A stretch of DNA of 64,000 bases from positions 1 through 64,000 of the forward strand of contig CAVYTU010000019.1 in NCBI GenBank assembly GCA_963771465.1. The letters run 5' to 3'. The position numbers were made by a program, and so were the translations under genes. Below, piece after piece: positions 1-64,000 of this stretch (its first letter is position 1; every line of letters begins with the position of its first letter). Source of the DNA: an uncultured delta proteobacterium (GTDB lineage Bacteria; Desulfobacterota; Binatia; UBA9968). The notes below the pieces were generated by a model, which worked only from the letters and a program-made list of their open reading frames with translations, searched no databases and was not told the DNA's origin.

Positions 1-317
1 AGACAAAGAGTAAGGCATGAGAGCGCGAGTGATCACGCCGAATTCGCGCTGTGATTTGTCAAACGGGAAGAAGGCGAAATGTCAGGCTTTGCTAATTTGA
101 TAATCACCCGGACATAGAGCCGCGAAGTTTTGACAGGCACTCAATAAGCAAATAACCAATGCCTGACACTTACACCCACAAGTCGGCCGTCAGTTGATAA
201 CACGATAATCATTAAAAGAAAAAAGCGAATTTGACCGCTTTTTGACTCCCTTGTAGCGCAGTCCGATCTGCGTCGGGAGCGCCTGTAAAGACCCCAGCTT
301 GGATAAGGACGAAGACG

Positions 318-1463
318 ATGTTTTATGAGTCGGTTTTCAGAAAAGCGTGTACTGTAAAAATCGTTTTGCTGTTTGCCCTGGGCTTTTTTCTTTTCGGCCA
401 TTCCCTTTTCGCCGCTTCGCCCGCTCCCACTATCGAAAAGGCGACGAAGGATGCCGAAGCCAAGGGCTACGTCTTCCTGACAAACCGTGAGGAGATCATC
501 GCCAAAGCTAGGAAGGAGCGGAAGTTGCGCGTGATGGCCAACCTCGAGCCGCCGAATATTAAGGCCACAACGTCCGCTTTCATGAAGCGCTATCCCTTTA
601 TTGATCTCTCTGTGGAGGAGGCTCAAGGAACGGAACAAATGCAGCGCCGTTTCCTGGCGATCCAAAGCGGCATGGCTAAAGAATGGGATATCATTCCGGT
701 CTCCACGGATCTTTACAGCCAACACTTGCCCTATCTGTGGAAGGTTGATGTCTTTGCCATGGCTTCCCGTCGAGTGTTAGCGATTCCGCCGCAGATGATC
801 GACCCTAAGAATAGAAATGTCATGGCCCTTTTTACCCGCTTTCAGGTGACGGCTTACAACAAGCAAATGCTTCCCTCTACTCAAGCGCCAAAGACATGGG
901 AGGACTTTCTCAAACCGGAATTCAAGGGAAGAAAGTTCGCTGCAGACGTGCGGCCGCAGGAGATTGCCGGCCTCGTGCCCGCTTGGGGTTTGGAAAGAAC
1001 CGTGGAGTTTGCACGCCGGCTCGCAGCGCAGCAACCCATATGGATTCGCGGCGCCAGCAGAACCCTGACAGCCATCATGGCAGGCGAGATGCCCATGCTC
1101 ATAGGTCCGAACTTTCACACGGTGAAGCGCGCTCAGAGCAAGGATCATGCTGGAAGATTGGAATATGTCGTGCTGGAGCCTGTTCCGCTTCGGCTTGTTC
1201 CCCATGTTGCGGTGCAACTTGGGGCGCAGCATCCTCACGCCGCGCTCCTCTGGTTGGAGTGGATGGCAAGCCCTGAAGCGCAGCAGTTAGCGGACGAGCA
1301 CGAACCTTTGGCCTCTTCGGTGTATGTTCGCGGTGGCGCCGTGGAGAAGGAGCTGAAGGGGAAAAAGCTTTCCGTCGCGAGCTGGGATGATCAAAGCAAG
1401 ATCGAAGACTGGCAGGGCAAAATAGTTGAAGCTTATGGTTTTCCCAAAGCAGATATAAAATGA
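318..1463 (+). CDS. ABC transporter extracellular solute-binding protein (Fe3+/thiamine/polyamine-like family), orphan
   Basis: Signal peptide; AYNK..PKTWEDFLKPEFKG and HPHAALLWLEWMAS motifs typical of this SBP class. Confidence 0.85.
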   Translation: MFYESVFRKACTVKIVLLFALGFFLFGHSLFAASPAPTIEKATKDAEAKGYVFLTNREEIIAKARKERKLRVMANLEPPNIKATTSAFMKRYPFIDLSVEEAQGTEQMQRRFLAIQSGMAKEWDIIPVSTDLYSQHLPYLWKVDVFAMASRRVLAIPPQMIDPKNRNVMALFTRFQVTAYNKQMLPSTQAPKTWEDFLKPEFKGRKFAADVRPQEIAGLVPAWGLERTVEFARRLAAQQPIWIRGASRTLTAIMAGEMPMLIGPNFHTVKRAQSKDHAGRLEYVVLEPVPLRLVPHVAVQLGAQHPHAALLWLEWMASPEAQQLADEHEPLASSVYVRGGAVEKELKGKKLSVASWDDQSKIEDWQGKIVEAYGFPKADIK

Positions 1464-1600
1464 GAGGTCATCGAACTGTTTTTTTCCGCGGTCGAACACT
1501 ACGTTGACACTGAAGATCCAGCGCGGCTATGCCGCAACCAAGAGTAAACGGGATTCACCGCAGAGGGAGCGGCGTACGCAGGCATGGGGCAAGAGCCGCA

Positions 1601-1752
1601 GGGTCGGGCCTGAGTATTGAGTTATGAGTGGGTCAGTTGTGGAGTTGAATTCAAAGTGCCTGTGCAGGATGAACGAAACAAAAAGCAGATCGTGCGGCAG
1701 CGGATCGAAACCCTGCTCGACAGAAAGAAGAATAGCCGACCGACAGTGACAG
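1601..1752 (+). repeat. Type-A non-autonomous element, internally deleted copy
   Basis: GGGTCGGGCCTGAGTATTGAGTTATG left end joined to the AGTTGTGGAGTTGAATTC...AATAGCCGACCGAC core shared with 5030-5268. Confidence 0.85.
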
Positions 1753-1849
1753 CACCACGGAAATCCCATTGCGCTCAATCAACGTTGCGCGCTTTCAATG
1801 TAACACTTGCCTCACCGTGATTAAGCTCCCACACTTGAGATAGCCGTTC

Positions 1850-2056
1850 GTGCCCGTTAATCTGATTCATCCGACATGGTCACGAAAGACCTTACAGGCT
1901 ACCAGCGATCCAACCGTCTTCATCAAGCCGATGTACGCCCAAGTTGTAAAAGATTTGTCGGAGGGCGAGTTTTGGAGCTATGAAGCAAAGCTTGACCGCT
2001 ACCGATGCCTCGCGGCGAAGCAGTCAGCGCGAACTATCCGGAGACCGGCGCGATGA
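1850..2056 (+). pseudogene. N-terminal fragment of an ATP-dependent DNA ligase (LigD/LigC-like)
   Basis: FIKPMYA...WSYEAKLDRYRCLA resembles ligase motif I (E-x-K-x-D-G-x-R); truncated. Confidence 0.65.
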
Positions 2057-2185
2057 GTGGGAGAAAAATCAACTTCGTGAAGCGCTGCGCGTGCCACGCG
2101 CGGGTTTCAGCAGATGTGCGCTGCGCTGCTTGTGAACAAGATGAGCGAGCTTGCCGTTCGCTACCGATAAGGGGGAATAATAAAA

Positions 2186-2476
2186 ATGTCTGAGCCGAAG
2201 GAAGTAAGAATACCATTCGCTGATTTGTTCAATATTGTGGTGGAATGCCCATGCGGTGCCGAGTTATCGATTGATTTTGCGAAAGAGGAAGCTCGTAAAG
2301 TGGACTGGGATCATAGTACGTCTTTTGCTTGTCCCGTTTGCCACAAGACCTTTAATGGCAATTTAAGATTAGGATTCTCTAAGTTTTTGGAATGGCAAGA
2401 CAGGGTAATAGAATCCAAGCTGCAGCATCGGGTTTCCTTTCTCATCAAAATCGAACCGAGAGATGATTCTTCATAG
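2186..2476 (+). CDS. Hypothetical small protein with CxC...CxxC (possible Zn ribbon)
   Basis: ATG preceded by a purine-rich stretch; ECPCG and CPVCH motifs; lower GC. Confidence 0.6.
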   Translation: MSEPKEVRIPFADLFNIVVECPCGAELSIDFAKEEARKVDWDHSTSFACPVCHKTFNGNLRLGFSKFLEWQDRVIESKLQHRVSFLIKIEPRDDSS

Positions 2477-2671
2477 AACCTACCGATTAACCGGCTGAGA
2501 ATATGCGAGAGCCCAGGTTTGAAGCAAATGAAAAAAGCCGTAGATGGAACAATGAAATTCTTGCGAATCGATCAGCGATAAACTTTATTACAGACCACTA
2601 ACCGATGGTCATAATACGGTCTCAATCGCTTTTTGAACTAGCGGATGATCAAGACTCGGCATCTTGCCGTC

Positions 2672-2861
2672 GGGAGGTTGGAACCATGACCTATATAGGA
2701 TTCGATCATCACAAGAAGTGGACGCAGGCCGCGGCAATTGATGATCAGGGTAAAGTCATTCGCGAGATGCGCGTACTTAACGACAGCCGTTTCTTGAAAG
2801 GATTCCTGAGCCGAATCGTCAAACGGGTTAGCGGAGGGCAAGAGTTATAAAGACCTGACCC
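2672..2861 (+). mobile_element. IS110-family transposase 5' fragment joined to a type-C terminus (copy 1)
   Basis: RBS plus MTYIGFDHHKKWTQAAAIDDQGKVIREMRVLND (IS110 N-terminus), then GCAAGAGTTATAAGACCTGACCCC; near-identical to 14812-14998. Confidence 0.8.
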
Positions 2862-2894
2862 TCATCACCGCTCATCGAACGGAACAAGCCACCG

Positions 2895-4133
2895 TTACAC
2901 CCCTTGCGGCGCCAACTCACCTTCGGGCGGTGTCCGCAATGTGTAACTCCAGAACGGCATGCCGCTCTTCATACCTTCGGCGGCTAACGCCGCTTCGTAG
3001 CTCTTGCGGATGTTGGGATCTTCGTCCACGTAAGATATGGCGCGGCCGCCGTCCCGCGTGTCGATGGCGCCACCGTCCATCGCATCTCCGCCGGGCGCGC
3101 CGCCGCGGCGAAATCCAGGACCATAGGGTCCGTCGAAAATCAGCAACCTGAGACCGTCGGGATGGGTGCCGAAGTGTTGATGAAACCAGTCGCCGGCCAT
3201 CGGCGCCGCGCTGATCATGCCCACCGGCTCATAAGTTTGTTTTTTCACTTGATCGCCCTGACCCGCCTCCCAAGGCTGCATTCCGAGGCGGTCGGGCCAG
3301 GTGTAGCTATAGCCTTTGCCTTTGATGCAAACCAGAATCGCGCCGGAAGCGTGCTTGTGCGCTTTGGAATACTGCCCGGTTTGGTATTGCCCGATCTTCA
3401 TGTAAAAGTTTGCGCCGGCCATGTGCGGCTCGATGCGCCTGAAGTCGAAGGCGCGCCGGTTGTCAGGGGGCAACTCGCAAGTGAGAATATCGGGGATGAC
3501 GTTGGTCTTGCGCATGGCAAGACCGCGCACGGGATCGGCGTAAATATCTTCGACGGGCCGGAAGTAATCGTCGGAAGCGTCGAAGCGCGCAAGAAAATTA
3601 TAATTGCAGTTCATGACAAAGTCGGCGTCGCGAACGAGATTGATGATGTTCGGCGCGGTGGTGGCGGCCAGCAGCAACGCCGGGGACGAGGTGGCGTTGA
3701 CCACTTGGTGCCAGGCGTTGAGCGGAATCGCGAACAACGATCCTCGGCTCCACTCGAATGTGAGTTTCCTTTTGCTGCCCTCCTGCCACACTTCGGTCGT
3801 GCCGCGACCATCAACGACGTAATAAATCTCTTCGTACAAATGCCGCTCGGCGTTCAGCGCTCCCGCGGCCGGCACTTCGACGACGTACATGCCCCAGCGA
3901 CTTTCGGTTCCGAGGAGTTGAATTGCCGTGCCCCGGCCGCCGAGCCGTTTCCACGGTTGCAGTGGGAGGTCTTGGATTTTATGCACGCCGATGTCCCGGT
4001 GGATTGGGACGCCCTGGGCTTCCATGAACAGATCATAGGGGGACTTGGGATTTGTCCATTTGCCGAAACCAGCCTTTTGTCCCTTTTCTGGCTCACGCCA
4101 TTCGAAGACCTGCGCACCCGGTTCAACGCCCAT
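2895..4133 (-). CDS. Bicupin protein (gentisate 1,2-dioxygenase-like cupin)
   Basis: AGGAGG RBS; two cupin motifs (ERHLYEE...PLNAWHQ; KAHKH...WFHQH). Confidence 0.8.
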   Translation of the reverse strand: MGVEPGAQVFEWREPEKGQKAGFGKWTNPKSPYDLFMEAQGVPIHRDIGVHKIQDLPLQPWKRLGGRGTAIQLLGTESRWGMYVVEVPAAGALNAERHLYEEIYYVVDGRGTTEVWQEGSKRKLTFEWSRGSLFAIPLNAWHQVVNATSSPALLLAATTAPNIINLVRDADFVMNCNYNFLARFDASDDYFRPVEDIYADPVRGLAMRKTNVIPDILTCELPPDNRRAFDFRRIEPHMAGANFYMKIGQYQTGQYSKAHKHASGAILVCIKGKGYSYTWPDRLGMQPWEAGQGDQVKKQTYEPVGMISAAPMAGDWFHQHFGTHPDGLRLLIFDGPYGPGFRRGGAPGGDAMDGGAIDTRDGGRAISYVDEDPNIRKSYEAALAAEGMKSGMPFWSYTLRTPPEGELAPQGV

Positions 4134-4320
4134 ATCGCTAACCTCCTTCTCGGCTGAAACACTTTACACTTTCTCACTTACACTTTTCCCGTGCTCGGTT
4201 CTACCCGTTCACTGACCTAAGCGTCCGATCCAGCCGTCTTTGACCAATTTCTCCAACGGGCCGTGCAGGCGAAACAGCTCGGGCTTGCCGAAGAACTCCT
4301 TCGAGACGGGCCGCCGTGCC

Positions 4321-4408
4321 GAACGAAACAAAAAGCAGATCGTGCGGCAGCGGATCGAGACCCTGCACGACAAAAAGAAAATAGCCGACCCACGATTACG
4401 CACAACTC
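4321..4408 (+). repeat. Type-A element, 3' half only
   Basis: GAACGAAACAAAAAGCAGATCGTGCGGCAGCGGATCGAG...CGCACAACTC matches 5169-5257. Confidence 0.85.
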
Positions 4409-4475
4409 GGGATTGCTTCGATCCTTTGGGGATAAAATGCTATACGTTGTGCGCAAGAGCTAGACGGAGCGAAAC

Positions 4476-4970
4476 ATGGACATTAAGGCGAGCTATAACT
4501 TCCGCAGAATGACCGAGAAACTGACCACCTCCGGGATTGTGCAGCCTGATGGGCTGAAGGCACTTCGGGCACAAGGTTATGAAGTCGTCATTAACCTGCT
4601 TCCGGACACAGGTAGGAACGCCATTCCCAATGAGCGAGACATCGTTGAATCGCAGGGGATCGAGTACATCTACATTCCCGTTGACTTCAAGCAGCCGACA
4701 GCCGCAGATTTGTCGACGTTCTCGGAAGCTCTCGACCGGGTTCATGAAAAAAAGGTCCATGTGCACTGCGCTGCAAATTACCGAGTCAGTGCGTTCTACT
4801 CCCTTTACCTGGTGAGTCGCGGCCTCTGGAGCGCTGAACAAGCTATGGAGTTCATGCGCAGCGTATGGCAGCCGAGGCAGCCGAGCGAGCAACCCGGCTG
4901 GTCAGACTTCATAACTGTGGTTCTCGCGGAAGTCAGCGCCCAACAAAGAGGTAAAGGTTCGCCGCGTTGA
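4476..4970 (+). CDS. DUF442 / beta-lactamase-hydrolase-like PTP-fold protein (putative sulfurtransferase or phosphatase)
   Basis: G..VVINL, YIYIPV and the HCAANYR C-x5-R loop. Confidence 0.8.
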   Translation: MDIKASYNFRRMTEKLTTSGIVQPDGLKALRAQGYEVVINLLPDTGRNAIPNERDIVESQGIEYIYIPVDFKQPTAADLSTFSEALDRVHEKKVHVHCAANYRVSAFYSLYLVSRGLWSAEQAMEFMRSVWQPRQPSEQPGWSDFITVVLAEVSAQQRGKGSPR

Positions 4971-5029
4971 ACTGTCTGGCTTTCGCCAAGCGTCCCAAAG
5001 ACCGGCAAAGGTGAACGAGCAAAGCCGAA

Positions 5030-5268
5030 GGGTCAGGCCTGAGTATTGAGTTATGATAGGCGGCGTTAAATCTTCTAATCTGACATTTCGGATTTTCGTC
5101 GATCTCGCGTGTTCAACGATCGCGAGCAAGAAGTTGTGGAGTTGAATTCCAAAGTGCCTGTGCAGGATGAACGAAACAAAAAGCAGATCGTGCGGCAGCG
5201 GATCGAGACTCTGCGCGACAGAAGGAAAAATAGCCGACCGACAATAACGCACAACTCAGGCCTGACCC
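5030..5268. mobile_element. Complete 239-bp MITE-like type-A element with perfect 15-bp terminal inverted repeats
   Basis: Begins GGGTCAGGCCTGAGT and ends ACTCAGGCCTGACCC; internal sequence recurs at several sites in the window. Confidence 0.9.
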
Positions 5269-5384
5269 GAATTTTCCCTCCCCATGAGATTTCTGCGTGC
5301 AGGCACAACAGCTGATCTTCGCCAGCTCGAAGACTCGCGACAACACGGTATTCACGAGTATTAAGATTTACGATCTGACCCCGT

Positions 5385-5617
5385 AGAGTCGGCCAAGAAA
5401 ACGTCATCGCCGGCACCAGCTACGGCCTAAGCGGCCGTGTCCATCCGCAAATCGCCTGGGCCAAACTGCGCGACGGAGCATCGATCGCGAGCAAGAAGTT
5501 GTGGAGTTGAATTCAAAAGTTCGTGTCTGGGCTGGCGAAACGAAAAGCAAAAATCTCAGAAGTAAAAATTTGACGTTTGATTTCCATCGATGATGTCAAG
5601 ATTCAAGACTTGACCCC
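5385..5617 (+). mobile_element. Type-B element right part carrying a captured methionine synthase II gene tail
   Basis: Translates VGQENVIAGTSYGLSGRVHPQIAWAKLRDGASIASKKLWS*; ends GTCAAGATTCAAGACTTGACCCC; second copy at 13795-14023. Confidence 0.8.
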
Positions 5618-5691
5618 GAGACGAATGACCCCGAGACTGAACTGACCCCGAGACCCGTGTGACCCGAGACCCCGAGACCCCGAGACCCCGA
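5611..5691. repeat. Stuttered tandem duplications of terminus plus flank, (T)GACCCCGAGAC
   Basis: TGACCCCGAGAC at 5611, 5626 and 5643, then shorter GACCCCGA units. Confidence 0.9.
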
Positions 5692-5893
5692 TGTCGTGAA
5701 AATTTTAGAAGAAAGTTCCGCTCGATGGCATCGACGGGGAGGTGCCAGACAAGGGCTACAGAAAATAACGGTTGGCGCCTGGAATCGCTCCTCTGTTTTA
5801 AAGCGTGCTTTGTGATACCAAAAAGCCTTCTCGAAGCGCTTATATCCAGGCCGTATTATGGATTGCATGAGTCTCGGAGTTTTGACGCAAATT

Positions 5894-7351
5894 CTAACCC
5901 ATTCTCCGCCTTCCAGTGTGGATGATTGCAGGAGGAGAAAAATCTCCAAACAGCAGGGCCTGATGGTTGCGAAACATGGCCGCTCTAGATAGGAGACGTT
6001 CTGTTACTTCTGCGGTACGCCGCGAAAGCGAGTTGAGGTCATCTTGGTTTTCCAATCTCAAGATGAAAAAGTTTTTACAGTTATCTAGCGTATTCGCATG
6101 TATTTTGGCAGGTCTTTGTGAAACTAAGATCAGATAAAGGCCATACTTCCGCCCCTCACCTGAAATGCGATTAACCCATTCAGTGGTGCGTTTTTGCCAT
6201 GGCTCCTCCGCTATTGCAGGAGCCACGTTATGAGCTTCATCTATAACAATAAAGGTATTTCTTTTTTTCTTCTCGTTCCTTTCCCAAAGTGTACGCAAGA
6301 CGGCCTCTGCAATAATTGCTCTGTGTGCAAATCGTAACCCTCCGAGGTTGAACTGGAGAAAACGGTCGACTAATTGGTTGTTTTCCAAATCGTACAATGA
6401 GTCCTGCGGTTGGTCCGACCATATCGGAGCCTTTTTTATCCTCGTGAAGAAGTCGACCAAAAGAGCTCGCCCTTTAAGATCTTCCTCCTGAAGCGGGTAA
6501 CCACCCGTCCCCGGAAAGACCATGAGTTCGTTCATTTTAAATCTCTTTCCTAAGTTTGTCCTCAATTTTTTCTGGGGTTAGAACTCCGGCTGAGGATAAC
6601 CGCTTACAGGTAAGTTCATACCATTCCTGCATCGAAAAATGATATGGAACATTTTCGATTTGAGTTAGCTCATCATAACTAAATCGATCCATCCGGACTC
6701 TAGGGTTCGTATCGAGTCTTATTAACCGCTGCAAATCGGCCTGCTCCGTATTCAGGACCTGAGGATCGATCATTTCACATGGATGATCAGGGGAGTTCAC
6801 CGTGTTCGCCGGAATTGGTTGATCAAACTTTGCGAAATCTGAATTCGGGTCTAAAACAACAATCTGCGAGTCGGGAATCTTCAAAAGGATTTCCTCAAGA
6901 AGCAGTCCCAATAGCGTTGTCTTCCCAGACCCCCGATGAACCGAAGACACAGGAATGGGTGTTTAGAAGCTTTCTGCCATCTAGCACAACTGGCACGTGA
7001 TTCCTTGTCCTCGTCAGCTCACCTATTTTTAGCGGGTGTGGCGAGTTCGCATCAAAAAATTCCGGTAATGATGTATCTTCATCGGCTGTAAGTAACCTGT
7101 TCCCGCACAAAATTTATAGAAGGACCTTTATTAAAAAATCTACATTCATACTCATACGTCGCCGCCCGATTCTCAGTCGTAACGGAATCACCGTACATCC
7201 CTTCCACTAATCCAAGGATTCGATGGGAAGCATCCTGATTAATTTCAACGTAGTCGCCAGGGGCAAGGGGATGGTCATTAACGCTGGTTGCAAAAACGCA
7301 CCTCTCCGAGGTCGTTTGCTTGATAACATTACCAAGCCATTTCGTTTCCAT
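5894..7351 (-). pseudogene. HerA/DUF87-type ATPase split by three frameshifts
   Basis: Overlapping ORFs join into an N-terminal barrel-like region, HSCVFGSSG/SGKT Walker A, VVLDPNSDF, IVIDEAHN Walker B and EGRKYGLYLILVSQRPA; low GC. Confidence 0.85.
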
Positions 7352-7610
7352 AGCAATTTTTACTTCCTCACGCTTTGTTTTTGAGCAGCCACTCGCGTGT
7401 TATCGGCTTCGGGGGGATCTCTCATTTCAGTTTTTAAGATATACACCCTCACTGACGGATTAGACATGATTGGTTTCACAGCCACCGAGCGTAATAGAAT
7501 AATTGATCGATCGTCAAGCATATGATTAGAAGAAATGCGGGGAAAGCTACAGGCTCAGGCATGAGTAATTGACTTATTCGATAGCGAGTCTTGTGCGCCT
7601 GTCCGCCGTC

Positions 7611-7700
7611 ATGGATCGGGGTCACACATGGATCGCACATGGATCGGGGTCATGGATCGGGGTCAGGTCTTTACTCTTGCTATGGTCATGGATCGGGGTC
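7611..7700. repeat. Type-C left terminus with stuttered duplications
   Basis: ATGGATCGGGGTCA occurs 4 times; GGGGTCAGGTCTTTACTCTTGCTAT occurs twice. Confidence 0.9.
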
Positions 7701-7803
7701 AGGTCTTTACTCTTGCTATTGATTGCCTGTTATCTTGTTCCCTTCGCGTCAACCGCTCTGAGTCGGACCTGTTCAACTTACAGCAGCCGCAGCAGCAGCC
7801 GCA

Positions 7804-8001
7804 GGGTCAGGCCTGAGTATTGAGTGATGAAAGGTCAATCGTCAACCGGGGCTAAATCTTCTGTTTTGACATTTCGGATTTTCGTCGATCTCACGTGTTC
7901 AACGATCGCGAGCAAGAAGTTGTGGAGTTGAATTCAAAAGTGCTTGTGAGGAATGAACGAAACAAAAAGCAAAAAAGTCTAGAAGTAAAAGTCTGAGCCC
8001 T
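7804..8001 (+). repeat. Type-A/B hybrid element copy
   Basis: GGGTCAGGCCTGAGTATTGAG left end, shared core, ends AGAAGTAAAAGTCTGAGCCC. Confidence 0.85.
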
Positions 8002-8033
8002 GCTCGTTTCCAAAAAAACCATCTAATCAAATT

Positions 8034-8202
8034 TGTCGCTAGTCCAATACCAAACAGCGATCATTGGATAGCAACGGTCAGCATAACCTGGTCTGAAACA
8101 AACCAAGAGCAGCTGCGAAAATTCGATGGACCGGTCGAGAGCTTCCCTACTCGTGGAGAGGCGGAATCATGGGGAGAACGATTTGCAAAAAAGTGAATTG
8201 AC
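8034..8202 (+). pseudogene. Remnant of a small hypothetical protein
   Basis: HWIATVSITW...FPTRGEAESWGERFAKK*ID; no start codon seen. Confidence 0.4.
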
Positions 8203-8327
8203 GTTTACGTTTACAGGGTTCCACCCGCTATTGGTTGAGTGGGTGAATAACACCAGTCACTCAAATGGTGTAGTGACAGCCTAGGTTAGTCGCGTCGCAG
8301 TCGAGGAGTTTTAGTGCTAACCCGGGA

Positions 8328-9350
8328 GTGCGAGAAGGAGTTGTCATGATGGCAAAGATCGTATGCTCGTTTTTCATTGCAATTGTTGTTGTAAATACCG
8401 CCGCCGCCCAACAGGGTTCGCTGGAAGAAAAGGCCAAGCAAGAGGGGCCGCTGGTGGTTTACGGTGATACCAACTTGCGCGACCTGCAAATTTTGGCGAA
8501 GGCTTTTCAAGCAAAGTACGGATTCATGAAAGACGTGAACATCCTCAGCCTGCCGATCGAGAGGCTGTTCGCGAAAATCACCACCGAGTTCCAGGCAGGG
8601 ACCTATAACCCCGACGTGATCTCGATGTCAGCGGGGCAGACGGTAAGTGCGAAGCAGTTGGGTTGGCTTGCGAAATACGTCTCACCAGAAGCGAAGTTCT
8701 ATGGAAAGGGCTTTAAAGATCCGGACGGTTTTTGGACCAGCAACTACATGAATACCAACGTGATCGCCCTCAATACCAGGCATGTGCGCGCTGAAATCTA
8801 TCCTAAGAGGTACCAGGACCTTTTACATGAACGTTGGAAAGGCAAGATGGGTATCAACAACGCTCACTATCGCTGGTTTGTTAACATGCTCGAGCTGATG
8901 GGGGAGAAAGAAGGTATTGCTTTTATGCGCGCGCTGGCCCGCCAGGAACTACATCCCGCGGGAAGCCAGAGCCTCCTGGTTCAGCTGCTGGCGGCGGGCG
9001 AGGTGTCGGCAGTGGTAAACGTTAATGGGCATGCGGTGGAACAGATCCGGGTAAAGGACGCGCCCGTTGATTGGGTAGCGGTAAACCCTGTGATTGTCGG
9101 CGTCCATCCTATAGCGGTTTCCGCAAGGGCGAAAAATCCGAATTCCGCTCGCCTCTTCGTCGATTTCGTGCTTTCTCAAGAGGGTCAAATCGTGATCAGA
9201 GAGCTGCAGAGAATTCCGAGCCGGACCGGCGTGCTCCCGAAGCTGGAGCGGCTCACCAAGGGACTCGAACTGCGTCCCAGCGATCCGGTGTTTGAGGTCA
9301 ACAATTTGCAGCGCGGCGAAAAGCAGTTTCGGGAAATTTTCAAGTTTTAA
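8328..9350 (+). CDS. ABC transporter extracellular solute-binding protein (Fe3+-like family); start may be ATG 8346 or 8349
   Basis: Signal peptide; AKQEGPLVVYG, PKRYQDLL..WKGK and NPNSARLFVDFVLS. Confidence 0.88.
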   Translation: MREGVVMMAKIVCSFFIAIVVVNTAAAQQGSLEEKAKQEGPLVVYGDTNLRDLQILAKAFQAKYGFMKDVNILSLPIERLFAKITTEFQAGTYNPDVISMSAGQTVSAKQLGWLAKYVSPEAKFYGKGFKDPDGFWTSNYMNTNVIALNTRHVRAEIYPKRYQDLLHERWKGKMGINNAHYRWFVNMLELMGEKEGIAFMRALARQELHPAGSQSLLVQLLAAGEVSAVVNVNGHAVEQIRVKDAPVDWVAVNPVIVGVHPIAVSARAKNPNSARLFVDFVLSQEGQIVIRELQRIPSRTGVLPKLERLTKGLELRPSDPVFEVNNLQRGEKQFREIFKF

Positions 9351-9447
9351 GCAAGCAAAGCAGTCTCGAAGAGCGAGAGTAAAAAATCTTGACAAAGATC
9401 AACCAAGGTCGCCGAGGACGCGTGCGGCCCATCTAGGAAGGGATGAC

Positions 9448-10257
9448 ATGTCGTCGCTGGAAGGCAAGGTAGCACTCATAACCGGGTCCGGTCGGAATCT
9501 GGGCAAGGCCACTGCCGTCGAACTGGCCAGGCTGGGCGCCGATGTCGTGGTGAACGCTCGGACAAACCAAAGCGAAATCGATGAAGTTGCCGAGCAGTGC
9601 CGAACCTATGGAGTGAGGGCGCTGCCGATTATTGCTGACGTAGCATCTGGCCCTGCCGTGGAGGCCATGGTCCAGCGAGCGACCAAGGAACTCGGTCACG
9701 TGGACATCGTGGTCAACATGGTGGGCATTCGGCCATTCAATCATTTCCTCGACATCACTGAGGACGAATGGAACCTTGTCCTCAACATCAATCTCACAAG
9801 CTGCTTCCGGACGAGCAAATGCGTGCTGCCCCAGATGATTGAGCGCGGCTGGGGGCGAATCATCACCACATCAGGCGTCGGCGCCTATGAACACAGCACA
9901 AGCAGAGCGCACGTACAGGCGGCGAAGATGGGGTTGGGTGGGCTGGTTCGGACCCTTGCCGAAGCGTTTTCCCGATACGGAATTACGGCGAATAACGTGG
10001 TACCCGGCATATTCCGGACGCAGCGGCCTGCCGTCTGGTATGATAACGTTCCCAATGTCTTGCCGAATGCGGGCAAGTTCAACGAGAACGTGGCAGAGAA
10101 GCAGCCCGGCGCCGGCGCAGACCGAAAGTCAGCAATGGGCCGCGTTGGTACACCTGAAGAGCTTGCCTCGGTGATCGGTTTCCTCGTCAGTCCCGAGGCC
10201 TCCTACGTGACAGGGCAAACCATCCATGTGAACGGCGGCGTCTACTACAACGTTTGA
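9448..10257 (+). CDS. SDR family oxidoreductase (FabG-like)
   Basis: ITGSGRNLG glycine motif; HVQAAK in place of YxxxK; YVTGQTIHVNGG. Confidence 0.9.
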   Translation: MSSLEGKVALITGSGRNLGKATAVELARLGADVVVNARTNQSEIDEVAEQCRTYGVRALPIIADVASGPAVEAMVQRATKELGHVDIVVNMVGIRPFNHFLDITEDEWNLVLNINLTSCFRTSKCVLPQMIERGWGRIITTSGVGAYEHSTSRAHVQAAKMGLGGLVRTLAEAFSRYGITANNVVPGIFRTQRPAVWYDNVPNVLPNAGKFNENVAEKQPGAGADRKSAMGRVGTPEELASVIGFLVSPEASYVTGQTIHVNGGVYYNV

Positions 10258-10377
10258 TTCGTTCCCGGTTCCGTGTTGCTCTTAAGGGAGTAATTCGTGA
10301 GTCGTGAGCGTGAGTCGTGAGGGTCAGGCCTGAGCAGGGAATTTTGAATTCACCGAACGTGGTCCCGATTCATTTCA

Positions 10378-11526
10378 TTACTTGCGTGGCGGAAGAGGAT
10401 CCATCCCAGAGATAATTTTAAAAACCTTGATCACCTCGTTGTCCCGCGGCAGTGCTGCAACAAGTTTCTGCTGCTCCTCCCCCACCAGCGGCGTCGGATT
10501 GACTCCGATGACTTTTTTATATTGTTCGTGAAATTGGCGATCTTTGAAAGTATCGCGAAAGGCTTGCCTGAGGATCTCGGCGAATTTTTGCGGTGTGCTC
10601 GGCGGCAGATACTTGAGCGTTCCGATGCCCCAAAAAGTCCGCAACATGGCCATGAGTCGGCTCTCGATGCCGGCGCGCACGAAAGAATCGATGTCAGGCA
10701 AATGGGCAAATTGAGCGGGACGACGTCCTTTGGGATTCTCAAAAATGGCATGGAAATCGACGAGATTTTGGAAGGACTCCGTCAGCGTCTGCGTATCCAA
10801 CGTTGTCGCTCGCGCGTCGATTTCGCCTCGCTCCAAAGCTATTTCCAACTCGGTTCCCGAGTAGCCCACGACAAAGCGCGGCTCTTTGACGTCCAAGAGC
10901 CAGGCGAACAGCCGTCCGCGAATGTACTGTACATGTCCCACCGATTGGGCGCCGACGCGGAGCCCCGAGGCGGCGCGCAATTTTTCCAAGCTGTTGATGC
11001 CGAGAGCTTTGCGGGTCGCAAACATATTGATGTTCTCGCTGAAAGGCGAGCCGAGATAAATAAACTTGTAAGGGTCGTATTCGACACCGGTTTCGCCGAG
11101 CACGGCGCTCGAGAGCACGCCCGGCGAGCAGGCGCCGATCGTCAGTCCATCCGCGGCTGCGCGATAGACGTGATTGGCCGCCTGTCGGCCTCCTCCTCCA
11201 GGAACATATTGGCTAACGATCGTCGGATTTCCGGGAATGTACTTTTGCAGAAACTGCATGATAGTTTTGGTTCTTAAGTCGGCGACGCCTCCCGCACTGT
11301 TTCCTTCGATGACGGTAATGGTTTTCCCCGCGTAATAAGGGGCCTGCGTGCTGCCGATGCTGGGGAAAAGCACCAGCCCGGAAAAAACCAATGCGAGCCA
11401 ACGGCTGAGAAGTTTCGTCTTAAAACCTCCGCAGACCGTGTCGTTCAAACGCGCAATAGTCTTCCGGTTCTGAAAAAAGTTCGGCTCAACCGGCTCAGCC
11501 GGAGCTATGCGCGATATTCGAGGCAT
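10378..11526 (-). CDS. Bug/TctC-like tripartite tricarboxylate transporter substrate-binding protein (true start probably downstream of 11526)
   Basis: YYAGKTIT...AGG..D, KYIPGNPTIV, PGGGG..AANHVY...DGLTIG, LERGEID. Confidence 0.85.
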   Translation of the reverse strand: MPRISRIAPAEPVEPNFFQNRKTIARLNDTVCGGFKTKLLSRWLALVFSGLVLFPSIGSTQAPYYAGKTITVIEGNSAGGVADLRTKTIMQFLQKYIPGNPTIVSQYVPGGGGRQAANHVYRAAADGLTIGACSPGVLSSAVLGETGVEYDPYKFIYLGSPFSENINMFATRKALGINSLEKLRAASGLRVGAQSVGHVQYIRGRLFAWLLDVKEPRFVVGYSGTELEIALERGEIDARATTLDTQTLTESFQNLVDFHAIFENPKGRRPAQFAHLPDIDSFVRAGIESRLMAMLRTFWGIGTLKYLPPSTPQKFAEILRQAFRDTFKDRQFHEQYKKVIGVNPTPLVGEEQQKLVAALPRDNEVIKVFKIISGMDPLPPRK

Positions 11527-11616
11527 CGCGGCACGCTATATCAAAGCCAATTCGTCAAGAAAAGGTTCGCGTCCGCTTTTTCCGGGCTTCGTCAAGTAAA
11601 AGGAGGAGAGTCGTCA

Positions 11617-11892
11617 GGGTCAGGCCTGAGTATTGAGTTATGATAGGTTAATCGTCAACCAGGGTTAAACCTTCTAATTTGACATTTCGGATTTTCGTCG
11701 ATCTCACCTGTTCAACCATCGCGAGCAAGAAGTTGTGGGGTTGAATTCCAAAGTGCTTGTGCGGGATGAACGAAACAAAAAGCAGAAAGGTTAGCAGTGA
11801 CAGTGCAACTCTTGATATCGTGCGGCAGCGGATCGAGGCCCTGCGCGACAGAAAGAAAAATAGCCGACCGACAATAACGCACAACTAAGGCA
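11617..11892 (+). repeat. Type-A element, near-complete copy with a small insertion
   Basis: Same left end and core as 5030-5268; ends CGCACAACTAAGGC. Confidence 0.88.
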
Positions 11893-11961
11893 ACTTTCCA
11901 TTGAGTCCAGCCGCAGACCAGCCGGATCCCCTTTTCCGACCGGATCGATCAGAACCGCCGA

Positions 11962-12984
11962 TCAACGCAACTTAAGTATGTCTTTCCAGATCTTTTCGTA
12001 CTTGGGCCATTGTTTTAAGTCGTCGGCGTTGACGGTATAGATTTTTGCTGGCCTGGTCTTTTCGACGGGTTCAACCGCGGGGTGGGCTGGAGTCCGTCCG
12101 CCTTGAGCGAAAGCCTTTTGCCCTTCCTCGCTGGCAGCCCAGCGCCAAAACAGCAAAGCGGTATGCGGATTCGGGCCGCCTTTTGGAACCGCAGCGGCGA
12201 CGATTTGCCCAATGCCTTCGGTTAGCGAATAACCCAGAAAAGCCCCTTTTTTGACGCGAGGTGGGAAATGATGCGTTCGACAGGCTATGCAAACTGCGCT
12301 TTGTCCGCCCGCCATTAGTTCTACGATCTGTGGATAGCCCTTGTGGAATTCAATCTCGTTGGCCGCCATTCTCCTGAGCGCCGCTTCGGCTTTTTCCAAG
12401 CTATTATATTTATGCTTTAGGCCGATCAGCACCTCTGCGCTTCTCGGCTCGGCGATCAGCTTTTTTTTCCATTTGGGATCTCCCAAATCATCTAACAGAT
12501 AAGGCTCACTCCCTTTCTGCACGGCGTTTGTGGTCCACGCATTGACGGCAAAAATGAGATCGGAAGCAAGCCAGTAGGAGCCTTTTAGGTCGGCGGGGTA
12601 TTGCGCCGCTTCCGGCGGCAAGTTTTCGAGCAACAATCCCTGCTCGTGGAGACGAATGATGTTTTCCAAGCCCATCTGCACGAAATCCGCCAGCACCCTT
12701 CCGCCGCGGACTTCGGTGATCATTCGCGTCGTCAACTGGTCCGCGGTGGCGGAAACCTGGTTGACCTTGATTCCCGCGAAGCGCTTCTCAAAAGCCGGAA
12801 AGATTTTTTCAGCGTTAAGTTGCGCCAGCGTTCCGTAGAAATTCAGCGTGCCGCCTTCCTTCAAAGCCTTCTTATGAACCTCGTCCCAACTCTCGGTTTG
12901 AGCCCGCACAGGTTTAATAACCACTGCAAATAGTCCTATGAGGGCCAATCCCACAACGACCGAAGTAGTTCTCGTCGAATTCAT
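11962..12984 (-). CDS. ABC transporter extracellular solute-binding protein
   Basis: GGAGGA RBS; signal peptide; ALKEGGTLNFYG and PNPHTALLFWRWAASEEGQK. Confidence 0.88.
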   Translation of the reverse strand: MNSTRTTSVVVGLALIGLFAVVIKPVRAQTESWDEVHKKALKEGGTLNFYGTLAQLNAEKIFPAFEKRFAGIKVNQVSATADQLTTRMITEVRGGRVLADFVQMGLENIIRLHEQGLLLENLPPEAAQYPADLKGSYWLASDLIFAVNAWTTNAVQKGSEPYLLDDLGDPKWKKKLIAEPRSAEVLIGLKHKYNSLEKAEAALRRMAANEIEFHKGYPQIVELMAGGQSAVCIACRTHHFPPRVKKGAFLGYSLTEGIGQIVAAAVPKGGPNPHTALLFWRWAASEEGQKAFAQGGRTPAHPAVEPVEKTRPAKIYTVNADDLKQWPKYEKIWKDILKLR

Positions 12985-13315
12985 ACGGTCCTCCTTAACC
13001 GGCTTGTATAGTAATTTGCCATCCAACGAAACAGCTCAGTTAACAATTCTTATTTGTCCAAGAGAGCCAGAATTTCAGCGGTCACATACCCGAGCCGAAT
13101 ATTCTCGTCTGCACGAACCGTTGCGCAATGTAATGTGGCACTTTCCAGGAGAAGAGATGCTGAACCGAGCATACGTTCCGACAGTCGGCCGCAGGCACAC
13201 AGCCGCGGCAACGTTCGACCGAAAACTTTTTTCAACCCGGGCCAGTCTTCGCGCCCTGCGGCGACGAGCATCGAACGCAAGTAGGGGATGAAGAAAAAAA
13301 GTCGGAGTGACAGCA

Positions 13316-13410
13316 AGGTCGGATTCGGGGGTCGGATTGGTCAGGGTCGGGGGTCAGGGTCGGATTTGGGGTCAAGTCTTGTATTTTGACATTTCGGATT
13401 TTCGTCGGTC
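13316..13410 (+). repeat. Type-B left terminus preceded by stuttered GGTC units
   Basis: GGTCGGATT and GGTCAGGGTCGG repeats, then GGGGTCAAGTCTTGTATTTTGACATTTCGGATTTTCGTCG. Confidence 0.85.
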
Positions 13411-13675
13411 TCAGCGACGTCCTCAGCGTGACAGCGCGGTCCTGTTATTTCAGTTTGGAAATTATTCGGAATTGCCCACCGAGCCCGCCAGAAGGCCTGA
13501 CAGTAATGAGAAATAGGTCGCTCAACTCTATTGAAAAGCGCTAGCGCTCAGCCACCGCCCGCACCACAATCCCGCCGACGAGCTGTGCTGCGGCCATTGC
13601 TGCAAAGCGCACCGTCACCATCGGCACCCAAGTACTGTCCACGAGCAATCGGGTGATTGTTGCGAAGCAGACGAG

Positions 13676-13800
13676 CAAAAGTAAAGACCTGACCATAGTG
13701 CTCGCTAAAGAATGAGCTCGTGCATCACCGTCGTTTCAACAACCGAGATGAAGCTCGAACGGCGATCTTCTACAATCGCCAGCGCAGACATCAATCGCCG
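13676..13800 (+). pseudogene. Type-C right terminus followed by an IS3-family transposase C-terminal fragment
   Basis: GCAAAAGTAAAGACCTGACC, then LKNELVHHRRFNNRDEARTAI-FYNRQRRHQS. Confidence 0.75.
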
Positions 13801-14049
13801 GCATTGACTGCGGCCTAGGCGGCAATGTGCATCCGCAAATCGACTGACACAACTTATGCGCCCTGCGCGACTGAGCATCGATCGTGAGCAAGAAGTTGTA
13901 GAGTTGAATTCAAAAGTTCGTGTGAAGTTCGTGTGTGGGCTGACGAAACGGGAAGCAAAATGTCAGAAGTAAAAATCTGACGCTTGATCTCTATCGATGA
14001 TGTCAAGATTCAAGACTTGACCCTGATCGTTTGTGACCCCGATCGTTTG
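13795..14049 (+). mobile_element. Type-B element right part (second copy) with terminal stutter
   Basis: Matches 5408-5617 (AGIDCGLGGNVHPQI...SKKL); ends CAAGACTTGACCC, then GATCGTTTG duplicated. Confidence 0.85.
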
Positions 14050-14176
14050 GAAACCTGGGGTTTGCTAAAAGCGCATTGGCGATGAGCGATCAACTTTGCG
14101 GCTAGATCGCGTACCGCTGATCGCTAATACGTGTATGCGCTCTCGATTCCGACTATTCTGTTTGGTCTCTGCGGAA

Positions 14177-14404
14177 TCAATGCCTTGCTACAATACTACT
14201 GGGACTTTCATCACACGCCCCGTAAAAATCGATAATCTCTCGCTGCATTGGATTTCCTGGGTTGGGACTCGTTTCGACCTTCATGTGGCAATAATTGTAA
14301 CCCGCGTACTCCTTATACACGATGCGGTCCCGGGGGGCTGCGGTACATCCAACCAGTGACACGAATAAAATCAGCATTGCGCCAGCGGATATCTTCTGTT
14401 TCAT
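14177..14404 (-). CDS. Small lipoprotein of the YCHMK...DFYGxCD family
   Basis: GGAG RBS; lipobox-like LVGC; paralog of 47066-47368. Confidence 0.75.
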   Translation of the reverse strand: MKQKISAGAMLILFVSLVGCTAAPRDRIVYKEYAGYNYCHMKVETSPNPGNPMQREIIDFYGACDESPSSIVARH

Positions 14405-14452
14405 ATTGGAATCTCCTTTTGGATCTCTTCAATCGTCTCAGTAGTTAATTGC

Positions 14453-14467
14453 GCAAACGCTATGCCA
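14453..14467 (-). promoter_or_regulatory. Sigma-54 (-24/-12) promoter
   Basis: Minus strand TGGCAT-AGCGT-TTGC, about 50 nt upstream of the ATG at 14404. Confidence 0.7.
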
Positions 14468-14811
14468 CCGCCTAGTCTCAGAGCTGTGTGTAACATTGCT
14501 TTCGTACCGCGACTACGATAACCGGCGACGGCGTTTGTAAGTATGCGAAAAGTCTTCTCTTAATGCGGTTGCGAATCCTTACCGTCGAACACTGATTGCT
14601 GGATAGCTCCGCAACGAGGATCGTGCATGTGATTTGGAGTGGGAGAATTTCCAACTGTGCTGTTTGATATAACCGACAAAATAGGCTTGTTTGCTCACTA
14701 AAGCCGGCCCCAACTTCCGAGAGTAGCGCAAAGGAGAGAGCGCAAGGTGTCAGATGCTATGAAAGAGGGACCAACACTTAGTAGCATGGGAGCAATAGAA
14801 ACGATCTACGA

Positions 14812-15028
14812 GGGAGGTTGGAACCATGACCTATATAGGATTCGATCATCACAAGAAGTGGACGCAGGCCGCGGCAATTGATGATCAGGTTAAAGTCATT
14901 CGCGAGATGCGCGTACTTAACGACAGCTGTTCCTTGAAAGGATTCCTGAGCCGAATCGTCAAACGGGTTAGCGGAGAGCAAGAGTAAAGACCTGACCCTC
15001 ATCATTATCATGACCCTCATCATTATCA
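14812..15028 (+). mobile_element. IS110 5' fragment plus type-C terminus (copy 2) with terminal stutter
   Basis: Near-identical to 2672-2861; TGACCCTCATCATTATCA duplicated. Confidence 0.82.
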
Positions 15029-15084
15029 GTATGCGTACCAGGGATTTACAGACAAGGGGATGAAGCGGGGCGTAGGAGAATTAT

Positions 15085-15130
15085 TCACGGCTGGCGAGGC
15101 TTCGGTCTGCCGAAGCCTCGCCAGCCGTGA
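15085..15130. terminator. Perfect 21-bp hairpin downstream of 15221-15628
   Basis: TCACGGCTGGCGAGGCTTCGG-TCTG-CCGAAGCCTCGCCAGCCGTGA. Confidence 0.6.
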
Positions 15131-15220
15131 GACGTGAACGCCGTAGCTTCCACGTGACGTAATCGCCTCGCTTCCGCGCGTTGATCGGAGTTACATGTCC
15201 GCGGCGGTATTCACACCCGC

Positions 15221-15628
15221 TTAGTCCAAAGCCCAAACTTTGATGGTGGCCGTCGGTTTATTATTGAGGATCTTGTACTGGACCGCCACCGACGTCAGGG
15301 CGGCCTCGCGTCCGGGCGCGTCCTTCGGAGCGGTTTCTCCTCCCGCCTTCACGGTTCCGAGATTCGTGATGGTATCGTCTTTACGATTATTCCAGCGTAG
15401 GACGACCTTGGTGATCTGCACGTCAGCGCCCTCGACCGACATCTTGGTCTGCCTGATCTTCTCCTTGAATATTCCCCCTTCGGCCTTGATATCGGTGCTT
15501 GGATCGGTGGCGTTGATCGTCTTCTCGCTGATCACGGTCCACTTATCCGCAGCGCTGGCACTGCCGAGGGCGCCCAGCAAGATTACCGACGCGAAGCCAA
15601 CTGCCCGCCCTAGATTTGTAACCTTCAT
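15221..15628 (-). CDS. Secreted beta-rich protein (DUF2541/YaaI-like)
   Basis: AGGAGA RBS; signal peptide ending ASA; WTVISEKTI...DVQITKVVLRW pattern. Confidence 0.65.
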   Translation of the reverse strand: MKVTNLGRAVGFASVILLGALGSASAADKWTVISEKTINATDPSTDIKAEGGIFKEKIRQTKMSVEGADVQITKVVLRWNNRKDDTITNLGTVKAGGETAPKDAPGREAALTSVAVQYKILNNKPTATIKVWALD

Positions 15629-16034
15629 GGTTCTCCTGTCCTTTCTGATCCCCGTCCGCCGGAGATTTTCGTTGCGCCCATCGCTTGATTGACATATACA
15701 GCGGTGGGACTGACTATAATTTCCACAATCTTCATCATTTTCTGTCCTTATCGTTTTCCTCTCCTTTCTGATCCCCGTTCGCCGGAATCGTTGCGCCTAC
15801 CGTTGCATAACGGTGGACGTCTAATTTAATAGCTTTTTCCTGAAAGCGTTGAGCATAGAAGTTTCTACCTGCTTAGGTCTACTCTTCTGCAGCGCGCGGC
15901 TTAAGTAATCGTGGCATGTAAAGAAATCTCCCATCTGCAACGATAACTTCGCGGGCAGTATTGGGTTCGATAATCAGTGTATCAAAACCGTTGAGCCTGT
16001 ACATTGGCCTTTGGTCCAATACACCACACAGATC

Positions 16035-16255
16035 CTATAATTGTAATGGGTCGTCAATCGGCAGCATGCCGATGAGGCCGATGGCGAACCGGTACATGAA
16101 ACTTGTTTCCGGGTCTGTGTCGTACTCCACTTTTTCCTCGTTGTTTTCAGCGCTCCAGATCAGTTTCTTGTTGTTGTCGAGCGTGACGCGATAGGCGCTG
16201 CCGGGGGAGACACCCCTTCATCCATCAACTCTCCCACCTGCCCGGCAATCTCCGG
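16035..16255 (-). pseudogene. C-terminal remnant of a phospholipase D/ClsC-family gene
   Basis: EIAGQVGELMDEGVS/AYRVTLDNNKKLIW...DPETSFMYRFAIGLIGMLPIDDPL, with a frameshift. Confidence 0.6.
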
Positions 16256-16421
16256 AGCCGGTCTTTTTTGTCAGCACTATTGTGTCAATTCTATAGAAAT
16301 GCGCAGCTCTATGAAGTGGCGTTTGACACTCTGTCGGGGCAGGGATATAGCTGCCCAACCGAAAAGGTCATTTAAATTCCTATCCATATCTGACCATTGG
16401 GAGCCATCAGGAGGCACAGTA

Positions 16422-18272
16422 ATGCAACGACTCATATCGGCGGCGGCGGGCTTTGTCTGCGCGGTCACGCTGCTCTTCGGACCATCCATCGCGTCGGCCG
16501 CCAAGGCGCCGGCAGCCGCCAAGCGGCAGTGCAACGGCACACTGGTCGGCAAGGTGGTCGGTGACGTGGTGGTGCCGCCGGGAGGGTCGTGTCTCCTCGA
16601 TGGCGCGACAGTCACCGGCGATGTCATCGTGGGCGCCGACGCCTGGGCACACGCTCAGTCGGCGACGATCAATGGCGACTATACGTGCGACCGTTGCCGC
16701 TTTGCGCACCTTCACGACTCGATAGTCGGCGGAGACTACCAGATCAGCGAGGCGACCCAAGAAAACCAGATCATTGGCAGCATCATCAGCGGAACCCTCA
16801 GGTTTAAGGGCAACGACGCGTTCATCTACATCGATGGCAACCACGTGGGAAGGGACCTCACGTTTGACCGCAACACCGGTGATTCCAGCATTGTCGACAA
16901 CACCATCAGCGGCAACCTTCAGTGTCGCGACAACGTGCCGCCGCCGGCGACCATGGGCAACACGGCCAGGAACTTCAAGGGCCAGTGCGGTACGGCGGGC
17001 TTTGGGGCGGCGGCAAGCGATGAGCGCGACGCGCTCGCCACCACCTTCGATATCGTGGCGTTTCTCAAGGAGAAGGTGGTCGAGCTGCGGAAAGACGTAA
17101 CTGGCGCGACCGTGGCCTGGGTCACGACCGAGTTGCTGAATCGTATTTTTAGTGGCGGCGACAGCGACCAGCTCGAAGAGATCAAGAAACTCCTGCTCGA
17201 TATCCAGACTACACAGAAGGAAATCTTGAAGGATCTCCATGACCTGCTTCAAGAGGTGCAATTCCAGACGCTCATCGGCGAGGCCCACCCGTCGGTCGAG
17301 GTAATTACGAGCATTTACGACCAGCTGACGAATCTTACCAAGATCACCACCGCTGGTCAGCGCGAGGACGAGGCCAGACGTATGCTCGGGCAGCTGCTCC
17401 CGGTCGCGAACTCGAACACGGATGCTCTCTTTACCGCCATGAAAACGATCAGCGACGTGATGCTCGGTGAGGACCCTCTCGGCAACAACACACCCCTCAT
17501 CAAAATATTTGCCGATCGCTGGTTTGACAAGTACACCTCACAGCAGCTCGATGCGGACACACCGCTCAGCACGTATGCCGACCGGCTCGAGCAGTGGCTG
17601 CGGGGCGTGTTCTTGCTCCAGTACATGGGAATGGTCGAGCGCGCGACCGGCCGCCTCGCGAACGGTAGTGGCGAAGTCCTCGCGATAGAACTCGATGAAT
17701 GGATCGCACGAATGGACAAGCAGCGAAAGCTAATGGACGAGCAGATCCCCATCTGGGTTCGCACGCTCCCCGACGCCTTGTTCGACGGACGCTGGTACGT
17801 CGTTAGGGCGCGCGATCTGATAAACGGCAAGATCGACAACACGCGGGTTATGTACGGGAGCCCGGCCACCGGCTTTATACCACTGGACTGGAGCATCCAG
17901 TTCCGCGCCCGCCACGCCAACAACGGTGATGAAGAGTGGGCCTTCGAGAAGCAGCCCGTCCCGCCGGAGACGCCGAATGACGTCTTCTTCATGCGCGAGC
18001 GGTCACGACCCAACTACGTTACGCTCGTGGATGCCAAACCGGGGTTCGGCGTGACGGTGGCTCCCGGTGGGAAGTCAGCGCTGCGAATCGTGATGGGCCG
18101 TACCAACGATCCCGCCGTCCCGGCCACCGCGCTGCGGCGCGATCTCTACGTGCCCGTGATCGGCTTCGTTGGCAAAAACACATACTTAACGTGGACATTC
18201 GGCAACAGCACGGCCAGCGGCGGTGTGCTTGGGAAAGCGGTGCGGATACAGATCGAGCCCGCAGGCCACTGA
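16422..18272 (+). CDS. Secreted multidomain protein: Cys-containing beta-helix, amphipathic helical/coiled-coil region and C-terminal beta domain
   Basis: AGGAGG RBS; signal peptide; V.GDV.V-type repeats; heptad region QLEEIKKLLLDIQTTQKEILKDLHDLL. Confidence 0.75.
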   Translation: MQRLISAAAGFVCAVTLLFGPSIASAAKAPAAAKRQCNGTLVGKVVGDVVVPPGGSCLLDGATVTGDVIVGADAWAHAQSATINGDYTCDRCRFAHLHDSIVGGDYQISEATQENQIIGSIISGTLRFKGNDAFIYIDGNHVGRDLTFDRNTGDSSIVDNTISGNLQCRDNVPPPATMGNTARNFKGQCGTAGFGAAASDERDALATTFDIVAFLKEKVVELRKDVTGATVAWVTTELLNRIFSGGDSDQLEEIKKLLLDIQTTQKEILKDLHDLLQEVQFQTLIGEAHPSVEVITSIYDQLTNLTKITTAGQREDEARRMLGQLLPVANSNTDALFTAMKTISDVMLGEDPLGNNTPLIKIFADRWFDKYTSQQLDADTPLSTYADRLEQWLRGVFLLQYMGMVERATGRLANGSGEVLAIELDEWIARMDKQRKLMDEQIPIWVRTLPDALFDGRWYVVRARDLINGKIDNTRVMYGSPATGFIPLDWSIQFRARHANNGDEEWAFEKQPVPPETPNDVFFMRERSRPNYVTLVDAKPGFGVTVAPGGKSALRIVMGRTNDPAVPATALRRDLYVPVIGFVGKNTYLTWTFGNSTASGGVLGKAVRIQIEPAGH

Positions 18273-18311
18273 CTATTGCCCTGATCTTAATTGCAAACGG
18301 AGGATACAATA

Positions 18312-19184
18312 ATGAAAAGGCATCTTTTAAGCTTCGCGATCTACCTTGCTCTGGTTGTTTTGCTCGGCGCTTCTCCCGCGTTCGCCGGGTTGAAAATTCG
18401 ATTGGTGTCCTTGCCGGGGATAGAGCCCATTGGCGTGGTCGGCGGTGGGAATCTCCAGGAGATTTTCAAGGTTGCGGCGGAGATGTGGGAAGAGGTCTTC
18501 AAGAATGTCAACGGGAACTGGGAGACCACGATAGAATTTGGCTGGAGCAATTTGGGCACGGCGTTCTATGCCAAAGTTGAGGACGAGATATCAGTGAGCG
18601 GGAATCCGCCACGCATCACAAGAGCTCGAATCGTTCTTAACAATCACCAGTTCAACCGACCGGACTTTTTCGCCGATCCGACCCCTCGCGATAACAAGGA
18701 GTATCGAGAGATCTCGTCGCGGCTCCACGACGAAGTCCAACTGAATGTCGGTCGCGTCTTCACCGAAGGGACTGGCGACGCTGCAGAATCGGTCGACTTA
18801 CTGACGCTTGCCGTGCATGAGATGGGCCACGCGCTGGCATTTCATGAATTGTATTCTGCCTTCCCCCAGAAGTGCGTGCAACCAGCGGACCCACCCCCAG
18901 CGCCAGTTCTGCCGCCGCCTCCCGGCGTTATTATCGACGAAGGCGGCGCCGTTTCTAGTTGCATCATTAACATCACGGCTCCGAGACCCCACGAAGGCGT
19001 AGAGATTTTCGTGAGTTTCGGGCCCCACCTCGGAGAATTTGCCCCTGAGACAAACCCAGTAATGTCTGCACACATTAACCCAGGAACCCGAAAGCTCATC
19101 AGCGCTCTCGACGCGCTCGCGATCGCCGAGATCGTGTCGGCCAATAAGCCAAACCTCAACGGGCCACTGCCGCCTCCGTTCTGA
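18312..19184 (+). CDS. Secreted zinc metalloprotease-like protein (HExxH, matrixin-like)
   Basis: GGAGGA RBS; signal peptide; DLLTLAVHEMGHALAF; NPVM Met-turn-like motif. Confidence 0.75.
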   Translation: MKRHLLSFAIYLALVVLLGASPAFAGLKIRLVSLPGIEPIGVVGGGNLQEIFKVAAEMWEEVFKNVNGNWETTIEFGWSNLGTAFYAKVEDEISVSGNPPRITRARIVLNNHQFNRPDFFADPTPRDNKEYREISSRLHDEVQLNVGRVFTEGTGDAAESVDLLTLAVHEMGHALAFHELYSAFPQKCVQPADPPPAPVLPPPPGVIIDEGGAVSSCIINITAPRPHEGVEIFVSFGPHLGEFAPETNPVMSAHINPGTRKLISALDALAIAEIVSANKPNLNGPLPPPF

Positions 19185-19325
19185 TCTCAGCGGTTCAGCG
19201 CGCCCAGTGGGGTTAGACCCAGTCGTATCAGACTTCATGGTTCCGCGATCAACATATCGAGCGACAACATCAAGTTGCCTTCAGCCGCAGGTTTGGCCCG
19301 CTCGAAATGTTGTATGAAGTGCTCC

Positions 19326-19750
19326 GGGAACATCTGAGGGAACCACCTCGATATCCATGGGCTGGCGCAAGTCCACAATGGAAATGTTTTCTCCGGCGTT
19401 TATATTGTCCATGAATTCCTTCCGTTGATGCGCCGCGGTTCATCTCCGCCAAGCCGTGGCGGAAAGCTTTGTCCGTTAGGCCGCTCTAGGAATGCGGTTC
19501 AGTGACTTTGGCTGTCTCCAGGTGTCCACTACCGTCTCATCACTGTTTTGGCAGAGTTACAGTCTGTCCAACGATACCCGCGGGGGAGATTCGGGGTCAT
19601 TGGAGCTCTGCGCATCGGTTCGGCGTCTTAATCTTGACGTTTCTACTTTCGGTTTTGCTCCTAATAACGGTCGAAAAGAGTTCACTCCCGGGGTTTTCGC
19701 ACGATGATAATCGTTCGTGCCTCAGACCGCCGGAACTGATCGAGGCACGC
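19326..19750. pseudogene. Mosaic of fragments of three genes found intact at 30-35 kb
   Basis: 19326-19430 resembles rhodanese region 34406-34512; 19511-19582 matches 32524-32596; 19692-19750 resembles 30440-30518. Confidence 0.8.
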
Positions 19751-19774
19751 TGCCGATTTCATCGGAATACACAA

Positions 19775-20965
19775 CTAAGATTTAGGCGATGAACGCGATG
19801 ATAGTGTGAGTAGCGTGATCGCGCCGATTACTCCGAGCAGACCCATACCGAAAAAAGACAGTCCGATCGAAGTGATCTCGGCCAGACTGCCGAACGCCAG
19901 TTGGCCAGTGAACGAGCACGCGCGCATTAAAGTCGTGCGCATACCGAAGGCCAGGCCGCGTTCCTGCGCGGCGACCGTATCGGCGATCTGGACCACAGTG
20001 ATCACTGCCAGGAAGCCGCTACTGATACCGAACAAGAACGTCAATAGCGCCAGCGGAAGATGTCCCAGGGCGACCGGCATCAACATCAGTGGCACTGCGT
20101 TGGCAAGAATCGTGATGGTGAGAGATTTTTCCAGCGACCAAAGACCGGCCGTCCAGCGGACCGCGGAGCGGCCAAGCACCGTGGCGAAGGTTGTAATGGC
20201 AAAGAATGAGGCGATCTCCGTCGCCGAGTAGATTCGGTAAAGCAGTACGGGGAGAAACGCTCTGTGGAAGCTGCGCAGCAGAGCGAAACAACCGGCGCCC
20301 AAAAGCACCATTTGCACGGCGCGATGGGATAACAGGCCACGGAAACCGCGCAGCGGCTCGGGCTTTTCTTCCGCGCCGCCTGGCTCGGCGGCTGGAAGAA
20401 ACCAGAGCGGCACGAGAGTCAAAGCGCAAAATATCGCCGTGCAAGCGAAAGAAGCCTGGAAGCTCACCAGGTCCGCGAGTGCGCCGGCGAGAACCGGACC
20501 AGCCAATTCCGCCAAACTCGAGAATAGAGCGAAGTCGCTGATACCTTTGGTGCGCTGCGTGCCATGGGCCAATCCAGCTACATAACTATGAAAACCGAGG
20601 ACGCTAACCGTACCGAAAATACCGGTGAGAAAAGTTGGCAGGATCAGCGCTGCCGGCGCGCTGATGAAAAGAAAAATCAGCATCGAAAGCACCTTGCAGA
20701 GCGTTGCGTAGCTGACGGCCTTCTTAGCTCCGAGCCTGTCGATCTGTTTTCCCGCCGGTAGGGCGACAACGAAACCGGCAATGCTCGAGGCTGCGACAAT
20801 CACGCCGACGACGGCAGGCGATGCTCCTTGCTCAAGCGCATAGAGAGGGATCGAGAAATGAATCATGCCGACCGACAACTGATTGGCGAATCCGGTCATA
20901 TTGGCGAGCCAGACGGCGCGGGCCGTTGAGATATTCCGGGCCGTATCTTTCCCGCTGCTTTCCAT
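19775..20965 (-). CDS. MFS transporter
   Basis: About 12 hydrophobic segments; motif A GKQIDRLGAKK. Confidence 0.9.
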   Translation of the reverse strand: MESSGKDTARNISTARAVWLANMTGFANQLSVGMIHFSIPLYALEQGASPAVVGVIVAASSIAGFVVALPAGKQIDRLGAKKAVSYATLCKVLSMLIFLFISAPAALILPTFLTGIFGTVSVLGFHSYVAGLAHGTQRTKGISDFALFSSLAELAGPVLAGALADLVSFQASFACTAIFCALTLVPLWFLPAAEPGGAEEKPEPLRGFRGLLSHRAVQMVLLGAGCFALLRSFHRAFLPVLLYRIYSATEIASFFAITTFATVLGRSAVRWTAGLWSLEKSLTITILANAVPLMLMPVALGHLPLALLTFLFGISSGFLAVITVVQIADTVAAQERGLAFGMRTTLMRACSFTGQLAFGSLAEITSIGLSFFGMGLLGVIGAITLLTLSSRSSPKS

Positions 20966-21610
20966 GATTTGTAACCTAACAGCTTGCTGGAAAGAGGTGA
21001 AACCGAGTGCGACGAATTCGCTGCGCGTGAAATAGCGCTAGAAAGGCGAGTGTCGCGCTTCGCTTACTTGATAATCACCCGGGCATAGAGAAGAGAATTA
21101 GTTTCACGCAATGGAGACTGAAGGTAGAGATCAAAAGCGCAACTTTTGTAGCTCTCCTCCGATAAAGCTCTGTCTATTTGGTACGAATCATCTGCGGCCG
21201 TGGATATTGCCGATGCAGACGGCGAGCGTTTCAGCTTCCACTTACAGTAGTCCCTCAGGATTCGGACGTGATCAAAAAATGACCGGAGAAGGAAGAGTCG
21301 CGTCGGTAAACACGCCACTGGTGCCGGTTGGTCAGGTAGGCACAAAGATTCCCGCGGAGAACAATTTGTTTTTCTTTCCCCGTTGAATCAACTCGTCAGC
21401 GTTTGATCGCCTAAAGAAATGTTCGGGTCGGAGCATACTAAGTTCTCCGCTAGTCCCGCGCCGGCCGGAGGCTTGAAACAGGTCACAGAAATATCAATTC
21501 CTGGTGATCCGATCGCCGAGGCGTTATCCCACACCGAAGAGTCCGCCGGCAAAGCCGGCGCTGGAACACTTGGAACCATTGAAACGCCTCACGCCTGATT
21601 GTTGTTATGC

Positions 21611-23305
21611 CTAAAAATTTTTTTTCATGATCAGTAGATTTCCATCTTCCAGCCTTTGATACTCGATCCCGTCCATCAACTTTCGCATGAGATGGATTCC
21701 CAATCCGCCTGCCGTCTTTTCATCGAGGGGCGTGGTAACGTCCGCTTCGGGCGCCGTGAGCGGGTTGAAAGCCCGTGCGTCATCTTTCAATTCCGCGATA
21801 ACTTCTCCCGATTCAACCCTAATACGGACTAGGATCTCATGCTCGCGATGATCGGAATAACCATGAGAGATAATGTTGGTGACTGCTTCTTCCAAGGCGA
21901 GGTTAAGATCGTACAGGACACTCGGCGTAAGCTGGTGGCCCGCGGCAAATTCGCCTAGCCGCTCGCCTAATCTCGCGATTTCCGCGACTCTGTTTTTAAG
22001 AGTGAACTGCAGCTCTCCGTTCTTGCTTCCGGCTGGCCCCAAGTAGCGTATTGCAAGAGCCGTGATGTCGTCTGATTGCTCTGCGCCCGCGGCGAAAAGT
22101 GTTATCTGGCTGGTCAGGTGTTCAGTCTGCTCCCGGGCGGAGGCGAACTTGGTTTGAGTCAAAATCGATTCCAGCCGCCGCTCCGAGAAGAACTGCCCCG
22201 CCGGATCCAAGGCCTCTGTGACTCCATCCGTGTAAAGAAAAATCGTTTCGCCGGAACCAAGTACCAAACGACCCCAACCGTAGCTACTGTCCTGGACCAG
22301 GCCGAGCACTCTTCCGTCCGTTTGCGGCACCTGTTGAACACCGCCGCGAGAGATATGGTAAGGAGGATTGTGTCCACCGCTGCTATACTTGATCTCGCCG
22401 GTACGAGTATTGAGAATGCCGCAAAACAGGGTGGTAAACATTTGCGAGTCGTTATCGCGGCAGATCTGCCGGTTTAGAGTCGACAGAATGTCGGACGGAT
22501 TCTGAACTCGGGCAGCGATAGCTTCGAAAAGCGTCTTGATCACGGCCATAAATAGCGCCGCGGCCACCCCTTTGCCCGAGACATCGCCGATTGCAAAGCA
22601 CAGGCGATCTTCGTCCAGAAAGAAAAAATCATAGAAGTCTCCGCCAACTTTTTTTGCCGGCGCAATTGCGGCGAAAATGTCCAACTCGCGGCGCTCCGGG
22701 AATGGCGGAAAGGTCTTAGGCAACATGCTCATCTGTATGTCGTGCGCGAGCTTTAGCCCCTCCTCCAGACGCTCCTTCTCGATATAGGCTTCGATCAGAC
22801 GCCCGCGCTCCAGCGCCACGGTGATGTGATCGCTCAGCCCGGCCAAGAGGGATTCGTCGATTTCGTCAAACGTTTGGCGGTTTTTTTTATTCAGTATCTG
22901 AATCACGCCGACCAGGCTGTCGCCGTTGCCGATCAACGGCAAGCAGAGAATGGAGCGGGTGCGGTAACCGGTCTGTTTGTCGAAGGTCGGATCAAACCGC
23001 GGGTCCGCATGGGCGTCGGAAATGTTGATCGGCGCGCGTGTTTTGGCGACGGTTCCGGCGATGCCAACCCCAACCGGAATGCGAATTTCATTGATCTCGA
23101 GCTTCTGCGTGGTTTTGCTCCATAGTTCGTTGCGGGGTTGGTCGTAGAGAAAGAGCGTGGCGCGCTCCGCGTCCATGACCTCCGCGGCCTTGGCCACGAT
23201 GACTTGTAAGAGGTTGTCGAGCTTAATTTCGCTGGCGAGGGCTTTGGCAACCCCCAATAACGCTTTCAGGTTTCGCGCTTGGCGTTCGCTATCGACGGCC
23301 ATCAT
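21611..23305 (-). CDS. GAF-SpoIIE (PP2C) phosphatase fused to an anti-sigma kinase (HATPase_c) domain
   Basis: GAF (DAHADPRFD..FDKQTGYRTRSILC); VGGDFYD, DVSGKG, YTDGVTEA, DDIT; LEEAVTNIISHGY...GGLGIHL. Confidence 0.92.
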   Translation of the reverse strand: MMAVDSERQARNLKALLGVAKALASEIKLDNLLQVIVAKAAEVMDAERATLFLYDQPRNELWSKTTQKLEINEIRIPVGVGIAGTVAKTRAPINISDAHADPRFDPTFDKQTGYRTRSILCLPLIGNGDSLVGVIQILNKKNRQTFDEIDESLLAGLSDHITVALERGRLIEAYIEKERLEEGLKLAHDIQMSMLPKTFPPFPERRELDIFAAIAPAKKVGGDFYDFFFLDEDRLCFAIGDVSGKGVAAALFMAVIKTLFEAIAARVQNPSDILSTLNRQICRDNDSQMFTTLFCGILNTRTGEIKYSSGGHNPPYHISRGGVQQVPQTDGRVLGLVQDSSYGWGRLVLGSGETIFLYTDGVTEALDPAGQFFSERRLESILTQTKFASAREQTEHLTSQITLFAAGAEQSDDITALAIRYLGPAGSKNGELQFTLKNRVAEIARLGERLGEFAAGHQLTPSVLYDLNLALEEAVTNIISHGYSDHREHEILVRIRVESGEVIAELKDDARAFNPLTAPEADVTTPLDEKTAGGLGIHLMRKLMDGIEYQRLEDGNLLIMKKNF

Positions 23306-23428
23306 TGAACTTGGAAAAAATATCGTAGATCAGTATGCAGGTTTTTTCGATGGCGTTGCAACAAGGGGGCCTTTGAACGCAGCGCGGAAGGACAAGTATG
23401 TTCCTCTTGAAAACCGCGCCGGCCGATT

Positions 23429-24271
23429 TCAGATGTAGGCGTGCCTCAGCATCTCCGCCGCGGTTTCATCTAGTTGATCGGCACGCCGGACTTCTTCAAA
23501 ACGCGCCAGCAAATCATTCACTCGCAGCCGGCGCTTATCCGCACCGCGAAAATCATGAATGATCCGTCCCCGGTGCATCATGATCAGCCGATCGCCGAGA
23601 TTAGCTCCCTGATGCATGGAATGCGTGACCATCAGCGTGGTTAGCTTTTCCCGGCAGACGATTTCGTCGGTCATGTGAATGACTTGATCGGCGCTCTTGG
23701 GATCCAATGCCGCCGTGTGCTCGTCGAGAAGAAGCAATTTCGGCTTCAGCCAAGTGGCCATGAGCAAGGTCAGCGCCTGCCGCTGCCCCCCCGAGAGGCT
23801 GCCGATAATGTTCCCGAGCCGGTCTTCCAGGCCGAGATTCAACTGCTTCACGCGATCGCGCAAACCTTTCTTTAGCTCCGCCGATAGCGCCCACCCGAGC
23901 CCCCGGGAAAGACCCCGCCGCGTCGCCAGCGCGAAGTTCTCGGCGATGGACATGGAGGCGGCGGTGCCGCTGAAAGGGTTTTGGAAGACCCGACCGATCA
24001 TTTCTGCCCTGCGGTGCTCCGGCCATCGCGTCACGTCGTGATCGGCCAAGCGGATGGCGCCGGCATCTACCGGGAAACTGCCCGCAACCGCGTTGAGCAA
24101 AGTCGATTTGCCGGATCCGTTGGTACCGATCACGATCACCCAGGAACCCTCCTCGATGTTGAGGTCGACACCGCAAAGCGCTTGCACTTCATTGGACGTT
24201 CCGGGATTGAACGTCTTGCAAACATTTTTGAGCTCAAGCATTAGGCACCGATTCCGGCTGCCCTCCGGCAA
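23429..24271 (-). CDS. ABC transporter ATP-binding protein (putative Trp/Tyr-type); start may be ATG 24241
   Basis: GTNGSGKS, VFQNP, LSGGQRQ, LLLDEHTAALDP. Confidence 0.93.
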   Translation of the reverse strand: MPEGSRNRCLMLELKNVCKTFNPGTSNEVQALCGVDLNIEEGSWVIVIGTNGSGKSTLLNAVAGSFPVDAGAIRLADHDVTRWPEHRRAEMIGRVFQNPFSGTAASMSIAENFALATRRGLSRGLGWALSAELKKGLRDRVKQLNLGLEDRLGNIIGSLSGGQRQALTLLMATWLKPKLLLLDEHTAALDPKSADQVIHMTDEIVCREKLTTLMVTHSMHQGANLGDRLIMMHRGRIIHDFRGADKRRLRVNDLLARFEEVRRADQLDETAAEMLRHAYI

Positions 24272-25205
24272 CCGGCTTGACGGCGCTCGGCTTTTTTTCG
24301 AACTTGGCCAAAAGTCGCGGCAGGATCAGCGCCACGAAAACAAACACGGCGGTGATCAGTTTGAGGTCGTTGGGATCGAGCCCCCAACGCAGAGCGATGG
24401 CGACCAGCAAGCGGAAGAGAACCGATCCCATGACGGCGCCCGTGAAGGCCAGTCCCAAACTCCCCGGTCCAACCAAGGCTTCGCCGATGATGACGCTGGC
24501 GAGTCCCCAGACCACCATGCCGATACCCATCTGGACATCGGCAAATCCCTGGTATTGCGCCAACAGCGCTCCCGATAGCGCGACCAATCCGTTGGAGAGC
24601 GCCACGCCAAGCACGGTCATGCTTTCGACGTTTGCCCCGAGCGCGCGAATCATTTGAGAATTGTCGCCGGTCGCTCTCATGGCTGTGCCAAGATTGGTGC
24701 GAAAAAAAAGATAAAGCCCGAGACCGATGAGAGCGACAATGGCAAAGGCCATCAGCAACATCGAAATGTCACGCATACTGACCAGCCATCCGCCGAGGTT
24801 GATATCTCCGGTGGAACCTAAGAACAGGGCTCCCGCGCGTTCGGCGTAAGTCCCCACGGTATTTTCGGAAAGCAAGGGCACGTTGCTCTTGCCCATGACA
24901 TGAAGATTGACGGAATAAAGCGCCGTCATTACGAGAATGCCGGCAAGCAGCGCCTGGATTTTGAAATAAGTATTAAGGATACCGGTGATCGTGCCCGCCA
25001 GCACCCCTCCGGCAAAGGCGGCCGCAGTGGCCCAAACCGGATCGACGCCTTGGACGAGCAGCACGGCGCAAAGCGCCGCGCCAAAAGTAATCGACCCGTC
25101 GGCCGTGATATCCGGGAAGTGAAAGATGCGAAAGGTAATAAAGACACCGAGAGCGAGCAGCGACAAAATCAAGCCGATGGTCAAGGCGCCGATCAGTAAT
25201 GCCAT
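24234..25205 (-). CDS. ABC transporter permease (putative Trp/Tyr-type)
   Basis: PDITADGS, LLAGIL..ALYSVNL, G.AMRATGDN, QYQGFADVQMGIG. Confidence 0.92.
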   Translation of the reverse strand: MALLIGALTIGLILSLLALGVFITFRIFHFPDITADGSITFGAALCAVLLVQGVDPVWATAAAFAGGVLAGTITGILNTYFKIQALLAGILVMTALYSVNLHVMGKSNVPLLSENTVGTYAERAGALFLGSTGDINLGGWLVSMRDISMLLMAFAIVALIGLGLYLFFRTNLGTAMRATGDNSQMIRALGANVESMTVLGVALSNGLVALSGALLAQYQGFADVQMGIGMVVWGLASVIIGEALVGPGSLGLAFTGAVMGSVLFRLLVAIALRWGLDPNDLKLITAVFVFVALILPRLLAKFEKKPSAVKPVAGGQPESVPNA

Positions 25206-25208
25206 GGG

Positions 25209-26447
25209 TCATTTCTCCGCGGAAATTTTCGCGATCGAGCCGATCCAGCAGACGCCGCGAAAGAATTCACTCTGGCCGGCGCCCGATTCACGTTCGTCGT
25301 TGAGCAAGTGCAGGACACCCTCCAGGTTCTCGACTTCGAACAACCTTCTGGCGGCCTCCTTGAGATCCGTTTCGCCTTTTTTGAGCGGATGGTAGGAAAA
25401 CGACGCGGCGTGAAAATGACCGGCGAGGTCGCAGTCCTTCGCCAACGGTCGGACGATGGGATTAAGGCGCGAGCGTTGGTTCGATGTCGCGACGCCGACC
25501 ACGAAAGCGAGGGATCTCGCGTAGGCGCGCTCGGCGGTAAATGAAAGCCACTGGCGAATCTGCGGGTGCTCGAACACGGGCTGCGGCGCTGCTTCGAGCG
25601 CGGGCGAACGGCGCAGGGCTGCGCCCATGAGACCCGCCGATTCGGCGATCATGGCGACGGCAATGGCATCGCTCCCGGCCATGTCCCGGCACGCTTCGAC
25701 GATCTCGCGCAAGGTCAATTGCAAGGAATTGTCCCTGCTTTCGAAGTAAACGATTTTTGAAAAATCGCCGTCGCAGGCGAGGCCGTAAAGCACTTGCAAG
25801 CGCGGCACGAAATCACCGGTGGACAGAATATAATCGGGAACGTTGCTGCCATCCGTCGGCAGATACGCCGCAACGCCGGCTGCCGCCAAAAATTCGCCAA
25901 ACCTGCTCTGGCAGTCCGCGAAATTTTTGCCGAAGGCGCCCAGGCCGATGCCCAGCGCTTCTTGACCGAACGGCAACTCCTGACAATGCTCTTTGTGGAA
26001 TTGACATCCCGCCAGCAGCTCGGGAGAGCCGATGAGGCGCGCCGTCATGGTACTGAGGCGGCTTTCGAGAATGTCAAAGCGCGCGTTGCCGCGGACGAAA
26101 GTCTCCGCTTGCGCAGGCGCGGTGACGTGAACGTCGCCGCTTGGCGCTTTCTCAAACAGCAGCTCGGCTACGCCAGCCAATTCCAACACGGACCGCACCG
26201 CGTCGGAGGGTTCCGCTACTGCAAAGGTCCCGCGAATCTCTTGGAGTTGTTTATAGCTCTGGAACAACACCCGGATGCCGGCGGAGCTAACATACTCCAC
26301 CTCTTTCATGTTGAGACGGATAGAGCGTGCTCCCTCGCGCAACACCTCGGCTATTTCATTGCTCAAATGCCCGGCCCAATAGGCATCGAGCCTGCCTTTG
26401 GCTTTTAACTCGAACGTGTCGTCCAACCGCTGTCGGGTAATTTCCAT
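25209..26447 (-). CDS. STAS (anti-sigma antagonist) domain fused to a ~300-aa unassigned domain
   Basis: KGRLDA...EYVSSAGIRVL (phosphorylatable Ser)...VRSVLELAG. Confidence 0.85.
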   Translation of the reverse strand: MEITRQRLDDTFELKAKGRLDAYWAGHLSNEIAEVLREGARSIRLNMKEVEYVSSAGIRVLFQSYKQLQEIRGTFAVAEPSDAVRSVLELAGVAELLFEKAPSGDVHVTAPAQAETFVRGNARFDILESRLSTMTARLIGSPELLAGCQFHKEHCQELPFGQEALGIGLGAFGKNFADCQSRFGEFLAAAGVAAYLPTDGSNVPDYILSTGDFVPRLQVLYGLACDGDFSKIVYFESRDNSLQLTLREIVEACRDMAGSDAIAVAMIAESAGLMGAALRRSPALEAAPQPVFEHPQIRQWLSFTAERAYARSLAFVVGVATSNQRSRLNPIVRPLAKDCDLAGHFHAASFSYHPLKKGETDLKEAARRLFEVENLEGVLHLLNDERESGAGQSEFFRGVCWIGSIAKISAEK

Positions 26448-26448
26448 C

Positions 26449-28434
26449 CTATTGACCGATGACCTCGTCGGCTTTTTTTACGAGGGAGGGTGGAATCGTC
26501 AAGCCGATGTGCCGCGCCGCCTTGGTGTTTACAACTAATTTCGTTTTGCTGTAGGGAATAAAGGGGATTTTGCCGGGGTTCTCGCCGCGCATAACGCGAA
26601 CGGCCAACAAACCGGCCTCTCTCCCCGCTTCATCGTAGTCGCGAGCCAACACGACCGCTGCGCCTTGTCGCGCCTGAATGGTTTGAAACGCGAAGATCGG
26701 CAATTTCGCTTTGTTGGCGGCCGCGACGATACTCGGAAAGGCCGCGGCCGTGAGGTTTCCCGGAATCTGGCAAATTACGTCGATGCGCTGACTGGTCAAA
26801 GCCAGCGCGGCGTCGGCCACGTCGGCACTGGTATTGGCTGCTAGGGCGACGACCTTGAAGTCAAGTTTTCGCGCCGCCTCGTTCAATAGATCTCGGTGGT
26901 AAACCATGTTGACTTCCGCCGGCACAAACAAAGTTCCGACCACCCGCGCGCCGGGTTGTACCTGGCGAATCAGTCCGAGCATCTCGGCATAGGCGGCGGT
27001 GTTGTAGACCCCGGTCACGTTGGGCAGATGATCCTCGTCGCTCCGGCCGGCTCCTGCCGCCACCGCGTTGGCCAGATAGGTAAAGACGATGGGCTTTCCT
27101 GCCGCGCGTTTGAGAGCGGCCTGCAGTGCCGGCGTCGACAGCGTGATCAAGAGGTCCGCCCCCTCGGTGATCGCGGCATCCACCAAGCCGTTCACCGTCG
27201 CCATGTCGCCTTGCGCATTGCGAACGTCGACAACGTAGTCCCGCCCTTCCTTCAAGCCGGATTCACGGAAGCCCGCGCGCACGCCGGCTTCCGCTTCTTC
27301 CACGTCTTGAACGTTGTTGTATTCGATGATTCGCACTTTCCACTTTTTTGCCAGCGGGCCTTGAGTGTTATCGGCCGCCGCGCGTGGCGCCGCCTTGGTG
27401 TGCACTCCGGTTTCGTTCACGAGAATATCTGCACTTGCAGCGATATCGTCTGGGATACGCCACGGGTCCTTCAAGCCGTTCACGGCGAGTCGGTTGACCA
27501 CCAGCCGCCGCGGCGCGAAATCACGCACGGGGATCTGCGCCGGATCGGCGCCTCCAATGATGTCCACCGCCAATTTTCCGGTGAGTTTACCGACCTCATG
27601 AAAATTTGCCCCAAGATCGAGGATCGTACCGCGCTCGGGATCGCCGGGAGAAATACCGAAAACCGGAATGCGCGCCTTTTTCGCGGCGCTCAGGACCGAG
27701 TTCAAGGCAGAAAGGATCGTATTGTCTCCAGGCACCCACAACGCCTCGGCCCCTCGTGAAGCGAGCGAACTCGCCGCCTCGAGAACGCCCGATGAATTAT
27801 CTACGTGCGCTTCCAAAAGCTCGATTTGTAATTCCTGCGCAGCCTTGCGCGCCTGGCCGACGTAACCTACGGAATTCGACTCTGCGGGATTCCAGGCCAC
27901 GCCCACCGTTTTAAGGCGCGGAAACATTTTACGCGCGAGCCGAAAGGATTGGTCCACCGGAGCCGGGATCCCGGTTCCTACGAAATGGCGCGGGTGGTCC
28001 AATGGGGCATCGCGTCTAAGCCCGACCCCGGCCGCAAAAGGATCGGCTACCAAACCAAAGACGTGAATGGCCTTGCCCTTCGTGTTCGCTTTGGCGACCG
28101 CCTGCATGGCCGGAGTGCTGAAGGTCAAGACCATATCGAATTGGCCGTCGGTGACTTGCCGCGCGATGGCGTTGAGCGTCGCCATGTCGCCTTCGGCATT
28201 GTACTGGCGAAGCGTCATATTTTGCCCGTCGATAAGCCCGTTCTCGCGCAACGTCTCGAGGGCTCCCTCGAGACCTTCGACGAGTACGGGTTGAGAGGAC
28301 AAGAGTACAATCGCGACCTGAGGAATTCGCTGTGCCGCGGGTCGCCGCTGGTGCCAGTCCGAAGCAAGCAGGAGCACCGCTGTCAGGGCAATGAGAGAAA
28401 GGCCCAAAGATAATCGCGCAATCACCGAACGCAT
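26449..28434 (-). CDS. Tandem-duplicated ABC substrate-binding protein (ABC_sub_bind type)
   Basis: Two repeats of NA(E/Q)GDMAT.N...TPA(M/L)QA; N-terminal membrane anchor. Confidence 0.88.
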   Translation of the reverse strand: MRSVIARLSLGLSLIALTAVLLLASDWHQRRPAAQRIPQVAIVLLSSQPVLVEGLEGALETLRENGLIDGQNMTLRQYNAEGDMATLNAIARQVTDGQFDMVLTFSTPAMQAVAKANTKGKAIHVFGLVADPFAAGVGLRRDAPLDHPRHFVGTGIPAPVDQSFRLARKMFPRLKTVGVAWNPAESNSVGYVGQARKAAQELQIELLEAHVDNSSGVLEAASSLASRGAEALWVPGDNTILSALNSVLSAAKKARIPVFGISPGDPERGTILDLGANFHEVGKLTGKLAVDIIGGADPAQIPVRDFAPRRLVVNRLAVNGLKDPWRIPDDIAASADILVNETGVHTKAAPRAAADNTQGPLAKKWKVRIIEYNNVQDVEEAEAGVRAGFRESGLKEGRDYVVDVRNAQGDMATVNGLVDAAITEGADLLITLSTPALQAALKRAAGKPIVFTYLANAVAAGAGRSDEDHLPNVTGVYNTAAYAEMLGLIRQVQPGARVVGTLFVPAEVNMVYHRDLLNEAARKLDFKVVALAANTSADVADAALALTSQRIDVICQIPGNLTAAAFPSIVAAANKAKLPIFAFQTIQARQGAAVVLARDYDEAGREAGLLAVRVMRGENPGKIPFIPYSKTKLVVNTKAARHIGLTIPPSLVKKADEVIGQ

Positions 28435-28494
28435 GACTCCCTATCTCCATGCTATTTTCTGCCGACTCTGTCAATAAATTAGGCGTTTTCAAAA

Positions 28495-28770
28495 ACGTTT
28501 AAAGTTCCGAGTTCAAAGTTCAATGTCATTACTCTCGGTCCAGTTGTTCCAGATATTTCAAATGTTGCAAACATCAGTCAGGATCAGACTTATACGCCTC
28601 GACTATTTGGCGGTTTATCCGCTGGAACTATTGGAACACCTGGAACGAGTTGCGCTGGAGCATTAGAACTCATGAGCCCAACGATTTGAACGGAGCGCAG
28701 CGGTTGAGCGGCTTGAACGTTTTGAACGACCTCAGTTTTAGATGATTGGAACATTTGGAACGGCTTTATT
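28495..28770. repeat. Degenerate GTTC(C/A)A / T(T/G)GAAC short-unit repeat tract
   Basis: Many 7-9-nt units in both orientations. Confidence 0.65.
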
Positions 28771-28776
28771 CACGTC

Positions 28777-30060
28777 TTGAGGAGGAGGTCAGGCCTGCAG
28801 GCTGTGCCGTCTGCCGCAGTAGACTTAATGGACGACATCAGTTATCGAATAGTTGAAAGAGGAAAACAGAAATTGACAGCGCGTTTGTCGTATGTTGGGA
28901 ATTGCTTGGCTGGCATTATGGGTCTTCTCGTGCTTGCTGGTAGCGGCGTGGCGCAGTCGAACAAGACGCCGATACGTATCGGCGCGCTCCACAACGTTAC
29001 CGGGTCTCTAGGCTCGATCGGACAACCGTCACTCGACGGCGCGCTTCTCGCGGCAAAACAGCTCAACGAGCGGGGTGGCGTCCTCGGGCGACCCGTCGAG
29101 CTCGTCGCGCGCGATGCACGCAGCGACCCGGCCGTCGTTGCCGCGAGTACGCGCGAGTTGGCGCGCATGCCGCACATGGCGGCAATCACCGGCCTCAACG
29201 ACACGGAAATGGCGCTTGCGGCAGCTCCAGTTGCCGAAAAGGCACGCATGGTCTTTCTGACCTCGGGCGCCACCTCCCCGAAAGTACCTTTTGAGTTCCC
29301 GCGATTCTATTTTATGACGTGTTTCGGCGATAACACTCAGGCGGCCGCGGGGGCCGAGTATGCACACGGCGCGCTCGGACTGAAGACCGCCTGGCTGCTC
29401 TTCGACGATACCACCGACTTCACCGTGCTGCTTGCCGGTTATTTTAAGGGACGCTACACGGCGCTCGGTGGCCAGATCCTTGGCGAGGATACGTATGCGG
29501 GCGGCATGCTCGATTTCTCACAGCAAATCGCTCGCGTTCTCGCGCTGCCAACGCCTCCCCATATGCTCTATGTTTCCGCCGGTCCTGACGACATCGGCCG
29601 ACTCATCAAGCAGATGCGCGAGGCCGGTCTCGATCAACCGATCTTTGGCGGCGACGGTTACGACACGCCGCTGCTGCTCGACACCGCGGGCGCGGCCGCC
29701 CACGACACTTACTTCACGACTCATGTTTTTCTCGATCCATCGCAGGCGCCTCCCCTGGTGCGGCAGTTCGTCGCGGACTATGAAGCCGAGTACGGCGTTC
29801 CTCCAGACACCGCCTTTGCGGCACTCGCCTACGATGCGGTCATGCTGGTCGCGAGCGCCATCGAGCGCGCGGGCTCGGCCAAGCAGAAGGCGATCGCCGA
29901 TGCCCTCGACTTAACCGACGGGTTTCCAGGCGTTACCGGCGCGATCAGTTTCACCCCGGGAACGCATATACCAGAAAAGGAAGTGACCATCGTGCACATC
30001 GTCGGCGACAAGCCGACCCTCGCCGCAGTGATCCAGCCGCAAGAAGTCCCTGCTCCATAG
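28777..30060 (+). CDS. Branched-chain amino acid (LivJ-like) ABC substrate-binding protein; start uncertain (28828 or 28918)
   Basis: PIRIGALHNVTG, LNERGGVLGRPVELV..D, ALAYDAV, FPGVTGAISF. Confidence 0.9.
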   Translation: MRRRSGLQAVPSAAVDLMDDISYRIVERGKQKLTARLSYVGNCLAGIMGLLVLAGSGVAQSNKTPIRIGALHNVTGSLGSIGQPSLDGALLAAKQLNERGGVLGRPVELVARDARSDPAVVAASTRELARMPHMAAITGLNDTEMALAAAPVAEKARMVFLTSGATSPKVPFEFPRFYFMTCFGDNTQAAAGAEYAHGALGLKTAWLLFDDTTDFTVLLAGYFKGRYTALGGQILGEDTYAGGMLDFSQQIARVLALPTPPHMLYVSAGPDDIGRLIKQMREAGLDQPIFGGDGYDTPLLLDTAGAAAHDTYFTTHVFLDPSQAPPLVRQFVADYEAEYGVPPDTAFAALAYDAVMLVASAIERAGSAKQKAIADALDLTDGFPGVTGAISFTPGTHIPEKEVTIVHIVGDKPTLAAVIQPQEVPAP

Positions 30061-30069
30061 GAGCGCGCT

Positions 30070-30215
30070 CTTTCAAATCGTTCACCGTTCAACGACATTT
30101 TTTAGAGGCGCGTTCAAGCCGTTCAATCCCCCGGATCGAGTCCAGGGTCCGTTCAAGTGGTTGAACGAAGTCGGTTCCAAACGTTCCAGGGGTTCCAGCT
30201 GTTCCAAACGTTTAA
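30070..30215. repeat. Second GTTC(C/A)A repeat tract
   Basis: GTTCAA and GTTCCA units repeated about 10 times. Confidence 0.65.
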
Positions 30216-30274
30216 TCCGCCGCAGGATACTTTGAAGTTGCGCTGCTCGCCAGGTTTTGGGAGGAGAGTCATCA

Positions 30275-30357
30275 GGGTCAAGCCTGAGTATTGATTTATG
30301 ATAGGTTAATCGTCAACCCGGGTTAAATCTTCTAATTTGACATTTCGGATTTTCGTC
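30275..30357 (+). repeat. Type-A element left part
   Basis: GGGTCAAGCCTGAGTATTGA...TTGACATTTCGGATTTTCGTC; same upstream flank GGAGGAGAGTCxTCA as 11617. Confidence 0.85.
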
Positions 30358-30452
30358 TCGTCGACTTGGACTTGTAACGTCCGCGCGCCCTGCATTAGAC
30401 TCTCGCATCGGTTGGCTTTGTCCGTCACCTTCCCTGCTGGGTTTTCCGCACG

Positions 30453-31556
30453 ATGATAACCGTTCATGCCGACGTAGTTGGGAGCCTGCTCAGACCGCCG
30501 GAACTGATCGAGGCACGCGCCAGATTGGCAGCTGGCGAGATCGATGCTCCACGCTTCAGGGAAATTGAAGAACGTGCTGTCTGTGACGCGATCGCGATTC
30601 AAGAGTTGGCCGGACTCGAAGTGGTGACCGACGGCGAAATGCGCCGCCAGTCCTTCCAGAGCCAAATGACCGCGGCAGTCGATGGCTTCGGTGACTTCGG
30701 TATGGACGCTTTTCTTTGGGGCGAGTGGCACAATGCGCAAGGGACAGTCCGCAAAGCGCGGCCGCAAAACCTCGGAGCAACTGGAAAACTCGTCCGCAAG
30801 CGCTATCTATCCGCTGATGAGTTTACCTATCTGAAGAACAAAACCAGCCGCGTCGCTAAAATTACGCTGCCGAGCCCGGGCCTTTGGGCGAACTTCTGGT
30901 CGCGCGAACACTCCAGCACGGCGTACCCGACTCTGGATGGTTTCCTCGCAGACATCGTTCAGCTCTTGCGCGAAGAGGTGCAAGAGCTGGTGCGCTTGGG
31001 AGCGCGTTATATTCAAATCGATGCGCCGCACTACGGGCTGATGCTCGACGCCAAGACACGGCGCTTCTACGAAGAGCAGGGGTGGAGTCTGGACCAATGG
31101 TTGACGCGTGGCATCGAGCTCGACAATGCGATCATCGCGGGATTTCCAGATGTCACTTTCGCGCTCCATCTCTGACGCGGCAATCAGGGCGGCCGGTGGC
31201 TCGCCGAGGGAGGGTACGAGTCGATCAGTCGCGGGCTCTTCCAGCGGCTCAAGGTACAGCGACTATTACTGGAATACGACGATGATCGCGCGGGCACGTT
31301 CGCGGCGCTCAAGGACATACCCGAAGACAAGTTCATCGTGCTCGGCTTGATCACCACTAAAACCGGCCGGCTTGAGCGCATGGATGACCTACGCCGGCGG
31401 ATCACGACGGCAAGCAAGTATTTTCCCCTGGCGCAGCTCGGCCTCAGCACGCAGTGTGGTTTTGCTTCGTCTGTTCTCGGTAACCCGATCTCGCCTGAAG
31501 AACAGATGCAAAAGCTCGCACTCGTGGTCAAGACTACGCGTGAGATTTGGGGATAA
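30453..31556 (+). CDS. Cobalamin-independent methionine synthase II family protein, predicted selenoprotein (367 aa, Sec241)
   Basis: VGSLLRP, VTDGEMRR, IQIDAP, HL-UGA-RGN, LLEYD and QCGFAS all in one frame; TGA at 31173-31175. Confidence 0.88.
31188..31205 (+). promoter_or_regulatory. Candidate bacterial SECIS hairpin
   Basis: GGCGGCC-GGT-GGCTCGCC begins 12 nt after the in-frame UGA. Confidence 0.65.
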
Positions 31557-31568
31557 AGATAGTAATAG

Positions 31569-31596
31569 GCGTAGACTTGCTTAAGTCTACTAACTC
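31569..31596. repeat. Type-D hairpin terminus
   Basis: GTAGACTT-GCTT-AAGTCTAC-TAACT; related to 36798-36825 and 41157-41183. Confidence 0.7.
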
Positions 31597-31852
31597 ACCG
31601 TCCTCGCCAAATAATCTTTTCAGGAATGGAGTATTGATAATGGATAATGGAAAATTCAAAACCTGCCGTATAGGAAGTTACCTCATTTGAATGGAGTCCT
31701 TCTTGACTCAATCTTTCTCGGTGCTATCCGTTCACTCAGATGGTGGATACGTTGGCTGAGCCGCGCCGTACAGCGCGCACCTCTGCACAACATGAACCCA
31801 ACCATTCAAATCTTCCTGTCATAGTCAGGATCGATGATGCCAAGAAAGGAGC

Positions 31853-32344
31853 GTGACCATGGCCGTTCGTCTGAATCACACAATTGTCGCCGCGCATGAC
31901 CATGAGGCGTCGAGCAAATTCCTAGCCGAGATACTCGGTCTGCCGCCGCCGCTGCGGTTAGGGCCGTTTGCGATCGTAACGGTAGGCGACACCTCGCTGG
32001 ATTATATGAACGTTAAAGAGTACCGAGGCGCCGAAGGCGAGATCGTTTCTGAGCATTACGCCTTCCTGGTAACCGAGGCCGAATTCGACGAGATCTTCGC
32101 GCGCATTCGGGAACGGCATCTGCCCTATTGGGCCGATCCGGGTCGCAGCCAGCGGGACCAGATCAACCAATGGGATGGCGGCCGCGGGGTCTACTTCGAA
32201 GATCCCAACGGTCATATTCTCGAAGCGATCACGCGACCCTACGGCAGCGGCGGCACGACGGCGGCGCGACCGCACCCGTTGCTCGCGGCAAACGGGAACC
32301 GCGCACCTGAAAACCGCCACAATGATTCAGACCGGCAGAAATGA
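31853..32344 (+). CDS. VOC/glyoxalase family protein
   Basis: LNHTIVAAHD, HYAFLV, GRGVYFEDPNGHILEAIT. Confidence 0.9.
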   Translation: MTMAVRLNHTIVAAHDHEASSKFLAEILGLPPPLRLGPFAIVTVGDTSLDYMNVKEYRGAEGEIVSEHYAFLVTEAEFDEIFARIRERHLPYWADPGRSQRDQINQWDGGRGVYFEDPNGHILEAITRPYGSGGTTAARPHPLLAANGNRAPENRHNDSDRQK

Positions 32345-32429
32345 AGGCGCTGATATGGAGACGCCGAACGGCCCCGATCAGTGACCCGCATGAGAGACTT
32401 CATGAGCGAAAGATACCTCAAGGGATAGC

Positions 32430-32523
32430 GGGTTTCTTGACGAGGCTTTCGGTAACGAATGGGAAATTGTCCGCGAGCCAGGCGTCGAGCCCGCCTTCGA
32501 GCGGGCGGACTCTGGTGATTCCT
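32430..32523 (-). pseudogene. Duplicated 3' end of the rhodanese domain of 34165-35514
   Basis: Near-identical to 34177-34270. Confidence 0.85.
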
Positions 32524-32554
32524 GCTGTCTCCAGGTGTTCGACAAACCGTCTCA

Positions 32555-32995
32555 TCACTGTTTTGGCACAGTTACAGTCTGTCCAACGATACCCGCGTAA
32601 AACACGACAATTTCCGCGGGAACGGTTCCTTCATTAATTCCATAGTGGAGTGTGTTCACCACCTCAACTATAGGATCTCCCGCCTTCAAACGCAGCACTT
32701 TCCCGTCCGTGGTCTTGACCGTGAGTTGCCCGCTCATCAGCACGCCGGCATTGATCACCGGATGACTGTGAGTCTCGAGCCGCGCGCCGGCAGGTATACT
32801 GATTTTCAGAATCGTGATCTCGGGCTGACCTTGCGGATACGGAACCAATAACTTCCCGTCCCAGCTCTTGCTACTCCTGACCAGTTCCTTGACGGAGATG
32901 GAAGCGTGGTTAGCCTCCTCCTTGGTCGCACAGCTAAACTGAATGAGAACAAGGACGGAGAGGATTGCGAAATTTCGAACGGTTTCTCTTGTCAT
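32555..32995 (-). CDS. Cupin-domain lipoprotein
   Basis: FSC lipobox-like; HSHPVINAG...EVVNTLHYG. Confidence 0.85.
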   Translation of the reverse strand: MTRETVRNFAILSVLVLIQFSCATKEEANHASISVKELVRSSKSWDGKLLVPYPQGQPEITILKISIPAGARLETHSHPVINAGVLMSGQLTVKTTDGKVLRLKAGDPIVEVVNTLHYGINEGTVPAEIVVFYAGIVGQTVTVPKQ

Positions 32996-33097
32996 CGAGG
33001 TGCCTCTGAATCGTGTGTAGATGTTTCGCTTTGACCAGCGCCACCTCGAACATCGACTCGTCGGTCTGACGCCGGAGTAGCTGGCCGGGCGCGCTGT

Positions 33098-33886
33098 TCA
33101 GTCGACCACCGATCGATCGGGAACGAGCGACCGCTGGACCCACTGGAACATCCGCCATCCGACGGGGTCAGGGGCGAGTGTCGACGCTGCAACCGAAGCG
33201 GCCTCGTCAGAGATCGGTCGCCCGTTGGGCGCTTTCACGTGGACCTCAGCCACCCGTTCGGCCATCACAAACCATCCGACCGATTCCTCCACCGACCGGC
33301 CGACCGTGAGCAGGCCGTGATTGCGCAGGATGCAGAACTTCCTGTCGCCGAGTGCCGCGGCGATGCGCTTGCCGCCATCGATCGAAAGCACCTCCACCTC
33401 CTCATCGTCGAAGAGGGCCTGGTCGAACACGAAGGCACACGCCTCCTGACTGAGCGCCCGAAACGGCTCGACGTTGGCCGACCATGGCGTGCCGAAGGCG
33501 GTGTGGGTGTGAGATGCGCTCACGATATCGGGACGGGCAGCGAGCAGCGGATGGTGGATGTAGTAGCCGGCCGTGTTGACGGCGCCGGTGGCGTTGCCGT
33601 CGGCATCCTTCACTTCGCCGCCGGGCCCGACCAGCACCAACTGGTGGACCGTCGCCTCGGCGAATGGGATACCCCAGTCGAGCAGCCAGAAGTGGTCGGT
33701 CCACTCGGGGTCACGGGCCGATACGTGGCCGTCGCCGAGCATCCCCCACCGCATCGCGCCGAAGATGCGGTATCCAAGCGCACACATCCGTTTGCGATGC
33801 GCCCGTTCGTCGGCAACCGAACGGACGGTGCCGTAGGGCTCGACCCCGTTGAACGGTGGATAGGGACTCGTTGTCATGTCATCCAT
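33098..33886 (-). CDS. Class II aldolase/adducin family protein
   Basis: GHVSARDP, YYIHHPL..ARPD..SASHTH, ILRNHGLLTVG. Confidence 0.9.
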   Translation of the reverse strand: MDDMTTSPYPPFNGVEPYGTVRSVADERAHRKRMCALGYRIFGAMRWGMLGDGHVSARDPEWTDHFWLLDWGIPFAEATVHQLVLVGPGGEVKDADGNATGAVNTAGYYIHHPLLAARPDIVSASHTHTAFGTPWSANVEPFRALSQEACAFVFDQALFDDEEVEVLSIDGGKRIAAALGDRKFCILRNHGLLTVGRSVEESVGWFVMAERVAEVHVKAPNGRPISDEAASVAASTLAPDPVGWRMFQWVQRSLVPDRSVVD

Positions 33887-34080
33887 GGTACCTCGCGCAA
33901 TTCAGTTGGGTGTTTCTGCATGGGATATTTCAAACACACCGCGAATTCCAGTCAACTCTCCGACGATTGACACGCTCGCCAGTTCAGCGATATTGCTGCG
34001 AGCAGAAAAAAGGTTGTTTCAATTTCCTGTACCGGAGAGGCGCTGTGTTAAGCAAAGAAGACAACGAATTCGAGTGCACG

Positions 34081-34130
34081 GAGCATGGGTCAGGAGCAAG
34101 GGTCAGGTGTATTTTGACATTGCGGATTGT
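34081..34130 (+). repeat. Type-B-like left terminus with stutter
   Basis: GAGCATGGGTCAG-GAGCAAGGGTCAG-GTGTATTTTGACATTGCGGATT. Confidence 0.7.
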
Positions 34131-34164
34131 TGGCGGCACCAGCGGCTCCGAAAAATACCTTCTC

Positions 34165-35514
34165 TCAAAGGACAACGGGTTTCTTGACGAGGCTTTCGGT
34201 AACGAATGGGAAATTGTCCGCGAGCCAAGCGTCGATCCCGCCTTCGAGCGGGCGGACCCTGGTGATTCCTTTAGCTCGTAGCAGCAGCGCCACACGGGCG
34301 CTGGTCGCTTCGTTGGGTCACGAACAGTAGAGAACGACGTCGCGATCCCGGGGAATCTCTCCGTGGCGCTCTTCGATCTCTTCCATAGCTATACGAAGGG
34401 CACCCGGGATCATCTGAGGAAACGCCTCGATATCCATGGGCTGGCGCAAGTCCACGATTGAAAGGTTTTCTCCTGCGGTGAGTTTGTCCATGAGTTCTTT
34501 CGGCGTGATGCGCGCAATCCGCAGCCGGCGAAGAAAGCGTCGCCGCTGGATGAACTTCCACAAAACATAAGCTGCCAAACTTCCGGCCAGGACTGCGACG
34601 AGCCAACCGCCCCAGCGCAGTGCGATCCGCTCGAGTTGATCGCCGAGCATCAAGCCCAAGCTCGTGACGGTGACGACCCAGAGGAATCCGCCCAGGGAAT
34701 CGAAGATCAGGAAACGTCGCACGGGCATGCGAAAGACTCCCGCTAGAGACGGTGCTGCGGTATTCAGACCGGGTATAAATTTGGCAACGAGCAAAGAACG
34801 GACGCCATGCCGGACGAAAAGGTTCTCAGTCCGCCGCACGCAGGAGTCCGGTTCGAGAGAAATGCGGCACAGCAGCTTCAGTATGCGCCCGCCACGGTAA
34901 CGGCCTAGAGAGTACCAGAACAGGTCAGCCAAAATAACCGCGATGAACGCCAAGGTTACCGCGAACGTCAAATTCATTTTACCGGCGCGGGCCAGCGCGC
35001 CGGCCGCGATCAACAGAGGAGCAGCCGGGATAGGCAGACCAAGCTGTTCGAGCAGCACCCACCCGAACAGCACGGTGTAGCCGTGTCTGATCAGGAAGTC
35101 GGCAGCTTGTTCCAGGCTCAAATCCCGGAAAGCCTGCGGCACTAGGCTCGCGAAAAAGAAACTAAGGACAGTCAATATCAGCGCCGCAACCGCCGATTCG
35201 ACATAGATCCAACGAGCCTGGGAGCGGAGTCGTTTGTCGACGCTTTCATCGCCGACGGACTCTTCGGTGCCGTTCATCTTGCGCGCGCCGCGCGCGGCCA
35301 AAGCGACTCAGGTCTTTTTGCGAGCCTGGGAAACAGCGAGAGTTCCTATCCAGAACGGCAGAAATAGCGTCGCATACCACCCGCGGCTTACATCTGCACG
35401 CGCGAAGACGACCGCCAGGACGACGCCCAGCGCGAGCATGGCGACACCCATGAGCTGGCGCTTACGGATCTCCTTCGGCCCGATATTGGCGAGCTCTGCT
35501 TTTCCGACGTTCAT
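34165..35514 (-). CDS. Predicted two-Sec protein: small membrane domain, DedA (VTT) domain and rhodanese domain (449 aa; Sec69, Sec399)
   Basis: ORFs 35308-35514 and 34318-35301 and the downstream frame are contiguous: QARKKT-U-VALAARG and LYCS-U-PNEATSARVA...RPLEGGIDAW; DedA motifs EQLGLPIPA and LVAKFIPG. Confidence 0.82.
34285..34303 (-). promoter_or_regulatory. Candidate SECIS for the UGA at 34318-34320
   Basis: CAGCGCC-CGTGT-GGCGCTG, 14 nt after the UGA. Confidence 0.6.
35281..35295 (-). promoter_or_regulatory. Candidate SECIS for the UGA at 35308-35310
   Basis: GCGCGC-GGC-GCGCGC, 12 nt after the UGA. Confidence 0.55.
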
Positions 35515-35613
35515 CGAAAGCCACCGGTACTTTTGTTCATTATTTCGATCTCCGCTCAGGTTTCACCTTTAATAGCCGACACTCGTACATCCGACCGGAG
35601 AGCGCAAAGCCAG

Positions 35614-35870
35614 CTTAATTCTCTGCAGCGCACGGTTTACTTTGATGGATGACAATTAAGAAAGTTGGCAAGCTGGGAAGCGAGATAACCCCTGCTGCAA
35701 AACGGCTTCGCGGGATGAGTTGATCGCGGGCCTTTACTACTTTCCCCAGCCGGCCCTTGCGGAGCAATATCTCGGCTGAAAGTCCCGACTGGCTGGCTAC
35801 GCTCTTAAGCAAACCCTTTAACGATACGCGCCGCGAGACGGTGGCGCAATTGTTTCTTTGGCAATTTTCT
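35614..35870 (-). pseudogene. C-terminal HTH remnant of a probable Y1/RAYT-like transposase (copy 1)
   Basis: RRVSLKGLLKSVASQSGLS..ILLRKGR...KARD...GYLASQLANFLNCHPS resembles a DnaA-C-like HTH; direct repeat of 36824-37082. Confidence 0.6.
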
Positions 35871-35952
35871 CGCGAACCCACTGCAACACGCCAACGCCGC
35901 GTTCATGCCGCGCAATCCCGCCTGGCGTTCGCGGCTTCTCGAGACTGCCTTG

Positions 35953-36582
35953 CTAAAATTTGGTGATGTCCCTGAATCCGTCGGTCACAGATTGCAGGTC
36001 TGCGAACGCTTCCGGTAGATTTAGTAAGAGATTCGTGCCTCCAGACGATACAGTGCCTGCTATGTTGGCCTCACGAAAGGTTCCCTTGTTCTGTTCGTGT
36101 GTAATGCTTCCCGGTGTTCTGATATAAAAGCGATTCCTGGTTACTGCGGGCTGGCTAGTTGCCGTCCAGGTGAGGTCTACGGAAACATCGAAGGAGTTTC
36201 CGGACACAGAATCTATGAGTTCCACGGTTTTAGTCAGTATGGCGGACTCGAGCTTCTTGTCGATTTGAAATTCAGAGGCCGAGACGGCTATGGTGCTCTC
36301 AGCGCTTAACACTAGCTCATCCTGGCAGATATCGACTCCCTCGATAAATACGTCGACCGCGGACCCGTTGGCCGGCTTGCCGGGACCGTCACGTTCGGTG
36401 CCCTCAGAGGCCCGCACACCTACGCTGGTGAGGATACATCCGTCGACACCGTCAAAAAATGCGATCGCGACCAACCCCTTGAATCTAAATTGGGTCTTCT
36501 CTGCCGCCCAGGAGGATACCGGCGCGGTGAAAGCCGTGAGAATAAAAACCAGCGCAAGAGCCGCAAACTTCGTTAGTCGCAT
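35953..36582 (-). CDS. Secreted beta-rich hypothetical protein
   Basis: Signal peptide MRLTKFAALALVF...SWA; two Cys. Confidence 0.7.
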   Translation of the reverse strand: MRLTKFAALALVFILTAFTAPVSSWAAEKTQFRFKGLVAIAFFDGVDGCILTSVGVRASEGTERDGPGKPANGSAVDVFIEGVDICQDELVLSAESTIAVSASEFQIDKKLESAILTKTVELIDSVSGNSFDVSVDLTWTATSQPAVTRNRFYIRTPGSITHEQNKGTFREANIAGTVSSGGTNLLLNLPEAFADLQSVTDGFRDITKF

Positions 36583-36797
36583 TTTTGTCTTTTGCCGTGA
36601 CAGGAACTTCACATCGAAATGTAAATTCATTCGATTCATACTCCTCGTGCATTAAAGATTTTCGAGTAGCTATCACGTTCGCGTTTGCTTGACCAGGCAA
36701 GTTGGCGGTAATTTTATGCCGAGGAATTGCTCTAGCGCGTGACGGCCGAAATGTTTTTTTCAACTCCGTTGACATTTAGATATGCGTGTCAATCTGT

Positions 36798-37220
36798 GCG
36801 TCAGACTTGCCTAAGTCTACTAACTTAATTTCTCTGCAGCGCGTGGCTTACGTTTGATGGATGACATTAAAGAAATTTGGCAAGCGGGGAAACGAGATAA
36901 CCCTGCTGCAATGCGGCTTCGCGGATGAATGGATCGCGGGCATTTACTACGTGCCCCAGCGCCGGCCCTTACGCAGCAATATCTCGGCCGAAAGTCCCGA
37001 CTGGCTGGCTACGCTCTTGAGCAAACCCTTTAGCGAAACGCGCCGCGAGACGGTGGCGCAATTGTTTCTTTGGCAATTTTCTTAATGAATCGCTCCGGTC
37101 CGGAAATAGTCTGTTCATGAGAATCAGGCGGCAAAAAAAGACTCCGCGCTCGAATGGATGTTTGCCGACTTCGGCACGAGTCCGTTCGCCCAGAACCGTT
37201 CGGAAGTCGTGCTCATCGCT
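36798..37220 (-). pseudogene. Probable Y1/RAYT-like transposase 3' remnant (copy 2) with its terminal hairpin
   Basis: Frameshifted EQTISGPERFIKKIAK...SRRVSLKGLLKSVA...; followed by TAGACTTAGGCAAGTCTGACGC. Confidence 0.6.
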
Positions 37221-37224
37221 GCCA

Positions 37225-38187
37225 TTATTTGCGCACGCGCATGCCGAGCTTGGCGTCCCATTGAAGAACCTTGTCGCTCTTGGGCAGGGGCGCTTCGGCA
37301 ACTTCGCCGACTGACACGCCGTATTTCCAGTCCGCCGGGCAGATGGCGATGTAGCGCGCGTAGCCGCCCAGGCCGCCGGCGAATTTCGGATAGCCGATAG
37401 CGATCAAACAGCCTTTCTCGGGGACTTTGTCCAAGTTCGTGACCCCTTCCGCCTGGGCGTAGCCGTTGTGCATCAGCCAAGCTTCTCCTTCGAGGTTGGG
37501 AGTGGTGTCGGTGTCGAGAGGCTCGTGACCGTGAAATAGGATGTGACGTTCCTCGTGGAGAAATTGCAGCGCTTCCAACGACACGCCGGGAAAAATGGTC
37601 TGGCTTGCCAGCGACGGATCGGGCCAGCGCTTCGACCAATCCGAACGCACCATCACCACCGAACCGGCTGGAATCTTGCCATTCCGTTTCTCCCAGCTCT
37701 CGATATCCGAGCGCCAGAGATGATAGCCGGGATCTTTGGCCACCTGATCGACGATCGAAATTACCGCCAGCGGGCGCACGGCATAGGTCGCCGGCAGTTC
37801 GTCAATGGCGGGATACTCCGGCGCCCAGTGCGCCGGCGGATCGAGCTGGGTGCCGAATTGGTCGGTGGGCAAATCGTAGTGCGTCGCCTCGAAGCCGTCC
37901 TTTGTGTAAGTGTAAGGCTGCCTGGTTTCAGGATTGATCGTCGGAGCGAATATCGCCGGCGCAAAGCCCTTCCACACCGGGATCGATGGCGTAAGAGTGT
38001 GTGTCAGATCGATGTACTTGGCTCCTTTAAGGGAACGATCGTAGACACGCCAAAGGTCGGACCGCGCTGAACCCCGCGATTCAGTTTTTTGGGCCGACGA
38101 CGCTTTACGCCCACAACCTGTCGTGAAGACCATCAGACCCAAGACGAGAAACAAGAGAAATGACCTAAATGCCATGATTGCACCCAT
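37225..38187 (-). CDS. Cyclase family (kynurenine formamidase-like) lipoprotein
   Basis: YIDLTH, QFGTQLDPPAH, VMVRSDWS, GHEPLDTD, GGYARYIAI. Confidence 0.88.
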   Translation of the reverse strand: MGAIMAFRSFLLFLVLGLMVFTTGCGRKASSAQKTESRGSARSDLWRVYDRSLKGAKYIDLTHTLTPSIPVWKGFAPAIFAPTINPETRQPYTYTKDGFEATHYDLPTDQFGTQLDPPAHWAPEYPAIDELPATYAVRPLAVISIVDQVAKDPGYHLWRSDIESWEKRNGKIPAGSVVMVRSDWSKRWPDPSLASQTIFPGVSLEALQFLHEERHILFHGHEPLDTDTTPNLEGEAWLMHNGYAQAEGVTNLDKVPEKGCLIAIGYPKFAGGLGGYARYIAICPADWKYGVSVGEVAEAPLPKSDKVLQWDAKLGMRVRK

Positions 38188-38355
38188 AAAAAAACTCTCC
38201 GCTGCATATTGTTGTTTTGTCTTGGCAGAAACAGTTCGAGATTGCGCATTGATGGCTCGTCCTAGGAGTCTCGACTATCGCCGTTTTTGGCAGGATGGTA
38301 GAGCCATCAATTACAAATAATCTCTCGATTCGCAATGGACGCAATTGAAAAAAAC

Positions 38356-38384
38356 GAAAGGGCGGGTTAACGACCCGCCCTTTC
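38356..38384. terminator. Intrinsic terminator-like hairpin
   Basis: GAAAGGGCGGGT-TAACG-ACCCGCCCTTTC, with a T-tract on the minus strand. Confidence 0.65.
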
Positions 38385-38723
38385 ATCTTGCCACAAAAGC
38401 TCGCGCTTCGAATTTATGCTTTTCCCGCCGCCTTCAATCCTTTCAATACTGAGCGGCAGTTTGTTGGCCGGTTTTTGCATTGGGTTTTCCAAGCCAGGAA
38501 GCGAGAAGGCGTCGCAAGATTTTTTTGGTACATACTTCAGATTCCCTCTCTATCTGGCATACTTTAATAACAGTCGAAAAAATTTTCAGCACGACTGTCC
38601 TAAAAGCGCTCGCTCATTCGTCGCGCTATTGAGTATTAAGTGAGCCAATCGGTGCCTGGCGGGCGAATGCAGCAGCAATGTCTCCAAAACTATTTTGGCG
38701 AAAAGCTTAAGGAGGTTTGAACC

Positions 38724-39458
38724 ATGGCACAGGAGAAAATCAATGCGACGCGTCGACAAACCAATTTGCCGAACGAATCTGACCCATATCAGTTCAAGCG
38801 AGAAGAACTTCGACTGGCGGAAATTGAGCTCATGCGCCAGCGAGAGCGAGTAGCAGAACTTCGCCGCGAGCTGCCGCAAGGCGCGGCGCTTCAGGATTAT
38901 GCATTCGAAGAGGGTCCGGCGAATCTCGATGCCGGCGACACGCCGATTCGCACCGTCCGCCTGAGCGAACTGTTCAGCGCGCCTAATCGTTCGTTGGTCG
39001 TCTATCAGTTTATGTTCGGAAAGAAGAACACCACGCCGTGCCCAATGTGCACGCTCTGGATCGATGGTTGGAATGGTGTCGCCCACCATCTGGCTCAGAA
39101 CGTCGACGTTGCGATCGTGGCCGCGGCCGATCCGATGGCGTTGCGCGCACATGCACGCGCGCGCGGGTGGCACAGGCTTAGGCTGCTGAGTTGCGGCGCC
39201 AACACGTTCAAATACGATCTCGGCAGCGAAGACCGCGAGGGAAATCAGGATTCGACCATTTCCGTTTTCACTCGAGATACTGACGGAACCCTGCGCCACT
39301 TCTACTCAATTCATCCGTCTTTCTCGAGCGACATCAAAGAGCGCGGTATCGATCTGTACTGTCCCGTTTGGCATATCTTGGATCTCACTCCACAGGGGCG
39401 CGGTGATTGGATCGCGGACCTTGGTTACGGCACGAACGTGAGTGCGGCGCGTCGTTGA
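38724..39458 (+). CDS. DUF899 thioredoxin-like protein
   Basis: AGGAGG RBS; ERVAELRRELP, LVVYQFMFG, CPMCT, LDLTPQGR. Confidence 0.9.
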   Translation: MAQEKINATRRQTNLPNESDPYQFKREELRLAEIELMRQRERVAELRRELPQGAALQDYAFEEGPANLDAGDTPIRTVRLSELFSAPNRSLVVYQFMFGKKNTTPCPMCTLWIDGWNGVAHHLAQNVDVAIVAAADPMALRAHARARGWHRLRLLSCGANTFKYDLGSEDREGNQDSTISVFTRDTDGTLRHFYSIHPSFSSDIKERGIDLYCPVWHILDLTPQGRGDWIADLGYGTNVSAARR

Positions 39459-40085
39459 ATGTCGTCGTAGCGACCCACGCAGACTGAGCATTGGAGCTTG
39501 AGCACGAAGTCGCCAACATCAAATTTACGGTATCCATATCTTTAGGCCGAACTTTTCCTGCCGGAATGCGGGTATGTGTCAGATCTTCTCCTTTGAGAAG
39601 GATATTGACCAATGGATGGCCGAAATCATTTCGGGGTGGACTGAAGTGGAATTTATTCCCAAGCCGATTGATGCACCGGCGTTTCTAGCGGCAGTTGATA
39701 AGCTCGCACGTAAATCAAAGTAATTATTCCCAAACGATTTTCCGCCAGATGATCGCCGCTGATCAAATAACGATGGACAATCTTGACCTGATTATTTATG
39801 CCGACCGATCGTATAAGGCAGAATTGTCATCGCGTGGTTCGAGCACATCTTCCATAATGCGAACGTAATTCCTTAACACTTCCCGGAAGCATCCATCAAA
39901 GAATGGCGGCACGATGCATGCTCTGCTCTCGTTGGTCGGGGCAGAGAAGACACATCTTCGTGTCACTTCTTGACTAAAGACTTCTTGCCCCGGCACTACT
40001 TGCACCTACGTTTGGAACCCATTCATGAAATCCGACTGCATTGTGCTGCGGACTGCGCTCGTTTGAAGGAACTGACAGGCCGTTC

Positions 40086-40253
40086 ATGAAAAAAATGACC
40101 GCCAACCTCGAACGCCTAGTCTGTCCGAAATGCGATAGTAGCGACGTGCGGCTATCTCATTTGATGAATGAAATGGAGAAAGACGTAAGCCCTATATTTA
40201 TTAGCCCGTACCGCTGTCAGGATTGTGGGTATCGCTTCTGGGAAATGAATTAA
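40086..40253 (+). CDS. Small Zn-ribbon protein (55 aa)
   Basis: CPKC...PYRCQDCGYRF; stop lies 2 nt before the next ATG. Confidence 0.65.
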   Translation: MKKMTANLERLVCPKCDSSDVRLSHLMNEMEKDVSPIFISPYRCQDCGYRFWEMN

Positions 40254-40255
40254 CC

Positions 40256-41122
40256 ATGAACATACCCGAGACCACCCAAGTGCAGCGAAAAGCTAATCTA
40301 CCCCACGACCAATTTTTAGCCGAGCATCTGGCGCAGTCGCGTCCAGTGATTTTGACGGACGCCATCTCCCACTGGAAGGCATTAACGCAATGGACGCCAA
40401 AGTTTTTTTTAGAGCGATATGGTTCTGCCACGGTGATTATCGACGGCAAGTCCTACGCAATGGCAGATTTCATCCAATCAGTTTTGCATTCAGAACAAGA
40501 TCACCCCGCTCCATACCTGCGTAATTATCTTATCGAAAGATATTTCCCTGAGTTGTTGCCGGATATCATGCCGCTGCCTCAATACATGCGGCCTAATTGG
40601 TTCGAAAGCCGCCTTTTCCCGTCAAAACAATCATGTACCTTCCTTGAGTTATATATCGGCGGACGTGGCGCGACCTTTCCGTCTTTACACTTTGATGGAT
40701 GGCATACCCATGCGTTTTTGATGCAACTCCACGGCGTGAAGCAGTACCTATTTTTACCGCCTGAACAAACACCTTTAGTATACCCAGGCAGAGCCGGGGC
40801 CCATAACGTTTCCGTGCTCGAAGATGTCGAACACCCGGACTTAATGCGGTTTCCGCTTTTCGCTCAAGCAACCCCCATTCGCTGTGAGCTTCATCCTGGA
40901 GAAACCCTCTTTGTCCCCGCCGGATGGTGGCACACCGCTCGCATTTTGAGTCCGTCCATTACCGTTTCCGCCAACACTGCCAATAGTACGAATTGGCAAC
41001 AATTGGTACCGGACTACTGTGCATACATGGGAAGCCAAAAATCACGGCTGTATAACCACGCGCTGCGATTGCAGTTGGAGATGCTCGGGCTGCTTGCTCC
41101 CCTTTTGGATTGGATCTATTAG
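40256..41122 (+). CDS. JmjC / cupin-like 8 Fe(II)-2OG hydroxylase
   Basis: RPVILTD...W.A...WT, LHFD, G.K, LHPGETLFVPAGWWH. Confidence 0.9.
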   Translation: MNIPETTQVQRKANLPHDQFLAEHLAQSRPVILTDAISHWKALTQWTPKFFLERYGSATVIIDGKSYAMADFIQSVLHSEQDHPAPYLRNYLIERYFPELLPDIMPLPQYMRPNWFESRLFPSKQSCTFLELYIGGRGATFPSLHFDGWHTHAFLMQLHGVKQYLFLPPEQTPLVYPGRAGAHNVSVLEDVEHPDLMRFPLFAQATPIRCELHPGETLFVPAGWWHTARILSPSITVSANTANSTNWQQLVPDYCAYMGSQKSRLYNHALRLQLEMLGLLAPLLDWIY

Positions 41123-41156
41123 CCTGCCCTGGTGATCCGTTATTACCGAGGGGAGC

Positions 41157-41183
41157 GGTGTCAGTTTAATAAGTCTAATAACT
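41157..41183. repeat. Type-D-like terminus
   Basis: GGTGTCAGTTTAATAAGTCTAATAACT. Confidence 0.55.
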
Positions 41184-41570
41184 CTGGTATCTCCTGCCTC
41201 CGCTACGCCATTCCCGAGTCCACGCTAGCTGTGGAAAATTCTTAAGCTAATTTTTTCATCAGTGCACCGCAGGATGTCCCCGGCCCAGCCCATGTTCATC
41301 GGCGTGAGATAGTACGCAGGTGGCGGCAAAAAATGGTTTGCGGCGACCTCGGCGAGGAATAGTCCTTATTGAATGCGACGCCTGATCCGAGCGGGAAATC
41401 CCTTGCTGTCAATCTAAGCTTGTCCCGCTAGCGAGACGCGCCAAAATGTAAATGGTCTCAAACGCGCAACACTGCTGCGGGTATGTTCCCCAAATGACGT
41501 TTAACAACCATCCTAAGTCGGGCCGCAATGAATAAACATACGGCATATCGTTTGCGATGTTTCATACGCG

Positions 41571-41750
41571 ATGAACTCTGTATGCAGACACTGCGAGAAC
41601 TGGATCGACGGAATCGCATATAGAGTATTGAGCCAGGACAATGGCAGCATCCTGCTCAACATGATTGTGTGTGATCGGTGTGCGATGGTTGCGCGCCGCT
41701 TAGGATTGGCGGTTGTAAAAATAGCCGCGCCTGTCGAATGCGAAGATTAG
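41571..41750 (+). CDS. Small CxxC...CxxC protein (59 aa, below the ORF-track cut-off)
   Basis: MNSVCRHCENWIDGIAYRV...MIVCDRCAMVARRLGL; sigma-54-like CGGCAT-N5-TTGC just upstream. Confidence 0.55.
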   Translation: MNSVCRHCENWIDGIAYRVLSQDNGSILLNMIVCDRCAMVARRLGLAVVKIAAPVECED

Positions 41751-41867
41751 AACGCGATGCGTCGTGGTGATAAGCATTCGCGATCCGACCTGTTCCACTT
41801 CCAGCAAATGATAGTTGTCTAATTTGGACAATCCCTTTGAATTGAACTAACGAACGGAAACTCGAAG

Positions 41868-42029
41868 ATGTCTGATAAACGCGAGGAGATCGAAAAATTA
41901 ATTAAGGCCAGCATAAAACTCATAAAGCAAGGGCAAACGCTTGCCACGAGACATCGAGAGCTCGTGGACGAACTTAAAAAGAACATCGCCAAATACGAAC
42001 GAATAATAGAAAAACGGAAATCAGACTGA
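41868..42029 (+). CDS. Small coiled-coil hypothetical protein (53 aa)
   Basis: MSDKREEIEKLIKASIKL...ELKKNIAKYERIIEKRKSD. Confidence 0.4.
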   Translation: MSDKREEIEKLIKASIKLIKQGQTLATRHRELVDELKKNIAKYERIIEKRKSD

Positions 42030-42161
42030 ACCCATACCCGGAAATGGATCGACCTGTACGCCTTTAAGGAAAACGTCGCCGTACTTAAAAAATCTCCAAA
42101 GTGTGTTGCGCCACCCAGCCTGGACCGTCCAAGCGTTAATATATTGGGATAGCCGATAAAA

Positions 42162-42398
42162 ATGGATCGTATTGAAGATCGGGACATCAACCGCCTGTGG
42201 GGCGAGCACTATCCCAAATCAAAGACGAACATCTTGTCCAAATCTCTCTGCGTGACGATCGCATTGATAATTGAGAATAAGGCGCGGCTAATCATGGGTG
42301 ACAACGACCTAGTGGATAACCTCCATTTCCTCTTAAAGCACTACGGCATCCCCAAAGAGCAGTTCTACGAGATCGAAAAGGAGATCGGCAACGTTTGA
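42162..42398 (+). CDS. Small hypothetical protein
   Basis: ATG-initiated 78-aa ORF with natural composition. Confidence 0.5.
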   Translation: MDRIEDRDINRLWGEHYPKSKTNILSKSLCVTIALIIENKARLIMGDNDLVDNLHFLLKHYGIPKEQFYEIEKEIGNV

Positions 42399-42530
42399 AG
42401 ACAAGGCCAATCAACGGCTGTCGTGAACAACACGGATCATCCTCTGGTTAGCCGTTAGGAAACGAATATCGCCGCCAAGACCACAATCGCCACCAAAACA
42501 CCACGAAGACACCCCGTAAACGATTATGTT

Positions 42531-42610
42531 TTAAATCTTCGAAACGATGACCGGCGCATTTTGACCCGGGGTAATGTTAAAACGCTGCTTCAGGTCGGCA
42601 AGATTTGGTT
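42531..42610 (-). pseudogene. Fragment of an SOS response-associated peptidase (SRAP)
   Basis: RFNITPGQNAPVIV matches the SRAP RYNIAP.Q..PVI motif. Confidence 0.5.
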
Positions 42611-42792
42611 GTTCAAAATCATCATCAACACGACGAGCGCCACCAAACAACGCTCGTAAGAGAGCACTCTCCCGATATTGATGCCTACCTTGTGCGCGCG
42701 TTCTTATTGGCAATGACCTTGTTGCCAGTTGGCGCAGGTGGTAGTCGTCACCTACGACCGCGAAAAATTTTGCGGTTATTGCACTTGAGGAG

Positions 42793-44874
42793 GTGACCAT
42801 GAGCTCGACGGGACAGCAGACGCAGCGGAAGACGAACGCCGCGGCGCCAGGGCGCGTTCAGCCGTCCGGCAGTCCGGGCGCCGCCAAGGCTAACGTGCAG
42901 TCGAAGATGCCGCCGCGCAAGACGTGGCTGTGGTTCGTTCTCGTCTTGCTCGCTAACTTCTTGATCGTGCGGCTTCTCATACCGGGCCCCAAAGCACCGG
43001 TCACCGTGCCCTACACTCTCTTCAAGGAAGAAGTTAGGAAGCGCAACGTCGAGGCGATCTACACCCGGGGCGAGATCCTCACGGGCCGCTTCAAGACGAC
43101 GGTCACCTATCCGCGAGCGGGTGAAAAAAAAGCGCCCGACGGCGGGCCCCAGATCCCGAATCTTCGCGCGGATCGCCAGCCCGAACAGGTGAGTACCTTC
43201 GCGACCACGCTGCCCTCCTTCGTAGACCCGGGTTTGGAAACATTCTTAATCGATCATGGTGTCGAGATCAGCGCCGAGCCGATCCAAGAAAGCGAAAGCC
43301 CCTGGTCGACATTTCTTTTCGGCTTTGGCCCGGCCTTGCTGCTCATCGCTTTTTACGTCTGGCTATTCCGTCGGGCCGCGCAGCAGGGCGGCGCGATGGG
43401 CGGTGGCCTAATGGGCATCGGCCGCAGCAGGGCGCGGCGCTACGACGAGGAGAAGGACACGAAAGTCACCTTCAATGACGTTGCCGGCATCGACGAAGCC
43501 GAAAACGAGCTGGTCGAGATCGTGGATTTTCTCCGCGACCCCAAGAAATACACGCGCCTGGGCGGGGCCGCTCCGAAAGGCGTGCTCTTGATCGGCGCGC
43601 CCGGCACCGGGAAAACCTTGTTGGCGCGAGCGGTCGCGGGAGAAGCGGGGGTGCCGTTCTTCTCGATGAGCGCTGCGGAGTTCGTCGAGATGATCGTCGG
43701 GGTCGGTGCGGCGAGAGTGCGCGATCTTTTCAAGCAGGCGCGCGAGCAAGCGCCCGCGATCGTCTTCATCGATGAGCTGGATGCCATCGGCCGCGCGCGC
43801 GGGCAGATGGCGCTCGGCGGGTCGAGCGAACAGGAGCAAACTTTGAATCAAATCCTAACCGAAATGGACGGGTTCTCGAGCCGGGAGGGCATCATCGTAT
43901 TGGCGGCGACGAATCAACCCGACGTGCTCGACAAAGCGCTGTTGCGGCCGGGACGCTTCGATCGGCGCGTGGTGGTGAACCTGCCGGATAAGACCGGGCG
44001 CGAAGCGATCTTGAAAGTTCACACTCGCAGCGTGCCGCTGGCGAACGACGCAAACTTAGGCGAAGTCGCCGCCACGACGCCGGGGTTCTCGGGGGCCGAT
44101 CTAAAAAACCTGGTGAACGAGGCGGCGCTGCTGGCGGCGCGGCGCGAGCAGAACGAAGTGCGTTACAAAGATTTCCTCGACGCGCTCGAGAAGATCGTGC
44201 TCGGCCCCGAGCGGCCACTTCTCTTGACCCGCGCCGATAAGGAACGCATCGCCTACCACGAGGGAGGGCACGCCATCCTCGGTCTAGTGGTGCCCGGCGC
44301 CGACCCGGTGAATCGGGTGACGATCGTGCCGCGCGGGCAAGCTCTCGGTGTGACTTATCAGCGCCCCGACAGCGACCGCTATAACTATCCGGAAGCCTAT
44401 TTGCGCGCGCGCATCGTCGGCATGTTGGGAGGCCGCGCGGCCGAGGAGATCGTTTACGGCACCAAGACGACCGGCGCGGAAAGCGACATCGAGCAAGCCA
44501 CCGGCTTGGCGCGCCGGATGGTCACGCGCTGGGGCATGAGCGAGCGCGTCGGACTGGTAGAGCTCGCGCCGCGTGAGAACCCTTACCTGAGCGGCGCCAA
44601 CGGTTACGGCGGCGCCAAGCCATTCAGCGAGAGAACCGCTGAAGCCATTGACGCCGAGGTGCTCAAGATCATCGGCGAAAGCCACGACGAGGCCAAGCGA
44701 CTCTTGAACGCGCATCGCAAGCAACTCGACGCGCTCGTTGAAGCCCTGCTGTTGCGCGAGACCCTCAACGAGCAGGAAATCCTCGATGCCACGGGGCTCC
44801 CGCGTGCGCCAGCGCTCGAGACGGGGATCCTGCCTCTTACCGATGCGGACAGCGGGAGCGCTCACGACCTCTAA
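42793..44874 (+). CDS. ftsH: ATP-dependent zinc metalloprotease FtsH (probably an accessory paralog)
   Basis: Two TM segments; [29 protein letters not shown]. Confidence 0.96.
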
Positions 44875-45199
44875 TCCTCATTGATGCAGCGGGCGCAGCT
44901 TCTGGTCGTACTCGGTAACTAGGAAGTCCCGTCGCGTCGCGGGTTAATCGGTCTTTACCCTGGCATGGAAAAAGCGCCACTGATGGGTCACATCGATAGT
45001 TTCGGAACATCTAAAAGAAATACTACTTGTCGCAGCTCTGTTAACGCTTTACCGTATCTTCCGTCGAATTGCTGAAACGGGGAAGATTTGACACACCCCA
45101 CACGCGACTTAGAAGTTTCCTAATTTGATTACGTAAGATTTTTTGTAGTCGTTTCAGAAATCCGTTGATTGGCCAGTGCTTCATGTGTAACGATCGGCC

Positions 45200-45418
45200 A
45201 TGGCGGTGATCGTAAAGATGCCGATAGACACCTATCGAGATTTTCTCGGTAGGTTCCCTTTATCGAGCCGTGGTTATGCCGTCCTGACAAATTCCATACT
45301 CCAGGGAGCGACCACGAGTGATTCCTCAATCATAGAAATGCTCTGCCAAATTCACGACGTGAACCTTATCCTTGAACGCGCAAAACGATTCTATCCCGGC
45401 GCTGCTCCCTACCTTTGA
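45200..45418 (+). CDS. Small hypothetical protein, overlapping the next ORF
   Basis: ATG-initiated 72 aa; may be frameshift-joined to 45415-45603. Confidence 0.45.
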   Translation: MAVIVKMPIDTYRDFLGRFPLSSRGYAVLTNSILQGATTSDSSIIEMLCQIHDVNLILERAKRFYPGAAPYL

Positions 45419-45603
45419 AAGCGTTAACCTCGGTACGCGGCGGCGAATATCGAAAAACCAGGATTGGCGATGCTTGGCACTTCAATTCGAATTGTTCTCT
45501 GTGGCCGATGGCTGAATACGTCTCAAGCCAAGACGCGCCGGATAATTCGACGATCTGTAATGAATGCATCGTCAAGAAACAGCATGGGGATTCCTCAGCG
45601 TAA
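45415..45603 (+). CDS. Small Cys/His protein (WH...NCS.WP...CNEC)
   Basis: Putative Zn-binding motif. Confidence 0.45.
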   Translation: MKALTSVRGGEYRKTRIGDAWHFNSNCSLWPMAEYVSSQDAPDNSTICNECIVKKQHGDSSA

Positions 45604-45662
45604 TTTCATATCCCTATTGCCTGATCTTAGGACACCATCATCGTGTCAAAGTTATTGACCCG

Positions 45663-46832
45663 CTAAAATCTCTTCAGGCTGAAACTACTGATATCGATCT
45701 TGCTTCTGCCGTCGATGACATGCTCCGCCAGCGCCTCGCCAATCCCCGCCGAATGTTTGAATCCATGTCCTGAGCAAGGCGACGCAATAATTATGCGATC
45801 GTTATCCGGGTGAACGTCGATGACGAAATTCGAATCCGGCGTCACGGTATACAGGCAACTCGCTGCGGTGTCGCAGCGATCGGAAATTCTCGGCAGACGG
45901 CCTTGGACATAATCTTTGTACATGGATTGCGCTTCTTCCATGCCGACCGCCCGCTGCGCGTGATCTGGATCGGTGAGCGTTGTGAATTGCTCGGTCGCGA
46001 TCTTGATAGTTTTGCCGTCGAGCGTCGGGAAGCCATAGAAACCAAACTCGCCGCCCTTGGCAAAGATCCAAATGAAAATCGGAAAGCGCGCTGGCGCAAA
46101 CGTCGAGCCGCAATCATCCCTGATGTCGAACCAGTACATGACTTGCCGGGATACCTTGAATAAATGCGCGTATGCCGGCGGTAGAAAGCTGGCAATCCAA
46201 GGTCCGGCGGTGATGATGACTTTCTCGGCGCAGTAGGCGCCGCGGCTGGTCGTAACCGTCACGCCGGCATCGCCGCGGCTTTCGACCGAAACTACGGTCT
46301 CGTCAGTTTGAACAATCGCGCCGTGCTTGCGCGCAAGATGCAGTTGCATCTCGATACAAAGTTCCGGCCTGAGAAATCCCGTTTCATATTCGAAGTAAGC
46401 GCGCTCATCGGTTACGGCAAACTGCGGAAAGCGTTTTCTTATGTCCGCGGTTTCGAAGATTTCATGGCGGATGTCGAACTTCTCGGCACAGCGGATCGCT
46501 TGATCCAAAAAATCACGCCGGCCGTGCAAAGCGGCCTCGCTCTTTTGACTTTCCAGGGTCAGGCCGCCCGTGATCGTCAAGAGCTTCTTGCCGGTTTCGT
46601 TTTCGATCTCGCGCCACAATTCATAAGAGCGCAGGACCAAGGGGACGTATTCCTCGCCTTCGCCAATCGCCTGTCGGATAATCCGACTCTCGCCGTGGGA
46701 CGAGCCGTTGGCATGCGGCGGGGAAAACCGGTCGAGGCCAAGCACTTTGTTGCCGCGTTTCGCGAGTTGGTAAACCGCAGCGCTCCCCATGGCGCCGAGA
46801 CCGACTACGATCGTGTCGAACTGAGTGATCAT
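45663..46832 (-). CDS. solA: N-methyl-L-tryptophan oxidase / monomeric sarcosine oxidase
   Basis: GLGAMG, GSSHGESRIIR, CLYTVTPD, CSGHGFKH. Confidence 0.92.
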   Translation of the reverse strand: MITQFDTIVVGLGAMGSAAVYQLAKRGNKVLGLDRFSPPHANGSSHGESRIIRQAIGEGEEYVPLVLRSYELWREIENETGKKLLTITGGLTLESQKSEAALHGRRDFLDQAIRCAEKFDIRHEIFETADIRKRFPQFAVTDERAYFEYETGFLRPELCIEMQLHLARKHGAIVQTDETVVSVESRGDAGVTVTTSRGAYCAEKVIITAGPWIASFLPPAYAHLFKVSRQVMYWFDIRDDCGSTFAPARFPIFIWIFAKGGEFGFYGFPTLDGKTIKIATEQFTTLTDPDHAQRAVGMEEAQSMYKDYVQGRLPRISDRCDTAASCLYTVTPDSNFVIDVHPDNDRIIIASPCSGHGFKHSAGIGEALAEHVIDGRSKIDISSFSLKRF

Positions 46833-47065
46833 TGCTCCGGCGTCGGTTTATTACGGCTCTGCCCGGCACGCAAGACCTCCCGCAGGTCCAAGAGCCTTCC
46901 TGATAAAGCAGAACCACCGTGCTAGCGGCGATGCTTCTAAACGGCGAAGTCGGAAAGTTGTAGTCGATAAGACAAGCTAGGGTGAGAGGCGCTTATGATT
47001 CTCGATTACTTGCTAGGGAAGAGATCGCTCTCTCCCCTAGCCAAACTCGTCCTTTCCGGTTGTCA

Positions 47066-47368
47066 TTATTCACCGTCCTCATAGATCTCGCGCTGCATCA
47101 CGCGCCGCTGTGCTCTGATCTCATCGATTCCCACGACGTCATGATCACACGACCCGTAGAAGTCAACGATGTTGCCGGCGTCCTCGTTGAGAACCGGTCG
47201 ATCCCACGACAGAGTATCTTCGCGCATGGGCGGGAACTTCATGTGGCAGTACTCACCGGCCTCGGCCGGAACCCGCACGATGGGCAGATCGGTCGCCGCC
47301 ACGGGTAGCCCCCAGAACAGCGTGGAAGACAGCAGCAGGTTGGATAGAAGCGATATACCTTTAGTCAT
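47066..47368 (-). CDS. Small secreted protein of the YCHMKFP...DFYGxCDHD family
   Basis: AGGAGGT RBS; signal peptide; paralog of 14177-14404. Confidence 0.8.
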   Translation of the reverse strand: MTKGISLLSNLLLSSTLFWGLPVAATDLPIVRVPAEAGEYCHMKFPPMREDTLSWDRPVLNEDAGNIVDFYGSCDHDVVGIDEIRAQRRVMQREIYEDGE

Positions 47369-47419
47369 TTTGTTCACCTCCTTTCCGTTTGAACTTTTAC
47401 TCCCTGCCTGAGCGACTAC

Positions 47420-47434
47420 GCATCGATCGTGCCA
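47420..47434 (-). promoter_or_regulatory. Sigma-54 (-24/-12) promoter
   Basis: Minus strand TGGCAC-GATCG-ATGC, about 50 nt upstream of the ATG at 47368. Confidence 0.7.
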
Positions 47435-47686
47435 ATAATCGATACCGCCAACTCGCATGTTCCCTATGACGAATGGAATGCCAATCGCGCGATTGCAGGG
47501 AGAATATCGAGGTAAAATTGCCGTTGAGAAATCGGTTAGCGATTTCATTGTGCAAACCTAGTTGACGATGTGGCACCCAAGTTACCAGTGCGCACAGCGA
47601 CCATTGACCGGCAAGAAGCGAGACTGATACAGTGCGGCGTAAATCGGCTACGCTGGTGATTTTAATCGGTTAATCAGGAGGTCAAT

Positions 47687-48802
47687 ATGGCGATCGGACT
47701 TTCACACGGCGGCTCTAACGTATACGCCGCGACGGAGCGTTCGCGGCAACTGTGGGTTGGCACCCAGGACGGGCTCGTGCTCTTCGAACGCGGCGCCGAC
47801 GGCTGGCGCGAAGCACAGCGCGCGCTGCGCGGCCAACACATCAGCTCGATCATCTTCGAAAAATCCAGCGGCACGATGTTCGCCGGCGCGTTCTTCGGTT
47901 CGATTCACGCCAGCGCCGACGGCGGCAAAACCTGGGAGCGGCGCGATAACGGCATGACGATTCACGATGTCTACAGTCTCGCCTCCCACGTCGTCGACGG
48001 CAAAGTGCGCGTCTATGCCGGCACCCAACCCGCGCATCTGTTCGTCAGCGAAGACTTGGGAACGCACTGGAGTGAGATTGCATCGCTGCGCGAAGTTCCC
48101 ACCACCTCGCAATGGTCGTTTCCCGCGCCGCCCCACGTCGCGCATACGAAATTCATCACCTTCGATCCGCGCGACGCTCACACCATCTATGCCTGCGTCG
48201 AACAGGGCGCGTTTTTAAAAAGCAGCGACCTGGGCAAAAGTTGGCGCGAGCTCAACACCGTCGGTTTATACCAGGATAAGAACCGCCCGGTGGAGCATTT
48301 TTATGACGTGCACCGCTGCTTGATCGATCCGCGCGATCCACAAAGCATTTACGTCACCGGCGGCGCGGGGCTTTACGTGACTCATACGGGCGGCGGCAGC
48401 TGGGAACGCTGGACCGCAGCCGACTGGGCGGCGGATGTTTATCCCGACGGCTTTGTCTGGAATCCGAAAAACCCCGACACGATGTTTGTCGCGGCAGCCG
48501 AGCATAATCCGGTAACCTGGCGCAAGGCCGGGGCGGCGGCGCGCGCCGAAGGCAAACTTTATCGCAGTAAAGACGGCGGAAAAAACTGGCAACGGCTCGC
48601 CGGCGGGCTGCCGTCGAGTTTGAAGCACGAGTTCGGCGCGCTTTGCCTCGAAGAAGCCAACGGCGCCTGCGCGATCTTCGGCGGCACCACCGGCGGCGAA
48701 GTCTATTGCAGTGAAGACAACGGCGAGAACTGGACGTTGATCACAACTGAATTGGCGCCGATCTCGAAGAAAGGGCATGAAAGATTGTTAGCGGCGAGCT
48801 GA
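47687..48802 (+). CDS. Cytoplasmic BNR/Asp-box beta-propeller protein
   Basis: AGGAGG RBS; repeated S.D.G.(T/N)W motifs; WSFPAPPHVAH; no signal peptide. Confidence 0.88.
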   Translation: MAIGLSHGGSNVYAATERSRQLWVGTQDGLVLFERGADGWREAQRALRGQHISSIIFEKSSGTMFAGAFFGSIHASADGGKTWERRDNGMTIHDVYSLASHVVDGKVRVYAGTQPAHLFVSEDLGTHWSEIASLREVPTTSQWSFPAPPHVAHTKFITFDPRDAHTIYACVEQGAFLKSSDLGKSWRELNTVGLYQDKNRPVEHFYDVHRCLIDPRDPQSIYVTGGAGLYVTHTGGGSWERWTAADWAADVYPDGFVWNPKNPDTMFVAAAEHNPVTWRKAGAAARAEGKLYRSKDGGKNWQRLAGGLPSSLKHEFGALCLEEANGACAIFGGTTGGEVYCSEDNGENWTLITTELAPISKKGHERLLAAS

Positions 48803-48848
48803 AAAACTACCCGCAGAACGAAATCCGATTCCGAATCCGAATCCGATT

Positions 48849-48951
48849 CCTTCACCCTCGACGGGGGAAGGTTAGGATAGAGATGCTCAATGCGCGATGA
48901 ACCGATTGCCAACGTCACCCCCATCTTAATATTCCCCCGTCAAGGGGGAAG
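48849..48951. repeat. REP-like imperfect inverted repeat pair
   Basis: CCTTCACCCTCGACGGGGGAAGG ... TTCCCCCGTCAAGGGGGAAG. Confidence 0.65.
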
Positions 48952-49011
48952 AGACCGGATTAGAAGCGACGAGGCACGATTGAGTAAAATTTCTCTTTCA
49001 CAAAAACAGCG

Positions 49012-49761
49012 ATGACTGTCTCATCCGACAAACCCGGCGCCGCACTGGCCGAGCAGCTCATCAAGCAAAGCCAGGCCGAGGCTGCGGCCACGCCGATGGA
49101 CGCGGTGCTTGACGCGGCGCGCGCGGGGCGCTTTACCGACGATCGCTGTTTTCGCCTGCTCGCGCGGCTGTGGACGCTTAAGCGCACGATGTATTACGTC
49201 TACGGCGGCTGGGCCCAGGGAATCAACCTAAACGACTATCCGCCCGCGGTCGCTTATCTGTTCGGCAAACAAACCCATGACGAGTCGACTCAAGAGATGC
49301 AGCTTTGCGATGAGATGCTGCGCCGCGGCTGGGCGCCGACACAGAAAAAACTGTTCGAGCATCCCTATGCGCAATTTGGCACCGCAACGCGCACTGGCTC
49401 GTACATCTTTTGCTTGCGCGCCTTGGCCAACTATCCGCAAAACATTCGCATCGCCGCGCACAATCTCGGGCCCAAAGTGATCGAACTCGCCTGGACCGAG
49501 AAGTTCGCCAAGTTATTTCCCGATGAATCCATGCACGCGCTGTTTCACAGCCAACTTGCCGAGACCCGCAGCCACGTGCTCATGGGCCGTTTTCAGGTGG
49601 AAAGATTCGTAACCAAGCAAGTCGACGCCGAATTAGCCACGCGGCTATGCGCCGAAACCCGGCGCGACTATTTGTTCTTTCTCGAAGAGAGCGCGCGCTT
49701 CGTCTTGGGTTTAGCGGAAGAAAAATCCGGCGAAGTCACAGTGCAAGCGGACATCGACTGA
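49012..49761 (+). CDS. Ferritin-like fold protein with degenerate diiron ligands
   Basis: KQTHDESTQ and SQLAETRSH align with RQIWDEVKH and SQSAEELMH of 50239-50979. Confidence 0.7.
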   Translation: MTVSSDKPGAALAEQLIKQSQAEAAATPMDAVLDAARAGRFTDDRCFRLLARLWTLKRTMYYVYGGWAQGINLNDYPPAVAYLFGKQTHDESTQEMQLCDEMLRRGWAPTQKKLFEHPYAQFGTATRTGSYIFCLRALANYPQNIRIAAHNLGPKVIELAWTEKFAKLFPDESMHALFHSQLAETRSHVLMGRFQVERFVTKQVDAELATRLCAETRRDYLFFLEESARFVLGLAEEKSGEVTVQADID

Positions 49762-49829
49762 GCGCTTACACAATTTGGAATATGGAATCTGGAATTTGTA
49801 ATCTGTAATCCAGCGCCGCACGGGGACTC

Positions 49830-50102
49830 ATGGCATCGCTCAAGATAGATCACGCAAAATGCACCGAGTGCCGCATGTGCTACGTCGTCTGCCGCGAGAT
49901 CGAAATCAACGCGGTGGTCGTCTCGCCGACTTCGCAGCATCTCTTGGAAATCGACGAGCGCTGCACCTATCCAGGTTGCACGGTATGCTTGATGTATTGT
50001 CCAGCCGAAGGCTCGATTGTTGAAAGCGACACCGGCCGTTCAATGGTGCCGCCACCCCCAGAAGTCTGGACCGAAAATAGAAGATGGTTGCGGCTCCCTT
50101 GA
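49830..50102 (+). CDS. 2x[4Fe-4S] ferredoxin
   Basis: CTECRMCYVVC and CTYPGCTVCLMYCP. Confidence 0.88.
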   Translation: MASLKIDHAKCTECRMCYVVCREIEINAVVVSPTSQHLLEIDERCTYPGCTVCLMYCPAEGSIVESDTGRSMVPPPPEVWTENRRWLRLP

Positions 50103-50126
50103 ACAGTCAGGTAAATTTGAACTCAG

Positions 50127-50200
50127 AGAAAGATTTCTCGCAGGGCTCGAAATGACAAGCAAGCTGCGTTGTCATCTCGAACGGAGTGAGAGATCTTTCC
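50127..50200. repeat. REP-like inverted repeat
   Basis: GAAAGATTTCTC...CGAAATGACAA / TTGTCATCTCG...GAGAGATCTTTC. Confidence 0.7.
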
Positions 50201-50238
50201 CAACATAAATGAATGAAAGCACTTGATCGGAGCCAAAC

Positions 50239-50979
50239 ATGCACCCAATTTTGACCGACTTCTTAGACAAGTGGGTTTACCCCACCGGCTTCACCGGCCC
50301 CGGCGTCGACTTTCGTCTACGCCAAACCGAACGCTGCCTGCCGCTGTGGGACAAGCTGGTGTTGCAAGCGATCAAGGCTGCCGGGAACGATTTACAATCC
50401 GGCAGCGACGAATACAAAGCGGCGCGCGCCCGCGGCGGTTACGCCGCCGAGGGACCGTTCATGTCGCTCAAACAAATGTCGACGCAGATTCTTTCCGTCG
50501 AGATCAGCGAGCAGCCGAAATATATCGACCTCCAGCGCATGCGCGCGCGGCAAATCTGGGACGAGGTCAAACATGGCCAGCTCCATGCCGACGTGCTATT
50601 GCGCGGCGGCTTCATCAAGCGTGAAGAAGAATTGATGGACGATGCGCGCGCCAACACCCAGCCGAAGCTTTCTTACTTCGGCATGACCGCCATGTTTCCG
50701 CACATCCACCCGCTCGCCCGCGCCGGCCAGCATTATTACAACGAGTCGATGGCGTGCCTCGGCATCGCCGCAACGCTGAGCGTCATCGACGACGAGCTCA
50801 TTCGCCACCAGTTGCACAGCCAGTCGGCGGAAGAATTGATGCACTTCATGGAAGGCAAATATCAGATCGACGCCTACGCGCTCACGCCGGCAGAGCAGAA
50901 GCCCATCGAAGAAGTTTTCGATTTTCTGCTCAGACCGTGGGCGCCCGAGCCAAGTCGCGCGTTGGGCGGCAACGCGTGA
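50239..50979 (+). CDS. Ferritin-like diiron-carboxylate protein
   Basis: E...ExxH...E...ExxH pattern: AAEG, DEVKH, YNES, EELMH. Confidence 0.8.
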   Translation: MHPILTDFLDKWVYPTGFTGPGVDFRLRQTERCLPLWDKLVLQAIKAAGNDLQSGSDEYKAARARGGYAAEGPFMSLKQMSTQILSVEISEQPKYIDLQRMRARQIWDEVKHGQLHADVLLRGGFIKREEELMDDARANTQPKLSYFGMTAMFPHIHPLARAGQHYYNESMACLGIAATLSVIDDELIRHQLHSQSAEELMHFMEGKYQIDAYALTPAEQKPIEEVFDFLLRPWAPEPSRALGGNA

Positions 50980-50992
50980 AGCGAGCGGCAGC

Positions 50993-51193
50993 ATGAAAGT
51001 CCGAATCGTCGAAACCCTCTGCATCGCCTGCGGCCTGTGCCGCGAAGTCTGTCCTGAGCGCGCCGTCCATCCCAAGATGCAGGACATCCACCACATGTAC
51101 GAAGTGGTCGAAAGCGAATGCACCGGCTGCGCCGAGTGCCTGCCCTATTGTCCCGAACCGGGGGCGCTGCAGCAGTATGAATTGGCCTCGTGA
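50993..51193 (+). CDS. 2x[4Fe-4S] ferredoxin
   Basis: CIACGLCREVCP and CTGCAECLPYCP. Confidence 0.92.
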   Translation: MKVRIVETLCIACGLCREVCPERAVHPKMQDIHHMYEVVESECTGCAECLPYCPEPGALQQYELAS

Positions 51194-51633
51194 GTCGCGG
51201 TTCAGCTTACAGTTCCGCTAAATCAAGCATCAAACCCGTGCCCACTGTATCCGTCACACGTCTTCATCTGCGTTCGCCACGATTTCTTCTGCCGTTCTTC
51301 TTGCGCACCCATAGATCGCGCCGCCAGGCGACCCGCGCGCCCGGCAACCTGGGCGTTCGCGTGCGTAAGACTGATGGCCTAGCGTTTTGGACGCTCACAC
51401 TCTGGCGCGACATGGCGGCGATGAGATCGTTCGTGATGGCTTCGCCGCACAGAGAAGCGATGCAAAAACTTGCCAACTGGTGCGATGAAGCCGCCTTCGC
51501 CCACTGGGACCTAGATATCATCGACTTACCGACATGGGACATCGCCGTCGACAAACTCCGTGTCAGCGGTCATCTCGCCACGGTGCTGCATCCGTCCGAG
51601 AAGCATAAAGCCGGCGAAATCGTCGTGTCATGA
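51190..51633 (+). CDS. DUF3291-like dimeric alpha-beta barrel protein
   Basis: SVTRLHLRS..FL..F, FWTLTLW...MRSF...PHREAM..L..WCDEA. Confidence 0.75.
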   Translation: MSRGSAYSSAKSSIKPVPTVSVTRLHLRSPRFLLPFFLRTHRSRRQATRAPGNLGVRVRKTDGLAFWTLTLWRDMAAMRSFVMASPHREAMQKLANWCDEAAFAHWDLDIIDLPTWDIAVDKLRVSGHLATVLHPSEKHKAGEIVVS

Positions 51634-51767
51634 AAGTTCAAGACTTCGCGTCGTGACGATGGCGTGACCAAAGCCCGATCTCCAACCTTTCACGCGCCAG
51701 CGCATTCAGTTCACCTTGACATCCCAGGTTCGATCACACTAAAAGTTGGCACTTCGGAGGATTTGTT

Positions 51768-52952
51768 ATGTCCAGCGACTCACGCACTCGCGGCCTCGCC
51801 GAAACCTGCAACCAACGCGGCCCGAATCGGCCGCTGTTCACCAAAGGCGGTCCACCCAACTATGTGGAAAAATCACTGGCGGCCGCCGCCGAGCCATTCA
51901 AGGGAATCACCCGCGACGGCAGCGTGATTGCCGACTTGTTCAGCATGCAGAAGACCGGCGTCCCGACGCAGTCGATTCGCGCGGCTGCCGAAGCGTTTCT
52001 CGAATCGCTGACACCGGATCAACGCGCCAAGACGCTCTTTCCCGTCGCTACCGACCAATGGCGCAAGTGGAGCAACATCCATCCGACCTTGTTGCGCCAC
52101 GGCATGGCGCTGTTCGAGATGAACGATGACCAGCGCGATCGCGCCTTTGTGTTGCTCCGCGAAAGCTTGAGCCAACGAGGCTTCGAGGAAGCGCTCGACA
52201 TTATGCATTTGAATGAAACCGTCGTGGAATTGACCGGCCGGCTCGACGAATACGGCGAAGATCTTTATTGGCTGAGCATCATGGGCGCGCCGTCGGCGAC
52301 CGAACCGTGGGGCTGGCAGTGGGACGGCCATCATCTGATCATCAATTATTTCGTCCTTGGCGATCAGATCGTGGTGACGCCGACTTTCCTCGGCGCCGAG
52401 CCGGTGCATGCCGTCGGTGGCAAATACGCCGGCGTGCGCGCGTTCAAAGGCGACGAGGACCGCGGCTTGGCGCTGTTCCGCGTGCTTTCGGAGACGCAAC
52501 GCGCCAAAACCGTGATCGCGCCGGAAACTTTGGGCGAAGACTTTACCACCGCGTTTCGCGACAATCTCGTGCTCGATTACCAAGGCATCCGCTCCGATGA
52601 GTTGTCGACGGCGCAGCATGAGCTTTTGCTCGGCTTGGTCGAATATCACGTCGGCCGCATGCGCCATGGCCATGCGCAGGTGAAGATGGCTGAAGTGAAG
52701 CGCCACCTAAACGATACTTATTTTTGCTGGATGGGCGGCGGCTCCGACGACGGCGTTTTTTATTATCGGGTGCAGAGTCCGGTGATCATCGTCGAGTTCG
52801 ACCACCAGCGCGGTATCGCCTTTCGCGAACGCACCAAGCCCTATAAAGACCACATTCACGTCATCGTGCGCACGCCCAACGGCAACGACTACGGCAAAGA
52901 TTTGCTGCGACTGCATTATCAGCAGGGCCATCACGCCAGCGCGCGCCAATGA
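51768..52952 (+). CDS. DUF3500 domain protein
   Basis: GGAGG RBS; WSNIH, PWGWQWDGHHL..N, TPTFLG, YYRVQSP.I.VEFDH, HIH...RTPNGNDYG. Confidence 0.88.
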   Translation: MSSDSRTRGLAETCNQRGPNRPLFTKGGPPNYVEKSLAAAAEPFKGITRDGSVIADLFSMQKTGVPTQSIRAAAEAFLESLTPDQRAKTLFPVATDQWRKWSNIHPTLLRHGMALFEMNDDQRDRAFVLLRESLSQRGFEEALDIMHLNETVVELTGRLDEYGEDLYWLSIMGAPSATEPWGWQWDGHHLIINYFVLGDQIVVTPTFLGAEPVHAVGGKYAGVRAFKGDEDRGLALFRVLSETQRAKTVIAPETLGEDFTTAFRDNLVLDYQGIRSDELSTAQHELLLGLVEYHVGRMRHGHAQVKMAEVKRHLNDTYFCWMGGGSDDGVFYYRVQSPVIIVEFDHQRGIAFRERTKPYKDHIHVIVRTPNGNDYGKDLLRLHYQQGHHASARQ

Positions 52953-53022
52953 TTCAAGATCGCTCAATGAACAACTACGCTGCAAATCCCGCGGTATCAG
53001 GCAATGAAAATTGTCTTCAAGG

Positions 53023-53100
53023 CGTCACCCCCGAATGTTTTTAACGGGGGTCCAGTCCCGGAACCGCCTGGATTCCCGCTTAAAGCATGCGGGAATGACG
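53023..53100. repeat. REP-like inverted repeat
   Basis: GTCACCCCCG...CGGGGGTCCAG / CTGGATTCCCGC...GCGGGAATGAC. Confidence 0.7.
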
Positions 53101-53202
53101 AACTTCGGAAGGCAATTGACTTAACGCAGCGAGCTGCGCGAAAACGAACCTTAGAGATTGATTTGGCAAAGCATCAGCGGCATTTATGACCGGGGAGGTT
53201 TC

Positions 53203-54192
53203 ATGATCATCGCAAGACACTGCATTCTTTGCATCGCTGTCTGGATGATTCTCCTCGCCTCCACCGCCCACACGGAAAAAATTCGCACCAGCATCCCTGG
53301 GTCGAATCTGAATTATCTCAGCGTCTTCAGCGCCGAAGAGCGCAAGTTCTTCCGCGACGAAGGCTTGGAAAATGAAACCATCTCCATCGGCGGTCCCGCC
53401 GGCATCGCCGCGCTGGTCAGCGGCGATGTGGATTTTAGCGGCGCCGGCGGCAGCGGTCTGCGCGCTGCCGTCCGAGGCGCGCCTTTAAAAGCGATATTCT
53501 ACCAGACGGAAAAACCGACCTGGTATTTGATCGTTCACCCGAGTATCGCCCAGGGCGCCGATCTCAAAGGCAAAAAGATCGGCGTGGCGCTGATCGGCGA
53601 TAGCGAAGACCGTTTCATTACCTTGTTCGCCGAGCGCGCCGGAGTATCAGCCAAAGACGTGACGAAGATATCGTTGGGCACCAGCATCGGCGACAAAATC
53701 CTCGGCGTCAAAAGCGGCAACGTTTCCGCCGTGGTTCTCGATCCGGCCGGCACCGTCGCGGCCGAACGCGAAGGGTTGCGCAAGCTGGCGTATCTCGGTG
53801 ATATGTTTCCGCTCCCGTTTCAGGGCTACGTGGCGACCAATCAGAAGCTCGCGGAAAACCCGGCACAAGTAAAAAGATGGATCCGAGCGATGACCCGGTC
53901 GCTGCTTTTCATTCGCGATCGACCTGAAGACGCCGCCGACATCGCACTGCGCCGCTTGCGCATCAAAAATATCACCAAGCCCATGTTGACCGAGGCGATT
54001 CGCAGTTACGTGCGCGCCTTTCCCCCAGGCATCCCCGGCGTGCCGTCGGCGGAAGGCGTAAAAAGCATTCTCGAGCACGAACTGAGAATCCCGCTCAAGC
54101 TCGACAAGCCGCTCGCCGCGGAGAATTTTTTCGAACTGCGTTGGGCGGAAGAAGTGCGGAGAGAGATGGAAGCCAAAGGCGCGAACCCGTAG
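53203..54192 (+). CDS. NMT1/SsuA-type ABC substrate-binding protein
   Basis: FFRDEGL, ALVSGDVDF, DLKGKKIGV. Confidence 0.88.
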   Translation: MIIARHCILCIAVWMILLASTAHTEKIRTSIPGSNLNYLSVFSAEERKFFRDEGLENETISIGGPAGIAALVSGDVDFSGAGGSGLRAAVRGAPLKAIFYQTEKPTWYLIVHPSIAQGADLKGKKIGVALIGDSEDRFITLFAERAGVSAKDVTKISLGTSIGDKILGVKSGNVSAVVLDPAGTVAAEREGLRKLAYLGDMFPLPFQGYVATNQKLAENPAQVKRWIRAMTRSLLFIRDRPEDAADIALRRLRIKNITKPMLTEAIRSYVRAFPPGIPGVPSAEGVKSILEHELRIPLKLDKPLAAENFFELRWAEEVRREMEAKGANP

Positions 54193-54232
54193 AAAAATCG
54201 CGCAATGGCGCAACTAAATAGTCAAGAAAGTT

Positions 54233-54313
54233 TTCACCACGAAGGACACGAAGAGCACGAAGTCAAGAATTTTTATTTCCGAACCTTCGTGTCCTTCGTG
54301 ATCTTCGTGGTGC
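54233..54313. repeat. Palindromic CACGAAG x3 / CTTCGTG x3 intergenic repeat
   Basis: CACCACGAAGGACACGAAGAGCACGAAG...CTTCGTGTCCTTCGTGATCTTCGTGGTG. Confidence 0.8.
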
Positions 54314-54365
54314 GATCGGATTTTCGCATCGAACTGTTTCGGATTTCAGCGAAGGAGACACCGAT

Positions 54366-55361
54366 ATGTCTCAACTCGGTCTGCGAATTTTTTGCTGTCT
54401 TGGGATTGTCGCGGCAATCGCTTCTTCATGCCCAAACGCGCCAGCGCAAACGCCGCTCAAAAAACTCCGCCTCGGCATCGCCGCCACCAGCGTCGGCTTT
54501 CTGCCGATCTACGCGGCCCATCAGAGAGGTTTTTATCGAGACGAAGGCATCGATCTGGAAATTATCCTGATGTCGCTCGCCGTGGCGAACAACGCGTTCT
54601 TCAAAGGCGAGATCGAGTATAGCGCCGGACTCACCGGCCTAGCGCTTGCCGCGGCGCGAAATTATCCGGCAAAAATTTTGATCTTCACCATCATCAAGCC
54701 GCTGCAATCCTTCGTCAGTCGCAAGGAAATCAAGGAGCCGCGCGATCTGAAAGGCAAGAAAGTCGCCGGCAGCTCGCCCGGCGGCTCGGCGACGATACTC
54801 GCCTACCAAGCTTTGAAACATTTCGGCCTCGAGGCGGGGAAAGACGTGCAGGTCTTGCCGATGGGCGGCTCGGGAGCAGGGCGGCTCGCGGTGCTGGAAC
54901 AGGGCGTCGTCGACGCCGCTTTACTCTCGGTGCCGGAAAATATTATCGCCGTCAATAAAGGCTACAACGAACTGATCTTTCTCGGCGACGTGGTCAATTT
55001 TCCGCAGAATGGTTTCGGCACCTCGGTTACACGCATCCAACAGCAGCCGGATGAAGTTTATCGCATGGTGCGCGCAACCCTGCGCGGGTTGCAGTTCGTC
55101 ACCGACGAAGCCAACCGCGAGCCAGCGCGCGATGTCATGATGAAACAATGGCGCGTCAGCGATCAGAAGCTCGCCGCCGAAATGCTCGGCTACCTCAAGC
55201 GCGGCCTGGCCAAGGACGCGGTGGTCAGTCCGCAAGCGGTGCAATACTTCATCGATTTGACCCGCGAGACTTCCAATGTGTCACAACCCATCGCCGGCTC
55301 CCAGGTCGTCGACTTCAGTTTTCTCGAAAAAGCGCGTAAAGATTTGGCACTGACTCGCTAA
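54366..55361 (+). CDS. NMT1/SsuA-type ABC substrate-binding protein
   Basis: GFYRDEGIDLE, DLKGKKVA, VDFSFL. Confidence 0.88.
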   Translation: MSQLGLRIFCCLGIVAAIASSCPNAPAQTPLKKLRLGIAATSVGFLPIYAAHQRGFYRDEGIDLEIILMSLAVANNAFFKGEIEYSAGLTGLALAAARNYPAKILIFTIIKPLQSFVSRKEIKEPRDLKGKKVAGSSPGGSATILAYQALKHFGLEAGKDVQVLPMGGSGAGRLAVLEQGVVDAALLSVPENIIAVNKGYNELIFLGDVVNFPQNGFGTSVTRIQQQPDEVYRMVRATLRGLQFVTDEANREPARDVMMKQWRVSDQKLAAEMLGYLKRGLAKDAVVSPQAVQYFIDLTRETSNVSQPIAGSQVVDFSFLEKARKDLALTR

Positions 55362-55382
55362 CGACAAAAGGAGGCTACGCCA

Positions 55383-56015
55383 ATGCTCGAATTCGAAGGC
55401 AGACAAATTCCCAACCGGTTGAATGAAGTCGTCGATGCCAAACGCACGGTGCTGCTGGTCTGGGACATGCAGAACGACCAAGCCGGCGGTTCGTTCAACA
55501 AAGAAGCGTTAATCCGCAACGCCCCGCCGCTGATCGCCGCGGCGGCGAAGGCGGCGGTAAAAACCGTCTACACGCGCCAGACGCCGTTCCTGTGGAAAGA
55601 CGAAGCGGTGACCTGGATACGGCGGGCGATGAAGGATCAAAAGGTCGATCATCCAAGCCAGCTCAAACCACGCCGGCTGCACGGCAGCGTCGGCTGGAAT
55701 ATCATGGAGCCGTTTAAGCCCACTGCCAATGACGTCGTCATCGACAAACGGCGACCGAGCATGTTCGTCGGCAACGAGTTCGAAACCATCATGCACAACC
55801 GCGGCGCGACCACGGTCGTCATGATCGGCTGCACCACCGACGGCGGCGTCGAGATGACCGTGCGCGACGGCCACAACCGCGGTTATTCAATGGTCATCGT
55901 CCGCGACTGCGTCGGAACCTATACCGAGGAAGGCCATAACGCCGCGCTGAAGCGCATCGAACGCTTCGCCGACGTGGTCGAGTCCAAAGAGCTGATCGAC
56001 ATTTGGGCGAAATAG
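55383..56015 (+). CDS. Isochorismatase-family hydrolase
   Basis: LLVWDMQND, IDKRRPSMF, GCTTDGGVEMTVRD (usual catalytic Cys position is Gly). Confidence 0.88.
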   Translation: MLEFEGRQIPNRLNEVVDAKRTVLLVWDMQNDQAGGSFNKEALIRNAPPLIAAAAKAAVKTVYTRQTPFLWKDEAVTWIRRAMKDQKVDHPSQLKPRRLHGSVGWNIMEPFKPTANDVVIDKRRPSMFVGNEFETIMHNRGATTVVMIGCTTDGGVEMTVRDGHNRGYSMVIVRDCVGTYTEEGHNAALKRIERFADVVESKELIDIWAK

Positions 56016-56021
56016 TTCGCC

Positions 56022-56426
56022 ATGTCTTCGGCCATCAGCGCTATTCTGGAAAAGTTTCGCCGCGGCGACGAGGAAGATGCGTTTTACGATCTCTTGGAAT
56101 TGCCGGGAGAACTGCTGCCGGATTTGATTCGCGAATTTGACACCGAACCGGAACCGCACATTCGCGCCTTGCTGATCAAAGTCGCCTGGGAGCGAAAAGA
56201 AAACGGCATTGTGCCGTTTCTCCACCGCGCCTTGGAAATTCCCGATGAGTTAGTCTGGCAGCAAGCGTTGGACGGCTTGGTCGCATTCGCTTCGCCGGAG
56301 GTGCATGAAATTCTTCTAAACGCGCGCGCTAGAGAGTTTGCCGACGCCACACTCACCAACCGTTTCCGCCTCTGGCTCGAAGAGGCGATTCAGCAGGTCG
56401 AATTCGAACTGCGGGCCAAGCGATAA
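56022..56426 (+). CDS. HEAT-repeat-like hypothetical protein
   Basis: Amphipathic helices; VPFLHRAL..PDELVWQQALDGL. Confidence 0.65.
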   Translation: MSSAISAILEKFRRGDEEDAFYDLLELPGELLPDLIREFDTEPEPHIRALLIKVAWERKENGIVPFLHRALEIPDELVWQQALDGLVAFASPEVHEILLNARAREFADATLTNRFRLWLEEAIQQVEFELRAKR

Positions 56427-56512
56427 TTCGCTATTGCCCCGATTGCGAATCCCCTCCCGAACGAGTTAAAAGAGGCATAAATTCTCTCGGCATTGCGTCA
56501 AAGGAGATCATC

Positions 56513-57481
56513 ATGAGCGCAACGAGCGGTCAGAAAGCCCTCCATGTGGCGACCTTTTCCGGCTGGTATCGCTTCGAACAAGACGGCAAACAATTTACCC
56601 AAACCAAGCGTGACCTAAGCTATTGGACGCTCACCTGCATGTCGGTGGACCAAGAAGATCCGAAAACGATCTACGCCGGCACGGAGCACTCAGGGCTTTT
56701 TTATACCAAGGATGCCGGCGCCCATTGGCAGCGCGCCGATCCGCAAGTGCCGAAAATGTTTCTCTACTCCGCGCTAGCGATAAACGGCGGTGTCATGGTC
56801 GGCACGATTCCGTCGGCGGTCTACCGCAGCAAGAACGGCGGCTGGGAGGAATTGGCAGGCGTGCGCTTGCATAGCGCCGGCGCCAATTTTCCGCCGAGCC
56901 CTGAACTTCAGTCGCGCACGCGCTATCTGGCCGTCGACCCGGAAAATAAAAATCGCCTGTACGCCGGCATCGAAGTCGGCGGCATGGTGCTGAGCGACGA
57001 CGGCGGCCGCGCGTGGGAGCCGTGCAACGAAGGCCTCACCGACATGGACATCCACGAGATCCTGGCATCGCAGCAGCACAGCGGCATGGTCTTTCTGGCC
57101 TGCGGCGAAGCCTGTTTTCGCAGCGCCGACCGCGCCCGTCATTGGCAGAGCATCTCGCCGAAAAATCACGACTACGGCATCTCCGTCGCCGAAGACAAGA
57201 ACGGCGTCGTCTATGTCGGCGCAGCGAGAGGACGACCGAATCTCTGGCTACGCGAAGGAGGCGCCATGTCGGCGATCTTGCGCAGCAGCGACAAAGGCGA
57301 AACCTGGGAAACCGTCGTCGACAACTTGAATGGCGGCGTCATGCATCTCTGCCCGACGCCCGACGGCAACGGCATGATCGCCGGCACATCGGACGGAACT
57401 CTGCTGGTTGTCGACGACGACGGCGTGCGCCAAGTCGCGAGCGGCCTGCCATTCGTCACAAGCGTCGAACTAGCAGCGTAA
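56513..57481 (+). CDS. Second cytoplasmic BNR/Asp-box beta-propeller protein
   Basis: AAGGAG RBS; SDDGGRAW, SSDKGETW, YAGIEVGG, DIH. Confidence 0.85.
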   Translation: MSATSGQKALHVATFSGWYRFEQDGKQFTQTKRDLSYWTLTCMSVDQEDPKTIYAGTEHSGLFYTKDAGAHWQRADPQVPKMFLYSALAINGGVMVGTIPSAVYRSKNGGWEELAGVRLHSAGANFPPSPELQSRTRYLAVDPENKNRLYAGIEVGGMVLSDDGGRAWEPCNEGLTDMDIHEILASQQHSGMVFLACGEACFRSADRARHWQSISPKNHDYGISVAEDKNGVVYVGAARGRPNLWLREGGAMSAILRSSDKGETWETVVDNLNGGVMHLCPTPDGNGMIAGTSDGTLLVVDDDGVRQVASGLPFVTSVELAA

Positions 57482-57547
57482 GGAGAAATCACGGGATTGC
57501 TAGAAAGACGGGCGCAGCTTGCTGCGCCCCTACAATCGGAAACACTA

Positions 57548-58543
57548 ATGCGAATAATGATCGGGCTTCTCTATCTCTGTCTCTATCTTCCTTCTTTCGT
57601 CGCGGCCCAAGACGCCAAGCTCATTTCCGAAGCAAAGAAAGAAGGCAAGGTCGTCATTTACGGTTCCATGGAAACCGATATCTTCGAGGGCGTACAGCAA
57701 GCATTTGAGAAGAAGACCGGCATCAAAGTCGATTATTGGCGCGCCGCCGGCGCCACGGTGCTCGAACGCGCTTCGAGCGAACGGCGCGCCAATAAAGTCG
57801 GCTATGATTTAGTTTTGAATAATGCCGGGCCGATGGAGATCTTGCTCGCCGAGGGCGCCTTAACGAAATACGACTCGCCGCTGGCGAAAAACTTCGCCGC
57901 CGAGTTTCAACATCCGCAGCTTGGACCGAGCTATCGCACGAGCATCGTCGGCATTGTCTACAACAAGAGCATCTTGAGCCCGGATAAAGCGCCTAAATCG
58001 CTCGAAGATTTGCTGAAGCCGGAATTCAAAGGCAAGCTCGCCTTCGCTGATCCCCAGCGCGGCGCGGTCGCGGTCATGTGGCCGATGAGTTTGTACAAGC
58101 TCATGGGCAAGGAGCGCGCCGATAAATATCTGCGCGATCTCGCGGCGACCAAGCCTGTCATCGTCGAAGGTGTTTTGCCCGCCGCCGAGCGTGTCACCAC
58201 CGGTGAGACGCCGGTGGCGATTACTTATTTGAAATACGTCATCGGCTTCGGCCAAAAAGGCGCGCCGCTCGATTACGTCCGGCAGGACAAGATGCTCGGC
58301 CATGGTCACGCGATTGCGATGAGCAGCCGCGCCGCGCACCCCAACGCGGCGAAAGCATTCCTCGACTATTTCTACAGCGACGATAGTTTGAAAGTCATGG
58401 CCAAGTTCGGCGAATTCGTCACCCGCAAAGGCATAAACCCGCCGCTCGCCGATGCGGACAAGATTCAAGTGGTGGAAATGGACGAGCCTGACGCCAATAC
58501 CATGGCTGAGAAGCGCAAGGAGTACCGAAAGATTTTTCAGTAG
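57548..58543 (+). CDS. ABC transporter extracellular solute-binding protein (Fe3+-like family)
   Basis: AKKEGKVVIYGS, PKSLEDLLKPEFKGK, HPNAAKAFLDY. Confidence 0.9.
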   Translation: MRIMIGLLYLCLYLPSFVAAQDAKLISEAKKEGKVVIYGSMETDIFEGVQQAFEKKTGIKVDYWRAAGATVLERASSERRANKVGYDLVLNNAGPMEILLAEGALTKYDSPLAKNFAAEFQHPQLGPSYRTSIVGIVYNKSILSPDKAPKSLEDLLKPEFKGKLAFADPQRGAVAVMWPMSLYKLMGKERADKYLRDLAATKPVIVEGVLPAAERVTTGETPVAITYLKYVIGFGQKGAPLDYVRQDKMLGHGHAIAMSSRAAHPNAAKAFLDYFYSDDSLKVMAKFGEFVTRKGINPPLADADKIQVVEMDEPDANTMAEKRKEYRKIFQ

Positions 58544-58553
58544 AGGTCTTACC

Positions 58554-59198
58554 ATGAAGCTTTATACTTTCTTCCGCAGCTCTGCTTCCTACCGTGTGCG
58601 CATCGCGTTGAATCTGAAGGGCATCGGTTGCGAGCAGGCGCCGATCCATCTGCGCCGCGGCGGCGGCGAACAGTTGAGCGCCGCATATCGCGCGATCAAT
58701 CCGCAAGCGCTCGTACCGGCGTTGGAAGACGACGGCAGGATTCTCACCCAATCGCTGGCGATCATCGAGTATCTCGACGAAAAGCATCCCAACCCGCCGC
58801 TGCTGCCGCAAGACCCGACGGACAAAGCGATCGTCCGCAGCATGGCGTTGGTGATCGCCTGCGAAGTCCATCCGATTCAGAATTTGCGCGTATTGAATTA
58901 TGTCAAAGCGACTTACCACCAGACCGACGAGCAAGTGAACCAATGGGCGCAGCATTGGATCGATCTGGGTCTAGACGCGCTCCAAGAAATGATCGTCGCC
59001 CAACCCAAGCGCGGCAAGTTCTGTTTCGGCGACACGCCGACGTTGGCCGATATTTGTTTGATCCCGCAGCTCGGCAACGCGCGCCGCTACGGCTGCGACT
59101 TGGCGAAATATCCGACGATTTTAGCAATTGAAAAAAACTGCAACGCGCTCCCCGCCTTCGCCGACGCCGCGCCGGAAAAACAGCCGGATGCCGAATGA
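58554..59198 (+). CDS. maiA: Maleylacetoacetate/maleylpyruvate isomerase (GST zeta)
   Basis: MKLYTFFRSSASYRVRIALNLKG, INPQALVP, TQSLAIIEYL, HPIQNLRVL. Confidence 0.93.
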   Translation: MKLYTFFRSSASYRVRIALNLKGIGCEQAPIHLRRGGGEQLSAAYRAINPQALVPALEDDGRILTQSLAIIEYLDEKHPNPPLLPQDPTDKAIVRSMALVIACEVHPIQNLRVLNYVKATYHQTDEQVNQWAQHWIDLGLDALQEMIVAQPKRGKFCFGDTPTLADICLIPQLGNARRYGCDLAKYPTILAIEKNCNALPAFADAAPEKQPDAE

Positions 59199-59298
59199 AG
59201 CACGGTTGCGAGTTTGGCGCTCGTGAAATCGTCTTTCGGGTTGCGGCGTAATCGGCGACCGGAAACCGGAAACTTATATCTGAAACACCTTCCGACCC

Positions 59299-60072
59299 AT
59301 GTTCCTGCTCAAACAGTTTATCAAAGTCTTGCTGCTGCCACCGATGCCGTGGCTGCTGCTTTTGCTCTTGGTGCTGATCTTTTGGCAGCGACGCTGGGCG
59401 CGGACGCTCTTGGCGTTCACTTTCCTCCTCATCCTCGTACTGCACAGCGGCCCGGTGAACTACGCACTGCGTTATCCGCTGGAATCGCGCTATCCCCCGC
59501 TTGTCGATCCGGCGAAAGCCGGCAACTACGATGCGATTGTTGTCCTCACCAGCGGCAGCGTGCCAGCTACCGGTTTGATCCCGCTACCATCCGTCGACGA
59601 GCATATGTTTCGCCGACTCGACGAGGCCTGGCGGCTTTACCGGATCCGTCCCAAACCGATCATCATCTCCGGCGGCCATGTGAACCCGTTCACTCCGGCC
59701 CTGGACGAGAACAAGATCGCCCGCGACTTTCTCATCCGCTGGGGCGTGCCCAAGAAGGACATCATCGGCGAGGAAAACTCCCGCGATACTTTCGAGAACG
59801 CCCTGGCAACCCAAACCGTTCTCAAGAAGCATGGCTGGAAGCGTTACCTGCTCGTCACCTCGGCAATGCACATGCCGCGCAGCATGATGGTGTTTGCCGA
59901 GCTTGTGCCGGAACCGATCCCCGCCCCCGGCGATTTCTCGGTTGGCAAATTCGAGTTGACGCCCTTCGACTTTTTCCCCAACGAGGAAGTGGCAGCCAAA
60001 ATGTTTGCGACGATCCACGAATATCTCGGGATGGCCAATTACTACCTGCGCCTACGCTTTGCAAAAGAGTAA
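59299..60072 (+). CDS. YdcF/ElyC (DUF218) family membrane protein
   Basis: DAIVVL, IISGG, SRDTFENA, LVTSAMHMPRS, HEYLG. Confidence 0.9.
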   Translation: MFLLKQFIKVLLLPPMPWLLLLLLVLIFWQRRWARTLLAFTFLLILVLHSGPVNYALRYPLESRYPPLVDPAKAGNYDAIVVLTSGSVPATGLIPLPSVDEHMFRRLDEAWRLYRIRPKPIIISGGHVNPFTPALDENKIARDFLIRWGVPKKDIIGEENSRDTFENALATQTVLKKHGWKRYLLVTSAMHMPRSMMVFAELVPEPIPAPGDFSVGKFELTPFDFFPNEEVAAKMFATIHEYLGMANYYLRLRFAKE

Positions 60073-60193
60073 CTGCGAATTGCAGTTCGGCGCCAGTGCC
60101 GGTTGAAAATCCCCGGCGTAATGATAAACCCAACCGTGAATTTGGTCCCGAGCGCGGCGTCGCTATGATTGTCGAACGCTAGAGTCGCCTATC

Positions 60194-61258
60194 ATGATCT
60201 CGATCAAAAACCTGGTGAAAATTTTCAAATCGTCCGGCGATTCGGTTCGCGCCGTCGACGGCGTCACCCTCGACATCGGCGAGCGCGAATTCTTTGTGCT
60301 TCTTGGCTTGAGCGGTTCGGGTAAAACCACATTGCTGCGCTGTGTCGCTGGATTGGAAAAACCGGATAGCGGCGAGATCGCCATCAGCAACACGCTAGTC
60401 AGCTCCTCGGAGCGAAATTTTTTCGTCGGTCCCGAAGACCGCGGTCTCGGCATGGTGTTTCAGTCCTACGCCGTCTGGCCGCATATGACGGTATTTCAGA
60501 ACGTGGCGTTTCCGCTGATCAACGGCCCGCACCGGCTATCGAGCAGCGACGTGAAAAAGAAAGTCACGACCGCCCTCGACATGGTCCAGCTCGCTGGCCT
60601 CGCCGATCGTCCGGCGCCATTTCTAAGCGGCGGCCAACAGCAGCGCGTCGCCCTGGCGCGCGCCCTCGCCGTCGAACCCAAAGTGCTCTTGATGGACGAG
60701 CCGCTCAGCAACTTGGATGCCCGCTTGCGTGAAGAAGTGCGCGATGAGATCAAAGGTCTATCGCAGAAGTTCGGCATCGCCGTGCTCTACGTCACTCACG
60801 ACCAGGTCGAGGCGATGGCGCTGGCCGACCGCGTCGCAGTCATGAGCAAAGGTAAAGTCCTTCAATGCGCGCCGCCGCGCGAGCTCTATGACGCGCCGTC
60901 GAGCCGCGAGGTTTGCGAGTTTCTCGGTTCGACGAACTTGATTGACGGCGTCGTCGCCAACGGCGCTCAAGTCGACACCGATTTAGGAAAACTCGCCTGT
61001 GTAATCAGCGATGGCAATTTGAAGAATGTCAGCGTCGCCATCCGGCCGGAAGAATTGCAGATGGCCATTGTTCCCACCGGACTGGAAAATGAGTTTACCG
61101 CTGAAGTATTATCGTCCACGTTTCTCGGCGAGCTGACGGTGTGCGACGTAAAAGTGAACGGCAAGACTTTGCGCTTCAAGACGACTCAAAGCGCCGCACC
61201 GACACGGCAAGTTTACATTCGGCTGCCGGCGGACAAACTGAAACTGTTCGCAAGATAG
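60194..61258 (+). CDS. ABC transporter ATP-binding protein (PotA/FbpC type, TOBE domain)
   Basis: GLSGSGKT, VFQSYA, LSGGQQQR, MDEPLSNLD. Confidence 0.94.
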   Translation: MISIKNLVKIFKSSGDSVRAVDGVTLDIGEREFFVLLGLSGSGKTTLLRCVAGLEKPDSGEIAISNTLVSSSERNFFVGPEDRGLGMVFQSYAVWPHMTVFQNVAFPLINGPHRLSSSDVKKKVTTALDMVQLAGLADRPAPFLSGGQQQRVALARALAVEPKVLLMDEPLSNLDARLREEVRDEIKGLSQKFGIAVLYVTHDQVEAMALADRVAVMSKGKVLQCAPPRELYDAPSSREVCEFLGSTNLIDGVVANGAQVDTDLGKLACVISDGNLKNVSVAIRPEELQMAIVPTGLENEFTAEVLSSTFLGELTVCDVKVNGKTLRFKTTQSAAPTRQVYIRLPADKLKLFAR

Positions 61259-61405
61259 ACTCAAATGAAGCTGAGATCAGCCGCAACCTCGTGTCGTGGG
61301 CGAAGCGAAGCCTCTGGCATTTTCAATCTTTGACAGAGGCGAGAGGCTTCGCCTGCGGCTCAGAACGACGTCACGATAAATTCGGCTGCTGAAGAGGAAC
61401 AAGCC

Positions 61406-62683
61406 ATGCTGCCACGCGAAGAAAACGACATGCTCACGCTCGTCAGCCCCGACAAACCGATGGGCAAACTTATGCGCTGTTACTGGATTCCCGCGCTGCT
61501 GGCGAGTGAGATTCCCGAGCCCGACTGTGCGCCGGTGCGGGTGCGCTTGCTCGGCGAAGATCTGGTCGCCTTTCGCGACACACAGGGCCGAGTCGGTCTC
61601 CTTGACGAGCATTGCGCTCATCGAGGCACTTCGCTGTTTTTCGGGCGGAATGAAGAGTGCGGCCTGCGCTGTATTTATCATGGTTGGAAATATGATCTCG
61701 ACGGCAAGGTGCTCGACACACCGGCGGAGCCCGCCGACAGCACACTCAAAAACAAAGTGCGCCAGAACGCCTATCCCTGCAAGGAAGCCGCCGGCATCGT
61801 CTGGACCTACATGGGACCGAAGGACAAGCTGCCGCTGCTGCCCAATTACGAGTGGATGAGCATGGCACCGGCAAATCTCTACGTCACCAAATCGATCCAA
61901 GACTGTAGTTGGCTGCAAGGCCTCGAAGGCGAATGCGACTCGTCGCACCTGTCCTTCTTGCACAAAAGTTTTACTGGCGACCGGCCGCGCGGCGGCGGCG
62001 ACGGCGAGCTTTACGCTGCCGACTCGGCGCCGCAGTTGGAAGGCATCGAAATGGACTACGGCATCCGCATGTTGTCCTGCCGACGAATCGGCCCGGACGC
62101 GGTCTACTTGCGCGTGTCGAACATCGTGATGCCTTGCCACGGCTTCATCCCCACCGGCGGCATCAACGGCAACCCGGAAGGCTACACAATTCATTCCCAT
62201 GTGCCGATCGATGACACTCACAGCATGCGCTACAACATCCACTTCCGGCGCAACCGGCCGATCGAACTCAACGAAAGGCAGCATGATGACGAGATCGGCG
62301 CCGACTTCAGAAAAATTCGCAATCTACAGAACAACTACTTGCAGGATCGTGAAAAGCAGAAGCGGGAAAACTTCACCGGTATGGGGCCGATCTTTTTGGC
62401 GCACGACGCCTGCGCCACCGAAAGTATGGGGCCAATCTTCGACCGCTCTCAGGAACATCTCGGCGTCAGCGACATGACGGTCATCGCGGTTAGAAAATTT
62501 CTCTTGAACGCGGCGCGCGCCGTCGAGAGTGGCAAAGAGCCACCCCATATCATTCGCACCACCGAACAAACCGACGTGCGCCACGTCGCCTGCATCGCAA
62601 CGAAAATCGCCGCGAGCCGAGATCCCAAAACGTACGTCGTCGAGCAATTGAAGAAAGAGAAATATTGGGAAGCGGAGAATTGA
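61406..62683 (+). CDS. Rieske oxygenase alpha subunit (phthalate 4,5-dioxygenase-like)
   Basis: CAHRG...CIYHGW Rieske motif; EGECDSSHLSFLH; EHLGVSD. Confidence 0.92.
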   Translation: MLPREENDMLTLVSPDKPMGKLMRCYWIPALLASEIPEPDCAPVRVRLLGEDLVAFRDTQGRVGLLDEHCAHRGTSLFFGRNEECGLRCIYHGWKYDLDGKVLDTPAEPADSTLKNKVRQNAYPCKEAAGIVWTYMGPKDKLPLLPNYEWMSMAPANLYVTKSIQDCSWLQGLEGECDSSHLSFLHKSFTGDRPRGGGDGELYAADSAPQLEGIEMDYGIRMLSCRRIGPDAVYLRVSNIVMPCHGFIPTGGINGNPEGYTIHSHVPIDDTHSMRYNIHFRRNRPIELNERQHDDEIGADFRKIRNLQNNYLQDREKQKRENFTGMGPIFLAHDACATESMGPIFDRSQEHLGVSDMTVIAVRKFLLNAARAVESGKEPPHIIRTTEQTDVRHVACIATKIAASRDPKTYVVEQLKKEKYWEAEN

Positions 62684-62752
62684 TCGTCCTTCGATTCTGA
62701 TTCGACGAATACCAATGATTTCGGTTTGAAGCCGAGTTCACAGCGCCTCGTA

Positions 62753-62823
62753 CGTCATTCCCGCGCACGCGGGAATCTAGCTTCTCGCAGACCGCCTGGA
62801 TGCTCGCCTCCGCGGGCATGACG
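62753..62823. repeat. REP-like inverted repeat
   Basis: CGTCATTCCCGCGCACGCGGGAATC...CGCGGGCATGACG. Confidence 0.75.
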
Positions 62824-62992
62824 ATGCTGTTTCAAGATGTTTTGGCAAAGAGTGATACAGTTCACTTCGCCCACATTGTGAACCATCTCTCGTCCGGTCA
62901 ATATCTATTCACCACCGTCGCGCGGCAATATTCCGATTGTATTGCCCTCCCCTTCTTGGTAAGAGCGGGCTAGCTTTTATCCTGGAGGCGCC

Positions 62993-64000
62993 ATGAAAGT
63001 CGTCGACGTTATCGCTGAAATTCTCAAACGCGAGGGTGTCGAGTTTCTCTCCTGCTATCCCACCAACACCATGATCGAAGCCGCGGCCACAGCGGGTATC
63101 CGGCCAATCGTCTGCCGCCAAGAGCGCGTCGGTGTCGGCATCGCCGACGGTTTCACACGCGTTACCAACGGCAAACGCATCGGTGTATTTTCGATGCAGG
63201 CCGGTCCCGGCGCGGAGAATGCGTATTCCGGCATCACCACGGCCTACTCGGACTCGACACCGATTTTACTCTTACCCGTCGGCCACGCGCGCAACACTTC
63301 ACAAGTGCACCGTTTCTTCCGTTCGGTAGAAGCGTACAAATCGGTGACCAAGTGGAGCGAAGAAATCACGCTCGCTAGTCAAGTGCCGGAGATTATGCGG
63401 CGCGCCTTTAGTTATATGAAAATGGGCCGGCCGGGTCCGGTGTTGGTGGAAATTCCCAACGACGCGGCGATCGAAGAGTTTCCATCGGCGACAATCAATT
63501 ACACGCCGGTCAAACGAACCGTTGCCGGCGCCAATGCCAAAGACGTGGAAGCAGCTGCGAAAGTCTTGGTCCAAGCCAAGTGTCCGGTGATCATCGCCGG
63601 CCAAGGTGTGCTCTGGGCCGAAGCGTCGGCAGAATTGATCGAGCTCGCTGAAATGCTGCAAGCGCCGGTAACCACGCCGCTCGAAGGCAAGAGCGCTTTT
63701 CCGGAACATCATCCGTTATCGCTCGGCACCGGCGCCGGCGTTATGCCGCGCCCGGTGCATACCTTCTTGCAGAAAGCGGACGTCATTCTCGCCGTTGGCG
63801 CCAGCCTGACCAAACACAACATCGTCGCCGCGCCAATACCCGCGGGCAAGACGATCATCCATGCGACCAACGATGAGCGTGACATCAATAAACATTACGC
63901 TACGGATTATCCGATTCTCGGCGACGCCAAGCCGGTCTTGCAGCAATTCATCGAAGCGTTGAAGAGTTTACTCGGTAACAAGAATCGCGAAGCCAACGGC
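62993..64000 (+). CDS. Thiamine pyrophosphate-requiring enzyme (acetolactate synthase-like), runs off the window end
   Basis: GGAGG RBS; MKVVDVIAEILKREGV, RQERVGVGIADG, GPGAEN, GRPGPVLVEIP. Confidence 0.92.
   Translation, partial: MKVVDVIAEILKREGVEFLSCYPTNTMIEAAATAGIRPIVCRQERVGVGIADGFTRVTNGKRIGVFSMQAGPGAENAYSGITTAYSDSTPILLLPVGHARNTSQVHRFFRSVEAYKSVTKWSEEITLASQVPEIMRRAFSYMKMGRPGPVLVEIPNDAAIEEFPSATINYTPVKRTVAGANAKDVEAAAKVLVQAKCPVIIAGQGVLWAEASAELIELAEMLQAPVTTPLEGKSAFPEHHPLSLGTGAGVMPRPVHTFLQKADVILAVGASLTKHNIVAAPIPAGKTIIHATNDERDINKHYATDYPILGDAKPVLQQFIEALKSLLGNKNREANG

Follow-up and report, generated by a model that had tools for sequence, protein, structure and literature searches.

Termini in a flexible gene region of an uncultured delta proteobacterium are probably TIRtron repeats and gene-less derivatives

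Described systems with Y1 enzymes and inverted ends

The closest described elements are the TIRtrons and TIR repeats of Di Nocera, De Gregorio and Rocco (2013, PMC3733652), whose accessible passages define TIRYT and TIRtron, give the motif GGGGWSAS and state that TIR repeats occur "in dimers or clusters". The accessible part of Quentin et al. (2018, PMC6006769) equates subclass 2.1 of TnpA-Y1 with TIRYT. In the literature searched, as far as its text is open, the names TIRYT and TIRtron are rare and no experiment on these elements is reported.

We compared with these systems a flexible region at the start of contig C19 of an uncultured delta proteobacterium, within the window, by which we mean the whole 64,000-nucleotide stretch analysed. 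We consider it likely that its GGG(G)TCA...TGACCC(C) termini represent the terminal inverted repeats of TIRtrons, and that gene-less derivatives of such elements piled up here as colonists of intergenic seams. Like the TIRtrons of the published passages, the elements have a Y1/HUH RAYT-like enzyme (with a putative helix-turn-helix (HTH) or DnaA_C-like tail), long inverted repeats and GGGGWSAS tips; as with TIR repeats in those passages, gene-less copies stand singly, in dimers or in clusters and in moderate number. They differ from what these passages describe in that the copies are mosaics of modules (A to E), nested, mostly decayed and confined to two flexible regions, and in that two end clades coexist, one without a transposase. 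Tandem units made of flank plus heptamer, found at many ends here, are absent from the same passages of PMC3733652 and PMC6006769.

Two other systems with related enzymes invite comparison. REPINs, in the accessible text of Bertels and Rainey (2011, PMC3116915), are likewise non-autonomous inverted-repeat doublets, presumably mobilised in trans by RAYT, a related Y1 transposase. Set against that text, the present repeats have no GTAG-tagged palindrome, do not fold as single ends and number tens of copies, not hundreds. Identity with REPIN/RAYT was rejected: four of six single ends form no hairpin and two only a weak stem of 5–6 bp, and the strict end pattern has 42 matches genome-wide, close to the 49 or so expected by chance from base composition. 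IS200/IS605 elements, with their miniature derivatives, depend on a Y1/HUH transposase from this superfamily, and the co-orientation seen here would fit one-strand action as treated in the accessible part of PMC6006769. However, those elements carry subterminal hairpins and no terminal inverted repeats, whereas here the repeats are about 25 bp long and lack hairpins. Since the ends alone form no hairpins, an IS200/IS605-style single-strand mechanism is not simply transferable.

Termini and elements in the window

A preliminary description, made from the letters alone, listed termini at 17 places, and 14 of these carry ends of the GGGTCA/TGACCC family. The other three (31569, 36800 and 41157), its type D, were rejected as family ends and belong to a separate small hairpin family, represented at 31569..31595 (+), at 36800-36826 and, weakly, at about 41150-41180; it has five copies genome-wide at up to four mismatches, the 41157 site not being one of them. 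The window contains 15 copies of GGGGTCA where 5.25 are expected, a count that none of 100 shuffles reached, and all of them lie between 5376 and 37446. Repeat families recovered type A left ends at 1601, 5030, 7804, 10321, 11617 and 30275 and type B-like ends at 5062, 7848, 11661, 13368, 30319 and 34108, and right ends were read directly from the letters at 2867, 5268, 5617, 13704, 14023 and 15004.

The termini are unevenly spread, as anticipated: strict-pattern matches cluster in C19:2851-30275 (13) and C14:932-962 kb (7), with two more flanking the Y1 gene on C17, and under a looser pattern the density of ends per 10 kb is 4.04 at window positions 1–47 kb, 0.59 in 47–64 kb and 0.38 genome-wide. 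Within the window the elements crowd into 1.6–15 kb, two outliers lying apart at 30.3 and 34.1 kb. The picture of a region partitioned by termini holds for that dense part; further on, only 30275 and 34100 are family ends. Orientation is shared, with all type A left ends (6/6), type B motifs (5/5), C modules (6/6) and D modules (4/4) on the plus strand of C19, and six of the seven C14 matches on the reverse strand. Pairwise identity among the copies is 79–96%, and therefore none is clearly recent; no movement of any copy was observed. An Rfam search of the window gave no match.

Two elements are complete. The type A miniature element of 239 bp at 5030..5268 (+) does have the perfect 15-bp terminal inverted repeats noticed at first and contains no ORF; as single-stranded DNA, its fold runs through the repeat stem (z -4.28). 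The type B element of 656 bp (13368-14023, within 13330..14049, +) has inverted repeats agreeing at 21 of 24 positions, encloses a type C right end (13676-13704) and is bordered outside both ends by flank-plus-heptamer tandem units. The rest amounts to about 12 ends, truncated, nested or solitary, that are assembled from common modules. Among the type A copies, a truncated element at 1601..1758 (+) keeps a left repeat with one mismatch and modules C and D, lacks the right end, and is 96% (1601-1627) and 92% (1635-1758) identical to the 239-bp element; 4302..4411 (+) preserves a fragment of module D and a type A right end that has degenerated, and a degenerate type A-like left end at 7552..7580 (+) resembles a variant common among congeners. 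The truncated element at 7802..7996 (+) consists of a left end, a type-B-like module and module C (89.5% identical to 11615-11804), and a type A element at 11615..11891 (+), 79% identical to the 239-bp element over 275 nt, retains the four modules, its right end being degenerate. At 10290..10347 (+) a type A left end is represented by its tip alone, with tandem flank units before it; one soil-metagenome contig has 12 different letters in place of 10264-10334. A further truncated element, 30273..30357 (+), combines a left end and a type-B-like module (95% identical to 11602-11699). The nesting of a type-B-like end in type A, also reported initially, recurs in five copies.

At 5388..5619 (+), modules C and E remain from the right portion of a type B element; this piece is 79% identical to 13794-14026 and 81% to C14:953093-952915, and at its right end it is similar to the left end of the TIRtron on C17. 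Outside that right end, short tandem units at 5611..5690 (+) each open, in direct reading, with TGACCC(C) and a few flank bases. A type B-like left end with one flank-plus-heptamer unit at 34080..34144 (+) lies 60 bp past the stop of a VTT/rhodanese gene (34318-35301, minus strand). Such an end adjoins the VTT gene end also in G019, G018 and G015, making four contexts. The type C repeats include a TIRtron right-end remnant at 2672..2867 (+), whose right repeat terminates at 2867; aligned to the 3' end of the C17 element, it has the last TIRYT codons fused to the start of a 48-codon foreign ORF. It duplicates 14812-15004 (96% over 196 nt). In that second copy (14812..15034, +) the right repeat terminates at 15004, followed by two 18-nt tandem units opening with TGACCC and, from 15029, by homology to G003. 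Two type C, right-type ends lie inverted and in tandem at 7618..7720 (-), preceded by flank-plus-heptamer tandem units.

An intact TIRtron on another contig and its relatives

The window contains no intact mobiliser, as first stated; neither a Y1 gene nor a Y1 remnant was found in it. The suggested link to a Y1/HUH, RAYT-related enzyme was borne out in trans by an intact gene with matching ends. The genome's one intact TIRtron spans 946 bp, from its left end at C17:922884 to the finish of its right end at C17:923829. Its ORF, in which an HUH stretch and a tyrosine motif are legible, encodes a protein of 282 aa that scores 84.5 bits against the NCBIfam REP-associated tyrosine transposase NF047646 (cut-off 80) and 46.3 bits against Pfam Y1_Tnp PF01797; its C-terminus has only sub-threshold HTH matches, at residues 247-281. 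Terminal inverted repeats, not REP hairpins, flank the gene, and neither of these two ends folds by itself. At the GGGGWSAS tip, relatives carry GGGGTCAG and the C17 copy has three G instead of four. The element is nested in a degenerate TIRYT N-terminus, and like nesting occurs in G019.

The type C pattern fits without mismatch both the C17 right end and window positions 7660, 7696 and 14998, and the type B/E right ends are within two mismatches of the C17 left end. From this likeness we infer that the B/E and C ends are cognate to the C17 TIRtron, whose enzyme could act on them; judged by end similarity alone, it may mobilise them in trans. Type A ends belong elsewhere: in G015 they flank TIRYT genes of 310–314 aa, whose proteins are 41% identical to the C17 protein. 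Proteins of this clade match Y1_Tnp and, below the cut-off, Bac_DnaA_C (24.5 and 26.9 bits against 31.5). No type A-clade TIRYT gene was found in the genome studied, autonomous copies occurring only in congeners, and the type A copies here are probably stranded, with no transposase of their own in the assembly.

A scan of a genome collection found at least 566 relatives across many phyla. Among 80 loci from many phyla, 72 of 77 had a left core no more than 120 nt upstream and 63 of 73 a right core no more than 140 nt downstream; both strict ends, 900–1291 bp apart, were present at 63 of 100 loci, and these 63 elements have inverted repeats of about 25 bp. Relatives carry TIRYT in multiple copies, with up to 28 matches in one genome, and TIRYT therefore behaves like an IS and is not domesticated. 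The flank-plus-heptamer units recur at TIRtron ends of other genomes: in the 40 nt beyond the end, an extra heptamer core accompanied 21 of 95 left and 18 of 73 right ends, compared with 6 of 95 and 6 of 73 over an equal span inside. The tandem units invariably have their inner boundary where the heptamer meets the remainder of the repeat, and this position suggests that the enzyme would break DNA 6–7 nt inside each repeat. TIRYT/TIRtron elements are thus widespread, and the window is a clear natural example of their gene-less derivatives, with two end clades side by side, one of them orphaned, and a hint at the position of the enzyme's cut.

Ends and gene blocks in the flexible region

Window positions 1–47 kb form a flexible mosaic of single-gene blocks that are closer to congeners than the syntenic core is, and alignment of congeners confirmed that cargo order is not conserved across relatives. 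The expectation that genes are gained or lost at termini fared less well: in a manual tally, only 7 of 28 homology-block boundaries lay within 35 bp of an end (10351, 11584, 15029, 30350, 31556, 34101 and 2896), the one at 30350 being the start of congener homology within the truncated element 30273..30357. Neither complete element has a gene inside, no gene between matched left and right ends was found in two contexts, and a search of 142 loci and of the rest of the genome found no matched pair carrying a gene. The equivalent flexible region of G003 is a like single-gene mosaic with few ends, having 10 loose-pattern matches in 80 kb and four short inverted-repeat elements in the 40 kb examined. 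With gene-less complete elements, 21 of 28 boundaries without an end and a mosaic in G003 that has few ends, the claim that the ends gather and shuffle genes is unsupported.

We therefore prefer the reading of the ends as TIRtron-derived colonists. TIRtrons are small IS-like elements of about 0.9–1.05 kb; their enzyme, TIRYT, is a Y1/HUH tyrosine transposase related to RAYTs and bears a helix-turn-helix at its C-terminus. TIRtron derivatives would have accumulated, often adjacent to or inside each other and all facing the same way, in an accessory region that is rich in repeats and changes fast. The single-gene mosaic would be a property of that region, and the ends are not a demonstrated cause of it.

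That TIRtron ends are active seams of gene exchange, with TIRYT-driven capture building and reshuffling the array, seems unlikely to us. TIRYT would then nick 6–7 nt inside the repeats, on the strand reading GGGGTCA at either end, and two ends acting together, even two of the right type such as those at 7660 and 15004, or one end alone could mobilise the genes between or beside them; soil Binatia-like bacteria would swap single genes through C19:1-47 kb and C14:930-968 kb without an integrase. In its favour is the 7.3-kb stretch 7660..15004 (no strand assigned), whose five genes (SBP and SDR, the gene at 10378-11526, SBP and a small lipoprotein gene) lie between right-type ends that face outward, at 7660/7696 and at 14998, 22 of 24 positions complementary, both with flank units. 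Composite transposons and mobile insertion cassettes are bracketed by inverted elements, as this stretch is by two end remnants, but here the flanking elements are reduced to about 100 bp and there is no sign of movement. The stretch is a possible composite unit; congener comparison found no empty site for it. Congener homology also starts exactly at the ends at 15029 and 34101, a unit of one end plus 81 bp of an aldolase 3' end is duplicated in G018, and the junction of a right end with the foreign ORF start occurs twice (2672-2867 and 14812-15004). Yet the aldolase block occurs at 10 congener loci (L121-L122, L124-L131) with an adjacent end only in G018, the sole addition being a right-type end about 94 bp away in G015, and neither most block boundaries nor the end-poor 80 kb of G003 fit capture.

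Host recombination between co-oriented modules, deleting, circularising or reinserting single genes with no role for a transposase, appears more doubtful still. Modules of 50–190 nt, 79–96% identical and in direct orientation, do occupy most intergenic gaps in 1.6–15 kb, and contigs from four soil metagenomes link copies of module C in different combinations, the joint of 5504 to 7974 being present in all four runs. The identity and length of the modules are nevertheless low for efficient recombination, the mosaic reaches across 15–47 kb, where modules are nearly absent, and the metagenomic joints may be other repeat copies in other organisms. The joints in these public contigs mostly link repeat modules. 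A mosaic faked by chimeric assembly at repeats is very improbable: the assembly has 19 contigs and 6.29% estimated contamination, and the relatives are also MAG-like with many contigs, but this contig is 248 kb long with uniform G+C, the repeats are too diverged to mislead an assembler, and matching single-gene blocks recur in several genomes, where they lie on long contigs. A true integron, or an attC array without integrase, has next to no probability. Integron cassette arrays share with this region short single-gene blocks split by imperfect inverted repeats and an order that varies among relatives, whereas here the genes occupy both strands and have spacers of their own, most boundaries have no repeat and the repeats are the ends of transposons for which a cognate transposase exists. 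The integrase profile TIGR02249 reached 90 bits against a cut-off of 265 in its best stretch, on C17, and Phage_integrase PF00589 had no match on C19 or C14:900-980 kb. With no integron integrase and genes on both strands, the earlier likening to an integron-like array is likewise unsupported.

The locus offers no new gene-capture system, and its single-gene mosaic, unexplained by the ends, is worth its own study. The colonist reading predicts neither the seven coincidences of boundaries with ends nor the left end that travels with the VTT gene end in four contexts. As to the cargo, the gene at 10378-11526, earlier called TctC, has no family match in Pfam or NCBIfam; the calls of cupin, DUF442-type phosphatase, SBP plus SDR, SBP and HerA stand, HerA being split over three ORFs.

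Terminal repeats in the window and across the genome

Fifteen copies of the heptamer GGGGTCA are present in the window, where 5.25 would be expected; 0 of 100 shuffles equalled or exceeded this count, and all 15 copies fall within 5376–37446. A repeat finder recovered the repeat families named in the preliminary description, placing type A left ends on the plus strand at 1601, 5030, 7804, 10321, 11617 and 30275 and a type-B-like module at 5062, 7848, 11661, 13368, 30319 and 34108, together with additional repeats common to the window elements (modules C, D and E). Direct reading confirmed that 5030–5268 is a 239-bp type A miniature element with perfect 15-bp inverted ends. It also delimited a 656-bp type B element at 13368–14023, whose arms agree at 21 of 24 places, and right ends finishing at 2867, 5268, 5617, 13704, 14023 and 15004. 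The nesting described earlier for type A was seen as well, the type-B-like module lying 32 nt inside it, and a type C right end lies within the type B element. Most copies lack one end, and identity among copies ranges from 79 to 96% (BLAST of the 239-bp element and the window against the genome). All copies on C19, the contig that begins with the window, are co-oriented (type A left ends 6/6, type B motifs 5/5, C modules 6/6, D modules 4/4), and BLAST placed six of the seven C14 matches on the opposite strand. The initial observation of the termini was largely right; the exceptions are 31569, 36800 and 41157, which belong instead to a separate small hairpin repeat. The version at 31569 and 36800 has five copies genome-wide at up to four mismatches, 41157 lying outside those five.

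Termini are strongly clustered in the source assembly (6.9 Mb, 19 contigs), which rules out the even genome-wide spread that the preliminary description had held would count against its reading. In BLAST searches of the genome with the 239-bp element and with the full window as queries, module matches were confined to C19:1.6–34 kb, C14:912–968 kb and C13:441–462 kb. A strict 11-nt end pattern gave 42 matches genome-wide versus about 49 predicted from base composition, and hence no overall excess; 13 of them lie in C19:2851–30275, seven in C14:932–962 kb and two flank a Y1 transposase gene on C17. A looser pattern had a density of 4.04 ends per 10 kb at window positions 1–47 kb. Its density was 0.59 at 47–64 kb and 0.27 across the remainder of C19, the genome-wide figure being 0.38.

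Other repeats in the window behave differently. An approximately 80–100-bp repeat at 54210–54335 has more than 40 BLAST matches, which are distributed over most contigs and both orientations and in some cases form overlapping inverted pairs at a single site. It is a dispersed REP/MITE-like family with an even distribution, in contrast to the clustered ends. An approximately 200-bp repeat at 52960–53170 has 17 matches on nine contigs (78–91% identity, BLAST). Within the flexible region, small intergenic repeats at 28676–28728, 16049–16256 and 39615–39745 have nine, two and three other genome copies, respectively, and the second is present too in four related genomes (G003, G014, G018 and G019).

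Assignment of the ends to TIRYT transposases

The genome holds two Y1_Tnp matches. The copy on C3 is interrupted at both ends by other insertions. On C17, an intact ORF of 282 aa scores 84.5 bits against the NCBIfam REP-associated tyrosine transposase model (cut-off 80) and passes Pfam Y1_Tnp, with weak C-terminal HTH matches. This is the intact Y1_Tnp gene bounded by the same ends for which the preliminary description had proposed a search; it lies outside the window in a 946-bp element whose left end is at C17:922884 and whose right end finishes at 923829. Its nearest homologues share 73–75% identity (among the matches listed, one genome per species), and judged by these the source organism is probably a member of Candidatus Binatia. 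Of 41 related genomes, 35 carry homologues, with a maximum of 28 matches in one genome, and 20 homologue loci carry equivalent ends about 50–70 nt upstream of the start codon and just past the stop. A scan with one genome per species returned at least 566 relatives, from which end statistics were taken for the best 80 loci, spanning Binatia, Nitrospirota, Thermodesulfobacteriota, anammox Planctomycetota, Betaproteobacteria and others. In this set, a left core is found no more than 120 nt upstream of the gene in 72 of 77 loci, and a right core no more than 140 nt downstream of it in 63 of 73. Both strict ends stand 900–1291 bp apart in 63 of 100 loci, and the arms, of about 25 bp, vary by lineage and match within each element.

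The transposase family with these ends is TIRYT, and its element the TIRtron, as named by Di Nocera et al. 2013 (PMC3733652), who give the tip motif GGGGWSAS and describe gene-less "TIR repeats" occurring singly, as dimers or in clusters. TIRYT corresponds to TnpA-Y1 subclass 2.1 of Quentin et al. 2018 (PMC6006769). A full-text literature search for the TIRYT and TIRtron name forms returned nothing beyond these two papers, whose supplementary lists may already feature some of the end types seen here.

The window ends could then be matched to particular transposases. Type C ends at 7660, 7696 and 14998 show no mismatches to a 20-nt pattern of the C17 right end, and type B/E right ends at 5597–5616 and 14004–14023 differ from the C17 left end by at most two. 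The stretches preceding 2867 and 15004 retain the last TIRYT codons. Type A ends occur in the related genome G015 about 50 nt upstream of, and right after, TIRYT genes of 310–314 aa, whose proteins match Y1_Tnp and, below threshold, Bac_DnaA_C, and share 41% identity with the C17 protein. Judged by this placement, type A ends belong to a second TIRYT clade, for which tblastn with 20 TIRYT proteins found no gene in this assembly. Because the window's ends match either the C17 element or the G015 clade, and the latter's gene is absent from the assembly, the window contains non-autonomous elements derived from two TIRtron clades, of which only the first has a possible helper in trans. The proposed link of the ends to a Y1 enzyme was therefore borne out, and the ends can be named as TIRtron/TIRYT derivatives.

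The intact C17 TIRtron stands directly behind a degenerate N-terminal TIRYT fragment in the same orientation (C17:922770–922883; L010:1300–1413 in the extracted locus), and G019 likewise has an intact TIRtron directly behind a co-oriented degenerate TIRYT N-terminus (G019:C10:26477–26866, L123). This arrangement suggests that TIRtrons have inserted into one another. Three genomes of family f3 (L027–L029) share a single-copy TIRYT homologue of 334–336 aa that has a left end only and is followed by the same gene in all three; it may be a fixed copy passed on by vertical inheritance.

Folding of the ends and flank units

Folding of six ends as single-stranded DNA left the four type C and C17 ends structureless and gave type B weak stems of 5–6 bp, ruling out REP-like hairpins; the whole 239-nt element folds via its inverted ends (z −4.28). 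The window ends are terminal inverted repeats. A further hallmark of many ends is the flank unit, a short piece of flanking sequence joined to the terminal 6–7 nt of the end, present in one to several tandem copies before left ends or after right ends; in the window these lie at 5611–5690, 7618–7700, 10290–10321, 13330–13367, 14018–14049, 14999–15034 and 34080–34106. Across the 80 loci, which include other phyla, the 40 nt outside the end contain an extra heptamer core at 21 of 95 left ends and 18 of 73 right ends; an equal inside span contains one at six of 95 and six of 73, respectively. In nearly all cases listed, the inner boundary of the duplication separates the heptamer from the remaining repeat, and for this reason we propose that DNA would be broken and rejoined 6–7 nt inside each repeat. 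In the flanks of 63 elements, no direct repeat indicative of target-site duplication was present, and inverted likeness of the kind expected of a palindromic target was weak (mean 4.56 of 14 versus 4.08 in re-paired controls, sd 0.17).

In public data, 24 soil-type metagenome runs contain parts of 4401–14400 (up to 0.42 of sampled words). Contigs of four runs compared with 1–20000 were short, with joints mostly between repeat module copies. At 10264–10334, 14034 (29 nt) and 15010–15048, all flank-unit stretches, the sequence of individual contigs departs from that of the window, which shows that these stretches vary between contigs; excision is unproven by these contigs.

Probable gene exchange in the flexible region and its relation to the ends

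The region 1–47 kb is flexible. Synteny with many congeners, at 70–85% identity, extends from about 47.6 kb onwards. Among the matches listed, the similarity of 1–47 kb to these genomes is limited to single genes and one 7-kb operon, located on other contigs or in another order and often at higher identity; the comparison of gene order in relatives proposed in the preliminary description thus found no conservation here. Examples are 21574–28478 (94% to G019), 33037–33937 (96% to G018 and G045), and 15029–16000 (96%) and 10351–11549 (91%), both to G003. Homologues of 10351–11549 and the cupin gene are adjacent in G003, as are those of 38467–39467 and 30390–31556 in G019. A second hot region, C14:930–950 kb, shows the same single-gene, high-identity pattern. 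Flexible genes reach 94–97% similarity to congeners versus 70–85% for the syntenic core (47600–56000), an excess suggesting that related soil bacteria have recently exchanged individual genes. These comparisons include the unpublished genome G005, which contributes one of the 20 homologue loci and rows in the homologue, homology-block, C14 and end-pattern tallies, with no claim made on it alone.

The preliminary description had attributed this mosaic to a trans-acting Y1 nuclease gathering single genes by their ends into an integron-like array. In its favour, seven of 28 homology-block boundaries (10351, 11584, 15029, 30350, 31556, 34101 and 2896) lie within 35 bp of an end, and the same left end follows the VTT/rhodanese gene, 60 bp past the stop codon, in the window and in G019, G018 and G015. 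However, the other 21 boundaries do not lie at ends (manual tally among the matches listed), and the left end beside the VTT/rhodanese gene is absent in G041, G006 and G017. Across ten congener loci of the aldolase block (L121–L122, L124–L131), an end adjoins the block in G018 alone, G015 having a right-type end about 94 bp away. The equivalent 80 kb of G003 has ten loose-pattern matches, and inspection of 40 kb revealed only four short inverted-repeat elements. No gene bracketed by matched left and right ends turned up in the rest of the genome or, extra left ends aside, among 142 loci. The only suggestive structure of this kind is 7660–15004, where outward-facing right-type ends, complementary at 22 of 24 places and both with flank units, bracket five genes; among the matches listed in 30 congeners, there was no empty site for this possible 7.3-kb unit or for the 239-bp element. 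Gene gathering by the ends is accordingly unsupported, and the link between the flexible mosaic and the ends is weak. An integron proper was rejected too, as the genome search found no integron integrase and neither C19 nor the C14 hot region has a tyrosine recombinase. The window contains no Rfam families, and no tRNA genes border the island.

Among the gene calls, those of the cupin, DUF442-type phosphatase, HerA, SBP+SDR and SBP genes were upheld, and 10378–11526, called TctC, matches no Pfam or NCBIfam family. The HerA-like ATPase gene (5894–7351, minus strand) is split into three ORFs (HAS-barrel, DUF87 and a Zot-like P-loop part) and is nearly uncovered in four soil metagenomes whose contigs cover neighbouring stretches. 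A 48-codon ORF start at 2686 and 14826 was presumed to be of IS110 origin; an NCBIfam search gave no support for this, and a genome-wide PF01548 search gave one sub-threshold match, on C10. Pieces of the VTT/rhodanese region are duplicated within the window at 85–94% identity (32406–32523 with 34153–34270, and 19324–19433 with 34404–34513), and similar duplicates occur in congeners.

Follow-up and report, generated by a model that had tools for sequence, protein, structure and literature searches.

Two predicted selenocysteines in a DedA-rhodanese membrane protein fused to a three-helix selenoprotein domain in Binatia-like bacteria

The window, by which we mean the whole stretch of 64,000 nt that was analysed, carries on its minus strand a gene that opens with the ATG at 35514 and closes with the stop TGA at 34167-34165. 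As proposed in the initial annotation, this is one frame of 449 aa in which TGA at codons 69 and 399 are the sole interruptions (Table 1). A Pfam scan of the window protein assigned aa 162-287 to VTT/DedA and aa 337-432 to the rhodanese family and gave no family for aa 1-125. The AlphaFold model of this N-terminal domain (pLDDT 96) contains three long helices; after the Sec position come a short helix and a beta-hairpin. It had been described beforehand as a membrane hairpin; its membrane nature stands, and the two helices become three over aa 1-122.

A 9-codon upstream ORF (window 35511-35540, minus strand), whose TGA overlaps the ATG of the gene, occurs in 5 of 14 related loci and is therefore not conserved. 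Further upstream lies a non-coding element of about 190 nt (window 35614-35800), which is repeated with 87% identity one gene further up (36824-37012) and in part on another contig (C16:75009-75124). Downstream, on the same strand, there are fragments of the gene at window 32417-32523 (94% identical) and 19324-19433 (85%). In G019, G015, L048 and L049 the downstream region likewise holds such fragments (four in G019, about 600 nt in G015), amid reshuffled neighbouring genes, which points to a hot spot of recombination or insertion.

Table 1. Features of the two-UGA gene, in window positions
Feature	Position	Strand	Description
Whole CDS	34165..35514	-	449 aa with predicted Sec69 and Sec399; terminal TGA stop
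N-terminal Sec domain, aa 1-122	35149..35514	-	Three membrane helices; elsewhere a stand-alone family
N-terminal domain motif			N-I-G-x6-R-x3-G ... Q-A-x3-T-U-V-x-L-A-x-R-G
UGA 1, predicted Sec69	35308..35310	-	QARKKT-U69-VALAARG; Cys in homologues, TGA in metagenome members
SECIS 1, predicted	35281..35295	-	GCGCGC stem, GGC loop from +19; conserved in TGA clusters
Linker, aa 123-133	35116..35148	-	Without stop; length variants all in frame
TTG codon 132, possible secondary start	35119..35121	-	TTG in 32/32 fused sequences
DedA/VTT membrane domain, aa 134-323	34546..35115	-	PF09335, E 5e-16
C216-x8-C225 pair	34840..34869	-	In basic DedA segment, presumed cytoplasmic
Rhodanese-fold domain, aa 337-432	34219..34506	-	PF00581, E 1e-12; loop C397-S-U399-PNEATS
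UGA 2, predicted Sec399	34318..34320	-	LYCS-U399-PNEATSA; Cys in distant homologues
SECIS 2, predicted	34285..34303	-	CAGCGCC stem, CGUGU loop from +21; low synonymous divergence and fold

Each UGA is followed by the hairpin that had been noted earlier, the stems starting 12 nt (UGA 1) and 14 nt (UGA 2) downstream. Both have a G at loop position 1-2, located 16-37 nt past the UGA, in line with the bSECIS model given in section 5 of PMC13188914. Taken singly, the hairpins do not exceed chance in a shuffle test (z = +1.76 for the first, -1.59 for the second), the loose bSECIS test is also passed by 41 of 110 ordinary TGA stops and by the terminal TGA of this gene, and an Rfam search of the 64-kb window gave no match. 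The significance of the hairpins hence derives from their conservation across relatives and not from single-sequence folding tests.

A profile search with aa 1-122 found 862 protein clusters at 50% identity. Among the 150 listed, most are stand-alone proteins of about 120 aa, and column 69 is Cys in 133 of the 139 homologues that have a residue there. This answers the initial annotation, which had expected Cys to pair with TGA at KT-x-V among homologues of residues 1-125 and had named a non-Cys residue or a true terminus at KKT as evidence to the contrary. The close database relatives are 68-aa pieces in 119 of the 120 matches listed, and eight of nine inspected end at KKT; these proteins are gene-caller truncations. 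Nineteen of 20 truncated ORFs that we looked up are recorded as proteins ending at the TGA, one of them from a Zixibacteria genome.

A motif scan of metagenome DNA recovered at least 116 true members of the N-terminal domain family, after removal of 4 spurious matches among the 120 listed. From other searches, L051 and G477 were dropped as spurious. Among the matches listed, 107 members have TGA (88 stand-alone, 17 fused and 2 cut) and 9 have TGC or TGT, all of the latter stand-alone; since the scan motif overlaps the SECIS, the share of TGA is biased upward. Stand-alone members reach their next stop 52-69 codons past the TGA. Grouped at 70% identity, the members listed form 67 clusters, 59 with TGA and 8 with Cys. 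Of the 59 TGA clusters, 55 have a GG loop at +19 closed by a stem of at least 4 pairs, versus 2 of the 8 Cys clusters (Fisher p 5e-5, the clusters not being fully independent). When the TGA clusters were shuffled synonymously 1000 times, the hairpin survived in 11 clusters on average and in 22 at most. One cluster shows a compensatory change from G-C to A-U in the stem of SECIS 1. The Cys forms that carry a name come from Pyrinomonadaceae and Blastocatellia, and on the tree Cys forms are scattered among the Sec forms. Scoring 11 candidates in each genome, a phylum search found the domain in 1 of 401 genomes; a plasmid search found none. Among 137 Cys forms, 78 have a second Cys at most 4 residues before the invariant N-I-G, as do 18 among 54 TGA forms; the fusion lacks this second Cys, which could pair with the Cys/Sec site.

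At the second UGA, U399 aligns with Cys in all three proteobacterial DedA-rhodaneses compared (37-38% identity), and its codon is TGA in 9 of 9 matches from a class-level search of 251 genomes. Synonymous divergence falls to 0.054 over codons 400-410 versus 0.25-0.37 in segments outside the SECIS. The three Cys-type proteins have a YC-x-CP-x-E loop, in agreement with the earlier statement that DedA-rhodanese fusions typically carry YC-x-C-PNE. The model NF041203 (rhodanese_LYCAU) scores 79.8 bits, below its cut-off of 115, and the CxU within a rhodanese fold is present (LYCSU, PF00581). The domain shares the LYC-x-U-P loop and the downstream SECIS with the rhodanese-like selenoprotein form 3 (NF041203; CxU, PMC13188914 Table 1). 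Unlike those proteins, the rhodanese is here the C-terminal domain of a polytopic membrane protein that has a second Sec in an unrelated domain. If C397 is taken as its first position, the loop exceeds Cx4R/T, which excerpts of PMC10135228 give as the sulfurtransferase pattern, by two residues, and it lacks Arg; with U399 as the first position it reads U-x4-T. Alignments to PDB entries place the catalytic Cys at either C397 or U399. From its sequence, the C-terminal domain is best assigned to the known CxU type of rhodanese, with a non-canonical loop.

The source genome encodes further proteins of this kind. An unfused DedA-rhodanese Sec paralogue (G000 C14:230125-231075, L259) is 68% identical and has its own TTG and AGGAG; the ORF directly downstream of it begins like what we take to be an FAD-dependent disulfide oxidoreductase. 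Two more rhodanese domains with in-frame TGA lie at G000 C3:14506-14805 and C15:1030862-1031188 (FCA-U-PDE and LY-U-ACPHH), and five further rhodanese-like matches cluster at G000 C19:118191-135058, on the same contig outside the window.

The initial annotation had made its proposal depend on the presence of Sec machinery in the genome. Profile searches of the source genome located selA and selD above cut-off, the latter with an in-frame TGA of its own, as well as tRNA-Sec. selB also scores above cut-off and is split by a 1-nt insertion near codon 28 (G000 C14:198726-200613, L003). Since selB is intact in four of the five congeners with the fusion (in the fifth it matches only to position 346), the frameshift is probably an assembly error. 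All 10 further genomes that were searched and carry the TGA form have selA; the comparison covers TGA-form genomes alone and hence does not discriminate.

Could the UGA codons be true stops, marks of a decaying gene, or Trp codons? Databases do end the proteins at the UGA, as in the truncated ORFs above, selB is frameshifted in the source assembly, and one database member (P0562) has Trp at the Sec69 site. Read-through as Trp and a pseudogene are nonetheless rejected by the pairing of Cys with TGA, by a hairpin specific to the TGA forms, by purifying selection, which acts downstream of both UGAs (dN/dS 0.08-0.45 across all eight segments of the fusion, 0.45 in the linker), by the use of TGA as the stop of this very gene and by the presence of tRNA-Sec; the chance left to such readings is close to nil. 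Both UGAs almost certainly encode selenocysteine, by a recoding mechanism that is itself ordinary.

The initial annotation had asked whether the fusion recurs. Full-length frames with two TGA codons were found in 5 other genomes of the genus among 41 genomes searched. Of 31 genomes in this genus, 11 have the N-terminal domain, and at all 14 true loci of the genome collection, some of them in genomes shared with the five, it is in frame with DedA. Of the 32 distinct fused sequences obtained, 19 run the full length, another 10 stop at the end of a contig or locus, and in the remaining 3 a stop or frameshift disrupts DedA; besides these three, the fusion of G019 is frameshifted. Most relatives that carry a name are designated Candidatus Binatia or Deltaproteobacteria. 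All 120 listed of the 146 longer forms of the N-terminal domain carry a DedA (VTT) domain. P0281, considered as a Cys fusion, was rejected as an internal-deletion form.

None of the 32 fused sequences has a stop in the linker, which occurs in three length classes (26, 5 and 1 sequences). Translation past UGA69 therefore yields the entire fusion, and the full two-Sec protein is very probably a main product. In relatives, metatranscriptome contigs extend over both UGAs, and one contig spans the junction between the N-terminal domain and DedA; these contigs give neither strand nor a single transcript. The alternative that had been offered, two separate selenoproteins with DedA restarting near 35120, fails as the whole story because no stop separates the two parts; an extra internal start is conceivable, given the invariant TTG at 35121. 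It would yield a DedA-rhodanese beside the fusion, spared when low selenium ends translation at UGA69. We consider such a dual product rather improbable. TTG132 lies two codons upstream of the register in which unfused DedA-rhodaneses start, where 30 of the 32 fusions have CTG. In 25 of the 32 sequences the Shine-Dalgarno interaction before TTG132 falls short of -3 kcal/mol, versus -6.6 for the start of the unfused paralogue. Moreover, the TTG of Leu241 is equally invariant (19/19), the two being among 10 columns in which TTG is the majority codon.

A quick tree built from 116 rows gathers the 8 fused rows into a single group (SH-aLRT 99), whose neighbour, with support 88, is the stand-alone Sec gene from G656; 66 of the 113 inner branches of this tree are unresolved. 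G656 carries both halves unfused on different contigs; G549, of the same genus, carries the fusion. On these grounds the fusion appears to have arisen once, in one Binatia-like family, from two pre-existing selenoprotein genes. One event in two genera provides a weak functional link. Among 110 scanned neighbours (of 119) of the stand-alone gene none is a DedA or rhodanese, no operon recurs, and these neighbourhoods lend no support to a sulfur/selenium or metalloid role.

We had assumed a likeness of the N-terminal domain to DUF2892 ahead of the Pfam scan. Searches against NCBIfam and PDB sequences found no family, and a fold search gave no match (best Foldseek E 0.61). A VIA fold comparison reached at best Z 7.0, to a helical bundle, which is non-excluding, and the ESM Atlas, queried with a Cys homologue, returned unnamed clusters only (recognition 2286, below 2300). 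YgaP-like_TM (PF11127) is the Pfam family matched by most members, though weakly (19 of 119, best E 0.0011), with no match above the gathering cut-off for the window domain or in the search of the source genome. By hhalign against 28 PF11127 sequences, the match has 83% probability over 44 columns (score 33.4 versus at most 14.1 in 60 column shuffles); it stops before the Cys. The N-I-G...R...G start is in register; the register of the Cys is ambiguous. No match was obtained to E. coli YgaP alone. Hence we speak of a distant resemblance to YgaP-like domains, membership itself not being established. The points of likeness to PF11127 (DUF2892) and E. coli YgaP are the N-[IV]-G-x2-[DE]-R-x2-R-x3-G start, two helices, a conserved, possibly equivalent Cys/Sec after helix 2 and a fused rhodanese. 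Unlike YgaP, the domain has a longer loop ahead of the Cys/Sec, an extra beta-hairpin and third helix, and weak Pfam scores. E. coli YgaP joins a rhodanese to a YgaP-like membrane domain, according to passages of PMC4730233; in the fusion, by contrast, the domain order is reversed, with DedA in between.

The DedA/VTT core scores 59.6 bits with PF09335 (cut-off 33.9). All 19 full-length fusions have its C216-x8-C225 pair, as do the three proteobacterial Cys-type homologues, and C216, C225, C397 and Cys/Sec399 are invariant down to 37-38% identity. The pair and the YC-x-C-P-x-E loop are shared, at this identity, with fusions of DedA to the thiosulfate sulfurtransferase GlpE (such as WP_043095768.1 and WP_003112452.1), which differ in having Cys instead of Sec and in lacking the N-terminal three-helix domain. 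Passages of PMC10127716 place DedA-rhodanese fusions in COG0586 and describe their function as unclear, and P. aeruginosa PA1209 is named as this type without a function in an excerpt of PMC12893004. A conventional undecaprenyl-phosphate flippase that carries additional redox domains would fit that placement and the conservation of YghB E39. It is nevertheless very unlikely here: D51, R130 and R136, which the same passages of PMC10127716 tie to UndP flipping, are replaced by A, K and N, and NF052604 (UptA) scores 63.9 versus a cut-off of 250.

The charge pattern, read by the positive-inside rule, would put the linker outside and, on the inner side, the N-terminus, aa 62-101, aa 203-240 and the rhodanese. 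In this topology the three N-terminal helices would lead to a linker outside, where DedA begins, and U69, C216, C225, C397 and U399 would all face the cytoplasm. The full-length AlphaFold model (pLDDT 64, pTM 0.42) is too poor to place the domains. Our best explanation, to which we give slightly less than an even chance, is one inner-membrane protein of 449 aa, in which SelB inserts each Sec at its own SECIS and which forms a relay at the cytoplasmic face. The C-x-U loop of the rhodanese would take up sulfane sulfur or selenium, or oxidise to a selenenylsulfide; the C-x8-C pair of DedA would accept or resolve sulfur or selenium from this loop, and U69, as the membrane-anchored partner, would receive it or re-reduce the chain. 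The DedA core may carry the product across the membrane. That the relay is a selenol/thiol system at the membrane surface for sulfane sulfur or selenium is a tentative reading, marginally less probable still, and draws on analogy with E. coli YgaP, a rhodanese plus such a membrane domain. The most specific version, in which the five Sec/Cys residues pass sulfur or selenium from the rhodanese through DedA to the YgaP-like Sec domain, coupled to DedA transport, is doubtful. Counted against the best explanation are the lack of a recurrent operon, the single fusion event, the poor full-length model, the non-canonical rhodanese loop, the short YgaP match, the broken copies, the invariant TTG132 and the frameshifted selB.

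The foremost rival is that one chain merely holds two independently working selenoproteins, joined for co-expression and co-localisation under selenium supply. The single origin on the tree agrees with this, as do the stand-alone genes not beside DedA or rhodanese genes, and genomes of two genera (g260 and g264) that have the N-terminal domain gene yet give no DedA-rhodanese hit at E 1e-45. Speaking for a working connection, the linker is kept in frame and under purifying selection across two genera, and the reactive residues would all lie on one face; we regard the passive fusion as unlikely, at perhaps one chance in a few. Still less probable, and slightly behind the dual product discussed above, is binding or export of metals or metalloids, with U69, C-x8-C and C-x-U as soft-ligand sites (As, Hg, Cu, selenite) and DedA as the transport core. 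Longer rhodanese loops accompany phosphatase and arsenate reductase chemistry in excerpts of PMC10135228, the title of Ledgham 2005 links DedA with selenite, and one stand-alone gene (L101) follows genes of the ArsR family and AhpC/TSA. Against such a role, the loop lacks Arg and Cx5R is absent, and there are no recurrent metal-resistance neighbours among 110 proteins.

A comparable architecture already described is TsoB, the rhodanese/DsbD fusion-like double selenoprotein (NF045694; PMC13188914 Table 1), which likewise has two Sec and a rhodanese fused to a DsbD-like domain; its motif is UxxxxU, whereas the fusion has two separate SECIS about 1 kb apart. The window protein gave no match to NF045694. 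We take the DsbD-like partner of TsoB to be a membrane domain, too. Table 1 of PMC13188914 (119 families, 2026) lists CxU rhodaneses and several double selenoproteins and has no entry for DedA, VTT or DUF2892; its families listed as hypothetical only have NCBIfam models, none of which matches the N-terminal domain. In the parts consulted, deep-Sep (PMC12013277) and BSepDB (PMC13326102) name no DedA, VTT or DUF2892 selenoprotein, and the BSepDB family list may bear on novelty. The N-terminal selenoprotein family is thus absent from this 119-family table and from NCBIfam. The literature search yielded no report of a DedA-rhodanese selenoprotein or of selenocysteine in YgaP, and no earlier account of the two-Sec fusion was found in the literature searched. 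The gene adds this family and a membrane architecture with two Sec and two SECIS; the CxU rhodanese type was already known.

Overall, the two-Sec gene structure is far firmer than the proposed chemistry. The N-terminal domain represents a widespread membrane selenoprotein family, with at least 59 TGA clusters at 70% identity, whose members gene callers have cut in half. The lineage-specific fusion suggests a membrane redox relay, without demonstrating one. If the relay were true, DedA-rhodaneses would be redox-coupled movers of sulfur or selenium and not lipid flippases, a widespread orphan three-helix selenoprotein would gain a partner, and the first UGA would serve the entire protein as a selenium-dependent switch. 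Together with the invariant Cys pair of DedA, the fusion offers a testable handle on the role of DedA-rhodanese fusions, and also on that of the conserved Cys in YgaP/DUF2892-like domains.

Follow-up and report, generated by a model that had tools for sequence, protein, structure and literature searches.

A conserved four-gene block pairing a putative diiron protein and its degenerate paralogue with two 8Fe ferredoxins: a candidate oxygenase system

Introduction

What kind of enzyme is encoded where two ferritin-like genes alternate with two ferredoxin genes in the genome of an uncultured member of the Binatia? The locus lies in a 64,000-nucleotide stretch of DNA, the whole of which was analysed and is referred to here as the window, and the initial annotation proposed that it encodes a minimal heterodimeric diiron oxygenase or reductase supplied by ferredoxins. 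The answer depends on whether the two ferritin-like proteins are related, on whether either retains a metal site, on how firmly the ferredoxins belong to them and on the company that the genes keep in other lineages.

Results

The genes, motifs, paralogy, gene-order conservation and predicted A-B interface reported here are tool-derived results. Four open reading frames, all on the plus strand, lie within 49012-51193 in the order A, Fd1, B, Fd2, and the alternation of ferritin-like and ferredoxin genes described initially was recovered at exactly the same coordinates:

49012..49761, plus strand: A (249 aa), a degenerate paralogue of the putative diiron subunit, probably with a structural or adaptor role
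49830..50102, plus strand: Fd1, 2x[4Fe-4S] ferredoxin, 90 aa, with a conserved C-terminal extension VPPP..W
50239..50979, plus strand: B (246 aa), putative diiron-carboxylate protein and catalytic subunit
50993..51193, plus strand: Fd2, clostridial-type 2x[4Fe-4S] ferredoxin, 66 aa, starting 13 nt past B

The initial annotation stressed that both ferritin-like chains are only ~250 aa long; the lengths hold, but are less unusual than was implied, as PaaC has ~248 aa and PaaA 309 aa. Conservation of the block had been set beforehand as a test, and the A-Fd1-B-Fd2 order is intact in 65 of the 72 loci that extend far enough to either side, across several phylum-level labels. The MAG labels of the carriers include Binatia, Rokubacteria/Methylomirabilota, Alphaproteobacteria/Stellaceae, Gammaproteobacteria and Dehalococcoidia. 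Seven of the 72 loci deviate, two of them (L041 and L046) in having A and B without Fd1 in between. Of 18 further genomes from the genus, nine carry the block (the unpublished G205 included), whereas it is present in none of 12 genomes of sister families and in none of 200 genomes of the phylum sample; its distribution is patchy and accessory.

Subunit B was claimed to hold a full E...ExxH...E...ExxH set, and all four motifs are present in its translation as YAAEG (E71), DEVKH (E109, H112), YNES (E169) and EELMH (E199, H202), which is the ligand pattern of the ferritin-like diiron-carboxylate superfamily. About 50 extra N-terminal residues are strongly conserved. The residues E71, E109xxH112, E169 and E199xxH202 are unchanged in 31/31 B family sequences and, once remote relatives join, in 17/17, where the six ligand residues account for six of just eight invariant columns although the relatives are at ~19-28% identity. 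Because it is invariant in both sets, the conserved six-residue pattern exceeds chance. In the AF2 model of B (pLDDT 83.7), the putative ligands are located on long helices 58-71, 89-122, 158-180 and 186-213, and a long crossover of low pLDDT (123-157) joins helices 2 and 3, which would fit the ferritin-like order. Sequence and model together point to B as the putative catalytic subunit, a helical bundle of ~250 aa offering the four carboxylates and two His that are classic for ferritin-like sites.

Subunit A carries the motifs Q87..D90-E91 and S180-Q-L-A-E184-T-R-S-H188..G192 and has K57, E91, Q94, K155, T185 and H188 at the ligand positions. When mapped through a bridging family, designated family X, K57, Q94, K155 and T185 stand where E, H, E and E are expected, which bears out the suggestion that Lys, Gln and Thr replace ligands in this protein, and the six-ligand ferritin-like pattern is absent. 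K57 and Q94 are stated for A of the present genome, while K155 and T/N/I185 apply to the A family and are universal (each in 30/30 sequences). Judged by sequence, the bridging and terminal carboxylates are lost in A and its site is degenerate. Homology of A and B, on which the initial proposal depended, is confirmed by hhalign (probability 92.3%, E 5.6e-7, 118 columns) and by a common match to family X in 8/8 loci, with E-values of 3.6e-11 to 7.6e-7 for A and 9.7e-18 to 8.6e-15 for B. By these sequence comparisons A is a true, ancient paralogue of B. There are 581 relatives of A at E <= 1e-3, and A modelled alone gives a poor prediction (pLDDT 47.6).

The idea of a catalytic subunit joined by an inactive paralogue gains backing from co-folding of A with B, which reached an ipSAE of 0.75 (runs 0.74, 0.79, 0.75) versus 0.00 for the best control; with own alignments, this mark was met for 58 out of 80 solved complexes and for 2 out of 110 mismatched pairs. 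The partners have a pLDDT of 86 or higher, and the runs agree in at least 96% of their contacts. Interface residues of A fall in invariant columns more often than expected (13 observed versus 5.6, p 8e-4), and those of B are without enrichment (8 versus 6.9, p 0.38). The predicted complex supports the pairing of A and B as a heterodimer.

The two ferredoxins match the 4Fe-4S dicluster model Fer4_21 of Pfam (Fd1, E 5.5e-9; Fd2, E 1.1e-10), and Fd2 also matches Fer4 (E 2.4e-10). With CxxCxxCxxxC plus CxxxxCxxCxxxCP in Fd1 and CxxCxxCxxxCP twice in Fd2, both have the two Cys motifs, eight ligands and length (55-100 aa) of the 8Fe class, in line with the claim of two different 2x[4Fe-4S] ferredoxins. 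In Fd1, C11, C14, C17, C21, C45, C50, C53 and C57, as well as P74-P76 and W80 of the extension, are each at least 95% conserved among 68 unique relatives; the eight Cys of Fd2 are at least 95% conserved among 65. Fd2 is nearest to the ferredoxin preceding family X (41-43% identity), and an Fd2-like ferredoxin precedes family X in all five loci with room upstream. In-frame B-Fd2 fusions occur in P0047 and L043. The conserved gene order, the fusions and the Fd2-like ferredoxin upstream of family X speak for a coupling to ferredoxins. A Pfam scan of the neighbours at 45663-48802 and 51190-62284 found no reductase, in agreement with the earlier remark that none is adjacent.

As had been anticipated for a system without a characterised match, A and B hit no Pfam or NCBIfam family at E <= 1 and nothing significant in PDB sequence and profile searches, and their database relatives are named only 'hypothetical protein'. 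A profile of the superfamily (A5) found sMMO MmoX as its best PDB match and the sole one below 0.01, although a marginal one (E 0.0071), pairing E199xxH202 of B with the D-E-L-R-H helix of MmoX, which we take to be E243xxH246; a TenA homologue (3oql, E 0.11) and RNR beta (E 0.2) were weaker. The remote member P0351 gave sub-threshold matches to COQ7, the RNR small chain and rubrerythrin (E ~0.02; rubrerythrin 0.025). For the B model the best Foldseek E-value was no lower than 0.025, and the fold search returned TenA (Z 13.2), CADD (12.2), HrmI (12.0) and UndA (11.9) besides the ferritin-like MiaE (12.1; 184 aa, rmsd 4.0), PaaA (11.1; 174 aa, rmsd 3.2), PaaC (10.5; 165 aa, rmsd 3.2) and ADO, the cyanobacterial aldehyde-deformylating oxygenase (10.5). 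The first four differ from MiaE and PaaA by about 1-2 Z. As all of these Z scores are at a level common for helical bundles, the search cannot part ferritin-like from haem-oxygenase-like (seven-helix) folds. The marks of two established groups are missing: those of PaaABCE, as no PaaA/PaaC model is matched at E <= 1 and the scanned neighbours are without PaaB, PaaD and PaaE, and those of the bacterial multicomponent monooxygenases, as B has 246 aa and the scanned neighbours are without MmoB/DmpM or a FAD/[2Fe-2S] reductase.

The block is flanked in the window by the following genes:

47687..48802, plus strand: BNR/sortilin/Ycf48-like beta-propeller (Pfam Sortilin-Vps10, BNR, PSII_BNR)
51190..51633, plus strand: small ABM/DUF3291-like ORF (DUF3291 E 2.9e-7, ABM E 1e-5), overlapping the Fd2 stop
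51768..52952, plus strand: DUF3500 protein, candidate ring-cleavage enzyme (PF12006, E 2.6e-99)
53158-54192 and 54366-55361, plus strand: two NMT1/SsuA-like ABC substrate-binding proteins (PF09084; SsuA_fam E 2.6e-21)
55383..56015, plus strand: isochorismatase-family (cysteine) amidohydrolase (PF00857, E 2.8e-42)
56513..57481, plus strand: second BNR/sortilin-like propeller (BNR2; Pfam), closing the Binatia-type neighbourhood

A beta-propeller of the first type directly upstream of A is confined to Binatia-type loci (cluster c5, 24 loci). In these loci the NMT1/SsuA-like genes recur, the isochorismatase-family gene, whose product is closest among named proteins to biuret hydrolase, YecD and RutB, is often found downstream, and the BNR2 propeller is conserved downstream at 66-90% identity. 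[quoted passage not shown] The ABM/DUF3291-like ORF was found by tblastn in 0 of 80 other loci and is specific to the present genome among those fetched. Contigs from soil and rhizosphere RNA libraries of four studies match parts of A, Fd1 and B, the spacer between Fd1 and B and the B-Fd2 junction almost identically, and one spans 51343-51649 in the region of the ABM/DUF3291-like ORF; no such contig falls on DUF3500. This RNA support consists of contigs alone, and RNA libraries can contain DNA.

Among Alpha/Stellaceae-type ("Alpha/other") loci (L038 and L040-L081, with L039 excluded), a class-III extradiol-dioxygenase-like (LigB-like) gene upstream accompanies an Amidohydro_2 gene downstream in 30/44; the nearest solved relative of the latter is PtmU3 (E 1.9e-35). 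Rieske oxygenases flank the block on both sides in L037, and in the Rokubacteria-type loci L030 and L031 an adenylation-PCP-thioesterase (adenylation-carrier-thioesterase) protein is encoded directly downstream. Family X has a Mo-hydroxylase, an alpha/beta-hydrolase, a CoA-transferase and an enoyl-CoA hydratase as neighbours. Neighbours vary by clade, and no gene for a reductase, a regulator or an obviously substrate-specific function is common to all lineages, but the lineage-specific ones (DUF3500 or LigB-like dioxygenase, amidohydrolases, Rieske oxygenases) point one way. The initial suggestion of an aromatic or heterocyclic substrate gains support from neighbours in other lineages. The maiA, Rieske and TPP genes cited for it are 7-12 kb off, past a transporter operon and outside the conserved block.

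Discussion

We judge it a little more probable than improbable that A-Fd1-B-Fd2 is a new, self-contained, ferredoxin-fed alpha/beta non-haem diiron oxygenase whose role is to hydroxylate an aromatic or heterocyclic ring that is afterwards cleaved. The initial interpretation as a minimal heterodimeric diiron enzyme with ferredoxins has held up, in that A and B are homologous, match no characterised enzyme and are encoded in a conserved block. Iron binding, O2 use, the direction of electron flow and the substrate class are features that we infer. In the proposed mechanism, A would bind B via the segment that is best conserved in A (residues 58-96) and serve as a structural subunit or adaptor, a role likened to that of PaaC for PaaA or of the beta for the alpha chain of multicomponent monooxygenases. 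A reductase whose gene lies elsewhere would supply Fd1 and Fd2, which would deliver electrons singly to the diferric site, and the reduced site would then activate O2. Most likely, an aromatic or N-heterocyclic ring would be hydroxylated (or else epoxidised or O-demethylated), with the product handed to the ring-cleavage enzyme and hydrolases encoded next door.

Both fold and neighbours offer other readings. It is unlikely that the system is a biosynthetic or tailoring oxidase of the haem-oxygenase-like diiron (HDO) type, performing N-oxygenation, desaturation-decarboxylation or C-C fragmentation on an amino-acid-like or carrier-bound substrate and serving a secondary metabolite or cofactor instead of catabolism. 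TenA, CADD, HrmI, UndA and BesC do lead the whole-chain matches (Z 10.7-13.2, ~190-207 residues), the Atlas lead for A is PF14518 (Haem_oxygenas_2, score 0.88), and both the adenylation-PCP-thioesterase protein and PtmU3, which comes from a biosynthetic pathway, would suit such a role; yet the Z scores tie with those of ferritin-like MiaE, PaaA and ADO, most neighbourhoods are catabolic, and other biosynthetic core genes do not recur. In HDO enzymes the ligands are three His plus three carboxylates and one helix carries HxxxD/ExxH; this motif is absent from B, where Q195xxxE199xxH202 places Gln at the would-be extra His and four carboxylates and two His are spread over four helices. There is a still smaller chance that A and B form a very divergent PaaAC- or BoxB-like epoxidase acting on an aryl-CoA thioester rather than on a free ring. 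The Z scores of B against the PaaA and PaaC chains (10.5-11.1) and family X of L082, beside a family-III CoA-transferase and an enoyl-CoA hydratase, are compatible with it, as are the ligand-less paralogue of PaaA/PaaC and the two [4Fe-4S] clusters of BoxA described in PMC4498308. Against it, no PaaA/PaaC or Box model of Pfam or NCBIfam is matched at E <= 1, PaaB, PaaD and PaaE were not found among the scanned neighbours, neither the window nor the examined Binatia- and Alpha-type neighbourhoods have a CoA ligase next to the block, and the known DUF3500 and LigB-like cases act on free polyphenols.

The electron carriers raise a different issue, since 8Fe ferredoxins are unusual donors to aerobic oxygenases and reductive chemistry would suit them too. 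A ferredoxin-driven reductive enzyme that makes no use of O2 (epoxide or N-oxide deoxygenation, dehydroxylation, nitro or hydroxylamine reduction), its dimetal site being maintained in the reduced state by the two low-potential 8Fe ferredoxins, was retained as an option in the initial annotation and accords with the presence of two 2x[4Fe-4S] ferredoxins and the lack of a neighbouring NAD(P)H reductase, but we give it a low probability: proteins with the 4-Glu/2-His set activate O2 or H2O2 in the overwhelming majority, O2-dependent ring-cleavage candidates are among the neighbours, and the carriers look aerobic, with a FAD amine oxidase, a Rieske oxygenase and a JmjC-like hydroxylase in the window. 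A possible precedent for reduction is BoxB, for which deoxygenation of its own epoxide has been suggested (PMC5489048). Rubrerythrin- or ferritin-like protection, in which the proteins would serve as a ferredoxin-dependent peroxidase, O2 reductase or iron-handling system without an organic substrate, is the least probable of these readings. The four core helices of B align to Dps and bacterioferritins (Z 9-10.7), P0351 has its weak rubrerythrin match, and ferredoxin-type donors are typical of such systems; but the patchy accessory spread, the constant linkage with catabolic enzymes, the degenerate partner, the ~50 extra conserved N-terminal residues and the absence of a rubredoxin domain count against it.

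A wider proposal built on the ring-hydroxylating oxygenase is possible but on balance doubtful. A and B would constitute an unrecognised superfamily of minimal diiron oxygenases hard-wired to 8Fe ferredoxins, whose ancestor combined a ferredoxin with one ~250-aa diiron protein, as in family X. In the lineage described here, duplication would have given rise to an alpha/beta pair, each chain with a ferredoxin of its own. This would re-invent independently a design known from PaaAC and the multicomponent monooxygenases, in which a catalytic subunit is joined by a dead one. Uncultured bacteria of soil (Binatia, Rokubacteria, Stellaceae and others) would swap the module horizontally and use it to hydroxylate N-heterocyclic rings or rings derived from lignin, which unconventional enzymes such as DUF3500 would then cleave.

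If the oxygenase reading is true, a compact four-protein architecture joins the non-haem diiron oxygenases, and two 'hypothetical' families of at least 323 and, for A, at least 581 clusters at 90% identity gain a name. It would open a way to study how aromatic carbon is turned over in abundant uncultured soil lineages, give DUF3500, a ring-cleavage candidate in fungi, a bacterial partner enzyme, and present a natural case in which a small catalytic bundle has recruited a dead paralogue and electron carriers for itself. For biocatalysis, a hydroxylase of ~250 aa that comes with its ferredoxins would also be an attractive chassis.

Among known systems, the HDO enzymes UndA, CADD, HrmI, BesC and SznF have the best whole-chain structural similarity to B (Z 10.7-12.2; TenA 13.2) and a similar length, but they are without a partner paralogue or dedicated ferredoxins, and the ligands of B are of the ferritin kind. 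MiaE, COQ7 and ADO resemble B in chain length (200-250 aa) and in having a four-helix diiron core, as predicted for B, and ADO draws electrons from a ferredoxin. These enzymes work by themselves and have no degenerate partner, and their sequence models are unmatched by A or B. Where their ferredoxin is known, it is of the plant-type [2Fe-2S] kind and is not encoded alongside. The multicomponent monooxygenases (sMMO MmoX/MmoY, phenol, toluene) likewise combine four Glu and two His with a beta paralogue that is without the site, but their alpha chain has ~500 aa, the MmoX match is marginal, and they need a gamma subunit, a coupling protein and a FAD/[2Fe-2S] reductase or Rieske ferredoxin, none of which is near the block.

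BoxB/BoxA resembles the system proposed for the A-B block as a diiron oxygenase of aerobic aromatic catabolism fed through two [4Fe-4S] clusters, and PMC4498308 describes BoxB as monomeric, with no need of a structural subunit. The BoxA clusters are joined to an FAD/NADPH domain, whereas Fd1 and Fd2 stand alone with no flavin reductase linked. BoxB is also much larger than B. PaaA/PaaC matches the proposed A/B arrangement in pairing a catalytic diiron subunit, with a ferritin-type E/ExxH/D-or-E/ExxH site as in B, with a paralogous, ligand-poor subunit of similar size; the same source gives PaaA and PaaC as a heterodimer with one fold at 17% identity in which PaaC is structural (PMC4498308). 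The bridging subunit PaaB, PaaD, the class-IA reductase PaaE and the CoA-ligase context of PaaABCE have no counterpart among the neighbours scanned here and, unlike in that system, electrons would reach the A-B pair via two free 8Fe ferredoxins.

Organization and expression of the four-gene block

Proteins A and B and their ferredoxins, Fd1 and Fd2, are encoded by four consecutive plus-strand genes with spacers of 68 (A/Fd1), 136 (Fd1/B) and 13 nt (B/Fd2). The block probably encodes a conserved diiron enzyme of the alpha/beta kind that has two 8Fe ferredoxins of its own, an architecture that comprises paralogy, a heterodimer, ferredoxin coupling and a metal site.

The block and its flanking genes
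47687-48802, plus strand: BNR/sortilin/Ycf48-like beta-propeller gene, 209 nt 5' of A
49012-49761, plus strand: A, ORF of 249 aa
49830-50102, plus strand: Fd1, ORF of 90 aa, 4Fe-4S dicluster models
50239-50979, plus strand: B, ORF of 246 aa
50993-51193, plus strand: Fd2, ORF of 66 aa, 4Fe-4S dicluster models
51190-51633, plus strand: ABM/DUF3291-like ORF, overlapping the Fd2 stop codon
51768-52952, plus strand: DUF3500 gene, 3' of the ABM/DUF3291-like ORF
56513-57481, plus strand: second BNR/sortilin/Ycf48-like propeller gene, paralogue of that at 47687-48802

Every motif quoted for A and B in the initial annotation is found in the translations. The eight cysteines of each ferredoxin are kept in at least 95% of unique relatives (n=68 for Fd1, n=65 for Fd2), and the C-terminal tail of Fd1, VPPP..W, is also conserved. 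A promoter and terminator scan gave counts no higher than the shuffle level. Contigs from four soil or rhizosphere RNA libraries of four studies match the window with 0-1 differences and cover parts of the propeller gene, A, Fd1, B and the ABM-like ORF (51343-51649, one contig), with junctions spanned from Fd1 to B (50012-50283) and from B to Fd2 (50946-51096); DUF3500 is matched by zero RNA contigs in the four runs. Since the libraries may hold DNA and the contigs give neither strand nor level, these matches only weakly suggest that the genes of the block are transcribed, and transcribed together.

Conservation and distribution

Scanning 185,579 species, each represented by a single genome, gave 123 relatives of B, for which 80 loci were fetched, all 80 listed titles being those of MAGs. 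The order A-Fd1-B-Fd2 is kept in 65 of the 72 loci that extend far enough in both directions to hold it, bearing out the proposal that the four genes form a conserved unit. The exceptions are two loci in which Fd1 is missing between A and B (L041, L046), three in which coverage of A is below 50% (L043, L044, L075), one with B-Fd2 only (L066) and one without Fd2 (L073). In L041:1-2853 and L046:325-4114, a ferredoxin or Amidohydro_2 gene is followed by a LigB-like gene and then by A, with B directly after it. B and Fd2 are fused in frame in the protein P0047 and in L043 (L043:7001-7909); a further protein, P0052, resembles a frameshifted pseudo-fusion of the two.

Within the window's genus, B is present in 9 of the 18 other genomes (the unpublished G205 counted), and the block is found in 0/12 genomes of sister families and 0/200 genomes of a phylum sample. 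Relatives of B share 55-97% identity across phylum labels. The patchy presence combined with this identity across labels fits an accessory module that spreads horizontally, and the 89-92% identity of the block in MAGs labelled Binatia fits either horizontal spread or inconsistent labels.

Protein families and invariant residues

Neither A nor B is matched by any Pfam or NCBIfam model at E <= 1, and searches of PDB sequences with the single proteins and with the profile alignments A3 and A4 (A4 being the B family) gave chance-level matches only. Zero matches were obtained in the plasmid collection, and literature searches found no relevant account of such a system. In a 90%-clustered protein collection, at least 323 relatives of B and at least 581 of A were recovered at E <= 1e-3, with names absent or 'hypothetical' and originating mostly from soil metagenomes and MAGs, the latter labelled Binatia, Deltaproteobacteria, Methylomirabilis or Eisenbacteria. 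The ESM Atlas returned Binatota clusters without names and weak leads to DUF455 (0.89-0.90) and Haem_oxygenas_2 (0.88).

The residues E71, E109, H112, E169, E199 and H202 are invariant in an alignment of 31 diverse B sequences with identities down to 53%. Profile A4, run exhaustively as an HMM against 1.84 billion representatives, gave 114 matches, essentially one close full-length 50%-identity cluster, fragments and nine remote proteins of ~250 aa, all nine of which bear the same six-residue motif and for which a Pfam family was likewise not found. When B is aligned with these remote relatives (19-28% identity), eight columns are invariant, namely the six putative ligands plus G124 and Q220, and this coincidence is the strongest sequence argument for the six residues as a functional site. 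The ligand pattern of B is of the ferritin kind, with four putative carboxylate and two putative histidine ligands on four helices.

A as a degenerate paralogue of B

When A and B are compared directly, BLASTP aligns only 29 residues (E 8e-4), and hhalign gives a probability of 45% with shallow profiles and of 92.3% with diverse profiles (E 5.6e-7, 118 columns). The two are bridged by a remote family of ~250-aa proteins, family X, which carries the same six-residue motif as B (L082:1268-2323, L084:266-1285, L089:1490-2576) and is matched in 8/8 metagenome loci both by A (E 3.6e-11 to 7.6e-7) and by B (E 9.7e-18 to 8.6e-15). On these profile comparisons, A is a degenerate paralogue of B. The ligand positions of A were mapped via family X and counted over 30 A sequences.

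Residues at the mapped ligand positions of A
Position 57: K 19, E 11
Position 91: E 20, D 10
Position 94: H 19, Q 11
Position 155: K 30
Position 185: T 17, N 11, I 2
Position 188: H 30

The A of the window retains two of the six ligand residues, E91 and H188, and the maximum in any of the 30 sequences is four. The earlier reading that ligands of A are replaced by Lys, Gln or Thr thus proves exact.

An Fd2-like 8Fe ferredoxin (41-43% identity) precedes family X in all five loci with upstream room, and a comparison of L082:2857-3732 and L089:162-1556 with the wider-superfamily profile A5 found no A-like partner beside X (probability 0.2%). The occurrence of the ferredoxin with no A-like partner nearby indicates that ferredoxin coupling predates the A/B duplication. 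Family X and its ferredoxin constitute a second uncharacterised ferredoxin-plus-diiron module, whose neighbours include alpha/beta-hydrolases, a SnoaL-like protein, a CoA-transferase, an enoyl-CoA hydratase and xanthine-dehydrogenase-type Mo hydroxylases.

Structure of B and the predicted heterodimer

Folded alone, B reaches a mean pLDDT of 83.7, and the model places the putative ligands on four long helices with a poorly predicted long crossover (123-157); A, folded alone from a shallow alignment, is poor (pLDDT 47.6). A Foldseek search of the PDB with the B model gave nothing at E <= 0.001, the best match being UndA (0.025), followed by MiaE and TenA homologues. In a VIA-align comparison run without Foldseek pre-filtering, TenA (1rtw) ranks top with Z 13.2 over 193 aa at an rmsd of 3.4, followed by CADD (12.2), the ADO-like ferritin protein 8fhc (12.0), HrmI (12.0), UndA (11.9), BesC (10.7), PaaC (10.5) and Dps proteins (about 10), and further structural comparison adds MiaE (12.1), PaaA (11.1) and ADO (10.5). 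As these Z values tie to within 1-2 units at the tool's common level for helical bundles, the fold is described as a ferritin-like or haem-oxygenase-like bundle and no finer. The B superfamily profile has a sole match of E < 0.01, sMMO MmoX, followed by the TenA homologue 3oql (0.11) and RNR beta (0.2); the matched MmoX helix is that of E243xxH246. A role in thiamin-pyrimidine salvage, combining a TenA-like fold with NMT1/THI5-like binding proteins, was dropped for two reasons: B retains the complete set of metal ligands and comes with ferredoxins, and these genomes hold many NMT1-like genes.

A is predicted to bind B. Three co-folding runs gave interface scores (ipSAE) of 0.74, 0.79 and 0.75, a median of 0.75, and the best of three controls scored 0.00; the runs had a partner pLDDT of at least 86, 89-90 for the other chain, and at least 96% of contacts common to the runs. 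Among 80 solved complexes, 58 attain this mark, and among 110 mismatched pairs, 2 do; the comparison is roughly applicable here, since our own alignments were used. The predicted interface involves residues 58-96 and 111-122 of A, where invariant residues are enriched (13 observed, 5.6 expected, p 8e-4), and residues 72-117 and 129-139 of B, where they are not (8 observed, 6.9 expected, p 0.38). A search of PDB sequences with the family profiles found no like complex, though the model may be informed by heterodimers of the PaaAC type.

Genomic neighbourhoods and inferred function

Loci of the Binatia type have the order propeller, A, Fd1, B, Fd2, DUF3500, then (NMT1-type binding proteins), isochorismatase-family amidase, (HEAT) and propeller, so that two propeller genes bracket the neighbourhood, with 66-92% identity there; propeller genes are absent at Alpha-type loci. 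Among the 44 loci of the Alpha/Stellaceae type (L038 and L040-L081, with L039 left out), a class-III extradiol-dioxygenase-like (LigB-like) gene occurs in 37, an Amidohydro_2 gene in 35 and both in 30, typically on either side of the block, and the remaining neighbours are housekeeping genes. Among solved structures, those most closely related to the Amidohydro_2 neighbour are PtmU3, DitZ, ACMSD, LigW and gamma-resorcylate decarboxylase; for the protein at L042:8067-9242, PtmU3 (6omp) is best (E 1.9e-35), ahead of the ACMSD and LigW decarboxylases. If PtmU3 is, as we take it to be, a TIM-barrel non-haem diiron monooxygenase, this neighbour may itself be an oxygenase instead of a decarboxylase. 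Elsewhere, the block is flanked on each side by Rieske oxygenases at a Dehalococcoidia locus, and is adjoined by an adenylation-PCP-thioesterase gene at Rokubacteria-type loci and by an aldo-keto reductase at a gammaproteobacterial locus.

Of the DUF3500 protein (51768-52952), one homologue is solved: 9x86_A 'Amc20' (E 2.6e-29), a name for which a literature search returned unrelated papers only. A fungal DUF3500 protein has been proposed to cleave the ring of 1,2,3,5-tetrahydroxybenzene (bioRxiv 10.1101/2023.06.06.543907). Depending on the lineage, the block is thus accompanied by one of two mutually unrelated candidate ring-cleavage enzymes, DUF3500 or a LigB-like protein, which is expected if the block yields a hydroxylated ring for cleavage; we infer that it may do so. 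The ABM/DUF3291-like ORF has tblastn matches in 0/80 related loci and thus looks like a genome-specific insertion in the Fd2/DUF3500 interval.

Other genes of the window
37225-38187, minus strand: putative cyclase, upstream of the block
40223-41122, plus strand: JmjC/cupin_8 hydroxylase-like protein, upstream of the block
42793-44874: taken from its translation to be FtsH
45663-46832, minus strand: N-methyltryptophan-oxidase-like FAD enzyme (NF008425, E 4.8e-137)
58452-59198, plus strand: GST-family protein
61406-62683, plus strand: LigXa-like Rieske oxygenase (LigXa_C, E 5e-35)
62993-64000, plus strand: TPP enzyme, running off the window end

The Rieske, TPP and GST genes lie 7-12 kb 3' of the block, past an ABC-transporter operon. 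They belong to lignin-type aromatic catabolism and are outside the conserved block.

Comparison with known systems

By membership criteria, the A-B system falls outside the Paa, multicomponent monooxygenase and haem-oxygenase-like diiron oxidase groups; the ligand motif of the ferritin-like superfamily is present. The full reading, in which this architecture serves the catabolism of aromatic or heterocyclic compounds through O2-dependent hydroxylation of the ring, has a slightly better than even chance of being correct. According to PMC4498308, PaaA/PaaC are a catalytic subunit and its structural paralogue, and BoxAB is a diiron oxygenase receiving electrons through two [4Fe-4S] clusters. The closest known designs are PaaA/PaaC for the pairing of a catalytic subunit with a structural paralogue, and BoxAB for the feed through two [4Fe-4S] clusters.
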